A DNA stretch of 64,000 bases, taken from contig CM059432.1 of NCBI GenBank assembly GCA_030390025.1, forward strand, positions 88,290,001 to 88,354,000. Direction: 5' to 3'. The DNA is from Squalus acanthias (taxonomy: Eukaryota). The notes under the pieces were generated by a model that saw nothing but the letters and a program-made list of their open reading frames with translations, had not been told where the DNA came from and searched no databases. This document shows positions 1-64,000 of this stretch, piece by piece (position 1 is the stretch's first letter; each line of letters opens with the position of its first letter). The translations under genes were made by a program, and so were the position numbers.

Positions 1-732
1 TGAAAATTTAGCAGAGCGACGACCCCTGCCGAATGTGCACATGTGTCCGCGCCACCGCAAATTTGTCCAGGCCTTTTATTAGGCAGCCCTGGTGTCCACC
101 TGAAATGACCACAGTATGCATTTCATTATCGAAGTTAGGGTCCAACGCCCATTTTCATGAAATTTGTTCAACCTAGCCGGAGTTTGCGCCTAACCAACAG
201 TTCTTTTTAACTTACCTTAATGTGGAGCCAGGAAGAGCAGAACTGTTTCTCTTGCCTCCACAATAATACTAGGGGCTGCTGCTGTCCACAACTGAGAAAA
301 ATCTGCTCCTGTATTTCAGTCAAATACATCAGATGTTAATTACATATGATGTTTGAGTAAAATGGAATGGTTTGACTCATTGATCTGTATGAAATAATTT
401 GAATGACCTGTTCGACAGGTCCCCATCCAAACAGAATGGCAGCAATCAAACTAGTCAGATGGTGGCATTCCTGAGCGATGCATGTTTCTGCCTTGTCCTG
501 AGGTGTGAAAACTAGCTCAGCTGTTAATTATTTCTGTGCAACTTGCAGAAACCACTAGCAGTGTCTTAACCCTGTACATGCTGTAACCAGCAAGAAAGGC
601 ACCAAGAATTTATGTAACATAGACAAATATGCTACATTTTTGTCACAGTGGAATACACTGCCCAGACTCACACATGAGCCATGGTCATTTAGGTGAGGGG
701 TCAGAGAGCACCCATCAAACTGTATGACTCAT

Positions 733-2060
733 CAGCCTAGATTTCCTCAGTAAAACTGCCCATTTTCGAGCAGTTTAATGGTGGTAAACTAAGAAACATG
801 AGGCGGGGAGGCATTCCGCTGAAACGATCCCCCAAAAACAGCCTGTCAAAATTTTCCACAAGTGAATTCACCAGTCATTGAGGCCACCTGCACTGCATGT
901 CAGGTCAGTGTGATTTACTTGACCCCGTGATTTTCCTTGCTTTCTACCCCTATACTGCCCTCAGGAAATGCCACTACAAAGGTGGCATTGTGAAGCCCAA
1001 CACAGTGTCCCAGAGGCAGGAGAGCAGAGCAGAGGCCATAGCTTCACACCGTACTTTAAACCTGCAGGTTTTTAACAGACTGAGAGACTGTGATTTTTGG
1101 AGCCATTTTACATCTTAGTAATACAGAAGTTTAGAGCGAATGCTAAAAGAAATGAAAACTTTTTAGGGAAATATTGGTTTTCCCTATAGAAACACCCTTG
1201 TACATGTGTTATGAGGAGAAAGATGAGGAGGACATGGAGGTGGACAGGATGTTAACGAGGGGAGTGCGGCATCTTAGAAGGTGTCAACATCTGACCCATT
1301 GATACTCCCTCCACAGGATACACTGACCTCAGAGGTCACACCTTAACTTTTCCCAGCGGCAGTGTGTTGGAAAGCTGTGCTTCCCCCTTGGAGGCTACTG
1401 GGCAGCTATGACAGCTGCCGGCTGCAAACTTGCAGCCCACGTCACCAAGGAGCACAGCCTTGTCAGTGACTGTTAAAGTGACCACAGAGCTGAATGTCAA
1501 TGTCTCTCAGTCCTTCTCGGCAATCTCTGGTGACCTTAGCCAGATCAATCAATCCTCTGTGCAGCGCTGTATTAAGAAGGTCACAGATGTAGGGGTATCA
1601 ATTTATCACCTTCACTATTGATCCTGCCAAGCAAGGAGAGCAAGCCGTCAACTTTAGTAGACTATAAATAATCCTGCAGGTACAGGGTGTTGTTGAGGGT
1701 ACTCATGTAGCATTGAAGACACTGTAAGAGAGCCCTCAGTTTTATCAACAAGCAGGGATTTCATTCTACTAAGCTAGCCTACGATGCCAATCACATGATT
1801 TTGTATGTGAATGTGTGTGACGCAGAAAGCTGCCCTGATTCATTTGTACTTTGGAAATCAACAATACCTGCATTGTTGAGCCATCACACTGTGTGGGGTT
1901 GGTTGATTAAGGATATCTTCTGCAGGCCTGGCTGACGACATTTCTTTGACAGCAGACAATATGCTTCTCACCATCACTAGGAGTCAGCTCCGAGTGCCTG
2001 AAAACAAGGCAAGTAGTGTAATGCAGAAATGAGAGGGGATTGTTGCTATGCAACACTTGA
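733..2060 (+). pseudogene. Highly decayed PIF/Harbinger (HARBI1-type) DDE transposase remnant
   Basis: ORF 1430-1621 LQPTSPRSTALSVTVKVTTELN..SF...GDLSQINQSSVQRCIKKVTD resembles the HTH region of HARBI1-like transposases. Downstream frame-broken motifs QVQGVVEGTHVAL (~1678) and FINKQGFHS (1741) resemble GAIDCTHV and FxNRKGFHS. Element limits are approximate. Confidence 0.8.
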
Positions 2061-2076
2061 AAGCATTGTCATCAGG

Positions 2077-2410
2077 GAATAGAACATAGGAACATGGGAA
2101 CAGCTGTAGTCCATTCAGGCCCTCGAGCCTGTTCTGCCATTCAATTAGATCATGGCTAATCTGTACATCAACTCCATTTACTCACCTTTGTTTCATATCC
2201 CTACATAACCTAACCCCAAAAATTCTATCTTGAAACTTCAATTGACCCAGAATCACAGGCTTTTGGGGAGTGATTCCATATTTCCACTAGCCTTTGTGTG
2301 TAAAGTGCTTCCTCATTTCACACCTGAATGCCCTGGCACTAATTTTAAAATTATGGATTCTTGCCCCAGAGGAAACAGTTTTTTTGAATCTACCCTGTTA
2401 AAAATCCCTT
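2077..2410 (-). mobile_element. CR1 LINE 3' fragment
   Basis: Antisense tail (AGAACATAGGAACAT) and 3' UTR similar to the CR1 end at 23972-24250. Confidence 0.75.
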
Positions 2411-2653
2411 AAATTTGTGCTGCCTGCTCATTATAATGATCGGAGTTTTGAGCTTGAGCACAGAGCTTGGAGACAGAGCTGGGTGAATCGCAATCGGAGT
2501 GGATCGCAAGCTGAGTGGAGGAATTTGGTGATAGTGGGAATTCGGTGGAGAGGAAGAAGGCAATTTCTCATGTCCAACTCAAAAGGAGGAGTGGAGCCAC
2601 AGAACCAGAGGACTCTAAGTTAAACATCTAGATAACTAATATTTAGGTTCTTT

Positions 2654-3900
2654 GGGCTAGAAATTCATCTGTTGAGCGCCACTCCGTAGCGCCATGAAAT
2701 GGCAATAAAATGGTGGCTGCCGCTTTTTCGTCAGCTGGTGGCGGGTCTTGCGGCGGCCGCCATATTCCTCTCCCCCTTTGCGCTACTGGTAACTGGTAAC
2801 GCCCTGAAAGAAGAAATGACGGCGTGATGACGTCAATCGGCGTGCAATGCCAATTTAACGTCACCAATGTGAACTTTGACCCTAGCGGGTCCTAAGCACA
2901 TCAAGTTAACCAGCCATGCAAGCAGGCTGACAGTGGTGATGTCTGCACCTCTTAAAAGGACACACACATCATTCAGGTATGTTTGGATTTAAGGTTTTGG
3001 ACAGGCTTTTTTTGATTTTATTGAAGTGGTGGCTTGCTGCAATAGATGTGAAAAGTTTTTTAAGTGTGTAGGGAGTGCTGCTGGGCGCTTGCAATGGCTC
3101 GGATGGTAAATGAAGGCCTTTGAGAAGACAGAACATGCTGTAAATACTCAGCCAGTCATGCAACATCCGTGGAGAGAAAAACAGAGTTCATGTCTCAGGT
3201 CGAGCTGCTGCCTGACCAGCTGAGTATTTCCAGCATTTTACGCTGGTATTTCACATTTACAGCATCCGCTCGCAGAGGGAAGGGGAAGAAGCAGAAGAGG
3301 AGGAAGCAGATGGAAGGATGCAACCCAGACAGCCCCTTTCTGGCCGGGAGATGGAATCATCCACCTGCGGTCCCAGTGACCACAACCCCAATTCCCCTTT
3401 CAACATTAGTCCCACATCTTACCTTCCCTCTGTTACTAACCATCACAGCGTCCTCTTGACCATGATGCTGAAATAAAAGCCACCACAAAGCAAACTTTCC
3501 AATCCACCTATATATGTCTAGCCATCCAATATGATATCAAGAAATCAACTCCTCACCCTCATGCATTCTCTTAGTGACTGTCTTGTGTGTGCCTTTGCCT
3601 ATCATACTGATGTCACGCAGTGCTACCCCAGTGGCTGCAGCATGGCTGGTGGAAGGCTGCTGACTTTCAGTGAGGACACTATAAATGGCCTTGCTGGTTG
3701 ACCTTGAGGAGCTGGTGGCTGGGACTGTGAAATCAATCTTCTTCTGTTCTTGTTCTTCTTCACCCTCCTCTCCCTCTTCTTGGTCACCCACTGGCTGGGC
3801 AGGCTGCATTTCTTGGGTGTGTGAAATGAAGAAGGCACAAGGGTGGAGTTGTGGTGATGGGAGGGTGGGAAAGCAAGAGGTGCATGCCAGAAGAAGGATA
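2654..3900. mobile_element. Non-autonomous Harbinger derivative, family A, copy 1
   Basis: Starts GGGCTAGAAATT and is colinear with 13779-15200. Keeps an acidic transposase-end remnant, an AATAAA, and the antisense Myb-gene C-terminus QQPSTSHAAATGVAL (compare EQPPSTSAEATGVAL at ~29200). No right end visible. Confidence 0.75.
3129..3266. mobile_element. Penelope-type fold-back (decayed) inside family A copy 1
   Basis: Inverted arms AGAACATGCTGTAAATACTCAGC / GCTGAGTATTTCCAGCATTTT. Same insertion point (after GAGAAGAC) as 14295. Confidence 0.7.
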
Positions 3901-4002
3901 ACATATGAGAATACTAGCATCTTGTATCCTTTCAGCCCTGCCACTGGCCCAGAGCTCAGCCATGCTCCTGCCAAGAATGGCCAGCACCGTCTTCTTCAAG
4001 GG

Positions 4003-4148
4003 AGTAAGGTGAGGCTAGGAATAAGGGAAATAAACTTGCAGGGCTATGGGGATAGAGTGGGGGAATGGGACTGACTGGATTGCTCTACAGAGAGCTGGCA
4101 CGGATTCTATGGGCCGAATGGCCTCCTTATGTGCCGTTATGACTCTAT
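4003..4148 (+). mobile_element. CR1 LINE 3' end fragment
   Basis: Ends ATGGGCCGAATGGCCTCCT...TTATGACTCTAT, the CR1 3' stem-loop and tail also seen at 10060-10113. Confidence 0.75.
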
Positions 4149-4895
4149 GGTCTCGATTTTATCGATCGATGCGGCTTGGGAGCGGGTCAGCTGGTTTCCT
4201 GGTTCCAGCCCCGCCCCCAACTTCATCCGGCCCACGGACGTGATTTTACGTCAATTGGCCTTGTTAAGCCTGCCCTGCGGGCTTGCCGGCCAATTAAGAA
4301 GAAGCCAGTCAGATGACGTCATTTGATGACGCGTCATCTGCTGGTTTTCTTAAAGGGACCACGCACATTTTTCTTTGACAGCTCATTTCTCAGTGTTTGA
4401 CAGCATTGAGGTGCTGCAAACACTAACAATGACTGTTCACAGGTGAGTTCTTGCACCCAGGCTCTCAGTGACTCCCTCCTTAGGCTAGAACAGATGGCAG
4501 CTGCAGGTGAGGTTACAGAAGCGATCTGTTACTGGTGAGAGAGGTTCTCCCAATGAGGTAGGACTAGACAGCCAATTCAAAACTTCTTACCTACAGAAAA
4601 GTCTAAATGCATTAAAAATGAATTTCCCAACATTTACTTACCTCTGAAACTCACCAGCGCATCATTGGATCCTTCACACCACTTCTGCAGCTGTCATCAA
4701 TGCAGAAACATTACAGCAGACTCACAACACGACACACTTACCTGGCGTGGTGTCCGGACGTCGGGAAGCCCGAAGTAGAAGTGTCAAAATTGCAAAAGAG
4801 CCTGTTAACTGCCTGTTAACAACCTTTAACAGGCAGTTAAGTGGCTATAATTCTCTTCCCACCGCTAGGTGTCGAGTCCATGTGCAAATCGAGGT
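4149..4895. mobile_element. Harbinger-type MITE inserted in a CR1 tail
   Basis: Ends GGTCTCGATTT ... AAATCGAGG. The first ~350 bp is the reverse complement of family B right ends (19830-20126, 46520-46834). Confidence 0.65.
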
Positions 4896-6798
4896 GGTCA
4901 CCCCGCAGTGTAAGAGTTTGCAGGCAGAGAGGGAATGGGTGACCACCAGACAGAAAAGGAGGACCAGATAGGTAGTGCCTGGGGGAGGTGGGACCTGTAC
5001 AAGCCGGACAGGTTGCACCTCAACAGGGCCGGGACCAATACCCTCATGGGGAGGTTTGCTAGTGCTGTTGGGAAGGGTTTAAACTAGCTTGGCAGGGGGG
5101 TGGGAACCTGAGCGTAGATTCAGAAGGGAGAGAAGCAAAGCTGGAAATGGACAGCAGTAAATCAGTAAGTGAGTTTGGAAGGCAGAGGAAACAAAGGCTA
5201 CAAAATAGACAACAAAAGGGTTTGGCAGTGCTTAATGGTATATACTTCAATGCAAGGAGTCTGCTAAATAAGGTAGATGAGCTGAGGGCACAGATAGACA
5301 CGTGGAAGTATGATATCATAGCTATTATTGAAACATGGCTGAAAGAAGGGCAGAATGGCAGCTCAACATTCCTGGTTACAGGGTCTTTAGACGTGATAGA
5401 GAGGGCATAAAAAAGGAGGGGGGTCGCAATATTGGTTAAAGAAACAATTACAGCTGTGAGGAGGGATGATATGTTAGAAGGATCATTAAATGAGGCCCTA
5501 AGGGTTGAACTGAAGAACAAAAAAGGTGCAATCACACTGATGGGAGAGTACTATAGACCCCCAAATAGTCAGAGGGAGATAGAAGAGCAAATATGTAGGC
5601 ACATTCCTGAGAAGTGCAAAAACAATAGGGCATGAATAGTAGGGGATTTCAACTACCCTAATATTAACAGGGATAGTGTAAAAGCTTTAGAGGGCGTGGA
5701 ATTCTTAAAATGTATTCAGGAGAACTTTTTTAGCCAGTACGTAGCAAGCTCAACAAGAGAGGGGGCGGTTCTGGACTTAGTTTTAGGGAATGAGGCTGGG
5801 CAGGTGGAGGGGGTATCAGTGGGAGAGCATTTTGGTGGTAGTGATCATGATTCAGTTAGATTTAGCATAGTTATGGAAAAGGACAAAGATAGACCAGGAA
5901 TAAAAGTTCTCAATTGGCGAAAGGCCAATTTTACTAAGCTGAGATGTGATTTAGCAAAAGTGGACTGGAAACAGCTACTTGAAGGTAGATCAGTGTCAGA
6001 GCAGTGGGAGGCATTCAAGAAGGAGACAGTGAGGGTTCAGAGCATGGATGAAATGTATCCCAGGTTGTTAAAAGAAGCAAGGGAGGAAATAGCATAGGTT
6101 CTGACCATTATTTTCCAATCCTCTCTGGCTATAGGTGTGCTGCTGGAGGACTGGAGGACTGCTAACGTTGTACTGTTGTTTAAAAAGGGAGAAAGGGATA
6201 GACCGAGTAATTACAGGCCAGTCAGCCTAACCTCGGTGGTGGGCAAATTATTGGAAAAAATTCTGAAGGACAGTATTAATCGTCATTTAGAAAGGCATGG
6301 ATAATCAAGGACAGTCAGCATGTTAATGGAAGGTCGTGTCTGACTAACTTGATTGAATTTTTTTAGATGTATCAAGGAGGGTTGATGAGGGTAGTGCGTT
6401 TGATGAAGTCTACATGGATTTTAGTAAGGCTTTTGACAAGGTCCCACATGGCAGACTGGTCAGAAAAATAAAAGCCCATGGGATCCAAGGGAAAGTGGCA
6501 AGTTGGATCCAAAATTGGCTCAGTGGCAGGAAACAAAGGGTAATGGTCGACGGGTGTTTTTGTGACTGGAAGTCTGTTTGAGTGGGGTTCCGCAGGGCTC
6601 ATTACTAGGTACCTTGCTTTTTGTGGTATACCTCAATGATTGAGACTTCAATGTAGGGGGAATGATTAAGAAGTTTGCAGATGATACAAAATTGGCTGTG
6701 TGGTTGATAGTGAGGAATAAAGCTGTAGACTGCAGGAAGATATCAATGGATTGGTAAGGTGGGCAGAAAAGTGGCAAATGGAATTCAATCCGGAGAAG

Positions 6799-9311
6799 TT
6801 TTTTTTTATTCGTATATGGGATGTGGGCATCGCTGGCAAGGCCAGCATTTATTGCCCATCCCTAATTGCCCTCGAGAAGGTGGTGGTGAACCGCCTTCTT
6901 GAACCGCTGCAGTCCGTGTGGTGAAGGTGCTCCCACAGTGCTCTTAGCGAGGGAGTTCCAGGATTTTGACCCAGCGATGATGAAGGATCGGCGATATACT
7001 TCTAAGTCAGGATGGTGTGTGACTTGGAGGGGAACTTGGAGGTGGCGGTGTTCCCATGCGCCTGCTGCCCTTGTCCTTCTAGGTGGAAGAGGTCGCGGGT
7101 TTGGGAGGTGCTGTCAAAGAAGCCTTGGCGAGTTGCTGTAGTGCATTTTGTAGATGGTACACACTGCAGCCACGGTACGCCAGTGGTGGAGGGACTGAAT
7201 GTTTAAGGTGGTGGATGGGTTGCCAATCAAGCGGGCTGCTTTGTCCTGGATGGTGTCGAGCTTCTTGAGTGTTGTTGGAGCTGCATTCATCAAGGCAAGT
7301 GGAGATTCATTCCATCACACTCGTTACTTGTGCCTTGTAAATGGTGGAAAGGCTTTGGGGAGTCAGGAGGTGAGACACTCGCCGCAGAATACGTAGGGCT
7401 GGATTTTGATACTGGGGCGGGTTGGGGTCGTGTCACCCACTTTTCGTGTTATCCACCCGACTGCAATTGGATGTGGGAGATTGATGCAATTTTCACCTAA
7501 TTGGGCAATTGAGTTCAGCATGTGGGAACCCATGAACCAATTAGTGTTTTCAGTCTGAAAGTCGCCTCTGATGATGTCATCATTACTGCTGCATTGAAGG
7601 TCTTCAGAGAATGCCTGGCCTTTGCTGTGAGAGGACCTGGATGCAAAATGAGCAGCAGCAGCCTTAAGTCTGCTCCCAGATATTTTTACACCACCACCAC
7701 TCCCAGATATTTCTCCTCCCCATCCATTCATATCTGCATCCATCCACATAGCCATCCATATATGCATTCCAGCCAGCCAGCCAGCCAGCGATAGTCAGCT
7801 ATCCAAATGTGCTCCCGCCAGGTTTCACATTCGTGGTTCAGAACAGGCGTGCTTCACGTAGAAAAAGGGTTAAAATCACAAAAGCCTTTCAAAATGGCAT
7901 TATAGAGGCAATTTAGTACTTGTTAAGGGCCTTAACAGCCTATCCCGCCTCTTAGAGGCGGGACGGAGTCGGGACCAGCAGACACGATTTAATGAAAATT
8001 GCATGGAGGCGGGCTTGTGCCCGCCCACCAATTTTCGCAATTTTAACCCCCCACACGCCTCCAAACCCGCCTCCACGGGTCAATGAAAATTCTGCCCGTA
8101 GCCTCTGACCTGCTCTTGTTGCCACAGTATTTATGTGGCAGGTCCAGTTAAGTTTCTGGTCAATGGCGACCCCCAGGATGTTGATAGTGGGAGATTCGGC
8201 GATGGTAATACCGTTGAATGTCAACGGAGGTGATTGGACTGTCACTTGTTGGAGATAGTCATTGCCTGGCACTTCTGTGGCGCGAATGTTACCTGCCACT
8301 TATCAGCCCAAGCCTGAACGTTGTCCAGGTCTTGTTGCATGCGGGCATGGACTGCTTCATTATCCGAGGAGTTGTGAATGGCGCTGAACACTGTGCAGTC
8401 ATCAGCGAACATCCCCATTTCTGACCTTATGTTGGAGGGAAGGTCATTGATGAAGCAGCTGAAGATGGTTGGGCCAAGGACACTGCCCTGAGGAACTCCT
8501 GCAGCGATGTCCTGGGGCTGTGATGATTGACCTTCAACCACCACAACCATCTTCCTTTGTGCTAGGTATGACTTCAGCCAGTGGAGCGTTTTCCCCCTGA
8601 TTCCCATTGACTTCAGTTTTACTAGGGCTCCTTGATGCCACACTCAGTCAAATGCTGCCTTGATGTCAAGGGCAGTCACTCTTGCCTCACCTCTGGAATT
8701 CAGCTCTTTTGTCCATGTTTGAACCAAGGCTGTAATGAGGTCGGGAGCCGAGTGGTCTTGGCGGAACCCAAACTGGGCATCTGTGAGCAGGTTATTGGTG
8801 AGTAAGTGCCGCTTGATAGCAATGTCGATGACACCTTCCATCACTTTGCTGATGATTGAGAGTAGACTGATGGGGCGGTAATTGGCCGGATTGGATTTGT
8901 CCTGCTTTTTGTGGACAGGACATACCTGGGCAGTTTTCCACATTGTCAGATAGATGCCAGTGTTGTAGCTGTACTGGGACAGCTTGGCTAGGGGCGCGGC
9001 TAGTTCTGGAGCACAAGTCTTCAGCACAATAGCCGGGATGTTGTCGGGGCCCATAGCCTTTGCTGTATCCAGTGCGCTCAGCCGTTTCTTGATATCACGT
9101 GGAGTGAATCGAATTGGCTGAAGACTGGCTTCTGTGATGGTGGGGACCTCAGGAGTAGGCCGATATGAATCATCCACTCGGCACTTCTGGCTGAAGATGG
9201 TTGCAAACGCTTCAGCCTCTTTTTTTGCACTCACGTGCTGGGCTCCACCATCATTGGGGATGGGGATATTCATGGAGCCTTCTCCTCCCATTAGTTGTTT
9301 AATGGTCCACC
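6799..9311 (-). mobile_element. CR1-Zenon-like LINE, 5'-truncated
   Basis: Minus-strand RT ORFs (NYRPISLLS, DIKAAFD, GVPQGSVLGP, MFADD, WADKWQVTFAP) and a poly(T) at 6799. Same family as 53729-56899. The Zenon label is from recollected similarity. Confidence 0.9.
7396..8097. mobile_element. Harbinger-type MITE
   Basis: TIRs GGGCTGGATTTT / AAAATTCTGCCC; 3-bp TSD GTA (7393-7395, 8098-8100); interrupts the Zenon-like LINE. Confidence 0.9.
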
Positions 9312-10113
9312 AGTGTGAAGTAATGCATTTGGGGAGGGCTAACAAGGCAAGGGAATACACAATAAATGGTAGGATACTGAGAAGTGTGGAGGAACAGAAG
9401 AACCTTGGAGAGCATGTCCACAGATCCCTGAATGTAGCAGGACAGGTAGATAAGGAGGTGAAGAAGGCATATGGGATATTTTCCTTTATTAGCCGAGGCA
9501 TAGAATATAAGTGCAGGGAGATTATGCTTGAACTGTATAAAACACTAGTTAGGCCACAGCTGGAGTACTGCATACAGTTCTGGTCACCACATTACAGGAA
9601 AGATGTGATTGCACTAGAGAGGGTACAGAGAAGATTTACGAGGATGTTGCCAGGACTGGAGAATTTTAGCTATGAGGTAAGATTGGATAGGCTGGGGTTG
9701 TTTTCTTTGGAACAGAGGAGGCTGAGGGGAGACTTGATTGAGGTGTATAAAACTATGAGGGGCCTAGATAGAGTGGATAGGAAAGACCTATTTCCCTCAG
9801 CAGAGAGGTCAGTAACTAGGGGGCATAGATTTAAAGTAATTGGTAGAAGGATTAGAGGGGAGTTGAGGAGAACTTTTTTCATCCAGAGGGTGGTGGGGTC
9901 TGGAACTCACTGCTTGAAAGGGTGGTAGAGGCAGAAACCCTCATCGTATTTAAAAAGTACTTGGATATGCATTGAAGTGTTGTAACCTACAAGGTTACAG
10001 ACCAAGAGCTGGAAAGTGGGATTAGGCTGGATAACTCTTTTCTGCCCAGCACGGATACGATGGGCCGAATGGCCTCCTTCAGTGCCCTAAATTTCTATGA
10101 TTCTATGATTCTA

Positions 10114-12502
10114 TGGAGTGCTAATCTCAGCGCTGAATGTGCTGCCGGTTGGCTTAGCTCTCATAAGGGGGACCAATATCGGGTGCAGTCTACTGGCCAA
10201 TAAAATTTGGCCTTGGCTCTCTGCACTACTTAAAGGGGAGGTGCTTTGTTGCAGAAGCTCCTCATTGTCACTCTGAAGCCATGGCCCAACAGGGAAGAGA
10301 GAGGGCAAGGAGGTTGTCTGATGCAGCACTAGTGGCCTTGGTCCTGGGGGTGCACAGAAGACGCCAGGTCTCTACCCACAGGGGGCTAGTAGGCCTTCCA
10401 GGCAGCACGCCAGAAGTCTGTGGGAGGAAATAGCACAAGCCATCAGTGCCACAAGTATTATTCCCAGGACCTGGTTCCAGTGCCACAAGAAGGTTACTGA
10501 CCTCACACGAGTGGTCAAGGTGAGTGAATGCATCTTCAAATGCCATATCCCACCATCTGCACCATAGCCTCAAACACTGCTCAATACACCACACACCATC
10601 ACTCACCTACCAACAAGCTCATACCTCACAATCATAGCTTCACCTCACCCTCACACACTTACCACTGCTGCAAGACTCACACCCACATCTCACACCTTGC
10701 ACACACTGCCAACTATTGAACCATGGCAGGCACATCACCCAAACACATTGCACTAAACTCACTGACACACTTCCCTTTCTCTTGCAGGTAAAGGTGGCTC
10801 ACAATCGCTGTGAGCAGCAGCAGACGGGCGGAGGGGAAACCTGACTTCAGAACCTCACTGAGCTGGAGGACACAGTGCTGGAGATCATTGGAGGGGCCGT
10901 CACTGAGGCCATGGCGAGCAGCGAGGTTAAAAGCAGTGACGATGACGGTACGCTCATACCTAATCCTTCTTCTCACATCCCACCTCCCCCTCATTCCACA
11001 CTCTCTTGTCTCTTACAAGCTGCTGATGGTGTAACCATGCACCTCTTGCTTTCCCCTTCCCTCACCACAACCTGATCCTTGTGCCTTTCTCCTTTCAGAG
11101 ACCCAAGAACTGCCTGTCCCTGACGTTGTAGAGGAGGAGAGTGAAGGAGAGGCACCGTCATTTGATCTGACACTCCCAGGCACCAGCTCAGAAAATGGCA
11201 CTGAGCGGACTTCAGAGGGTAGTATAGAGGCGGGATCTGCACATGGTGAGTCACTGGGCACGAGTGGGCTGCAGCCAGGCCAGGGGGAAAGGTTAGCTCA
11301 GGTGCCAGCTCCAGTTTGCGCATGAGTTCTGCTGCACAGGACTCAGATGATGACTTCAATGGGGCGGCCTTCAGAAGAAGGATGATGATCATGCACACAG
11401 AAATGCTAGGTGCAATGGCAAGCCTGCCAGAGAGCCTATTTTCAGTGTCAAGGAGCATGGAGGAGTTCGGCTCCAACATTGCAAGGGGATTTGCACAGAG
11501 CTTGGAGCCCATGATTTCCAGGATGGAAGTGATGGGCAACTCCACAAGAGACCTTGTGGACCCAGCGATGATGCTGGGTGTGATGAGCGATGTCACGGCT
11601 TCCATTGCAGCACAGGCGAAAGCGACCCAACGTCTAAGTGCTGCAGTGGAGGCTCAGACTACTCTCATGCAGGCTCAGTTTGCTGCCACGGAAGCTCAGA
11701 CTGCTGCCATCATTGCTGAGTTTACAATTGTGGAAAGAGGCTTGCAGGGTCTCACAGCAGTCCAGCAATCTGTCCTCCAACAGATGGCTAGGAATGCTGA
11801 GGTGCCACGCTCGGGGAGTGGCAGTGGCTCCCCGTGGAGCAAGAACCTCTCTCAGGATGACAGCATTCCTACTCCTACTCTGCCAGTGCCCTTGCACTGC
11901 CTGTCATCCAGCCAGCCCAGACTGCTGCTGCCCATGCCGAGGTGGTGCAGTCTACAGCTGGTGATCTTGAGGGCTACTGGGAGAGCCATCGTCGCCCTGC
12001 TCTGAGGCTGCAGGTCTGGTTCCAGGAGGTGGCAGAGTTCTGTGACCATTTCCTTGGTGAAGCGGAGCCTCCGAATACACCTCAGCAACTTTAAATAACT
12101 GTAGAAAGCTCCAAACAGTTGCACAAACTTACACAGAGCCAGTACAAATCCAAAAGCAAGTCAGCTGCAAGTTGTTGCTGATCCCTTTCAATTGCGCTGG
12201 TGGGGGGTCCCTCATGCAGCTGATTGCACATTCAGCTGGTCATGATTTGGAGAGGGCGTTGAATAGAGCAGCGGCGTCCATAATGGCAGGTCGTGCGTCA
12301 AATCGGCGTTGCACACTCATTGAGGTTACAATCTGCCTCATTATCATTTCTCTAGCAAGTGCAGGCAACGGCAACACTGCCAACTTGCGCAAAATGGCAG
12401 CCACTGTGGGATCTGCCAGAGGTGGGTGGAAGCGAGTCGGGCACCATTTTTCCTCCAAAACCAGTCTTACCAGCTGGCGCTAAGGTGGTGAATTTCACAG
12501 CC
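10114..12502. mobile_element. Internally deleted PIF/Harbinger transposon
   Basis: Plus-strand Myb/SANT gene fused at ~11960 to a minus-strand transposase N-terminus (CIRRLRFTKEMVTELCHLLEPDLQPQSRATMALPVALKIT, 11960-12080). Right end AATTTCACAGCC. Left end not visible. Confidence 0.85.
10281..11960 (+). pseudogene. Harbinger Myb/SANT-like (NAIF1/MSANTD-type) DNA-binding protein pseudogene, three exons
   Basis: Exon 1 10281-10519 (MAQQGRERARRLSDAAL...WEEIAQAIS...RTWFQCHKKVTDL, 239 nt so frameshifted) then GTGAGT. Exon 2 10788-10947 (VKVAHNRCEQQQTGGG, in-frame TGA). Exon 3 from 11099 (acidic then predicted coiled-coil ORF 11316-12005). Confidence 0.85.
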
Positions 12503-12610
12503 AAAGTGTAGGTACAGTGGCAAGAAATATTTGCAGTTGTTATTATGTGAAATTATTAGAAGCTTTTGGTGAATTTTATTTTGGAAAGTGAAAATAGTTT
12601 GAACGCATAG

Positions 12611-13382
12611 GGGGAAAAATTCGGTATCGCCCATTTTGGGGCGCTAATATCGGCCGGGCACAAAGTTTAGCGCCTGGCGCTAATTATCGCCTCCGACTGC
12701 AAAATTTGCCTCTATCGCCCCTGGAGGTGATTTGAGCATTAAATCAGGCGCTACACACCTCTCTTAAGGCGCAACCATCAGGGAGCGAGGCGCTACCTCA
12801 GAACACTACCGAAGCTCAGGCGATGCCAATTACCATGGAAGCCAGACAGACTGGCGCCATCCAGTTCTTAAAGTGGAGGGGTCATCTTGCTGGCCAGCCA
12901 CTCCCTGCTCATTGCAGCCTTGAATCTCAGCCTGGAGAGACCTCAAAAGCAATTGTGTTGGAAGCACTAATGGATAGGCCCACGGAAAGAGCTCGGCACT
13001 TAGGAACCTCAAAAGTGGTGCTGAGGGCCAAAACTCCTTAGGACAGTGTTAAAATCAAAAATTTTGCCTACAAGAAAAGGCAGGAAGCGACCCGCCTTTA
13101 AATAGCGTTCCCCCAGCCCCTTCCCGACTTGAAAAGGTTCCCCTCTACCTGTCGTTCCTAGCGGCAGGCGCTAAGGCAGGGGGCGTGACTCAATATTCGG
13201 TCTGGGGCGCTACCGGGGCGTTGCATGCTTGACTGACGTCACGATCTGCGGGCACAGAGATCATGGCGGTAGTGTTTAGCGCCGCCGCAAAATGACTGGT
13301 CAGTTCGCCGCGCTCAGGCACTAAGTTCCTAGCGCCCCCTGGTGGCGCTAATGGGAGGTGCTAAGCAACCGTATTTCTCCCC
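12611..13382. mobile_element. Harbinger-type MITE, family C, copy 1
   Basis: Ends GGGGAAAAATT / TATTTCTCCCC; colinear with 22957-23850; rich in GGCGC/GCGCC subterminal motifs. Confidence 0.85.
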
Positions 13383-13778
13383 TATAGACTTCTGAGTTAA
13401 TCTCTGTGGATGTTTGCAACTTAGTGGAGTTGACTGATCACATGAGAGTGTGACTTGTGTGTAATGAGGAAAAGGTACAGAGAAACCTTTGGCAATGCCA
13501 GTCTTTGTGATGCAGCTGGGGTAGGGGCAGATACAGGCAGGGGGAAATTTTATTTGGTTTCACAACTTTTATTCACTTGGCCGTAAATTGCTGCCTCCTT
13601 TGTCTGGGTGCTGGTTGCTGGCTCAACTCTACCACCTCCCCTTCTCTAAATGTGGGGATGGAGTGCCTTCTCCCTCTTTATATTATCATCCCCTTTATCT
13701 TCAGGAAGTAATAATCCTTTTTGAATTGTGAAACTATGCAGAACGCAGCAATCAACAATATATCTGGAGATACTCGAT

Positions 13779-15200
13779 GGGCCGTATTGCAGGGCTCCAT
13801 CAGATTTATCTAGATTAAAACTAGAGTTAAAAATGCCTATGTTCTACTCTATTGAAACTCTTATAATCCCATGAGCCGCATATTTGTTCAAAAAATGGCG
13901 GCCGCCTTGCTTCCAGCGCGGGACACGGTGACCGCCATTTTGGAGAGGTCAATAGTGCTGCCATTGCAAATGTGCAGATTGTGACATCAATTGGCATGCA
14001 ACGTGTGATTTGGTGCATGACTGCGATTTTTTATGTCAGTGCACGCCATAACACCCTCTCCTAACCACGCACGGAAGAACGTGCGTGCAGCAGTACTGCA
14101 GAGACGCTGTCAGCGCTTCTTAAAGGGACACACACATCTTTCAGGTAAGATTTGATTTCAGCTTTTGGACTTCTTGTTATATTTTATTGAAGTAGTGGCT
14201 TGTGCAATACATTAAAAAAGTTACTAAAGTGTGCAGGGAGTGCTGCTCGACGCTTTCAAGGCTTTGGATGTTAAAGGAAGGCCTCTGAGAAGACAGAAAA
14301 TGCTGCAAATACTCAACAGGTCAGGCAGCATCTGTGGAGAGAGAAACAGAGTTAACGTTTCAGGTTGATGACCTTTCAGATGCTGCCTGACCTGCTGAGT
14401 ATTTCCAGAGTTTTCCGTTTTTATTTCAGATTTCCAGCATCTGCAGCATTTTGCCTCTGAGAAGACCACTTGCTCACAGTCCTGGGTGTACATGGAGATG
14501 AAGCAGAAGCAGTAAAGGGGACAAGCTGCTCGCAGAGGGAAGATGAAGAAGCAAAAGAGGAAGAAGGAAAAGAGGAGGAAGCAGAAGAGAATGAAGCAGA
14601 AGAGGAAGAAGCAGAAGAGGAGGAAGTGGAAGGAAGGATGCAACCAAGACAGCCCCTTTCTGGCCGGGATATCTGGGATGGAATCATCCACCTGCGGTCC
14701 CAGTGACCACAACTCCAATTCCCCTTTCAACATGTGTCCTACACCTTACCTTCTCTCTGTTACTGACTATCACAGCGTCCTCTTGGCCACAATACTGAAA
14801 TAAAAGCCACCACAAAGCAAACTTTCCAATCTAATTTTATCCATATATGCATCCAATATGAAATCAACTAATCACCCTTGCGCATTCCCTTAGTGACTGT
14901 CTTGTGTGTGCTTTTTCCTATCCGACTGATGTCACAAAGTGCTACCCCAGTGGCTGCAGCATGGCTGGTGGAAGGCTGCTGACTTTCAGTGGGGGACACT
15001 GCAGATCCCTTGCCGGTTGACCTTGAGGAGCTGGTGGCTGGGAGTGTCAAATCGAGTGACGGGGTTTCTTCTTCACTCTCCTCTCCCTCTTCTTGGTCAA
15101 CCACTGGCTGGGCAGGCTGGATTTCTTGAGTGTGTGAAATGAGGAAGGCACAAGGGCAGGGTTGTGGTGATGGGAGGGCAGGAAAGCAAGAGCTGCATCA
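13779..15200. mobile_element. Non-autonomous Harbinger derivative, family A, copy 2
   Basis: Colinear with 2654-3900 over >1 kb; includes a GAA-rich acidic tract at 14540-14640. Confidence 0.75.
14295..14452. mobile_element. Penelope-type fold-back element with 14-bp TSD
   Basis: Inverted arms (AAATACTCAACAGGTCAGGCAGCATCTG / CAGATGCTGCCTGACCTGCTGAGTATTT). TSD GCCTCTGAGAAGAC at 14281-14294 and 14453-14466. Hammerhead-like remnant on the minus strand at 14351-14379. Confidence 0.8.
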
Positions 15201-15335
15201 CCTCTTTAGTGATATGGTGAAATAGTGGAACTCCTATCTAAATAAAGTGCATATAATGATATTTACCAAAAATACAATTACTGACCCTCCCAAGATCTGT
15301 GACAAAATTGGCAACACAATACATTAGAAGTTGTT

Positions 15336-15817
15336 GGCCTGAAAATCTGCAGCCCATCCAGCACATGTTATGGTGGGATTGCATCGGAAGGGCCACAAAT
15401 GAGATATACGGGTCCTGGTCTTACTTTGAGGACTTGTAGGGGTGCAGCCTCCACCTGCTCCAAAAAGGGCCAGCATGATAAAAGGGGACAGGGCCAGGGG
15501 TGGGAACCTGTACCTGGCCTCACAGTCAGTGGGCACATTTATGGTGGTATTGTAGCGGGCTGCTGGGGGTGAGGATGCCTGGCACTGCTCTAGGCAGCCA
15601 CTCTTCCTCCCCACAATGCAGCCCTATGGAGCAAGGCGGGAGGCCTAGATGTGTGCCTGGTGGTGTGGGTGTTCGTCATTGACATGGAAATTAAGAGACC
15701 TCTCTGGACCCTGTTCATTTTGGCAGAGTTTCTAGCTGATATATCCAATCACATATGCTGGGACCGCCCCACCCCTCCCCCACCACTCCCCACACTCCCC
15801 CTGCAGATTTTCAGTCA
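15336..15817. mobile_element. MITE
   Basis: Perfect 14-bp inverted repeat CTGAAAATCTGCAG (15339-15352, 15801-15814). Confidence 0.7.
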
Positions 15818-15871
15818 CTCGCTGTTTATCTTTCACTGTTTATTGGACAAATCTTAAAAGAGAATTATAAT

Positions 15872-16400
15872 GGGCCAGAATTTGCTGGGACCTTGGTGAA
15901 CAGTGAGACCAACAGCGTATCTCCTTGACCAGCCAGATTTAAGGATTGAGAAACAAACAGAGGAAGGATTGAGAAGGAAGATGATTGCGAGTGTGTGAAT
16001 TCAATGTCAAATCAGGTTCAGAAAGAGAAATAAAGAGAGGGAAAGAAAGATTGGATTAAAAGAGAGATTAAAAAAAAGGAGACACAAAGGAAAAGTAAGA
16101 AAAAAAATGTAATATTTAAAATTTGACATTTTTAAAATCTCCGACAATTCATGACCTGAGGAATGAGACTCAACACTTTTAATTGTTCACCTTCTAAGCC
16201 AGCGAGGTTGATTGGCAGTCATTAACAATTATCACGTTGTTAAAAGGGTGCTTATGCTATGAATTACTGGACTTAACTTTCTGTGGCAAGTTCAATGGGC
16301 AATTAATGTGCAAATCCAGCAACTTCATGAAACTCACGGGAGATGCCGTTTTTGCAAAGCTGATTTGCAATTTGTGGGGTGTGTCATTCACATGGCGTTA
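15872..16400. mobile_element. Decayed Harbinger-type MITE
   Basis: Starts GGGCCAGAATTT, like 42330. Right end not resolved. Confidence 0.45.
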
Positions 16401-16513
16401 CTTTTTCAACAAATTATTTTCTCCATCTTTTTCATACAAATCTTTGAAATGCTGACTTAAAATTTATAAAGCGCCTTATTACATTTCTCAGAAACGTCTC
16501 AAAATGCTTCACA

Positions 16514-16996
16514 TACATTCCCTGCACTTTCCCTGCACATTCCCTCTACATTCCCAGTACATTCCCTGTACATTCCCTGCACATTCCCAGTACATTCCCT
16601 GTGCATTCCCCGCACATTCCCAGTACATTCCCTGCACATTCCCTGTACATTCCCAGTACATTCCCTGTACATTCCCTGCACATTCCCAGTACATTCCCTG
16701 TACATTCCCCGCACATTCCCAGTACATTCCCCGCACATTCCCAGTACATTCCTTGCACATTCCCAGTACATTCCCTGTACATTCCTGCACATTCCCAGTA
16801 CATTCCCTCTACATTCACCGTACATTTCCCGTACATTCCTTGTACATTCACTGCACATTCCCAGCACATTCCCTGTACATTCCCTGCACATTCCCAGTAC
16901 ATTCCCTGTACATTCACCGTACATTTCCCGTACATTCCTTGTACATTCACTGCACATTTCCTTTACATTCCTTTTATATTCACCGTACATTCCCTG
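16514..16996. repeat. 11-bp minisatellite (ACATTCCC-TGT/AGT/TGC)
   Basis: About 44 tandem variant units read directly; explains five overlapping spurious ORFs. Confidence 0.97.
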
Positions 16997-17447
16997 TGGT
17001 TAGAAGGAATATCTGAAAAAAGTGCTCCTTTTTAAATGTTTTTTACTCACTCGATGTTTGTAGTTATCCAATCACCTTTATCTAGTTTTAGAATGTATGT
17101 GAAGAGTCTAAAGCATTACTCTTTCTTCCTGTGGTAGGATGCCCCATCTGGTGGCCTGGCTAAGAATTGACAAATTCTTCACACTTAACAGAATTGTAAA
17201 GGCGACTGGCTGCTTGATCTGGGATTAATGCCCCAATTACACTGCACTTTGGGCACTGATACAGCAGAATCTTACAGATTATTAACTCAAATTAAAAAAA
17301 GCTACTATGCACTTTCTGCTGTTCCAGAATACAAAAAAAAGCACCAAAAGCTACAAGCCAACTACCATCACCAGGTTGGTTTTAAATGCGAGGGAACTGA
17401 TATTCACAGAGTTGACTGCAGTAAATGTGAGGTAGAATGAACTTTTC

Positions 17448-20126
17448 GGCCAGAATTTTGCCGGTGCTCAGAGGGCAGGTTTGGAGGTGGGTCTGCTGTC
17501 AAAATAGCCAATTTAATGCTATTTTGAGGCTTCCTTCCAATTTTACGTGCTCCCCCAGAGGTTACCCGCTGCTCGGGGAACATGCCAGCTCAACCTGGCG
17601 TGAGTTGAGTCTGCTCTGATGTTTCTGAAAAGCTGACAGCTGCAGAAGTGGTGTAAAGGATGCCATGTTGCAGATGGTCAGTTTTAGAGTGCAGAAACAT
17701 TTGGTTACTTCATTTGTAATACTTAGAGATTTCTTTAGCTTGCAAGGGTTTAGAGGCAACTGTATGTCCAGTGCCACCTCATTGGAACAAACTCTCTCAC
17801 CATTGACAGATCGCTTCTGTCATCTCTACTTCAGCTGCCATCTATTGCAGCAACATCGGTACCCTTGAAAAAATCAGACCTTGGTCCTCTGAATCCTTCC
17901 ACGATCAGCCCCAACACCAACATCACCAGGCACACTAACATCACCAACAACATCACCAACAACATCACCAACCTTCTCTGCCATCACCTGATGCTGCACT
18001 GGACACAGGGCATCATCCCCTGACAACATTGCTGCCCGGGAGGCCAGCGATGGCATCACCATGGCCAGACTTACTTCACTTGACGCTGTAAACCCTGGCT
18101 GCCACATGATGCGCCAGGTTGACACTATCCCACACCAGCACCGTGAAGCATCCCTTTAATATCCAAGCCATTCCATGCACACTCATCACTATAGCAGGGG
18201 TGGGGTGGGGGGCGGAAGTTATTTCTCAACATTCACTGGAACTCAGTAAGACACTTCTCAAGGTGCGCTCAGATCCAACGCTCTTCTCGATCTTCCTTGC
18301 GGCAATGCTCCATTTCACCCTCAGTAAGCTCCCCGCTGGAGTGGAGCTAATTTACAGAACAAACAGGAAACTGTTCAACCTCCGTCGCTTCCAGTCCAGA
18401 TCCAAGGTCGTCCCTTCCTCTGTCGTCGAATTACAGTATGCAGACGATGCTTGCGTCTGCGCACACTCGGAGGTCGAACTCCAAATCATCGTTAACACCT
18501 TCACCGAAGCGTACGAGAGCATGGGCCTTACACTAAACATCCTCTACCAACCTGCCCCCGCCACACTGTACTGCCCCCCGATTATCAAAATCCATGACAA
18601 GGCCTTGGACAACGTGGACCACTTTCCATACCTTGGGAGCCAACTGTCAACAAGGGCAGACGTCGATGACGAAGTCCAACACCACCTTCAGTGTGCCAGT
18701 GCAGCCTTCGGTCACCTGAGGAAGAAAGTGTTTGAAGACCAGGACCTCAAACCCGGCACCAAGCTCATGGTCTACAGAGCAGTAGTAATACCCGCCCTCC
18801 TGTATGCCTCAGAGACATGGACCATGTACAGCAGGCACCTCAAAGCACTGGAGAGGTAGGATAGGCGCACCAACGTCAGTGTTCTCGCTCAGGCCAACAT
18901 CCCCAGCATCGAAGCTTTGACCACGCTCGCTCAGCTCCGATGGACGGGTCACATCGTCCGCATGCCCGATACGAGACTCCCAAAACAAGCGCTCTACTCG
19001 GAGCTCCGACACGGCAAGAGAGCTTCAAGGACACCCTCAAAGCCTTCTTGAAAAAGTGCAACATCCCCACCGACACCTGGGAATCCTTGGCCCAAGACCG
19101 TACAAAGTGGAGGAGAAGCATCCGGGAATGCGCCGAATACCTCGAGTCTCTTCGCCGGGAGCAAGCGGAAGCCAAGCGCAAACAGCGGAAGGAGCGCACG
19201 TCAACCTAAGCACCCCACCCACCCTCCCCTTCAACCACCATCTGCCGCACCTGTGACAGAGACTGTAGGTCCCGCATTGGACTCGTCAGTCACCTGAGAA
19301 CTCATTTTTAATGTGGAAGCAAGTCATCTTCAGTTCCGAGGGACTGCCTAAGAAGAGAAGAAGAGAAACTTTACATGGACATTGGCTAAACCTTTCAAGT
19401 GCCTACCCTTGTGTGTTGTTAGTTGGTATGCTTGCAGTAGGATGAGGGTGAGTGTGAGGGGTGGCTAGTGAGATGGGGAAGTGATAATGTAGACAGAGAG
19501 GGTTGGGTGGAGGTGCAAGGTAAGTTGGTGTGAGTAAAGATGTAGGGTAGGGAAGGCAGAGTGATGGGGACGTGTTGAGTGGCACAGCAGGGTGAGTTTG
19601 AGTGCGGCTTTGAAGTAACGTTTCGTGATCCACTGAGATCATTGAAAGGTTGGCGCCACTGCAGCCAGGACCCCTGACGACATCCCTGCTTTTGCGCTCC
19701 TGTGCAATGTGCAACCAGGCTGCATTGCTTTCCCGGGGAGGTCTCTTCCACCCTTGGAAGGGAAGAGAACCTCCCCGCTTGCTGTGACCCCTTCCATAAA
19801 CATATAGAGGGAGTCATTGGAGAGCCTGGGTGCAAGCGTCCACCTTTGTGCAGTGATTGTTTACAGCACCTCAATGCTGTCAAGCACTGACAGAACAACT
19901 GTCAAACTCAATGTGGCCATGGTCCCTTTATGGAAACCGGCTGATGACGCGTCATCAAATGACATCATCAGACCCTGTTAATTGGCCGGGAAGCCTGCAG
20001 GGTGGGCTTAATAAGGCCAATCAAGGGAAAATCCCTTTGACAGAACGGCTGCAGCCAGGATCGTGACTGGAACCCGGAAACCAGCTTTCCCGCCACCATC
20101 CCAACACCACTGATAAAATCACGGCC
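17448..20126. mobile_element. Non-autonomous Harbinger derivative, family B, copy 1 (with RTE insertion)
   Basis: Ends GGCCAGAATTTT / AAAATCACGGCC; colinear with 45125-46834; antisense Myb exon-1 remnant (WLQWRQPFNDLS, ~19630-19680). Confidence 0.8.
18275..19363 (+). mobile_element. RTE-clade (BovB-like) LINE, 5'-truncated
   Basis: PTLFSIFLAAML, ELQYADD, FPYLGS, YRAVVIPALLYASETW, LRWTGHIVRMPD, KDTLKA, C-terminal zinc-knuckle-like remnant, (AAG)-type tail. Confidence 0.92.
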
Positions 20127-20467
20127 TAAATCTTTAAAAAAATTAATTTTAATGTTTTTATCCGATCTGTTCACGTTTACAATTGTGGAAATCTTAGTCA
20201 GTGAACAATCCAAATATTAAGTGAATGCATGAGAATTTTACATCGGCTGTAATTTTTTTGAGGGAAAGGAGTATATAAATAGTTGTGATACAGCAATAGC
20301 ACAGTTATCACCAGTTCAAAGCTTCTATAGCAGTAAAGTTATTGCCAACAAGTAAGCTATTATTTAAGGATGGGCAGGAGCTCTCTGGCCCCCTCCTGAA
20401 CACATCATCACGGGAATCTGCAATTACAATTCGATCTATTCAATAACAAACTTTTCCAATAAACTCT

Positions 20468-20611
20468 GGGAGTAATTTTGATTTTGGGTGATAGTGTAAA
20501 ACGGCCGATACCGAATCTGCCGCCCATTATACTGAGGCCATTGATTGAAGCCACGTGCGACTGATTTGATATCGTCCATTTACACTATCACCCAAAGTCA
20601 AAATTACCCCC
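20468..20611. mobile_element. 144-bp palindromic MITE
   Basis: ~40-bp imperfect TIRs GGGAGTAATTTTGATTTTGGGTGATAGTGTAAA / TTTACACTATCACCCAAAGTCAAAATTACCCCC. Confidence 0.85.
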
Positions 20612-20769
20612 ACTCAATTTCCCCCTCCCAGTTTTCTTCTGACCTGAAGGCCACTGATTCATACTAAAGTACAATAGTACGGGAACTAAGCACCATCCAG
20701 TAACACATTGACGTGTTCATTCTTTCATTATCACAACTCCTCTGATAATGAACTAAAACATCCAGCTTA

Positions 20770-21545
20770 TAGCAGGGCCTCAATAACATCTAGGCTCGGG
20801 CTGACAAGTGGCAGGTAACACTCACACCAAATAATTTCCAGGTAATGACCATCTTGAACGAAAGAAAGCCCAGCTATCCCCCTCGCTCTCAATGGCACAA
20901 CCGTCGCTGAACCCCCTCCCCCGCTATCAATATCTTGGGGGTTTGGGATCACCATTGACCAGAAGCTTAACTTGACCAGCCACATCAACATTGTGGCTAC
21001 ATAATCAGGACAGAGACTGGATACTTTGCGATGAGTGGCTCACCTTCTAACTCTCAAAGCCTCTCCACCATCTACAAGACTGTGCTCAGGAGTGTGAGTC
21101 ACCAGTCGCTTGAATGGGTGCAGTCACAACACTCAAGAAGCTCGATACTATATAGGGCAGAGCAATTTACTGATCAGTGCCCCTACCATTGGACTCGATA
21201 TCCACCCCTATATCACTGGTGAACTGTGGCTGCAGTAGGTAGGACCTGGGGATGCACTGCAGCAACTCACCAAGCTTACTTCGACAGTACTTCCTTCTCT
21301 GTGACCTCTATCACCAAAAGGGACAAGACCAACAATGTTATGAAAACTTGTAGTTAGTTCATCTATATGTCATATACCATTTGGACATGGACATATATCA
21401 CCATTCCTTCACTGTCACTAGCTCAAAATCTTGGAATTCCCTACCTAACACCATCATGAGAACGTCATCAACACAAAAACTGCAGCAGTTCAAGGAGAAG
21501 GCCCACGTAGAACTTATCAGGGTAACTAGGGAAGGACAATAAATT
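20770..21545 (+). mobile_element. Old CR1-Zenon-like LINE 3' fragment
   Basis: Diverged match to 56100-56850 (GGGCTGACAAGTGGCAGGTAACA...; CCATCTACAAG...). Confidence 0.8.
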
Positions 21546-22178
21546 AAATCTCGACAGCTTCAGTGAAATCATTTTAAGATTTTTTTTAAAGTATGCGCAT
21601 AAATAGTGACTGCTATTCCACCACAGAAGCATCACAGCCAAGCCTGATTCTGTCATCACCTGATGTTAAATCATAAGATCGCACGATAGATTCAAATGAA
21701 GGGCGGTCATTCTTAGTTCATCCAACCAGGAAGACCTAACAGTCTGACATCCAACCATCTCTAAACTGATTCTAGGGGTTTTGCTCTAATATTGCATCCA
21801 GAAATCCATTCTATGTGTTGATTACTCTTTCAATGGAGAAGAAGCTCCTGACATCCATCATAAATTTGCTTTTTACTGGTTTGAATTGTGTCCCCTTATC
21901 CTGCTATTAATGTTTAGTTGCAGAGCACTCCCTTTCCCAATGACACAGAATATACCTTTACTTGACCAATATAAAGGTAGCTTGTTGTGAGCCCAGGGGT
22001 CAAACAGAGAACCCTGTGACTGTATTTCTGTTTACTGGTTAGATCACATGCCTTCACATGGTCTTCCTCAACTCTGGAACACAGTAGAGTATACACTTTA
22101 CTAGACCATAGCATTGGCTAAAAACTGCCAAAAGATTTATCAAACAATGATGGATAAGTGAACAGAATTAATGACACA

Positions 22179-22249
22179 AATAAAAACAGAAAATGCTGGA
22201 AATACTCAGAAGGACAGGCAACATCTGTGGACAGAGAAACAGAGTTAAC
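22179..22249. mobile_element. Penelope-type fold-back, left arm (right arm at 31271-31382)
   Basis: AAAACAGAAAATGCTGGAAATACTCAG...GAGAAACAGAGTTAAC. Degenerate 15-bp TSD AGAATTAATGACACA (22164-22178) / AGATGCAATGACACA (31383-31397). Confidence 0.8.
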
Positions 22250-22660
22250 GGGCTGGATTTTAATTCGCAGACGCGCTGGGAGTGGGGGGCGGGGAACGTC
22301 GGTCAGTGGTTTTTAACTCAGCCACCTCATTATCATTTTACTTTTGAGTTTCCCGTCCAATTAGCGACAACAGGCGTGATGACGACCCACATGACGTGAT
22401 CTGAATGGCAGTATTTAAAGGGACACTCCAAGCATGCAAGTGGAAGCAGTTGGGGTTGCCATGGAGAGACAAAGCAATTTTGCAATGGAGTCGAGACGGG
22501 TAAAGGCTGCGTCCATCTTCACCGACGCCTCCCTGGATGTGCTGCTGGGGGCTCTAAGGACCCGGAGGGAGATACTGTTCCCGAGTGACGGGAGGAAGAA
22601 GCCTGCAGCTGAGACACAGAAGGCGTAGTTGGAGGTTGCCCAGGAAGTCAGCAGCAGGAG

Positions 22661-23862
22661 AGGGGTCTATAACAAGGGGGCATAGATTCAAGGTAAAGGG
22701 CGGGAGGTTTAGAAGGGATTTGAGAAAAAACTTTTTCACCCAGAGGGTGGTTGGAGTCTGGAACTCACTGCCTGAATGGGTTGTGGAGGCAGGAACCCTC
22801 ACAACATTCAAGAAGCATTTGGATGAGCACTTGAAATGCCATAGCATACAAGGCTAAGGACCAAATGCTGGAATATGGGATTAGATTAGACAGGGCTTGA
22901 TGGCCGGCGCAGACACAATGGGCCGAAGGGCCTCTATCCGTGCTGTATAACTCTATGGGGTAAAAATTAGGTCGCGCCCCATTTGGGGCGCAAATATCGT
23001 CTGGACGCAAATATTAGCGCCTGGCGCTAATTATCGGCACTGACTGGAAACTTCACTTTTACCGCCCCGGGAGGTGAGTGGAGCGCTAAATCAGGCGCTG
23101 CACACCTGTCTTAAGGCGCAAAGGCCAAGGAGTGAGGCGCTAACTCAGAGCGCTGGCGAAGCTCATGTAATGTCAGTCAGCAATGGAACACACACACAAT
23201 GGCACGGGCCAGTTCTTAAAGGGGATGGTTAATCTTGCTTTCCATCCACATCCTGCTCATTGCAGCCTTGAATCTCAGCCTGGAGAGACTTGCACATCAA
23301 ATGTGCTGGAAAGAACAATGGAGAGTACCAGGCAAAGAGCTCAGAGTGCAGCTCCCACAGTCTCTGCTAAATCGATACAAGGAATGGCAAATCAAAATGA
23401 ACCTGCAAAGTGCTGCTCAGTACCCAAAACTCCTTCACACAACGTTGAATCTCTCCAGAAGTCTCTCCCTCTCTCTCTCAGAATGCGTAGTTCAAAAATG
23501 CCACCAACAATAAAAGACAGGAAGAGGCCCCCTTTAAATAGCGCCCCCCCCCAGCTCCACAGCGATTGATAGCGTTCCAGTCTTCCGGTCGTTGGATGCG
23601 CCAGGCGGTACGGCAGGGGGCGCCACTCAATTTCCGCTCCGGGGCGCCACAAGGGTGTTGCACCATGGAATGACGTCATAATCTGCGCGCGCAGGTGGTC
23701 GCAGCGGTAAGTTTTAGCGCCGCCGCACAATCTCTAGTTAAGTTCCCGAGCGGCGCAAACATCGCTGCGCCCGGGCGTTAGCGGCTTTGCGCCCCATTAG
23801 CGCCCTCTTAAGGCGCTAACGGGAGGCGCAACCAACTGAATTTTTACCCCTATGACTCTATG
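22661..23862 (+). mobile_element. CR1 3' fragment inserted in Myb exon 1
   Basis: TRGHRFKV...FTQRVVGVWNSLP and 3' tail; 5-bp TSD AGGAG (22656-22660, 23863-23867); removal restores the Myb frame. Confidence 0.9.
22957..23850. mobile_element. Harbinger-type MITE, family C, copy 2
   Basis: Perfect 12-bp TIR GGGGTAAAAATT / AATTTTTACCCC; TSD TAT (22954-22956, 23851-23853) in the CR1 tail. Confidence 0.93.
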
Positions 23863-23971
23863 AGGAGCGTGGTGCCACGCTCCTGGATCCAATGCAGGAA
23901 GCGCTTCAATGACCTAAGCAGCACAGGAAAGGTGAGAGCAATAGCACATTGCCCTACATCCTGATGTGCGT

Positions 23972-26277
23972 ACATAAGAACATAAGAAATAGGAGCAGGA
24001 GTAGGCCATTTTGGCCCCTCGAGCCTGCTCTGCCATTCAGTGAGATCATGGCTAATCTTCTACCTCATCTCCACTTTCCTGCACTATCCCCATATCCCTT
24101 GATTCCCTTAATATTCAAAAATCTATTGATCTTTGTCCTGAATATACTCAATGCCTGAGCCTCCACAGCCCTCTGGGGTAGAGAATTCCAAAGATTCACA
24201 ACCCTTTGAGTGAAGAAATTTCTTCTCATCTCAGTCCTAAATGGCCGACCCCTTATTCTGAGACTGGGACCCCTGGTTCTAGACTCCCCAGCCAGGGGAA
24301 ACATCCTCCCTGCATCTACGCTGTCAAGCCCTGTAAGAATTTTGTATGTTTCAATGAGATCACCTCTCATTCTTCTAAACGCTAGAGAATATAGGCCCAG
24401 TCTACTCAATATCTCCTCATAGGACAATCCCCCCATCCCAGGAATCAGTCTGGTGAACCTTTGTTGCACTCCCTCGATGGCAAGTATATTCTTCCTTAGG
24501 TAAGGAGACCAAAACTGTACACAATACTCCAGGTGTGGTCTCACCAGGACCCTATATAATTGCAGTGAGACGTCTTTACTCTTATACTCAAATCCTCTTG
24601 TAATAAAGGCCAACATACCATTTGATTTCCTAATTGCTTGCTGTATCCGCATGTTAACTTTCAGTGATTCGTGTACAAGGACAGTAAGAAATCGTGAATT
24701 GGAAGAAATAACTTGAGACAAAAAAGTCTCTTCAGACTGGTGTTACAATAACTGATAGACGCTTAGAATTTGCTTATGTTCTTGGTTCCCTGCGGATGTT
24801 ATAACATTCTGCACCGTGGCGGTAACCTTGTTTCCAGACTAGCTGCCTGCTGTTTGTGTGCTAGAAAGTTTGTTGACTGTATCTTTGGTTTGGCCAACCA
24901 AGGCCCAATGCCTATGTTTCTTCCATTATTGCTAATAACCATATTATAATGCTAAGTTAGGATTTTGACTTTGTTTAACAAAGCTGCTTTAAAATGTGTA
25001 AGTTAATTAAGTATAAGGATACAGAATAGAAGATATCTTTGGGAATTTAATGATACATTCCATAGTACAATAGTCTGATGAACAGCTTGAACATAAATAA
25101 CTGATAACAAGCAGCTATGAACATCTGAAGGCCGAGAATGGCATGTCTGACTCCAAACTGGGGAGGATAAGCACGGGAGAGAGAGTAGGAAATCGTTTGA
25201 AAGTATAAACAGGAAAGACATGTGAAGGGGAGGGTTTTCAACCAAAAGTTGAGACAAAGAACTCGACATACCATTGGGCACCTTGGTTTAGAAAGAGCCC
25301 TTACGGGTTAGATAGTCCTGTCCATAATCTACCCTAGGCCCATCCCTAAAAAGAGAATAAAAGAGATATCTAAAGAGCCTTTAACACAGATGATGAAGAG
25401 AAGAGCTGTTCGTGTACGCCAGCCGTCCGTCCGATCGGGACCGATACCAGCTGCTTGTCACGGTCGTATATCTATTATGTTTATCTTGATTGCGTGTTGT
25501 ACTTAACTTAAACTGCCGCTCCTTAATAAAGCAATCTATGACTCCTAAGACCCTTTGGGTAATCTGTGTGTGATCTGTGATCCAAATCTTACAGGACACC
25601 CAGGTCCCTCTGAACACCAACATTTCACAAACTCTCACCATTTAAAAAATACTCTGCTTTTATATTTTTCCTACCAAAGTGGATAACTTCACATTTCTCC
25701 ATATTATGTTCCATTTGCCATGTTCTTGCCCATTCACATAGCCTGTCTATATCCCCTTGAAGCCTCTTTACATCCTCCTCACAACTTACATTCCCACCCA
25801 GCTTTGTATCATCAGCAAACTTGGATATATTACATTTAGTCCACTCATCCAAATCATTGATATAGATTGTGGATAGCTGAGGCCCAAGCACTGATCCTTG
25901 CGGTACCCCACTAGTTACAGCCTGCCAACCCGAAAATGACCCGTTTATTCCTACTCTTTGTTTTCTGTCTGTTAACCAATCCTCAATACATGCTAATATA
26001 TTGCCCCCAATCCCATGAGCCCTAATTTTGTTTCATAACCTCTTGTGTGGCATCTTATTGAATGCCTTCTGAAAATCCAAATACACCACATCCACTGGTT
26101 CCCCCTTGTCTATTCTGCTAGTTACATTCTCAAAAAACTCTAACAGATTTATCAAACACGATTTCCTTTGCATGTTGACTCTGCCCAACCCTATTATTAT
26201 TTTCTAAGTGACCTGTTACCATGTCCTTAATAATAGATTCTAGATTTTCCCTACTTCTGATGTCTGGCTAACTGGTC
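23972..26277 (-). mobile_element. CR1 LINE 3' half, in Myb intron 1
   Basis: Minus ORFs SKFADDTKLGG, LYRVLVRPHLEYCVQFWSP, LWNSLP; tail ACATAAGAACATAAGA; split by an LTR. Confidence 0.93.
24683..25593 (+). mobile_element. Solo LTR, 911 bp (Gypsy- or ERV-type)
   Basis: Termini (A for T)GTAAGA...TCTTACA; 4-bp TSD GGAC (24679-24682, 25594-25597); TATAAA ~25204; AATAAA ~25525; removal restores the CR1. Confidence 0.85.
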
Positions 26278-27456
26278 ACCCCAACTCCCTCACTCTGCCT
26301 TCTCAAGCCTACTCCAGCACATCACTCCTCACACCAACTTACCTTACAGGTGCACCCATCCCTCTATGTGTATGCACTTACTCACATTCCCATTTATCCA
26401 TCCACCACTGACACTCACCCTCATCCTTATGCAATGTCATGCCTTTCCCTCACAGTCACCCTCAACAAATGCTCTCCATCCAGCAGGTAAACACATCCCA
26501 TTACTCACACTCATAGGTCTCTCATTTCCCTCCTTGCAGGAGAAGAGAGCACAGAACACCAGGGAGAGGCGGAGAACTGGAGACGGCCCTCTCGCCACCT
26601 CTCAATTAACATCTGCAGAGTAGGTGACACTGGAGGTCAGCAGAGTCTCGGCGTGCCTGGCCATTGGAGTTCGGTCCTGCCAGCTACCTGGTGACAGAAT
26701 TAAATATCAGGCAGCCACATGGCATACAACACTCAGTCATGTTGACTGTATGTCAACAGTGACTGAAACATGATCATGTGTATAATGATAACTTCCAGCA
26801 TTCTTACCTTCACGGTACTTATTCATGTGTTTTATCTCCCACAGGGCCTTCACACGCCCATCAGTAGGTGGTCGAGGTTGCCCACGACGATGACAACTCC
26901 TCAGAGGAGCTCATACCCGCTGAGGGTGCACCGTCACAGGACTCATGCAGACCATGCACCAGTTCAGATAATCACACTTCGGTGGGACTAGTTAGAGAGA
27001 TAGTTGGGTTTTCACATGGTTACTTGCACTTCAGAAGTGACCAAGAGCAGATGGTGGAGTCAGGGAGAGCAGTGGAGAACCTGCGTCAGAGGGCGCAGGA
27101 CTCTCCAAGCTCTGCTCAGCTGGATGCAGATGCTGTACCCCGGAGGCCGTTGATGAACACGATACTTCTTGTGCAGCAGCAGAGAATGTGCGATGTACTG
27201 ACAGGCATTCCAAGCATGCTGTGCACGATTGCAGTGAGATTGGAAGAGTCCATCTCAAGCATGAGTGACATGATGTCGCAGGCCTTTGCGATGATGTCTT
27301 CTTCCATGCATGAAGCATCAAACGCGGCAATCCAACGAGTGTATGCAAGCCTTCAACAATGGCTTGCACACTATGAATCCGACCTTAAATAGGATGAATG
27401 ATAATCTAGCCTTGGTCTTTCCTCGCCCCACTGATCTGTAGCAAAGTGGTCTCCAG

Positions 27457-28930
27457 TGTAGGTGGTGGTTTATGTCAGCTTCACCTCTGACTTCTGAGCG
27501 GTTCGAATCGCTGCCACTCCCTTGGTTCTAGACCTTGGACTTATTTGGGGGTTGTGACAAAAATTGCAGCAGACAACTTGATGCAAGAACTTTGATCTTT
27601 ATTCAAGAGAGTAAAACACAACACAAACACTCTTAACACTCTAAAAGTGGGGAACACTTCGGTACAAGCGAGGGAAATAACATTAGAAGAATACTTCACC
27701 CCTCCCAATCCCACTCTACTAGCTAGATTGGACTCCAGAGGACCAGGGATGATACTCACCAGAATCCTTGACAGTTAGGTTAGTTCGCGGTTTTGGGGTT
27801 CGCTCTATATGTTGGTTGGTGTCTGCCATACCCCATACGCGGTAGAGGACTTCAACTGCGTATCTGGTCAGTCTTCGCGAGTCCGCTGATGCGGTAGGGT
27901 GCGTATTGGATCTATCAGGTGAGTACCCACTTTTCTTTGGTTTAGAAGTAGGGTTTAGAGTTTTTAAGGGAAAATCTTACCCAGGGGTAAGTCAGGAGTA
28001 GATTGTAGAGTGGAAACTTTGCGGATCTTCGGGTTTTCTTCGAGTTGGTTTTCTTTGGTCGCGGTGGCCCAGTATTGGTACTTGATGTTTGGTTGGTTGT
28101 TTTCGTGAGGGCCTTGTTGCCGCGAGGTGTCCGATGGTCACTGAGGCGGTCGTTCTGGTTTCTTCACGTGTCGGCCTACTTTGTTGGATGGTCTGGCCTT
28201 CGAGCTGTCGACCACCTGCTGGACACGGAACGCTGAACGGTGGTGTTTTAGAATTGTGTTGCGGAGAATGCCTCCGTAGATGTCTTCTTGTTCTTCCTTC
28301 CTCTTCTTCTTTTTCAGGTTGAGAACGGGCCTGCAATTATACCCATTGAAGCTTCCTTATCTGCGCGCCAAATCAGATCCCAGTCTTTGTTAGATTTTGG
28401 CGGACTCGTTAACGGTAATTCGTTTGTTAAGGTGTGAAGTGGTTTCGGGATGGCCCCATCCTGTCGATTTGCTACTTAATCGTAGTTGACTGTCCTCATG
28501 TTTTGGGTTTCTTGACTGGGCCTAGGATTTCTATAGAGTAGGCCGAAGTAATCTGTTTTATGCATGTCTTTAATGGGCTCTGTAAATTTGGGTGGAGACT
28601 GTTTTTCCTCAGGTTTATTGTTAGGATGTTAATGTCTGATAGGGGCCGATTTAAACTCCCAGCGAGGTCATGCGGTTCCCCAGACAGTTTCCATTAGCTC
28701 CAATATCCAAACTGTCTTTGCAGAGGTTGAACCCACCTCCCTTCACAGCCTTTTCTCCCTTACAAGCCCAGACATGTTTTAAAAATACCAAATCTTGGTT
28801 TTTGCTCAAAATGTCCTTCGGTTAGGCACAATGCACTTCACCACCCTTAAATAGCTAGAAGAGTCCAAAGTCTTTTTCCTTAGGGTTTTTCTTAGAGTTT
28901 GGGGGATCTGTGAATTTTGAGAATCTTACA
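27457..28930 (-). mobile_element. Solo LTR, 1474 bp
   Basis: Termini TGTAGG...CTTACA; 4-bp TSD CCAG (27453-27456, 28931-28934); minus-strand AATAAA (TTTATT at 27598). Orientation is inferred from that signal. Confidence 0.8.
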
Positions 28931-29589
28931 CCAGCACATTGGCAGCAAGGAAGTGCGGCTAGGCCATGAGAGGGATGATGGTGAAATGGGACATGGAAGT
29001 GGGGACTTGGCTAAAAGCGCTTCCACTTCTCACCTGTTGCACCCACCCCACCCAGTCAGAGCCCCACATGCTGCCTCATGTCCCGATGGCCGAGTCTGCT
29101 CCTGCACAGATGCAGGTGGAGCAGTCTTTGGCGGTGCCCTCACGGGCTCCAAAACCCAGAGGACATCAGGCAACAACATCTCAACAGTCAGAGCAGGGAT
29201 CTGAGCAGCCTCCCTCTACCTCTGCTGAAGCCACAGGGGTTGCACTGTGTCGAAGTGCTAGGAAAAGGAAGAGTGAAGATTTGTAGTTGCACAAGAGTAT
29301 GAACATGGGTGTGTTGCACATTGTTAGATTAAGTTTCTATTGTCTATTTGAAGCACATAAATATTATTCTTTTGCACCACTTTCCCGTCTTGCCCATTCT
29401 TGTTTGTTGGCTGGCACGTGGCCTTTTCAGTTATGTGATGATGAATGGGAAGACATGAATTTATGGTGACTAATAGGATGCTGTGAAAGGGAGGCTTCGT
29501 TGTTTGCAGGACTGCTTTGCGTTAGTGGCATGGGGGTGGGGGGGAAAAGTGTCTTTTGTGTGTGGTTTTTAGATGGGTGCACTGGTGGA

Positions 29590-30763
29590 ACTTAGGTGAA
29601 CCTCGCAATAATGGTGCATTGCCCGCATCACCTTCCACTTCCTCATCTTCCTCCTCATCCTCGGATTCTGAAGAGGCTCTGTGCTCTGCGTCTTGTTCCT
29701 CCTGAAGGTCCAAACCTCATTGCTGCGCAATGTTGTGAAGAGCGCAGCACACCACGACCATTCAGGAGACCCTGGTTGGTGCGCACTGAAGAGCACCTCC
29801 AGATCTGTCCAGGCACCTGTAGCGCATCTTCAGCATGTCGATGGGTTGTTCAATGACACATCTGGTAGTCATATGGCATTCATTGTAGCACTCCTGAGCC
29901 TCGTTCCTCGGGTTTCTGAGAGGTGTCATCAGATACGTTTTAAGTGGGTATCCCTTGTCTCCGAGTAGCCAGCCGGTAACTCTGCTTCCAGATGCGAAGT
30001 GATCAGGGAGGGTGGACTGCCGCAGACGAAAGCATCATGCAGCTGCTCGGAAATCTTGCACACACCTGCATAAAGATCCTTTTTGTGGTTGCACACCTGC
30101 TGCACATCGATGGAGTGGAAGCCCTTGTGGTTGATGAACACTCCTGGGTGATCTGTGGGTCCCCTAATTACCACATGTGTGCAGTCAATGATGCCCTGCA
30201 CCTGTGGGAAGCCAGCAAGTGCCGCAAACCTGAGCGCCCGCTCATTCTGACTGGCATAATTGCAGGAAAAGTTGACATAATTGGTGGACCTGGCAAACAA
30301 GCCATCAGCCACCTGTCTTATGCATTTATGTACCGCTGACTGCGAGAACCTGCAAATGTCTCTGGCAGAGCCCTCAAAGTTTCTAGAGGCAAAAATGTTG
30401 AGGGTGGTGGTGACTTTGACAGCCACTGTGGCCACCAGGTCCAGCTGGCAGCAGGTCTGGTTCCAGCAGGCTGCAAATGTCTGCCACCATCTGATGTGAC
30501 ACCCTGAGCATCCTGAGACACTGGTGTTCAGACATGTCGAGGAAGCTCATCCTCTGCCTGTAGACCCTGTGTGCCGGGTATGGCCTTCTGCGATCTACAC
30601 TTCTCTGCTACTTCTCTCTCTCGTGTGGAGCTAGAGGTCTGTGAGCAGCCACCTATTGCTGGTCCTGCTGCTGCTGGTGGTGCTACTGGTGCTGCTGCTG
30701 CTGTTGCTGGTCATCTTTGTCCTCATCTGGGGTCCACTATAAGGCAGCATAAGTGGCACCCAT
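29590..30763 (-). pseudogene. Harbinger DDE transposase (DDE_Tnp_4, HARBI1-like) pseudogene
   Basis: [59 protein letters not shown] and CCALHN in shifting frames; several frameshifts and stops. Confidence 0.93.
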
Positions 30764-31270
30764 GCTGATCTGATAGATCTGAGCTCCAAAGTGCAGATCA
30801 GACCTCCAAACCTCCAAAGTGTATATGACACCTCCAAAGTGTTGAAAAAACCTCCAAAATGTGTAGGATAACCTCTCAGTACAAGTACTATGAACAAACC
30901 CTTTCCCACAAGCAGGTAATAAAGCAGCTGTGAGTATTGAGTACTTATTGGCATATTTCCCTGTCATGGCTTTAGTCCCCTCAATTGCCACTGTGTTCTC
31001 ACCTTGCTTTCACTGGCGAGTTGCAGGAAGCCCAGGAAACCCGTGCACCCACAGTTAAAATAGAAATCCCATGTCAGTATTGCTCTAATTGAGCGTTTAA
31101 CATACCTTAAGTGGCAACGCGCCTCTTCCGAGTGGCTTGCTCGCAAGCAGCCTAATGCAATGCAGTGAAATATGGAAGTCGGCAAGTTGGAGCTGGCTTC
31201 CCGAAACGCTGTCAATTTCACAAGTTTTAGCCCCCCACCCGCTCCCAAACCCACGCAGATTAAAATTCAG

Positions 31271-31382
31271 TTTGTTATCTCTGTTTCTCTCTCCACAGAT
31301 GCTACCTGACTTACTGAGTATTTCCAACATTTTCTGTTTTTATTTCAGATTTCCAGCATCTGCAGTATTTTGCTTTTGTTTT
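31271..31382. mobile_element. Penelope-type fold-back, right arm
   Basis: CTCTGTTTCTCTCTCCACAGATGCT...GAGTATTTCC...TTTCAGATTTCCAGCATCTGCAGTATTTTGC; inverse of 22179-22249. Confidence 0.8.
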
Positions 31383-31439
31383 AGATGCAATGACACACTA
31401 GATTTGCAGTAGATACAGGCTTAGTTCACAATATAAAAA

Positions 31440-32649
31440 ATAACAGTGACATTGCCATGTTAACTTGCAATGTAAACTGGATCTCGCAATCTCTATGGCG
31501 AAAACTTTAGGTTACTCAACGTGTAATTGAGTGTAGTGCTGTCAATAGGGGATTCCTAGTGCGATGCAGCTGTGACATCACCAAGCTGTTTAAGCAGCTA
31601 ATCACATTGAAGAATTCTCACAGACAGCAAACCAGGAAATGAAAAGCAATAGATTATCTGCACTTTTAAAAATGTTATGGAGGGCAAAATTAAGATTAGG
31701 ACATACACAGTAAGGTAGAAGCTGAAATTAATGAACAAACTTTAAAAAATATTTTTTGTAATCTAGTAATTTTTTATCATAATGGAGAAATTTGGCATTC
31801 CACAAATACAAAAATTAGTTTTTCAGGGCCATAACATTTGTTTAGCAGTCAATATGCTGTTAAAACCCCAGTTGCACCTATTCCAACAAGGCTTGACATT
31901 TAATGTCTATTTAAAGAAAGAAAGACTTGCATTTGTATAGCGCCTTTCATGACCACCGGACGTCTCAAAGCGCTTTACAGCCAATGAAGTATTTTTGAAG
32001 TGGAGTCACTGTTGTAATGTGGGAAACGCGGCAGCCAATTTGCACACAGCAAGCTCCCACAAACAACAATGTGATAATGACCAGATAAGTCTGTTTTAGT
32101 GATGTTGGTTGAGGGATAAATATTGGCCAGGACACCGGGGATAACTCCCCTGCTCTTCTTTGAAACAATGCCATGGGATCTTTTATGTCCACCTGAGAGA
32201 GCAGACGGGGCCTCGGTTTAACGTCTCATTCGAAAGACGGCACCTCCAACAGTGCAGCGCTCCCTCAGCACTGCACTGGAGTGTCAGCCTAGCTTTATGT
32301 GCTCAAGTCTTTGGAGTGGGACTTGAACCCACAACCTTCTGACTCAGAGGCGAGTGTGCTACCAACTGAGCCACAGCTGACACAAACATTAATGACGACA
32401 TTAGGGCAGAAAAGCTCAAGTTTTCGTCAGTTCCACTGACTTCACTGATTTTATGAATTGCTGGCTATGGGGGGGGGCGGGGGTCCACAGCACAGCCTGT
32501 GTCGGAGCAGTGAATGACTGATTGCAACTCCAGGATTTCCGTGTTTAGATGTGCATGTGCTAAATCCTGAAGTTACGGTCAGATTCAGAGGGGTAATGAC
32601 GGCGAATGCTGACAGTTCACTGTCATTACCTACCACAAAATCCAGGCCA
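31440..32649. mobile_element. Harbinger-type MITE, family D (split by a SINE)
   Basis: Reverse-complement similarity to 47680-48422; right end CAAAATCCAGGCC; left limit approximate. Confidence 0.7.
31914..32383 (-). mobile_element. Full-length tRNA-derived SINE (SacSINE1/DeuSINE-like)
   Basis: A box TGGCTCAGTTGG (32373-32362), B box GGTTCAAGTCC (32329-32319), central GTGCCGTCTTTCGAATGAGACGTTAAAC core, L2-like tail AAAGGCGCTATACAAAT plus (CTTT)n. Confidence 0.88.
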
Positions 32650-34228
32650 ATGTGTGTTCCTTAAACTTCAAAAAGAGCTGTCAAGTAAACATATATACAA
32701 ATAAATCCACAAGATGTTTGTATTTGAATTGAATGGCTTGGACACCTGACCAGACAATAACATATAGTTATGTGCCAGAATAAGCTGGCCCTTTCTGTGA
32801 CTGAACTAATTTTTAACCATATGTACTGTGATAGAAAGAAAAAGATTAGTACCATGATATATCAATAAAAAATGCTTCATTTTTGTCACTGCTCAGTCCT
32901 TTATCTTTTAACAAAGTAATTGTGGCATATTAAATGTGGTAAGCAACAAGCACCAAGTACACTTCCAGCACAAAGGATCTGATACTGCTGTTGACCTGGG
33001 CACTTGGACAGCACACATCATTTCACACATTCCTTTCCATCATATTTCCCTTCTCTATTTGCTTGTTGGAGGATATTTCAAATAACGAGAGGCAGCACGT
33101 GCAGACAAGAGGGGATCACCAAAGCAGCGATTCTTTACTTTTTATAAGTAGAGGGCCCTGGAGATTCTAAGTGTAGAAGTAATAGAAGGAGTGGGAGGAT
33201 GCTTCCATCCAACTCCTGACTAATATCTTTTGCTTTTAATTTCTTATCCCTTTATTTGTTAATTGATTTCTTCTCTCACACAGGAGATATTGCAACATTG
33301 CAGAAGCATAACTTCACTGCAATTTCTTGCCATTGGAAATGATGTTTCATGGGGTGTTTTACTACCAGCATTCTAAAACGTGTTCTTCTTCTGTTTCTCT
33401 AGATACCCAAGGAGATAAGGTGGCAGAGCCCAACATAGAGCCTTGATTAACACCTTACAACACCCTTGGTCGCCCACTACCAAACTGGCAAACACCAGTA
33501 CCGATATATCCACTGTGTGGGGAGCAGTTAGTGTGTTGCAGGAAAGAGCACTCCGTGAAGCACAGGTATAAGTGAAGAGGAGCAAGTGCAGGTAAAATTG
33601 CAGGAGACGCAAACCCACTCAAAGGTTCAAGCTTCTGACCTCTGGGATCCAGCCTGTCAGGGTCTGCATACAAATGCACCATGGTAACACAATATAGCGT
33701 ATCCTGCAGCAATTTGAGAGTATGCTGAGTAGCCTGTATAGTTTGAGGCGCCTCTGGAAGATTCCACAAGCCACATCTGTGCAGTGCTGCAAGACCACCT
33801 GACCAAGCTGCAGACCGCCATGGAGAGCGTGATCACTCCAGCGCACTCTGCAGTGGATCCTCCCATGTGAATTGCTTTGACTGGGTCTTTCGAGACCTTG
33901 GGCTCCAATAGGCTGTCTTGTCTGGATTAACAGATTCCAGTACTAATCCAGCACAAGGAGGTACTGGAGCGTCCTATTATCCTTAGAGGCAGATGTGGAC
34001 ACCCACCATGCATCCATCTCACTGCCTGTTCCCACTGGAGGATCACATAGAAAGAGTGCACGGTTATCCTGCACCACCCAGGAAACTGTTACGACGCTTT
34101 CATGTTATGCCAGCCCTCATGACTCAAAGCCATTTATCAGGATGGTTGATTATGATCCAGGTCATCACCTGCAGTCAGGACTTTTGACTCGATTTAGGTT
34201 TCCGCAGACAGAGGGGAACAACAGCTAT

Positions 34229-35864
34229 CGGGGGTGGTTTTTAACTTACGACCACCTGTTTTCCGCTAGAAAGATGGGTGCTAGGCTTACTAATTTTGGG
34301 TGGGGATCTCGCTCACCCGATATCTGCTGGAAGTGCACCCAACGCCATTTTGAATTTGGCACATTTTAGTTGTCCATGACGCCCACCCGAAACTGGCATA
34401 CGCCTAATAAGTATATGTAAATGAAGGTCCTGTGCCAGTTTAAGGACCCTACCTCCATTTTCAACTTCCTCATCACTGCACTAGAGTTAGCTACTCTAAA
34501 ACCCACCCATAAATCCTGGGTAGAAACAATCAGGAGGGATGGTGTACCAGCGTTATTTAAAGGATCTTCAGTTGCAGTTAGGTAAGTAGGTAGTTAGTCA
34601 TTTTAAATTGCTAGTGGGCTTTTGTGCCAATGTTTGGCTATGTTGACTACAAAATTTGGGGCAAGTTATTCTTTGGAGCTGGGAGAGAATTTCTGCCCGG
34701 GGGTTTTGGCATAAACTTCCTCTGCCAACATGGGTGTGCCGCTCAGTCTGCACACTGGGGTGTACATGCACAGGAAGGAACGTGGAGAATCATGAAGAAC
34801 ATAAGGAAACAGAGAATGCCAAGGAAGAGAAAGGCTCCTCAATCCTGCCAGCTGTAAGAGCTCTTTGGCAGAAAGTCATGGGGAACACTTCAGCTGAGTC
34901 ATCCTGATTCCCCTGCACCAACAGTCCTTCCCAACATCAGTGCCGGTCCTTCCACACTTCTTGGGACTGCACTCAACCCAAGCACCAACATGGGTACCTC
35001 TATAAAATCAAAGTACCTCCTTCAGCTTCCACTTGCACACTCAGCACCTGCTCCTACGCTCACAATTACTGCATTCTCTTCCCCATACCTGCTAATTCTT
35101 CACCATACCTGCTAATTCTTTCCCTCACCACACATACTATGCTAAACTGTCACACACATGTTTACAACCCTTCAACAGGCTAAGCAATAAGCCACTCCCA
35201 CTTTTCTTGTAGGACAAGCTGCTGCATAACAGAAGGTAACCGACTTGCACCAGAGGAGGGCCACCATCTATCCAAGTCATCATGCCCTGTAAAACAGGTG
35301 CAACAAGGGACAATTTTAGGGATCAACATCACGCGCTCCTAAGATGCCTGAAAGACATCTGACCTGATATTGGGTCAGACAATATTTCAGGCATCCCTAG
35401 TGGCCACCTAAAACAGTCGTTAAGTCCCTTACATATGTAACTGAGGAGCCGAACGCATGTTTTAGGCCTCCTTGAAGAAAAAGGATTGCGATGAGTGGAG
35501 CAGGTGCCGGGCCTACTCCACTCAGGTTTCTTCAGCAGCTGCCAACACAAAAAAATGTTTTAATTAAAAAATTTCAAAAAACTTTGCTGTGGAGCCAAGA
35601 GGAGCAGGCATGCTCCTCCCATTCCACAATACTCAGCCCCTCCCCTGTTGCCGCTCCACCCATCTAGGATTTACCTAAGGACCGTGGGCAGCAAGGCATG
35701 CGGCCTGACATTCATCCACTTCAAATTGGCAATCTTCCTGTGGAAACGCAACAGGTGCTGGCAGCTCGCCCAATTAATGCAAATCAGGCCCGAGGCCCAC
35801 TTTCAGGTTGACTGCGTGCCATTGATTATGCATCCCAAAACGGGCCATAACCAATTTATACCCC
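34229..35864. mobile_element. Decayed Harbinger derivative
   Basis: G-rich and C-rich ends, TTTAAAGG...AGGTAAGT leader, and a Myb exon-2-like remnant TTGTAG|GACAAGCTGCTGCATAACAGAAGG...GGAGGGCCA at ~35210. Confidence 0.55.
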
Positions 35865-37927
35865 TCTATATTGTAGCAGATCACCTGTCATTACAATCAG
35901 ACAGACTGCAGCCTCTGCTGACTCTGCTGCAATGCTGGTGTGATATGAGTATAAGTATCCAATGCATATGCAAAGTGTGAGTCTTGGAAAATGACACGAG
36001 TTGTATTTAGATACTATTCATTAGTGTTAATTAGTTCAACAAGGCTAAAGCATGGTTATCATCACTATAGGACCAACAAACTACCTCCACACCAGTAATT
36101 TAGCAGCACGCGATACACGAGGTTAAGTGTACACTGCTCCACACTCCCGAAATTCCTGATGCCTAATCAATGTGGAGCACACATGTTCATTGCAATACCA
36201 ACAATAATTTACAGACTCTACACATTAAAGGTACAAAGGGAGATTCTCTCCTGGGTGGGGCATTTATTTCAAACTTGACAATAAATAAGTGACCAGCATA
36301 AAACTTCCATTGTAAATGGGACTGGAGAGTGAATTCCAGCGCTCCTGGGACTGGACAGTTCAGGTCATAGGGAGAATTGCTGGAAAGTCTGCGTTGTGCT
36401 ATTTTATAACAGCAAGGATGCTATACCTTGTAAAACACACTTGTATTATATATATATTATATTGTATTATATATTATTACTCTAGCAATCAACTGACACA
36501 GACACAATGGGCTGAATGCCCTCCTTCTATGCTATAAACTTTTATATTATTATAACATTCAGTTGCTTTGTGTCTTCCTTTCTTCCTGTAAATATGTATC
36601 TCCTCTCTAATTCTTTCTGTCACTTTCTGTGTCTTTCTTTTTGTCTTCTACCCCTTGTTTCTCTCAAAATGCTTGCATTGTAAGAAATGTCCAGAAAATA
36701 ATTTGTGGCTAGTGATCGCATACCATCTGAACATTGAGAGAGCAACGACCTCTTCTGCTGATAAAAGGAAGAACACTGCCTGTAAGTGCACGAATGGCAA
36801 TGCAAGTGTAATCAATGGTGCCTTGTACTTGTGGAATGCTGTACTACTGGTAAAATTGGTCCACAGTTGCTGTTGCATGCTATTGTTGAATTTTGATGTA
36901 CGTAGATGTGTTGTGTAGCTATCATTTCAGTGTTGTAGCAGTGAATTCCATACTAACCGATCCGAGTGATATCTTCTGTTGGACAAATGCAGTGATGTTG
37001 AAAATTAGTGCAATAGTTATTTTCACTTCCCCTGGGAGGGCAGTCTGGTAGTTGCCACATAACTGCAGATCTGGTTCAGAGTTTACATGGGTTTAAGTTT
37101 GTATCTCTGTTGAGGCACAATGTCTTAACTTACTGCTCCTCGCTAAAGCCCTGGGAAGTGGTACATTGCCAGTAGTCACACTGCACCAGGTAGTACTGAG
37201 TCCTGAAAATCTGCCTCCTATACTCGCAAAACCTCCCATTCTGTGGTTCTTCTGCTACTGTTGCTCCTGCTCCTACAATATACCTGGCATTGGCAGGCTT
37301 GATGACATAACCATGCTACAGAGTTCATTTTAATTAGTATCTCCTCCTCTGCTCATCATTTTTGCCTGCCAGCTGTCTCCAGTTGTTTAAAACCAGCTTT
37401 AAATGGGAGAAATTAATGCAATGTGGCATTGAAGTAAATTGTAAGTAAATTTGGATGTTGAACGTTATTTGCGATTTGCCAATCATAAAATGCATTAATG
37501 TTGAGTCTGTGCATTAATGGACATTAGAAATATTTACTCCCAGGAGAAAGTTTAGGAGCATGAGGAAAAATGAACAACCATTCAATTAACGGAACTCATA
37601 AATTTAGCATCCCTTAATGCACAATTCGCATGTGTTCCCTCTAAATTTTTTTCCGTGCGCGGTCCCTTTAGGGGCCGCGCATGCGCGGTATCTCTTCCAG
37701 TGGCATCAGCTGGTGAGCGGCCTGCGCAGGAACATTGGAGTTAGCTCTAGTGCAGAATAAATTAAATCTCCATATAGTCTGATTTATAGGATCTACAAAT
37801 TGAACTGTCCCTCCATTTATTTGGGTTCTGTTAGGGCCTTTCCCATCACTTCTATCTAAAATGTGGGTAAATTTTTTTTACATTCAGCACTACACTCTTT
37901 TACATCTTAACTTCTGCAGAGTTTGGT

Positions 37928-38521
37928 CTACTCATCTGCTGCTGAAACCCTCATCCATGCCTTTTTTACCTCTAGACTTGATTATTGAACACACTCCTGG
38001 CTGGCCTCCCACATTCTACCCTGCGTAAACTTGAGGTCATCAAAAACTCGGCAGCCTGTGTCCTAACTCGCACCAAGTCCCGTTCGCCCATCACCCCAGT
38101 GCTCGCTGACCTACATTGGCTCCCAGTTAAGCAACGCCTCGATTTTAAAATTCTCATCCTGGTTTTCAAGTCCCTCCATGGCCTTCCCCCTCCCTAGCTC
38201 TGTAATCTCCTCCAGTCCCACAAGCCCCCTGAGATATCTTCGCTCCTCTAATTCTGCCCTCTTGAGCATCCCCTATTTTAATCGCTCAACCATTGGTGGA
38301 CGTGCCTTCAGCTGCCTTGGCCCGAAGCTCTGGAATTCCCTCCCTAAACCTCTCCACCTCTCTTTCCTCCTTTAAGACGCTCCTTAAAACCTATCTCTTT
38401 GAACAAGCTTTTGGTCATCTGCCCTAATTTCTTCTTATATGGCTCGGTGTCAAATTTTGTTTTATGACACTTCTACATTAAAGGCGCTATATAAATAAAA
38501 CTTCTTGTGGTTGTTGTTGTA
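37928..38521 (+). mobile_element. L2 LINE 3' fragment
   Basis: ETLIHAF.TSRLDY, HSTLRKLEVIKNSAA, ITPVLADLHWLPV, GRAFS...LWNSLP; tail AAAGGCGCTATATAAAT..(TTG)n. Confidence 0.92.
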
Positions 38522-40070
38522 CTTATTTTTGTCTGTTTCTCTCCCTCTACTACTCCTAATCTAGTGCTTGTTTAATGTTTTAGAGGACAATTTCCCTCAT
38601 TCCCTTCATCTGAGTGGCCATATTTGTAGGTTTAGGTCATTACCCTCGGCCCAATGTACCCCAGACACAGGCGACCCAACCCCTTGGCAGGGCCTCTTCC
38701 TTGGAAATTGCAGCTGAAATCCAAGCATTGCTGCAGGTCTGAGAGGAATGTCCAACATCAAAATTCTGCCAAATGGGTTTTATATAGACTGACTGTATTT
38801 TCTACTAGTAATGTGATAACATTTAACAATGAGATGCAGGATAGAAATTGAATCAAGGGATTCTGATGAGGTTATGCACCACAACGGCAAATCTTAAGTC
38901 GTTTCTATTGTTAACACAATCCCAAGGTTCAACTTTTACCACAGTCTTTTTTACTTGTAATAATATTAAATATACTATTGCCTTCTATAAGAAGGGTCTC
39001 GAGCGTAGCTGTTAACTTGGATTCAATTTATTTGCTTGATTAGCTGTTGTAGGGAAGGCGAAAACTGTTCAAATTATATAGAGCAGTCTGACATCATGGG
39101 ATATTCATGGCACAAATAATATACACAGTAGAAAAGGTAATAAAAATAAGAGTTATACTGGACCTAACATATTTAGCATTGAGTTACTGGTTTCCTAGTA
39201 ATACAATATGTACAGGAGGCATGTTGCGATATAACAGAAGAAAATATATAGCTTGTAGTGTATATTATAAACAGAACTGCTTTAGACTGACATCAACATA
39301 ATTAAAACATTGAGAAGATCTCATCTGAAACTGTGCAACTTGATGGAGTTTTAAATCATATTCCTTTTGGGCAATTTTAATAGTTAATGCATGGGAATTT
39401 GTTAATTGACTTATACAGCATAACATACTGATTGAGTCTTCATGTAAGTGATTATTAATGAGGCTCAGGCACAGAGACTAGAAATAAGTTTACCATGGAT
39501 TTGTTGATCCACATTTAGATTAGGAAGTAATTTAACACACTAATGGCAAAAGTCACCTCCGAAATGAGTTGTGCTATAAATGGTGCACCATAATGTTAAA
39601 TGAAGAATATTAGATATGATTCTTTTGTGGAGCAGAAAAAGCATGTGATTGTTTTTACACCATGAGCATGGCCTCATAAACCATGAATAACATTCTTTAA
39701 ATGAAATGCCATGATGGAATACTTGGAGTCTAACCATTTGCCATATGCTTGACCCGTAACACTGATGGGTAGCACTGGAGTAAAACAGAAAAACTGTATG
39801 CAGAAAAAATTGGAAATGCACAGCAGGTCTGTCAGCTTCTGAAAAGAAAGAAAAACACAGGTCAGCATTTCAGGTGGAGATGTTTTGTCAGAGCCCTGGT
39901 ATGTACCACTGCATTCACCAAAATAATGAACCAACAATTCTTTTTCAATAATTTGAATGCAGGCATTCTGACATCAAAAGGACTTTCATGGCACAAGCAA
40001 CACACATGGGAGCTAGCCAACCATAGAATATCGCATAACCCAACAAGAACTGCAACATCATGGATTATGT

Positions 40071-40237
40071 AAAATAAAAACAGAAAGGGCTGATAATATT
40101 CAGCAGGTCAGGCAGCTCATTGACCTGAAACGTTAACTCTGTTTCTCTCTCCACAGATGCTGCCTGACCTGCTGAGTATTTCCAGCATTTTCTGTTTTTA
40201 TTTCCGATTTCCAGCATCCGCAGTATTTTGCTTTTGT
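40071..40237. mobile_element. Penelope-type fold-back element with 14-bp TSD
   Basis: Inverted arms; perfect TSD ATCATGGATTATGT (40057-40070, 40238-40251); TCATTGACCTGAAACGTTAAC at 40117-40137. Confidence 0.82.
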
Positions 40238-40254
40238 ATCATGGATTATGTGCT

Positions 40255-40843
40255 TAGGTAATCCAACTTTCAGGCAGGCCTTTAAATTTGCGCCCAGCAC
40301 TCCTGCCCAAAACAGGCAGGAGCCTGCTTCAATATGCAATTGGGGCCTGACGTCTGTTTAGGATCCCGATTGCAATTTTCAAGGTGAATTGGACCAAGTA
40401 TCCACGGCACATGCCAATCTTGCTTTCTCCAGGCATTGAGAAGCCTAAATGGTAGTTAATAAAGGGACTGCTGGAGGCCTCACCCAAAAGGTATGTTTTT
40501 TTTAATTTTTTAAATGATTTTCGTGGGGCCAGGAGAACAGGAGTGCTCCTGCAGGCCCCACAAACATCTTCTGGCCCAGTGTCAACCCGTTCCATCCCCC
40601 CATCACCACCCCCCTGGTATCAGCTCCCCCCCCCCACCCCCAACAGACCGTACCTACCAACCAGCTGCATGCAGTAGCCAGCTGATGTTCCTCCTCACCA
40701 GACTGCCGAGCTGCAGCAGGGCGCCTGTTTAATGCCTGCAGCGCATCGAGACAAGGTTAATGAGGTCCGAAACTGAAAGGGGTTCAGGCCTCCCGACTGC
40801 CGCATTGGACGGGCGCCATGGGTGCACCATCAATATTGCTCCC
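40255..40843. mobile_element. Harbinger-type MITE (decayed)
   Basis: GC-rich block with the GGAGAACAGGAGTGCTCC motif shared with 35600 and 50570; ends CAATATTGCTCCC. Confidence 0.55.
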
Positions 40844-42329
40844 ATTCGGCATCCAACCAGTGTCATGGATATATAACAATGATGGCCACTCAGAAAAGTT
40901 TGTCACAGAAAAATGGTTGAGTTCCTGAGTTCCATCTGCAAAAAGCTACAAATGTCCTGGAATGCCATTCAGTTAAAATAGCATTTTACATATTTTGTCA
41001 CTGTAAATCACTGATCCTAATAGTATATTGTCCATTGCATGGCTAAAAACCTGTCATACAACAGTATATACTTCGGCTCAATGCAAGTGATGCCACGGGA
41101 GTTCTGCTAGTAAGTACGTAAAAGTGTGGTGCCAAGATACAGGCTATTATTGTTGCAAAATGATTGTGGATCCCTGGTCTACACTAGAATTTCATTTGTT
41201 TTAGTAGAACTACAAAGTGATTTTTTAGTCCTATATGTTCTGAGAATGAAACAGTATGTAGAGAAGAAGGCAAGGAATTGAGTGCAATGCTTGTTCTGCA
41301 TCCTTGCAGTGGATTGTCAGTAACTTATAGTGAGAATTGGCTGTGTTAGCAGAAATATTTTTTTTTAAATCTCTGAGGAACATTTTATGAAATGTTAGAT
41401 ATTTGCACCTCCAACTGATGGGACTGGATTCGTCTTCTCTTGGCAGGTTAACGCTGCAGTGGGACTCTGCCGCTAACCTGCTGGGCTGTCCTCCGGCGCC
41501 CTGTGATTATTATCAATGTAGGGGAGGCTAGGAGTGGTAATACTGCTCCTCATTGGGTTACTGATGCTGGGAGGCAGGGAAATGCATCTGAACCCCAAAA
41601 TGAGTTCACTGCTTGAAAATAGTTTGAGTACCTATTACTTTTTTATATTACCTTTGGAGTACAGGCAGTTTTATTTAATTTTTGCTTTTTTTGATAGTTA
41701 CACGTGTCATGGTAGAGTTTGATGGTCAGGCTGCTCAATGCAGTTGATACATGATAACAGCTTCAGGTTGTGATATAATCACTGTAAATGTATTTCGTGA
41801 TAATTTGCATCTAATTTTCAGAAAAGGATACAAAAGAACCCTGAGATTAACCAGCCTAGTAATTTGGATGCAAGTGAAGATGACTCTCATTCCAAAATGC
41901 TTCATATTTCAGAAAGCTTTGTAGTTTTGAGGATTTATGCTCCAATACTTCGGTTTATGTCCTCGAAGTAATGTTTTTGTAAATAAAATACTGGAATATT
42001 TTATGCAAGAACTGGAATATTTAATCTATGGCTGTATAAATATATATTATGATACAATTATGAAAAATTGGTCTACTGTTTAAAATCTTTGCAACGTTAA
42101 AATAATATTGCTAGTTCCCTTGATCCTCTTTAATAATTATGGAAGAATTAGTAGAGGTTTGTAATTTTGTTTTCAAGATATATGCATCAATATATACATG
42201 TAAAATACATGATTGGTGAAGCTTTCAAATAAACTAGAGTTTTTGTTGTAACAGTTAGTTGAAGCCCTGAACAGAAAAATTAACAGGTAAGAGGAAGAAT
42301 ATTGTTGCACTCTATAGCACAAAAATAAT

Positions 42330-43092
42330 GGGCCAGAAATTCGGCTCCCTGGCTTCCCGCGGGTGCAAGGATTGCGCGTGCACCTACCTACCGCGCCTGC
42401 CGTTGACCTCTGGGCCCACGGGGACTTCAGCTCCTGGGCCTCCTGCAGCTGCCGGCGCGCAGTGCTTGTGTATCCCAGGGGCGTAGTTAGTGCGATGCGT
42501 CCCCTGGGATCACGTGGGCCATGGAGAGCCAATGGTAGCAGACCATCTTTCATTCATAGATTTGACAGGACCTGTCAAATCTATGAATTGAAATCGGCCC
42601 CAAAACAACACCTAAACTTCAAATAATTTTTTTTTAAAACCATCACATTTTTAAAATAACTATAAGTTAAATAAATTAACTACTTCAAACAAAAATTTAA
42701 ATTTTTGAAAAAATTAAAATACTTTTTAACAGTGCTAAAAATAAACTTACCTTTCTTTAAAGTATCTAAAAAAGATAAACCTGTTGAAAAATTTTTAAAA
42801 TTGTAATTAATTAACCACTTACCTTGTTAAAAACGGGTCTTGCGCCTCCTTTTTAAAAGCGCAGCTTCTTCCATACTTACCTTCCCGGAGAAACCTGAAA
42901 AAAAAACGAAGTTCGCTGCGTGCGCGCAGCCTCTCCCGCGCACGTGGTTCACCTCTGAACCCCTCCCTTCACGAGACCGGAAGTTCCGGTTTCCCGCACA
43001 TGCGCAGTGCATGCAGGAAACCGGCACTTCAGGTGGCCTTACGGGTGAGTACACAGCGCGTACTCACCCGGCAAGTGACTAATTTCTGGCCC
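42330..43092. mobile_element. Harbinger-type MITE, family E, copy 1
   Basis: Perfect 12-bp TIR GGGCCAGAAATT / AATTTCTGGCCC; TSD AAT (42327-42329, 43093-43095); colinear with 60014-60755. Confidence 0.93.
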
Positions 43093-43703
43093 AATCAGTG
43101 TAAAAGGAAGTCTGAAAATTAAATCTGAAGAGAACACAGGATGAAAGTAACAAGATTTGGTATACAGTGTGGCTAAGAAATATTCTGGTTTTGTAAACAA
43201 TAAATCTAAGGAAATAAAAGGGACAAAAGAAAAAAAGCACAATGCTAGGAATGTTAAAACCTCATGTGTGATTGAACTGTTTGCTTCAGCTGGACCACAA
43301 TTTGGCCTAATGGAAATTACTTTTCTGCAAGTTAACCTTTTAAGTAAATTATTTGGAGTCTTCATTGATTAGATGCAAATGTTAATGGAACTGGTAATAA
43401 GTATAGACAGTACAGTAGTGCGATTTACTTCTGTTTGTATTTGAAAGAGGCCTTCTGCTGCAACAATAATTGAAACAAATGGGAATTCTGACAAATAGAT
43501 ACTGAAATAAGAGGATTACAGCACTGATTTGCAAATGTCCAATATCGAGTCTGAAACAGTTGATTGTGTTAAGTCAAGATGAACGATTGAAATGAAAGCA
43601 ATGTATTTTCTACTTCATTTGATGACAAAAATACCAAATTAGGACAAATTCACTTTAAGGATGAGACTATTTCATAGCTTCTTATTCAGCTTTGAAATAT
43701 ACT

Positions 43704-45050
43704 GGGGTGAATTTCATTGCTGTTTTCAGCACATTAGCAGTGCATAAATGACGCAGGAAACTTCCTGAACAGGAAAATCGGGTGAAAGTTGTTTTCACCT
43801 GTTGTGCACCTTTAAAATGCTTCCCCCGAGTTCCCTTGTGCTTTTTGAGCCTACTACCGATCTCATTTGCATATATCAGAGGACAAACCAGTGGTGCAGC
43901 AGCTTTAAATTTCCTGGGTTTACATTGCTAAAGCACTCTGAACAAGTTAGATTGAGATTTATAAGGCACAGCAACTGCCACGATCACCTAGTCAAAGCAG
44001 AATGAGGAGTCTCGGAACCTGTAGAGTCTGGAGAGTTTAAACACTGATTTCTGCAGCTTGGAAATGCTTTTTAAAGCATTTTTATTTGGATGTATCACCT
44101 CAAATACCTGAACTTGCTTTTGATTACTTTTCACAGGGTCAGCCCACCAGGAAATGTTTGGACCCGCCAACCCATAGTCAGGGCATCTCAGGAGCAGGTA
44201 TTACATTTCCCATGGGCATACCATGGGATGCCATTGTCATGGAGGAGGAGAAGCAGCACAGGATTGAGTTAAGGAAAGTCAGGCACCATTTATGAAGGAT
44301 GCAGCCCACCAGATATTACCCCCACCATGGAACATACAGCCAGCACAGATCTTATAAGGATGTCTCTGAGGAGCTCTGCATAAGAAGAGGGCACTTCACC
44401 AAACTTCAATGGTTCCAGATTTACATGGAGCAGACCATCAGAAAGATCCTCACTCAGAGGTGCCCTCACTGACTGTTACAAGGGGCATTAGAGGACGTAT
44501 CATCTTGAAAGTCATCTCTTCTGTGTACCTCAGTCTGCCTTCTAACACCGTGCTTCCCCTGGGTGCCTTTCTGTCTCTTATTCTAATGCTACTTCACAGT
44601 GCAACCTGAAGACCAGGATCACGGGAGGTAGTTGGCTCCTCATGCTGTACTGAAGGGTCATGAGACTGAGTAGACCTTTGTCTCATGCCAGCTTGCTCCT
44701 GGACAGTTTGGTGTTGCTTCCCATGTTCCAATGGTGTGGTGCTCTGTGTGGAAAGGCTGGACCCCTGGCATGTGCTGCTGAGAGATGGCAGTATCAGGCA
44801 GGTGAACTCCAATCATTGCTATTCCACTGGGCTCTGGATCTGTGGCTCCAATGATCAGCAGCATGGCTGTCTAATGGCAGCTATCAGATCCTGGAAGCCT
44901 TGAGACACAGCATTCTCCATAGTCTGGAAAACTGTAATTCCTGCTGCATTCCATTCTGTTCCCTATTGCCTCCAGATGCAGTCTGTGCTTCCATGGAGGC
45001 GGAGGCACTGGTTGGTCCCTGGCAGCTTCTTAGTTGGACGAGCAGTACCT
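43704..45050. mobile_element. Decayed Harbinger derivative with a transposase N-terminal remnant
   Basis: Starts GGGGTGAATTT; 44310-44403 reads YYPHHGTYSQHRSYKDVSEELCIRRGHFTK (compare CIRRLRFTK at ~12070). Confidence 0.6.
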
Positions 45051-45056
45051 AAGGGT

Positions 45057-46945
45057 ATGGTAGTGTAATAGTTATGTTATTAGACTAGTATTTCAGAAGC
45101 CTGGCCTACTAATCCAGAGAATATGGGGGGGAATTTTCCAAGGAGTCAGTGGGCACGATTGGTGGCTGGTGATTTTTTTTGACAACGGGTTGGGACCCCA
45201 CTGTCAACCCACCACCACACAACTTTACCAAATGTCGGGTCTGTCAGTGCTAAACAGCGGCGGGGGAGGCAATTCAGGTCATTATGACCTTGTTAACAGA
45301 GGATTAACAACAATTTTGAGCTCACCTTTAGAATTTACCAGCTCGCCAATGGGGTCCACTCTGCTCGGGGATCACGTTAGTTAAGCTGGGCAGGCGTTGA
45401 AAGGCCATGGAATCATCTCATTACTTGACAGCTTGAAATGTGCTATAAAAGCTCCCATCTCACAGCTGTTTAATTTCCAAGCTCAGAAGCTGTTGCTTAC
45501 TGCATTTGGAAGACAGATTGAGCTTTATGCAGCTAGCAAGTGTTTGGAGCAAAAACTGTATCCATGTCACCTCATTGGGACAACCTCTCACCATTGACAG
45601 ATTGCTTCTGTCATCTCAAGTTCACCTGCCATCTATTCCATCAGCATGAGTACGGTTTATACTCTCTCACGTTGGTCCTCAGAATCTGACCATGATCAGC
45701 CGCAACACCAGCATCACCAGGCACACCAGCAGCACCAACAACCACACCAACCTTCTCCGCAATCACCTGAGGCTGCACAAGACAGAGGACATCAGCACCC
45801 AACCACATTGCTGCCCAGGACACCAGGGATGGCCTCACCATGGCCACATTTACTTCACTTGACACTGCACACCCTGGCTGTCACTGATGCGTCAAGTTGG
45901 CATCACCCCACACCAACAACATAAAGCATCCCTACAATGCCCAAGCCATTCCTTTCACACGCATCACCATTACGGGGGGTACCGTTATGTCTCACCATTC
46001 ACTGTAACTCACTAAGCCACTTCCAAAGGTGCACACAAATCTGTTCAGGAATGCAAAGTGTTGAAAATAAAGATTTAAATGTTTGACAGCACCTTAACAG
46101 AAACGTCACATGAACATTAGCTAAAACACACAAGTGCCTACCCTTGTGTGTTGTTAGTTGGTATGATTGGACTAGGATGAGGGTGAGTGTGAGGGGTGGC
46201 TAGTGAGATGGGAAAGTGATAATGTAGATAGAGAGGGATGAGTGGAGGTGCAAGGTAAGTTGGTGTGAGTAAGGATGTAAGGAGTAGGATAAGGAAGGCA
46301 GAGTGATGGGGATGTGATGAGTGGCACAGCAGGATGAGGTTGAGTGTGGCTTTGCCGTAATGTTTTGTGATCTACTGAGATCATTGAAAGGTTTGCACAA
46401 CTACAGCCTGGTCCTCCTGCCAACATCCCTGCTTGTGTCCTCCTGTGCAATGTGCAACCAGGCTGCATTGGTCTCCTGGGGAGGTCTCTTCCACCTATTG
46501 GAAGGGAAGTCATGGGAGAGCCTGGGTGCAGCCGTGAACCTCTGTGCAGTGCTTGTCAGTGTTTGCAGCACCTCAATGCTGTAGAACACTGACAGCACAA
46601 CTGTCAAAGTAAATTTACGCATGGTCCCTTTAAGGAAACAGGCTGATGACGCGTCATCAAATGACGTCATCAGACCCGCTTCCTTCAATTGGACCAGGAA
46701 ACTCGCTGGGCGGGCTTAACAAGCCCAATCGGGGAAAGTCATGTCAGAGGCCGGGATGAAGACAGCAGCGAGGCCATGACCCGCCACCGACATCGCCCGC
46801 CACGGACCCTCCGAGGTAGGGGAAATCGCGGCCCATCAGTTCAAATCCCACCATGGAAGTTTTGAATTCAGTTTTAAAAAGCTGGTACCAGGAAAAGTGA
46901 CCATCAAGCTATTGGATTGTTGTAAAATCCTCACTGGTCACTCAG
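45057..46945 (+). mobile_element. tRNA-headed SINE-like fragment split by family B copy 2 (parts 45057-45124 and 46835-46945)
   Basis: A-box-like TGGTAGTGTAATAG on the left; B box AGTTCAAATCC on the right; both parts match the 5' end of the LINE at 53729-53865. Confidence 0.65.
45125..46834. mobile_element. Non-autonomous Harbinger derivative, family B, copy 2
   Basis: Ends GGGGGGGAATTTTCC / GGAAATCGCGGCCC; colinear with 17448-20126 without the RTE; antisense CKPFNDLSRS Myb remnant. Confidence 0.8.
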
Positions 46946-47679
46946 GTCATAATTCTGCACAAGTATAGTAAAAAATATTCTAAAGACATGCAGTAAAGTT
47001 ATTGGAGTGAAGTGAAAGCACTGTTCCTCTCTTACCTGTTTGTCCTCAGTCTGCTGCTGAAGAGTGCAGGCTGAACTGTGTTTTTAAAGGCTGTAGTAAA
47101 GTTTCCAGGTAGTTTAGCTGATTCCACCCATTTTATTCAGGTTTTACACCAATAACTACACCAATGAGTATAAAAATGAGCAGATCTAGGAAACCCTCTA
47201 GAGGCCATCTGTGGGTCCAAAATGTTTTTAAAGGTGCAACAGCAGCATAATAAGAAATTCACACCCCATAAATTTGGTACAGATCAGCAGACCTGGAGAA
47301 AGTTCTAACTTAAGGCTGAAACTCCTGTCCTTGCAGAACTATTCAAATACAAATATGTTTTGTCGAACTCAGTGACTTGTTTGTTTGAATGATAATCTCT
47401 GTTGGAAGGGATCCAAACTGAACAATTTGTTTCATTTGAACTAGATCTGAACTTCATAAAAAATAAACAAATCTCCTACATTTGGGTTTGCTGTTGACTT
47501 TTGATTTAATTCTAGATTTAAGCGTTGGACACACGTTACTGTTTCATTGGACATAATATTAAAATAAATGAAACTGCAATTGTAAAATCAGACCTATCGG
47601 CCGAGGATTCCTGTTGTACTGGTGGAATTTCAGCAGCTGGGAACTTACACACGACGCACACACTCATCGCTGACCCCAT

Positions 47680-48422
47680 GGCCCGGATTTTGCAGTTGTA
47701 ATGATGACAAAACTGTCAGCGTTCGCCATCATTACTGTGTGAAACTAGCAGCACCTTCTGGCATCCGCACATGCGCAGTTAAATGTGGAAATCCACAAGT
47801 TGCTGTCAGTGATTCCCTGCTCTTCCACAGGCTGTGCTGTTGAAGTCCCCACAGACAGCAATCTTTTTGAAATCACTGAACTTGCTAGAATTTCCCCTTT
47901 TACACTGTAATATCGCTGTTAAAAAGCCCCGAAAAAGTTAAGCCTTGTTCATTGAGGTGTAACTGCATTTTTAATGGCGTAGTGAGTCATAATTACTCCT
48001 GAATGACCTCACTGGCCCTGAAAAACTAATTTTATATATTTGGAATGTCAAATTTTTTCATTATGATAAAATTTCCATATTTTTTAATATAATAATTTTT
48101 TTTTTTTTACGATACGTCAGCTTCTACCTTAATCCCATGTGTATGTCCCAATCTTTACTTTGCTCTCTGTAAAATGTTTAAAAAGTGAAGGATAATCAGG
48201 TTATTTTACTTCCTGGTTTGCTGTCTGTGAGAATTCTTCAACGTGATTGGCAGCTTAGCCTGCTTGATGACATCACTGTTGCTGGACGCTGGAGATCCCC
48301 TAGACTTGGCGCCAGAATCATATTAATGTCGGGAAAGGTGAAATCGACACCACAGAGATCGCTAGATCTTTGTGGGCAGCTTTCTTCGAGGTCAGCGGCG
48401 AGTGCTGTCACTTTGCTGGGCC
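47680..48422. mobile_element. Harbinger-type MITE, family D
   Basis: Ends GGCCC / GGGCC; TSD CAT (47677-47679, 48423-48425); inverse homolog of 31440-32649. Confidence 0.75.
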
Positions 48423-49121
48423 CATGTGTTTTATGGTGTCTGTGAATTAACATATCAATGGAGAGAATTGGGGATCTGCCAAATATTGGATAGCAGCAGA
48501 ATTGGAGGCAGCGTTTTAAACCCTAAAATGGAAAAGAGAATCGGGCAGGGTGTAAAACAGGCTGCCAATTCACTATCGCCTGCTTTGTTCTACCGCTGAA
48601 TATCAATTTCACCCCCAGTGTGTTTTGAAAAGTTGCGCAAAACATTTTTTGAATAAATATATTGTCCATTTATTAAGATTAAACTAAATTAAATGAGAAT
48701 ACTTAAACTGGATTTCCAAACATTTCTGTATGGATATTACAAATATTGTCATATCCCGCTGTCCGAACTTCTGAAAGATAGTGTAAGCTACCTGAAGGAA
48801 AACAGTGCTATCATTACAAAAAACTATTTTATTAGTACTAATGAGTTGTTGTTGGGATGCACAATATATTATTCTTATGCTATGGTGAAGATGTGTTGAA
48901 GGTGAGTTGGCTCTTTGAGGTCAATACAGCCTGAGGTCACTCAGTGTTTATTGCTGTTTAGTGAGGGAATTTTGCAGATTGGAAAATGCATGTAAATTTC
49001 CAGCTCCAGATCAGGTGAGTGACGAGGGAGTGAACCTCCTTGTACATAGTTGTTCCATTGTCAACCTCAGACAAAGCTCAAAAGTACATGGCTGATATTA
49101 TTTAAATGTTTAAATACCTCG

Positions 49122-49406
49122 CAGGTTTCCAGGCTTTTCCATCAATGAACGAGGGGAGCAAGTAGCCTCCAGGAATTTAAGATTAATCTCCGGGACACTG
49201 CTCTGAGCAACACAGGAGAAAAGTCGTTGGGGCATTAAAATAAATGGTGTCTTTTTTTCATTTTCTTTGAACACTTTTGCTTAAAAGTTATAAAAATATT
49301 GGAGACGGGGGAAAACAAAGGCTGTTTGACTGGATGGGACGATTGGAGGCAGGAGGTCACGTGATGAAACCTCCAGCAATATGTCCAACCAGAGATGGCA
49401 AACCTA
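49122..49406 (+). mobile_element. hAT-type MITE, copy 1
   Basis: Ends GATGGCAAACCTA; inverse homolog of 49876-50140. Confidence 0.65.
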
Positions 49407-49875
49407 GAGGCTGAAAGCAGAAAGAGATTCAGAAAGAAGCAATCCTTATAGTGCATTCTGGAGCCAAAATGACAGAAGAGGAGCTTATTATGATTGGCTT
49501 CAGTGTGTGCCAATCAGGAGGAACCCAAACCAATAATTCAAGCTCCAGCCAAGTACTCCAAATTGAACCTCAGGCTCCCAACATGGGATGAGGCCTCTCC
49601 AGGAAATGTTTTCTAGGAATTTACCACACTGTTCAGGCAATTATTTTCAGCTTCTTATGTAATGAATGTTACTTTCACTGGCAAATTTGCAGTTGGGAAG
49701 ATTGATGTTTAGAGCAACTTCACAAAATTCTTATAAAAAGAAATATATTGATGTTACAACATGGAAACAGGCTAATTAACCACATCAACATTCAACAGAG
49801 GTCTGAAATATAACCCCAGATTTTAACCCAACCAATGGAGTGGGTTCGGACCGGACGCCCATTTGATCCCCTGCC

Positions 49876-50140
49876 AAGGGTGGCCAACTCTGATTGGATG
49901 CATTCCTGAAGGTTTCATCACATGACCTCCAGCCTCCATTTGACCCACCCAGCCAAACAGCCTTTCTCCCATCTGCAAAATTTTTATAACTAATAAACAA
50001 AAGTATTCAAAGAAAATAAAAAAAAGATTTTTTTTAATGCCCCTTTGATTATTTCTCCTGGGTTGCTCACATCAGTGTTCAGGAGATGAATCTATCATTC
50101 CTGGAGACTCCAGGACAATCCTGGAGGGTTGGCAACCCTA
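49876..50140 (-). mobile_element. hAT-type (TAGGGTTGCCA-ended) MITE, copy 2, nested in another MITE (~49813-50248)
   Basis: TIRs AAGGGTGGCCAAC / GTTGGCAACCCTA; host ends CCCAGATTTTAACC / GGTTAAAATCAGGG. Confidence 0.7.
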
Positions 50141-50375
50141 ACTCCACCTGACCTTACTCTCCAATGGAAAGTAAATTGGATGGGGTGTAAAACGGGTTTG
50201 CAACCCAAATCTGTCCCATTCCCACCAGGGTTAGGTTAAAATCAGGGCTATAATTTCTAGAGCCAGTGCAACTTCCTCCCTCATCTCCCTCAGGATCCCA
50301 GGATGTGTCCTGTTGGGCCCTGACACTTTGGCCCTGATCTTTACTGGGGCGGGATTTCCAAGCAGGGGGTGGGTC

Positions 50376-50535
50376 TGATCACGGAGGTTCTGATCGCTGG
50401 GGGCGGGGAGGGGAATGATCACGGAGGTTCTGATCGCTGGGGGCGGGGAGGGGAATGATCACGGAGGTTCTGATCGCTGGGGGCGGGGAGGGGAATGATC
50501 ACGGAGGTTCTGATCGCTGGGGGCGGGGAGGGGAA
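50376..50535. repeat. 40-bp tandem repeat, four identical copies, inside a MITE (~50330-50887) that splits an old CR1 fragment
   Basis: Unit TGATCACGGAGGTTCTGATCGCTGGGGGCGGGGAGGGGAA starts at 50376, 50416, 50456 and 50496. Confidence 0.95.
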
Positions 50536-51369
50536 TGACCACGAGGAGGGAAGCAGATTAGTTTGGAGGGCTGAGAGGAAGCACTCTTGCTCATCCTGGC
50601 CCATAAGCAGTGCTGGAAAGGTACATTCATATTCCACGTAGCAGTCCTCACTTCCCTTTAGCTGCCGGCCCTGGTCGGCCAGGATTTTAAAATGGAGCTA
50701 AAATGTGAGGCAAGCAGCCTTATTAAAATACTTAAATGAGCAAACCGCCTCCTGGGAGCGGGTTGGTTGTCTGCCTCCTGATCCACCTCTGTTAAAACTA
50801 GAAGTGGGTGGGTTCGGGTTTGAGATTTTTTAAATTTTTATATCCTATCCGACCCAAACCCACCTGTTTTTGGGGGTTAAAATTCTCCTCATTGTCTGCC
50901 TTTAGCTTAACTAATTTATCTAAAATGTTACTTTTATCCATGAGAGTATCACTTATCTCATTCTCAATCACTTCAGAATTTAACCCCTCTCCGATATCTT
51001 TTTTTTAGTAAAATTATTTTGAAGTGATTTTCTTGATTACTTCCTGCTACTTTCCAGTTCAGGATTGGTAGCTTTCAAAACAAAACTGAGTGAGTTGATT
51101 GCTCAATTTTCTATTGCTTATTCATTGCTCAGTGGTACTTACTGACTGAATCATGTTTTTGATTCATTCACATTTAGTCAGTCAGATATTTGTTGATTTA
51201 ATAGATAAAGCAACTTACTTATATTTAGCCTACAGTGTGTGACACCCCAAGGTGTGACGCTCTGAAATTTGACACTTTCAGATGTGATGCCTTTGGAAAA
51301 TCTACTTTTTTTGTCAATTCAGAAAGATCCTAAAGTCTGATTTTTTAAAAATGTTTTCCGGGTTTTCCC

Positions 51370-51830
51370 CTCCACTACTCTATCAGGCCTCTATTCCATC
51401 TGTTGATGGCTCTTTGTGTGAAGAAGACTTTCCTGATATCACTCCTAAAATTACCTTTTACTAGTTCAAGCCTGCGTCCCTTTTTTCTATTCCCATAATT
51501 TAATTTAAAGTAATTTTCCAGATTTACCTTTTACATACTGTTTACTATCTTCTCTACTTCTGTACCTCTCAGATGTTTCTTTTTAAGATTGAAAAGATAT
51601 TTTTCCAGTCTTTTTTTAGATATCAGACCTTTAACCTAGGGATCAAGCACATAACTTTTTTCTGCACTGTCTCCAGTCCTTGTGTCTCAGTGACCAGAAT
51701 AGAACACAAAGCTCAAGGTGTAGTCTGATAAGAGTAATATACAGTTTGAAGATGACTTCATCTGACTTGTACTCTACCCTTTTAGCAATATAGTTCAACA
51801 GTCTATTGTTAATTGCTGTTCTGCATTGAA
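51370..51830 (-). mobile_element. Old CR1 3' fragment
   Basis: Diverged antisense CR1 RT C-terminus (GTGACCAGAATAGAACACAAAGCTCAAGGTGTAGTCT; GTGAAGAAGACTTTCCTGA). Confidence 0.65.
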
Positions 51831-51844
51831 GGAAGAATCACTTC

Positions 51845-53090
51845 ATAGAATCATAGAAATTTATGACATAGAAGGAGGCCATTTGACCCATCGTGTCGGT
51901 GCCGGTCGAAAAAGAGCTATCCAGCCTAATCCCACTTTCCAGCTCTTGGTCCATAGCCTTGTAGGTTACGGCACTTCAAGTGCATATCCAAGTACTTTTA
52001 AATGTGATGAGGGTTTCTGCCTCTCCCACCCTTTCAGGCAGTGAGTTGCAGACCCTCACCATCCTCTGGGTGCAAAAAAGTTCTCCTCAACTCTCCTCTA
52101 ATCCTTTTACCAACTACTTTAAATCTATGCCCCCTGGTTATTGACCTCTCTGCTAAGGGAAATAGATGCTTCCTATCCATTCTATCTAAGCCCCTCATAA
52201 TTTTATACACCTCAATTAAGTCTCCCCTCAGCATCCTCTGATCCAAAGAAAACAACCCCAGCCTATCCAATCTTTCCTCATAGCTACAATTCTCCAGTCC
52301 TGGCAACATCCTCATAAATCTCCGCTGTACCCTCTCTAGTGCAATCACATTTTTCCTGTAATGTGGTGACCAGAACTACACGCAGTACTCTAACTGTGGC
52401 CTAACTAGTGTTTCATACAGTTCAAGCACAACCTCCCTGCTCTTATATTCTATGCCTATGCTAACAAAGGAAAGTATCCCGTAAGCCTTCTTAACCACCT
52501 TATCTACCTGTCCTGCTATCTTCCGGGATCTGTGGACATGCTCTCCAAGGTCCCTTTGTTCCTCCACACTTCTCAGTAGCCTACCATTTATTGTGTATTC
52601 CCTTCCCTTGTTAGCCTTCTCCAAATGCATTACCTCACACTTCTCCGGATTGAATTCCATTTGCCACTTTTCTGCCCACCTGACCAGTCCATTGACATCT
52701 TCCTGCAATCTACAACTTTCTTCCTCACTATCAACCACTATACCCTATCAATTTTAGCCAATTTTTGTATCATCTGCAAACTTCTTAATCATGCCCCTTA
52801 CATTGAAGTCTAAATCATTGATTTATACCACAAAAATCAAGGGACCGAGTACTGAGCCCTGCGGAACCCCACTGGAAACAACCTTCCAGTCACAAAAACA
52901 CTCGTCAACCATTACCCTTTGCTTCTTGCCACTGAGATAATTTTGGATCCAACTTGCCCCTTTCCCTTGGATCCCTTGAGCTTTTATTTTTCTGACCAGT
53001 CTGCCATGTGGGACCTTGTCAAAAGCCTTGCTAAAATCCATGTAGACTACATCAAACCCACTACCTTCATCGACTCTCCTTGTTACCTCC
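51845..53090 (-). mobile_element. CR1 LINE 3' part (same family as 4910-10113)
   Basis: Minus ORFs DFSKAFDKVPH, GVPQGSVLGP, WQMEFNPEKCEVMH, LERVQRRF; tail CATAGAATCATAGAA. Confidence 0.95.
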
Positions 53091-53385
53091 CACAGCTTTG
53101 ACATAAATATCCAGATCATCTGATTTAAGTGATGTTGGTTGAGGTATAAATGTTGGCCAGTACATCGGGAGATCTCCCTTGTTCTTCTTTGAATAGTGCC
53201 ATGTGATCCTTTACATCCACCTGAGAGGGCAGACAGGGCCTTAGTTTACGTCTCATCTGAAAGACATCACCTCCAAAAGTGCAGAACTCCCTCAGTAGTG
53301 CATGCATGTGCTCAAGTCTTTGGAGTGGAACTTGAACCCACAACCTTCTGACTCAGAGGAGAGAGTGATACCAATTGAGCCACGG
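53091..53385 (-). mobile_element. SacSINE1/DeuSINE-like SINE, partial
   Basis: Colinear with 32090-32375, including the A and B boxes. Confidence 0.85.
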
Positions 53386-53728
53386 TTAAACAGTAGCTAA
53401 ACATGTTAAGCATTGAGCCATTAATATCACTTACCTGTTCTCTCACACCCTTCTGATCTCTTCATTGAGCAAATTATCTTGCTCCTTGTGCTGACCTGAT
53501 CGTCTGCAGCATATCCTTTACTGTTAGCTTGGATATTTTTGAATTAGGATTGGCTAACCAGAATAGTGTATTGTGTACCTTTCTAATTCTTACAGTACCA
53601 AGTTAATTCACTTTCCCCGTTCTGGACAAATCACAGTAATAATGAAATGCACTTGTATTAAAAATATAGGGCCATATTTTCCTCTATTTGCTCATTTTTG
53701 GCATAGTGAATGTCCATAAAAATGCTAA

Positions 53729-56700
53729 ACAATCCAGAGGCCTAGATTAATAATTCGGAGACATGAGTTCATATTCCACCATGGCAGCTGTGGAATTTAA
53801 ATTCAGTTAATTAAATAATCAGTAATGGTGACCATGAAGCTACCAGATTGTCGTTGAAAACCCCTTTAGGGAAGAAAATCTGCCGTCCTTACCTGGTCTG
53901 GCCTATATGTGACTCCAGACCCACAGCAATGTGGTTGACTCTTAACTGCCCTCTGAAATGACCTAGCAAGCCACACAGTTGTTACAAACCGCTACAAGAA
54001 ACAATAATGAGAATAAAACCGGACAGACCACCCGGCATCAACCTAGGCACTGGCTTCGGACATGACAACGGCACACCCAGCCCAGTCGACCCTGCAAAGT
54101 CCTCCTCACTAACATCTGGGAAAGGTGCCAAAATTGGGAGAGTTGTCCCACAGACTAGTCAAGCAACTGCCTGACATAGTCATACTCACAGAATCATACC
54201 TTTCAGCCAATGTCCCAGACTTCTCCATCACCATCCCTGGGTATGTCCTGTCCCACCGGCAGGACAGACCCAGCAGAGGTGGCGGCACAATGGTATACAG
54301 TTGGGAAGGAGTGGCCCTGGGTGCCCTCAACATTGACGCCGGAGCCCATGAAGTCACATGGCATCCGGTCAAACATGGGTAAGGAAACCTCCTGCTAATT
54401 ACCACTTACCGCCCTCCCTCAGCTGATGAATCAGCACTCCTCCATGTTGAACACCACTTGGAAGAAGCACTGAGGGTAGCAAGGGCACAGAATGTACTCT
54501 GGGTGGGGGACTTCAATGTCCACCATCAAGAGTGGCTCAGTAGCACCACTACTGGCCGAGTTCTGAAGGACATAGCTGCCAGACTGGGCCTGCAGCAGGT
54601 GATGAGGGAACCAATACGAGGGAAAAATCTACTTGACCTCGTCCTCACCAATCTACCTGTCGCAGAGGCATCTGTCCCTGACCATATTGGTAACAGTGAC
54701 TACCGCACAGTCCTTGTGGAGACGAAGACCTGTCTTCACATTGAGGGCACCCTCCATCATGTTGTGTGGCACTACCACTGTGCTAAATGGGATAGATTCA
54801 GAACAGATTTGGCAGCTCAAAGCTGGGTATCCAGGAGGCGCTGTGGGCCATCAGCAGCAGCAGAATTGTATTCCAGCACAACCTGTAACCTCATGGCCTG
54901 GCATATCCCTCTTACCATTAACATCAAGCCAGGCGACCAACCCTGGTTCAATGGGGAGTGTAGAAGAGCATGCCAGGAGCAGTACCAGGCGTACCTAAAA
55001 ATGAGGTGCCAACCTGGGGAAGCTGCAACACAGGAATACGTGCATGTTAAACAGCAGAAGCAGCATGCTATAGACAGAGCTAAGCGATCCCACAAGCAAC
55101 GGATCAGATCAAAGCTCTGCAGTCCTACCACATCCAGTCGTGAATGGTGTTGATCATTAAACAGCTGATGGGAGGAGGAGGTTCCATGAACATCCCCAAT
55201 CTCAATGACGGCGGAGCCCAGCACACAAGTGCAAAAGGCAAGGCTGAAGCATATCGATGATCCATATCGGCCTCTTCCTCAGGACCACACCATCACAGAT
55301 GCCAGCCTTCAGCCAATTCGATTCACTCCACGTGATATCAAGAAACGGCTGAGCGCACAGGATACAGCAAAGGCTATGGGCCCCAACAACATCCCAGCTG
55401 TCGTGCTGTACACTTGTGCTCCAGAACTAGCTGCGCCTCTAGCTAAGCTGTTCCAGTACAGCTACAACAATGGCATCTACCCGCCAATGTGGAAAACTGC
55501 CCAGGTATTTCCTGTCCACAAAAAGCAGCACAAATCCAGTCTGGCCAATTACCGCCCCATCAGTCTACTCTCAATCATCAGCAAAGTGATGGAAGGTGTT
55601 GTCGACAGTGCTATCAAGCGGCACTTACTCACCAATAACCTGCTCACTGATGCTCAGTTTGGGTTCCACCAGGACCACCCGGCTCCAAACCCCATTACAG
55701 TCTTGGTCCAAACATGAACAAAAGAGCTGAATTCCAGAGGTGAGGTGAGAGTGACTGCCCTTGACATCAAGGCAGCGTTTGACCGAGTGTGGCATCAAGG
55801 AGCCCTAGTAATATTGAAGTCAATGTGAATCTGGGGAAAAACTCTCCACTGGCTGGTGTCATACCTAACACAAAGGAAGATGGTTGTGGTTGTTGGAGGT
55901 CAATCATCTCAGCCCCAAGACATCATTGCAGAAGTTCCTCAGGGCAGTGTCCTAGGCCCAATCATCTTCAGCTGCTTCATCAATGACCTTCCCTCCATCA
56001 TAAGGTCAGAAGTGGGGTGTTCGCTGATGATTGCACAGTGTTCAGTTCCATTCACAACTCCTCAGATAATGAAGCAGTTCATGCCCGCATGCAGCCAGAC
56101 CTAGATGACATTCAGGCTTGGGCTGATAAGTGGCAAGTAACATTCGCGCCACACAAGTGCTAGGCAATGACTATCTCCAACAAGAGAGCATCTAACCACC
56201 ACCCCATGACATTCAATGGTGTTACCATCGCCGAATCCCCCACCATCAACATCCTGGAGTTCACCATTGACCAGAATTTTAACTGGACCAGCCACATAAA
56301 TACTGTGGCTACAAGAGCAGGTCAGAGGCTGGGTATTCTGTGGCGAGTGTCTCACCTCCTGACTCCCCAAATCCTTTCCACCATCTACAAGGCACAAGTC
56401 AGGGGTGTAATGGGATACTCTCCACTTGCCTGGATGAGTGCAACTCCAACAACACTCAAGAAGCTCGACACCATCCAGGATAAAACACCCGCTTGATTGG
56501 CACTCCCTCCACCAGCAGCATACCGTGGCTGCAGTGTGTACCATCTGCAAGATGCACTGCAGCAACTCACCACGGCTTCTTCGACAGCACATCCCAAACC
56601 CACGACCTCTACCATCTAGAAGGACAAGGGCAGCAGGCGCATGGGAACACCATCACCTCCAAGTTCCCCTCCCAAGTCACACACCATCCTAACTTGGAAA

Positions 56701-56899
56701 TATATCGCCGATCCTTCATCGTTGCTGGGTCAAAATCCTGGAACTCCCTCCCAAACAGCACTATGGGAGTACCTTCACCATGTGGACTACAACAGATCAA
56801 GAAGGTGGCTCACCACCACCTTCTCAAGGGCAATTAGGGATGGGCAATAAATGCTGGCCTTGCCAGTGACGCCTACATCCCAGGAACGAATAAAAAAAC
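53729..56899 (+). mobile_element. Near full-length CR1-Zenon-like LINE (single APE-RT ORF, inactivated)
   Basis: APE motifs PDIVILTESYL, YRPPS, VGDFNVHH, LDLVLTN; RT NYRPISLLS, DIKAAFDRVWH, PQGSVLGP; YKAQVR; poly(A) at ~56892. Many stops and frameshifts; tRNA-like 5' head. Confidence 0.92.
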
Positions 56900-58329
56900 A
56901 TTCCAGGTTAGTTCTGGTGGGGGATTGGAATTTGGGACAGAAACAAGATCCAATGGGTTTCGGCCCCATTTCCAAGTGATCAGAAAGTCCTAATCCAGGT
57001 CAACCAGCAAGAGTAATTGATTTCTCAGCAGCAGCTTAAGGGCATGTCTGGGGGTGTTCTCAGCCTGTTCTGGGAAACCTGGCTGATGTGCCTCTGATAG
57101 ATCCAATGGGACCTACACCTGCTGGGCATTTCCACCCAAATGGATTCACCTGGCTGTGATCACTTTCCCAATCCCTGGGGTGGCATCATTTGAAAATAGT
57201 GGTGGGCACCCATGCCTGTAGTGACATAACATGGGTATCCACTCTGCTGGTCCACTCGAATTAGGGGGCAGTAACCTGTGAGAAGGAGAAAGGCTTGGAT
57301 GGGGTTGAAAAGAAATGTATGGCAATGGTGTTTATTTCATTCTGGGCCTACTGTAAGCCCCAACAATGAAAAGTCCAGTAGTAATTGATCTCTGACCTGT
57401 GAAGGAAGATTTTTTTTAAACTGCCACAAAACCAGTGGATGGAAGTTCTACCTGAATTTCTGGCAGCATATTGGTGCCATGTAATTTGAGCCCTTATTTG
57501 TCCATATATAACTCTGAGGATTGGCCCCATACAAAACGGGTTCAGGGACCAGCAGTAAATGAAAAATAAAAAAGCTTTTTGCTTTCTAAGACCTTGTTAA
57601 AGGCTAATTAAAAGCAATTGTACCATATTACAGCGGGGGAGGGGGGGGGGCTGGTGAGGGGAGATAATTGAAAAGTGAGTATTGAACTCCAGTTCAGGCC
57701 TAGAGTAACTGATGGGACAAATTCAAAATATCTCCACAGCTACAGAGATACTGGAAAGATAAGTGAGAGATTACATAGAAAAGTCAGAGACAGAAAAGAA
57801 TAAAACCCTTTTTCATTACTGATGCCTTGCTGAAATCATGCTTCACAAAAACCATTAGCTCTGTTGGTATTTAAATACATTATACTCCCAAATATGAGAG
57901 AAAGGAAGGATTTTTTTCATATTTGCACTTCTTGTCATTAGTAATGTGTCAATCGTGTCTCTACCCTGAAACTCTACAAAGGTAATTCTTAAAAATAAGT
58001 CAAAACATTTAATAAGCAGACAAATTATGTTTTGGAAGGTGCCAGCTTCAGCACCATCAAACAGTGAAGCAATATTCAGGGAAAACAAGCAAACTAAACC
58101 AATTGTCAAAATGTAATATCTAGTATATGTCTCCCTCTGATCACTCTCACCGTACTGCTCTTGGGCAACTCTTTGCATACATTCCCACAATTAACAAAGT
58201 CCAACCAAACATTTGAAAAATACGCAACACTTGTGGGTCTCTATGATGTTGCTCACAGTAAATTAAAGGATATACTATTTTATATTTACAACAGCATTAT
58301 ATCATGAAACACAATGCATTTTCTTTACG

Positions 58330-59700
58330 GCAAGTGATTTGTTGTGGGGAGTTGCAGTTGTTGGATGTTATCAGGATCTGTGAACTTCGCTTTGTTCAAC
58401 ACTTCTCAATGTCATGTGGAGCGAATTGAATTGACTGGGCATTAGGATCAATGATGTTGGGAACCTTGGAAGTGGGCCAAGTTGGCTTGTCGATTTGGCA
58501 CTGTTGACTAAAGACATTTGCAAACACTTGAGCCTTGTCTCACACTCACATGCTGGACTCCACCTTGGTTGATATTGGGCATGCTCATGGAGCTTCCTCC
58601 TCTATTAATTATTTGATTATCCACACCATTCTTGATTGGATGTGGCAAGGCTGCAGAGATTTTCTCTGATCCATTAGTTGTGGGACCACCAAATTCTATC
58701 TGTAGCTTGCTGCTTTTGGTGTTTAGCATGAAGGTAGTCCTGTGTTGTAGCTTCACTAGGTTGGTATGCTATTCTAAGGTATGCCTGGTGCTGTTCCTGG
58801 CACATCTTTCTTAGTCAGTATTGAATTAGGTGGTGATAGAGGAGTAAGGAATGTGTTGAGCCATGCGGTTACAGATAGTAGTATACAATTAATTTTCAAT
58901 TAAATAGGTTAGGGAAGACCAGCGGTCACAAATTTAAGTTGAATAAGGCTAGATCTAGGTTAGATGTCAGGAGGTGGTTCTTTTCCCAGAGAATAGTGGA
59001 CCTCTGGAACAGGCTGCCATCTCATGCGATGGATGCTGATTCGCTGAATTCCTTCAAGCGAGAGCTGGATTTGTTTCTGGTGAGGCGGAGATCACCTCTT
59101 ACAGAAGGTAGGTACTGCAGGGAATTCAGGGTCAGAGTGATCTCCTGGACTAGTTTCGATCGCCTAGATGGATTGGAGAGGAATTTCCCAGATTTTTCCC
59201 GCCAAATTGGCATGGGTTTTTATCTGTTTTTTTGCCTCTCCCAGATCACTTGGTTTTGCGTGGGGTGGAGTGTATATATTGTAATAGGCAGAATGGACCA
59301 GAGGGTCTTTATCTGTCAGTCATTGTTCGTTTGCATGTTCGCAATTCTGCTGCTGCTGATAGCTCACAGTGCCTCATGGATACCCTGTTTTGGGCTACTC
59401 GACCTGTCCTTCGTCTGTCCCTCCCAGTGCCACACTACACAATGGAGAGTGTCCTCACTGTGAAGATGAGTCTTCACCTTCATAAGAATTGTGCAATGGT
59501 CACTCCTGCCAGTGCTATCATGGACAGGCATGTCTGTGACAAGTAGGTTGGTGAGGTCAAGTCAATTACTCCCTCATGTCAGTTCCTTCACCTCCAGGCT
59601 CAGTCTGGCAGCTATGTTCTTTTGGACATGGTCAGTGGTGGTGCTACTGCCCAGCCCTTCATGGTGATGGATGCTCCCTGCTCATGCTCCCTTCAACATG
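58330..59700 (-). mobile_element. Old Zenon-like LINE fragment interrupted by a plus-strand CR1 3' end (~58891-59340)
   Basis: Diverged antisense match to 54650-55380. The insert encodes RRWFFSQRIVDLWNRLP and is flanked by CAATT (58886, 59342). Confidence 0.7.
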
Positions 59701-60013
59701 GAGGAGTACTGATTTGTCAGTGAAGTGGGTAATCAACTGGATGATTCTTGAAGCTGATTTGCGCAAATTTCATAAAACAGCAACAAATCACAACTGAGCA
59801 GATATGGACATACCAATCAACATGTATCAACCAGCAATGAAAACTACCAACCAGTAACTTAAAAACAATTTCCTATCAAAAGTTGGTACTCAGCAACAGT
59901 TATCAATAGCAACAAACAGAAGAACCAGTCAAATCACTCCAAATATCTTTGCAAATCTTTGACTGGCTACAAGCTGAAAAACTTTCAATTACAATTAAGA
60001 TTTGTAATATATT

Positions 60014-60755
60014 GGCCCAGAAATTGATCTCGCTCTGTTCCCGCGGGGGTAAGGCTTTCCCGCAATCTCTCACCTCGCTTGTGCTTTTTCAGATCCAGCT
60101 CGCACGAACTTAATGTTCTAGAGATCAGCTGGGCAGTGCTTGCGTATCCCAGCGGCGTAGTGAATTTGTGCGAGCTGTGGGATCACGTGACTCAGTTAGA
60201 GCCAATGGCAGCACACCATCTTCCATTCATAAGTTTCACAGCACCCTGTGAAATCTATGAATCTTACACCCCCCCAAAATAACAGCTAAGCCTCAATTAA
60301 ATTTAAAAAAAAACCATCACATTAATAAAATAAGTATAGTTAATTAAATTAACCATTTTAAATAAAAAATTAAATTTTTGAAAAAATTTAAAATCTTTTA
60401 AAAAGTTATAAAAATAAACTTACCTGTCTTTAAAGTCTCTAAAAAAGATATACCTGTAAAAAAAAATTCAAAAAAATACTTAATTCACTACTTACCTTCT
60501 TAAAAGCGGGTCTTACTCCTCCTTTTTACATTTCCAAAATCTTCCCTACTTACCTGCGCGTCCAAAGCATGAAGTGCACAGCGTGCGCGCAGCCTGTAGC
60601 GCGCACGCGATGCACCCAGGACCCGCCCCCTTTTCAGAAGAGCAATTGCCGGTTTTCAGCGCATGCGCAGGGCATGCAGAAAACCGGCAATTGGAGTGGG
60701 AATACGCGAGAGTACGCAGTGCGTACTCTCGCGTCCCGGGATCAATTTTCGGCCC
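60014..60755. mobile_element. Harbinger-type MITE, family E, copy 2
   Basis: TIRs GGCCCAGAAATTGATC / GATCAATTTTCGGCCC; flanks ATT/AAT; colinear with 42330-43092. Confidence 0.88.
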
Positions 60756-60999
60756 AATATAGACATAAATTATACAGAAAGGATTACACTTATTTATACA
60801 ATACGATTCACTGTGTGCAAATGTGTATAACAATGTTTCTCAATAGAGGCCTTCAACTCTCCTGGATTTTCCAAAAGCAGCTAAAGAAAGTTAACATCCA
60901 TTTCTGGATTAAGATTGTGATGAAGTCTGGATCGGAGTGGTTCTGGCAGAACCCAAATTGAATATCAGCAAACAGTGCACCTGTTTGATCTGTGCACCT

Positions 61000-61950
61000 G
61001 AACTAGCCACCCTTTCTAGGCAAGCCAGTCCTGCACAGCTATGACAATGGCATCTAGTCAACAATGTGGAAAATTGTCCAAGTCTGTATTATTCACAGAA
61101 AGCAGGACAAATCTAACCGGATTAATTAATACCTTATCAGTCTCCTCTCAATCATTAGCAAGGTGGTAGATGGAGTCAATAACAATGCCATCAAGTGGCA
61201 CCTACTTACCAATAAACTGTTTGCTGATATTCAATTTGGGTTCTGCCAGAACCACTCAGATCCAGACTTCATCACAACCTTAATCCAGAGAGTAGTTGGC
61301 CATATTATCTAGACAGCATTCGACCAAGGAGCCCTCGTAAAATTGAGGTCATTGGAAGTCAAAGGAAAAACCATCCAGTGACTCGAGTCATACTTGACTT
61401 AAAGGAAGGTGATCATAGTTATTGAAGACCAACAACAACAATTTGTATTTATATAGTTAGTACCTTTAACGTAGTAAAATATTTCAAGGAGGTTCAAAGG
61501 AGTATAAGACAAAAAATTTGACATTGAGCCACATAAGGAGAAATTAGGGCAGATGACCAAAAGCTTGGTAAAAGAGGTAGGTTTTAAGGAGTATCTTAAA
61601 GGAGGAAAGAGTGGTAGAGAGGCGGAGAGGTTTAGGGAGGGAATTCCAGAGCTTAGGGCCTAGCTAACAGAAGGCACGGCCACCAATGGTTGAGCAAGAC
61701 CAGTCATCATAACCCAGGTCATCACTTCAGGAGTTCATCAGGCGCAACCATCTTTAACTGCATCATCATTGATGTTTCCTCCATCATATAGTCAGGAAAG
61801 ACATTGTTCCCTGGCAATTCTACAGTGTTCATACTCAATCACAACTCTTTCAATATTGAATTTGCCTACAACAGGTCCTGGACAATATCTAGGCTTGGGC
61901 TGACAAATGACAAGTAACATTTGTGCCACATAAATGACCATTTCCAATAA
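61000..61950 (+). mobile_element. Old Zenon-like LINE RT fragment
   Basis: Diverged match to 55420-56180. Confidence 0.8.
61432..61695 (-). mobile_element. L2 LINE 3' fragment with 7-bp TSD
   Basis: Reverse complement of 38285-38520; TSD AAGACCA (61425-61431, 61696-61702). Confidence 0.88.
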
Positions 61951-62799
61951 CAAAATTACCTTCAATGGCATTTTGGCATCTTGCTAACAGGACTCCCATC
62001 AGTATCATTTAAATGAGCTGATCGCAGAATTTCTGATGGAGTCAACTTCCTGCCACACTTCGACTGACAGAGCGACGCCCCAAGAATGTCCAGCCTTCTG
62101 TATTTAACCAGTATTTTGCTGGCAGGTTGTAAAAATCTATGAAAAAAGGAATGTTTTATCCTTGTGGTAAAAAGCATTTTCTTTGAGGATTTTGGGTTCT
62201 CTGTTTGTTATCTTGGGTGTGCCATAATATCTTACCTACATATATCAGAGCAAATGGAAACACTCAAGAGTGAAGAGAGTGCGATTTCTCCAAATGTGTA
62301 GCATTTAACACAGAAGGCGAAAATATCTAGTGCAAAAATGGTGGGAAAAAATCCTCAAAAACCCAACAATCTCTCTTTTCCCATAAAGTTGGTCATCATC
62401 ACTAAATTGCAGTGATATAAACAGTATTCCAGACTAAAACAAGGATGTAGTTACCGTTGGGATCATGTAACAGCAATAAAAGTTCCCTGCAAGGTTTACC
62501 CGCACCACTCTGACAAACACTTCAGGTGACATAAGGAATGGGCGGAGCTTGAGTAAAGGTAAGAACGGTTTCTGTTTTCCTCACGGAAATCAATATTACT
62601 CGGTTTCTACATGTTACGAAAAGCGTTGACTGAAATGTAAAATGTTACAATAGAGACAACAAAACCCTTAAGACCCGTGTACAGGTTGCGTGTGGTACAT
62701 TAGGTATTCGGGAAGAGATCGTTCCTGCTTTTTTTTTACCTATACAAAGTATAAGGAAAATCCTTCCCCCCGCCCCCATCCCCCAAAAGTTAATAAAAA

Positions 62800-63330
62800 A
62801 TAAATAAATCAAGAAGGTAACGTAGGGGACGACTGCGAGTGAGACGAGAAGGGCCAGTTCGGCACAAGGTAAAGTGGCGTGGAGCCGAGCAAGTGGCTTT
62901 GACGTTAGTTACTGTTTAACATCTCCACCCACTTGGAGTTTATTCAAAGATCGATGCAGTGACAGGTTGGCCGGGGCCCGGCGCCTGGGACCGAGCCGCT
63001 CTCAGCAGCAGATGGGAAGGGCGCACCTTGCTGGCTCGGAGCTGACACTCGGGCGCTCTCTGCCCCTCCCGCCTGCCCTCACTCACTCTCTGAGCCCGCT
63101 CTGAGCCGCCTGCCCGCCCCCGCGGCCCACAGCAATGGCAACAAGCAGGAGAAACGCGGCTTAAAAGAGTAAAGGTAAGAATCGGCGGCTTTTTTCTTCT
63201 TCCTTCTCTCCCTGGCGCCGTGTGATCTGAAGTATATAAACAGCGGCCAGTACACGTGATGTGAGCGCCCCTCTCGCCCGCAGCAACCTCTTGTACTTAG
63301 ACCTCGACTTCTCTCTTTTTGCCCTCCGCT
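62800..63330 (+). promoter_or_regulatory. CpG-rich probable host-gene promoter with a first exon ending at 63174
   Basis: Non-repetitive CpG/GC-rich island with GC boxes (CCCGCC at ~63070 and ~63113), a strong donor AAAG|GTAAGA at 63174/63175, and no TIRs or TE similarity seen. The gene cannot be identified. Confidence 0.65.
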
Positions 63331-64000
63331 ATTATTTCTGCATCTTTGTAGCGTTTGGGAGTTTGAGAAAGTGATGGGGGAGGAGCTTTTTAAAAAGATT
63401 TTTTTAAATTCTTTCCTTTACATGTCCACGTCACTCCTTGGTAACCTGTTGATAATTTTTTTGAAGAATCATTTTCAGCTAGCTATGTGTATGGGGAGTT
63501 TTATTTGTGAGCGAGGTGCTGGTGGAGCCCATCGTGTTGGTCGAACGGACTAGATTCATTGCACGGGTTGTGAGCAAACATGACCCGAGGCTGTCAGTTG
63601 AAATGAAATGCCATTAATACCAGGCAGGGAGCTGTAATTTCGTTACTAGGGTACAGTCATTTGTGTTTTGACTTCAGAATGTATTTAAGAATTATTTTGC
63701 GTATTGTTTTTTTTTTAATTAGGCGTTTTTCAGATTTAATGTAACTTTGTAAAAATCAAACTGTTCTCAGCCTTATTTATCCCTGGTTAAAAATGCGATA
63801 TGGTTTCTTAAAAATTAAATTGAATCTATATACACTGTAGGTAATACAGAAACAAGTTTTAAGAAGAAACTGAGTATCGTGCAGTCATTTATAGCGGGGC
63901 AAACCCATATTTACTCGCCGAGTTCAAACATTTATGTAAATAATAGAGCCAAATTTCCGTTGTCTCAGTTTCTGGCTGTTAACAGTTGTATGTGCCAGGA

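Follow-up and report, generated by a model that had tools for sequence, protein, structure and literature searches.

Head-to-head stubs ending within a hammerhead motif in a Squalus acanthias contig are very probably truncated end pieces of a Penelope-like retrotransposon

Three short fold-back insertions in a 64,000-nucleotide stretch of Squalus acanthias DNA (contig CM059432.1, hereafter the window) are very probably dead-on-arrival stubs, that is, extremely 5'-truncated, head-to-head insertions of an endonuclease-bearing Penelope-like element (PLE). Each holds one short unit, in which lies a minimal type I hammerhead motif, as two arms with their 3' ends facing outwards, one arm reaching about 34 nt further 3' than the other (the tail), and is flanked by target-site duplications (TSDs) of 14-15 bp. 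Only the last 100-130 nt of the end repeat (pseudo-LTR) would thus have been copied, twice and head to head. Because each insertion has a junction of its own, we regard them as one-off truncated insertions and not as a self-copying fold-back or retrozyme family. The stubs encode nothing and should not be expected to move by themselves. Their layout is one already known (Arkhipova 2013; Craig 2021; Frangieh 2024), of which they are most likely new examples.

A sequence-only reading of this DNA had counted four elements; we find three independent insertions, A (14295), B (22179/31271) and C (40072), whose parts are given in Table 1. The remaining one, at 3129, is insertion A again, duplicated within its host repeat: since the flanks of the two copies are homologous (2940-3269 against 14108-14444, 79%; 3279-3885 against 14599-15198, 86%), they represent a single insertion. 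The left TSD of the 3129 copy is identical to that of insertion A at 13 of 14 positions. Two deletions mark this copy, one of 10 nt at the junction and one of about 85 nt on its right side, which took the tail end and the right TSD. Within the window, no copy of the host repeat free of the insertion was found. Inverted arms with a right-hand tail were confirmed at 14295-14452 and 40072-40237, and in all three insertions the tail is on one arm only. The pairing of 22179 with 31271 as one insertion also stood, with its halves 9 kb apart and separated by an insert that carries a DDE_Tnp_4 domain (PF13359, 29765-30546, minus strand) and sits at the GTT/AAC triplet of the hammerhead.

Table 1. Parts of the three insertions and related features (positions in the window)
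Feature	Position	Strand	Basis and remarks
Decayed insertion-A duplicate in second host-repeat copy	3116..3269	.	Flank homology 79-86%, alignments; left TSD 3116-3129, inverted arm to 3203, direct arm 3203-3269; 10-nt and ~85-nt deletions
A, left TSD	14281..14294	+	14/14 against 14453-14466; last bases also fit element end
A, inverted tail-less arm	14295..14378	-	71/73 against 40123-40195; alignment
A, direct arm with tail (about 14427-14454)	14377..14454	+	72/78 against 40154-40231
A, right TSD	14453..14466	+	14/14 against left TSD
B, probable left TSD	22164..22178	+	12/15 against 31383-31397
B, inverted tail-less arm	22178..22250	-	69/73 against 40131-40203; reaches hammerhead helix III
Harbinger-type DNA transposon with nested LINE pieces	22250..31270	.	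Imperfect terminal inverted repeat; right end damaged
B, direct arm with tail (31346-31379)	31274..31379	+	99/106 against 40132-40237
B, probable right TSD	31383..31397	+	12/15 against left TSD
Older single-arm relative of the same end repeat	39801..39895	-	73% over 75 nt
C, left TSD	40057..40070	+	14/14 against 40238-40251
C, inverted tail-less arm (shorter arm)	40072..40116	-	40/45 against 40159-40203
C, direct arm with tail (about 40204-40237)	40117..40237	+	Starts within helix II; GAAA at 40127-40130
C, right TSD	40238..40251	+	14/14 against left TSD

The perfect direct repeats flanking insertions A (14281/14453) and C (40057/40238) and the 15-bp repeat with three mismatches flanking insertion B (22164/31383) were all verified. 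For insertion B, the binomial chance of such a match is about 4e-5, before allowing for the choice of boundary; as a control, 5000 random window pairs of similar spacing included 18 with a perfect repeat of at least 14 nt. We saw no empty site for insertion C: the related organisms B and D also carry it, and organism E has no coverage over 39956-40057.

By alignment, the junctions are different in all three insertions, and each time the end of the longer arm falls within the ribozyme. The inverted tail-less arm is the longer one in insertion A: it begins at U7-G8 of the hammerhead, takes in helix II (with one mismatch), GAAA and the CG palindrome, and finishes at the 3' end that lacks the tail; its upstream letters agree with the family consensus described below, and the direct arm overlaps it by 2 nt and the right TSD by a further 2 nt. 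The junction of insertion B lies at the stem III palindrome. Insertion C is joined without overlap, and its direct arm contains the predicted ribozyme cut site at 40134/40135. The spacer goes with the tail-less arm in insertion A and with the tailed arm in insertion C.

The hammerhead letters quoted at 14379-14351 (minus strand) and from 40117 are exact as written, and an intact CUGANGA is absent from every fold-back copy in the window. The 'CTGA' at 14379 does not have to be read as a damaged C3-A6 core. It arises most simply from the junction itself, the inverted arm giving U7-G8-A9 and the other arm the C, although the letters are equally compatible with an intact core that lost 3 nt. Under a strict CUGANGA-N6-40-GAAA pattern the window holds 5 matches, none of them inside the fold-back elements, and an Rfam scan of the window gave 11 matches at E values up to 5, with no hammerhead and none at gathering score; one stub showed a weak, sub-threshold match to a microRNA model. 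With no complete ribozyme in their letters, the window copies should not self-cleave.

The family as a whole was followed in contigs from four sequencing runs of four organisms, from which 24 of 1802 loose-end rows and 15 of 364 joints were listed. In all four runs the loose ends upstream of 40117 read CUGAYGA and then AAGG (441, 702, 815 and 458 contigs), with an agreement of 0.52-0.54 over 30 letters, so that the family consensus does carry the core directly upstream of stem II. Joined to the window letters, these ends complete a motif with a U-rich leader, helix I (AGUU/AACU) and the CUGAYGA core; a single unpaired A separates the core from helix II (AGGUC/GACCU, 3-nt loop), and GAAA, the CG palindrome and U17 follow. 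The published minimal PLE hammerhead is NNN CUGANGAH GNNNNN..NNNNNC GAAAN palindrome NUH NNN (PMC4209133), and the family motif matches this consensus except at the first helix II pair, which is A-U at 10.1-11.1 where the consensus has G-C. The A-U pair also occurs in three published PLE-type motifs (the Latimeria(2), D. willistoni and Marsupenaeus rows; PMC4209133). Metazoan PLE hammerheads therein share with the family the CUGANGAH core, the unpaired base before helix II, GAAA, the CG palindrome, U17, the 4-bp helix I and the U-rich leader, but the window copies are truncated within the motif. One supplement file of that work (Cervera and De la Pena 2014) holds no shark entry, and we found no paper on hammerhead ribozymes of elasmobranch Penelope elements in a search outside most subscription papers and Repbase.

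The repeat is very abundant, with 40,327-93,284 contigs per run; in run X5 its summed depth is 11.3 million, against 20.5 on unique flank, which should not be read as a copy number. The loose ends downstream fall into two clusters, at 40202-40204 (424-876 contigs per row) and at 40236-40239 (347-676), and the distance of about 34 nt between these 3' ends is in line with the 30-40-bp tail of PLEs (PMC8557442). Family joints fall at many different junctions with few contigs each, and include further opposite-strand joints among the 15 listed. Upstream, hundreds of contigs per run continue through the whole hammerhead motif. The proposal that inversion junctions fall in or beside the ribozyme holds for the longer arms of our three insertions but, given these longer contigs, may reflect the choice of short copies.

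For the Penelope-like reading, which stands as regards the core in the family and the arms ending in the ribozyme, a linked Penelope ORF was looked for without success. A Pfam scan of 138 of the 144 window ORFs of at least 85 aa (the other six lie in an 11-bp tandem array at 16.4-17.0 kb) gave no GIY-YIG match. The unit has an open frame of about 40 codons, which is not itself evidence of coding; protein searches with this 38-40-aa frame gave 1 and 15 hits, none with reverse transcriptase (RT) or GIY-YIG. Most were short predicted proteins in which the repeat is translated, including one fusion with a PIP5K fragment, and two were unrelated repetitive proteins. In 2 of the 15 hits (P0009, P0013) the match opens with LMKG, which is the intact-core reading. 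Since no link to an RT or GIY-YIG ORF was found, membership of the PLEs is argued from anatomy. A tRNA scan of the window was negative, so there is no tRNA-SINE head in it. Motif pattern scans gave no match in viral contigs, 28 in metagenomes, with unrelated flanks, and 4 in prokaryotic genomes, which were 21-35 nt long, lay on bacterial contigs of 55-68% GC and were taken as chance.

Among known systems, the stubs resemble Pen2a/Pen2 of Adineta vaga in their head-to-head inverted end repeats, the 30-40-bp tail at one end, the TSD and junctions at short overlaps or palindromes (PMC3846280; PMC8557442), but they keep 45-120 nt per arm with nothing between and no ORF found. In rotifer Penelopes an inverted and 5'-truncated pLTR occurs, a tail may be present and the TSDs measure 8-10 bp (PMC3846280), against 14-15 bp here. 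In PAc, the Poseidon element of Anolis carolinensis (PMC11167929), the tail lies between two RT start sites, so that, as in our family, two 3' end points define it; both target strands are cut and extended in vitro, hammerhead cleavage is unnecessary for insertion, and uncleaved RNA is reported to serve as template in vitro. The parts of that report consulted do not discuss inverted stubs, and ours, unlike PAc, are known from sequence alone.

How the arms came to be inverted is described for PLEs in general as still undefined (inverted ends and tails; PMC8557442), and a search outside most subscription papers and Repbase found no relevant paper on inverted or truncated twin priming in Penelope. 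We tentatively favour, at somewhat short of an even chance, a staggered-cut model. The element's protein would nick both target strands about 14 nt apart, and both 3' ends of the stagger would prime on uncleaved RNA, one at each of two internal start sites, giving the tailed arm from one and the tail-less arm from the other; both copies would stop early and then be joined with 0-2 nt of overlap. These priming steps are drawn from three insertions. Each of the three longer arms continues upstream beyond the predicted cut site, which would be expected of an uncleaved RNA template. A less likely course, with the same PLE origin, is self-priming, in which one first strand, after folding back at a short match, would serve as its own template for the inverted arm, as proposed for rotifer Penelopes on an antisense template (PMC3846280). 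The spacer on the tailed arm of insertion C has the shape it predicts, the junction of insertion B lies at a palindrome, and junction palindromes were so interpreted by Arkhipova (2013). However, the spacer of insertion A is with the tail-less arm, and fold-back of a tail-less strand cannot make a tail; insertion C has no overlap at its junction, and the model could be rescued by a later flip of the spacer between arms. The spacer accompanies the tailed arm in one insertion and the tail-less arm in another, a pattern that speaks for priming from both target nicks.

The sequence-only reading had proposed non-autonomous, retrozyme-like inserts. As a self-copying short element this does not agree with three different junctions, the many junctions of the family and the lack of any head-to-tail copy of the unit in the window. 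It could survive in another form, which we consider improbable: the source RNA would be a non-autonomous head-to-tail array of a unit of about 157 nt, each with a hammerhead, mobilized by a PLE protein in trans, and the stubs its truncated insertions. A head-to-tail joint in run X5, from 40241 back to 40117 (2 contigs) with CUGAUGA in the 32 intervening letters, would fit such an array, as would the missing ORF link and the report of vertebrate non-LTR retrozymes derived from PLE end repeats, including one chondrichthyan (bioRxiv 10.64898/2026.07.22.740005). These are likewise short, non-coding and equipped with a type I hammerhead, but they are arrayed head to tail and have two or more intact ribozymes, whereas the window stubs are head-to-head with none intact; the joint appears in one of four runs among those listed, and partial tandems are a normal PLE layout too (PMC8557442). 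Still more improbable, to the point of being nearly dismissible, is a MITE or fold-back DNA transposon family with the arms as its terminal inverted repeats. Strong hairpins, very high abundance and the absence of coding capacity would suit it, yet such a family should have symmetrical fixed termini, a fixed interior and fixed short TSDs, while here the ends are unequal with a tail on one side, arm lengths and junctions vary in every insertion, and hundreds of contigs run upstream through an intact hammerhead core. We know of no DNA-transposon superfamily with TSDs of 14-15 bp.

In themselves, the stubs are unremarkable by-products of a retroelement class already known. If the staggered-cut model is true, a single mechanism lies behind the inverted arm and the one-sided tail, and the stubs are a record of PLE integration, testable from genomic counts in so abundant a family: such minimal two-arm insertions allow counts of spacer orientation, TSD length, overlap at the junction and distance from the ribozyme cut site. 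They are also prone to misannotation as MITEs or microRNA hairpins. As RNA, 14295-14452 folds at z = -7.7 and 40072-40237 at z = -10.3, with 0 of 200 shuffles folding as well in either case. The older single-arm relative at 39801..39895 retains a core one letter off CUGACGA, with a decayed helix II and GAAA downstream of it.

We find that the fold-back elements are real and rightly read as Penelope-like and hammerhead-derived. A BLAST comparison of the arms against the window recovered eight of them, together with an older relative that has a single arm (matched at 39801-39875). Folding yields long hairpins for the segments 14290-14452 (z = -7.7) and 40071-40237 (z = -10.3), neither of them equalled in stability by any of 200 shuffles. 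The sequence-only reading had counted four elements, a number that comes down to three independent insertions, each a head-to-head stub with a tail-less left arm. The copy at 3129, which differs from that at 14295 by a 10-nt deletion and one of ~85 nt, belongs to the same insertion, since both flanks are homologous (79% and 86%). The two halves of insertion B are likewise one insertion, split by ~9 kb that has imperfect inverted repeats at its edges and contains a DDE_Tnp_4 remnant.

Insertions and features in the window (junctions in coordinates of the copy at 40117)
Feature	Position	Inverted arm at junction	Direct arm at junction	Flanking repeat
Insertion A	14295-14454	reaches U7-G8	begins 40154	14/14
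Insertion B	22178-22250 + 31274-31379	40131 (helix III)	40132 (helix III)	12/15
Insertion C	40072-40237	ends 40159	begins 40117	14/14
Older single-arm relative	39801-39895, minus			
Harbinger-type element	22250-31270			
PF13359 match	29765-30546, minus			
Short element with same terminal inverted repeat type	7396-8097			3-bp GTA

Two of the three target site duplications that had been claimed are perfect; the third, at insertion B, is probable, since its binomial chance (near 4e-5) takes no account of boundary choice. Among 5000 random window pairs, a perfect repeat of at least 14 nt occurred in 18 and one of at least 9 nt in 69. Insertion C is common to two of the sequenced organisms (B and D), where single contigs span from flank into element with 14 and 32 differences, and is therefore old; no empty site for it was seen among contigs of the four runs.

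As had been stated from the sequence, no stub copy in the window has a complete hammerhead core, and an Rfam search of the window gave no hammerhead match. The family, however, does have an intact CUGAYGA core. When contigs of four runs (four organisms) were aligned to window 39650-40650, those extending upstream of 40117 (441, 702, 815 and 458 per run) gave the consensus CCAGTT, CTGAYGA and AAGG in all four, with agreement of 0.52-0.54 over 30 letters, so that the CTGANGA expected upstream of stem II is present. Independent support comes from protein matches carrying the translated repeat, 2 of 15 of which begin LMKG, the reading of the intact core, and from the older relative at 39895, whose core is one letter from CUGACGA. 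This relative lies 180 nt left of insertion C and resembles a second subfamily, which shows up in loose ends before 40146 and differs in the loop of helix II.

With base pairs assigned by hand from window letters and contig consensus, the family motif consists of helix I (AGUU/AACU), CUGAYGA, one unpaired A, helix II (AGGUC/GACCU, 3-nt loop), GAAA, a CG palindrome and U17, and its predicted cut is at 40134/40135. Position 40121 is C in most of the read depth. The published consensus of minimal PLE hammerheads has a U-rich leader, CUGANGAH, a G..C helix II, GAAAN, a palindrome and NUH; several of its rows end C-G-U-U and three have an A-U first helix II pair, like the family described here (PMC4209133). 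The 'CTGA' at 14379, noted in the sequence-only reading, is most simply a junction product, in which the inverted arm runs to U7-G8 and shares 2 nt with the direct arm, although an intact core that lost 3 nt would explain it equally well.

Each copy is a one-off stub; together they do not make up a mobile family of short elements. With a master fold-back element, one dominant junction would be expected, but insertions A, B and C all differ and the family joints are scattered: among the joints listed (15 of 364), those between opposite strands are spread over several positions, each backed by 1-10 contigs. A retrozyme is defined as an array of head-to-tail units that holds two or more complete ribozymes (bioRxiv 10.64898/2026.07.22.740005). 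This definition does not fit the window copies, although the listed joints include one of head-to-tail type with an intact core, in run X5, and the retrozyme-like part of the sequence-only reading is not supported for them. Its placing of the junctions in or beside the ribozyme holds insofar as the end of the longer arm lies within the ribozyme in 3/3 insertions; clustering there is unproven, since short copies had been picked and the whole motif is read through by hundreds of contigs.

Several junctions are located at 40154-40155. Pyrimidine tracts followed by CAG, resembling splice acceptors, occur at 40139-40156 (with CAG at 40154-40156), near the tail start (40190-40207) and, in family sequence just upstream of 40117, right before helix I. 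The Penelope element of D. virilis has an intron whose end lies at helix I (PMC4209133).

Among the rows listed (24 of 1802), downstream loose ends cluster at 40202-40204 in all four runs and at 40236-40239 in three; past both points they share no sequence (agreement 0.37-0.40), and summed depth at 40205, a rough measure, is 0.34-0.52 of that at 40160-40193. The two clusters and the fall in depth indicate that the unit can end at either of two 3' positions ~34 nt apart. In 3/3 insertions the left arm ends at the first or a few bases short of it (40195-40203) and the right arm extends to the second or near it (40231-40237). Penelope-like elements (PLEs) typically have a tail of 30-40 bp on one end, along with an adjacent copy that is inverted and 5'-truncated (PMC8557442; PMC8969392). 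One rotifer Penelope combines an inverted pseudo-LTR with a 31-bp tail and a 9-bp TSD (PMC3846280), and in an anole element two internal RT start sites delimit the tail (PMC11167929). That the stubs behave as truncated PLE insertions is well supported. No RT or GIY-YIG ORF linked to the repeat was found among window ORFs or protein matches to its open frame, and scans of public sequence collections for the motif gave no match, or chance matches. One frame is open through the entire unit and tail (40124-40237); its translation is found inside many short predicted proteins, which are probably gene-prediction artefacts.

The longer arm crosses the predicted cut site in 3/3 insertions, and its template was therefore not the 3' cleavage product. 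We propose that a staggered target cut of about 14 nt would be followed by priming of both target 3' ends on uncleaved RNA, one per RT start site, and that both copies would halt after 45-125 nt and be joined with 0-2 nt overlap. For the anole element, both target strands are reported to be cut and extended, ribozyme cleavage being unnecessary (PMC11167929). Self-priming fold-back in place of priming from both 3' ends fits insertion C but seems the less likely route across the three insertions: in insertion A the spacer goes with the arm that has no tail, and copying by fold-back could not make the tail, unless a later flip of the spacer reconciled insertion A with it.

The Harbinger-type element that splits insertion B lies exactly at the GTT/AAC triplet beside the predicted hammerhead cut site. 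Its left end abuts AAC; its right end lacks the last inverted-repeat bases and the expected 3-bp duplication, and would fit a 7-nt loss. The short element at 7396-8097 has a clean duplication and is hosted by a LINE fragment.

Overall, the window is animal DNA dense in repeats; besides the DDE_Tnp_4 transposase remnant, it contains fragments of LINE-type RT and AP-endonuclease. It also holds tandem arrays at 16411-17030 and 50365-50564 (11-bp and 40-bp periods) and further local inverted repeats at 49164-50109 (243-bp pair, 79%) and 60903-61289 (74-bp pair, 97%). The top Rfam match in the window is a perfect-looking 130-nt hairpin at 20475-20604, unrelated to the stubs, which scores 42 bits against a microRNA model with a gathering score of 80.
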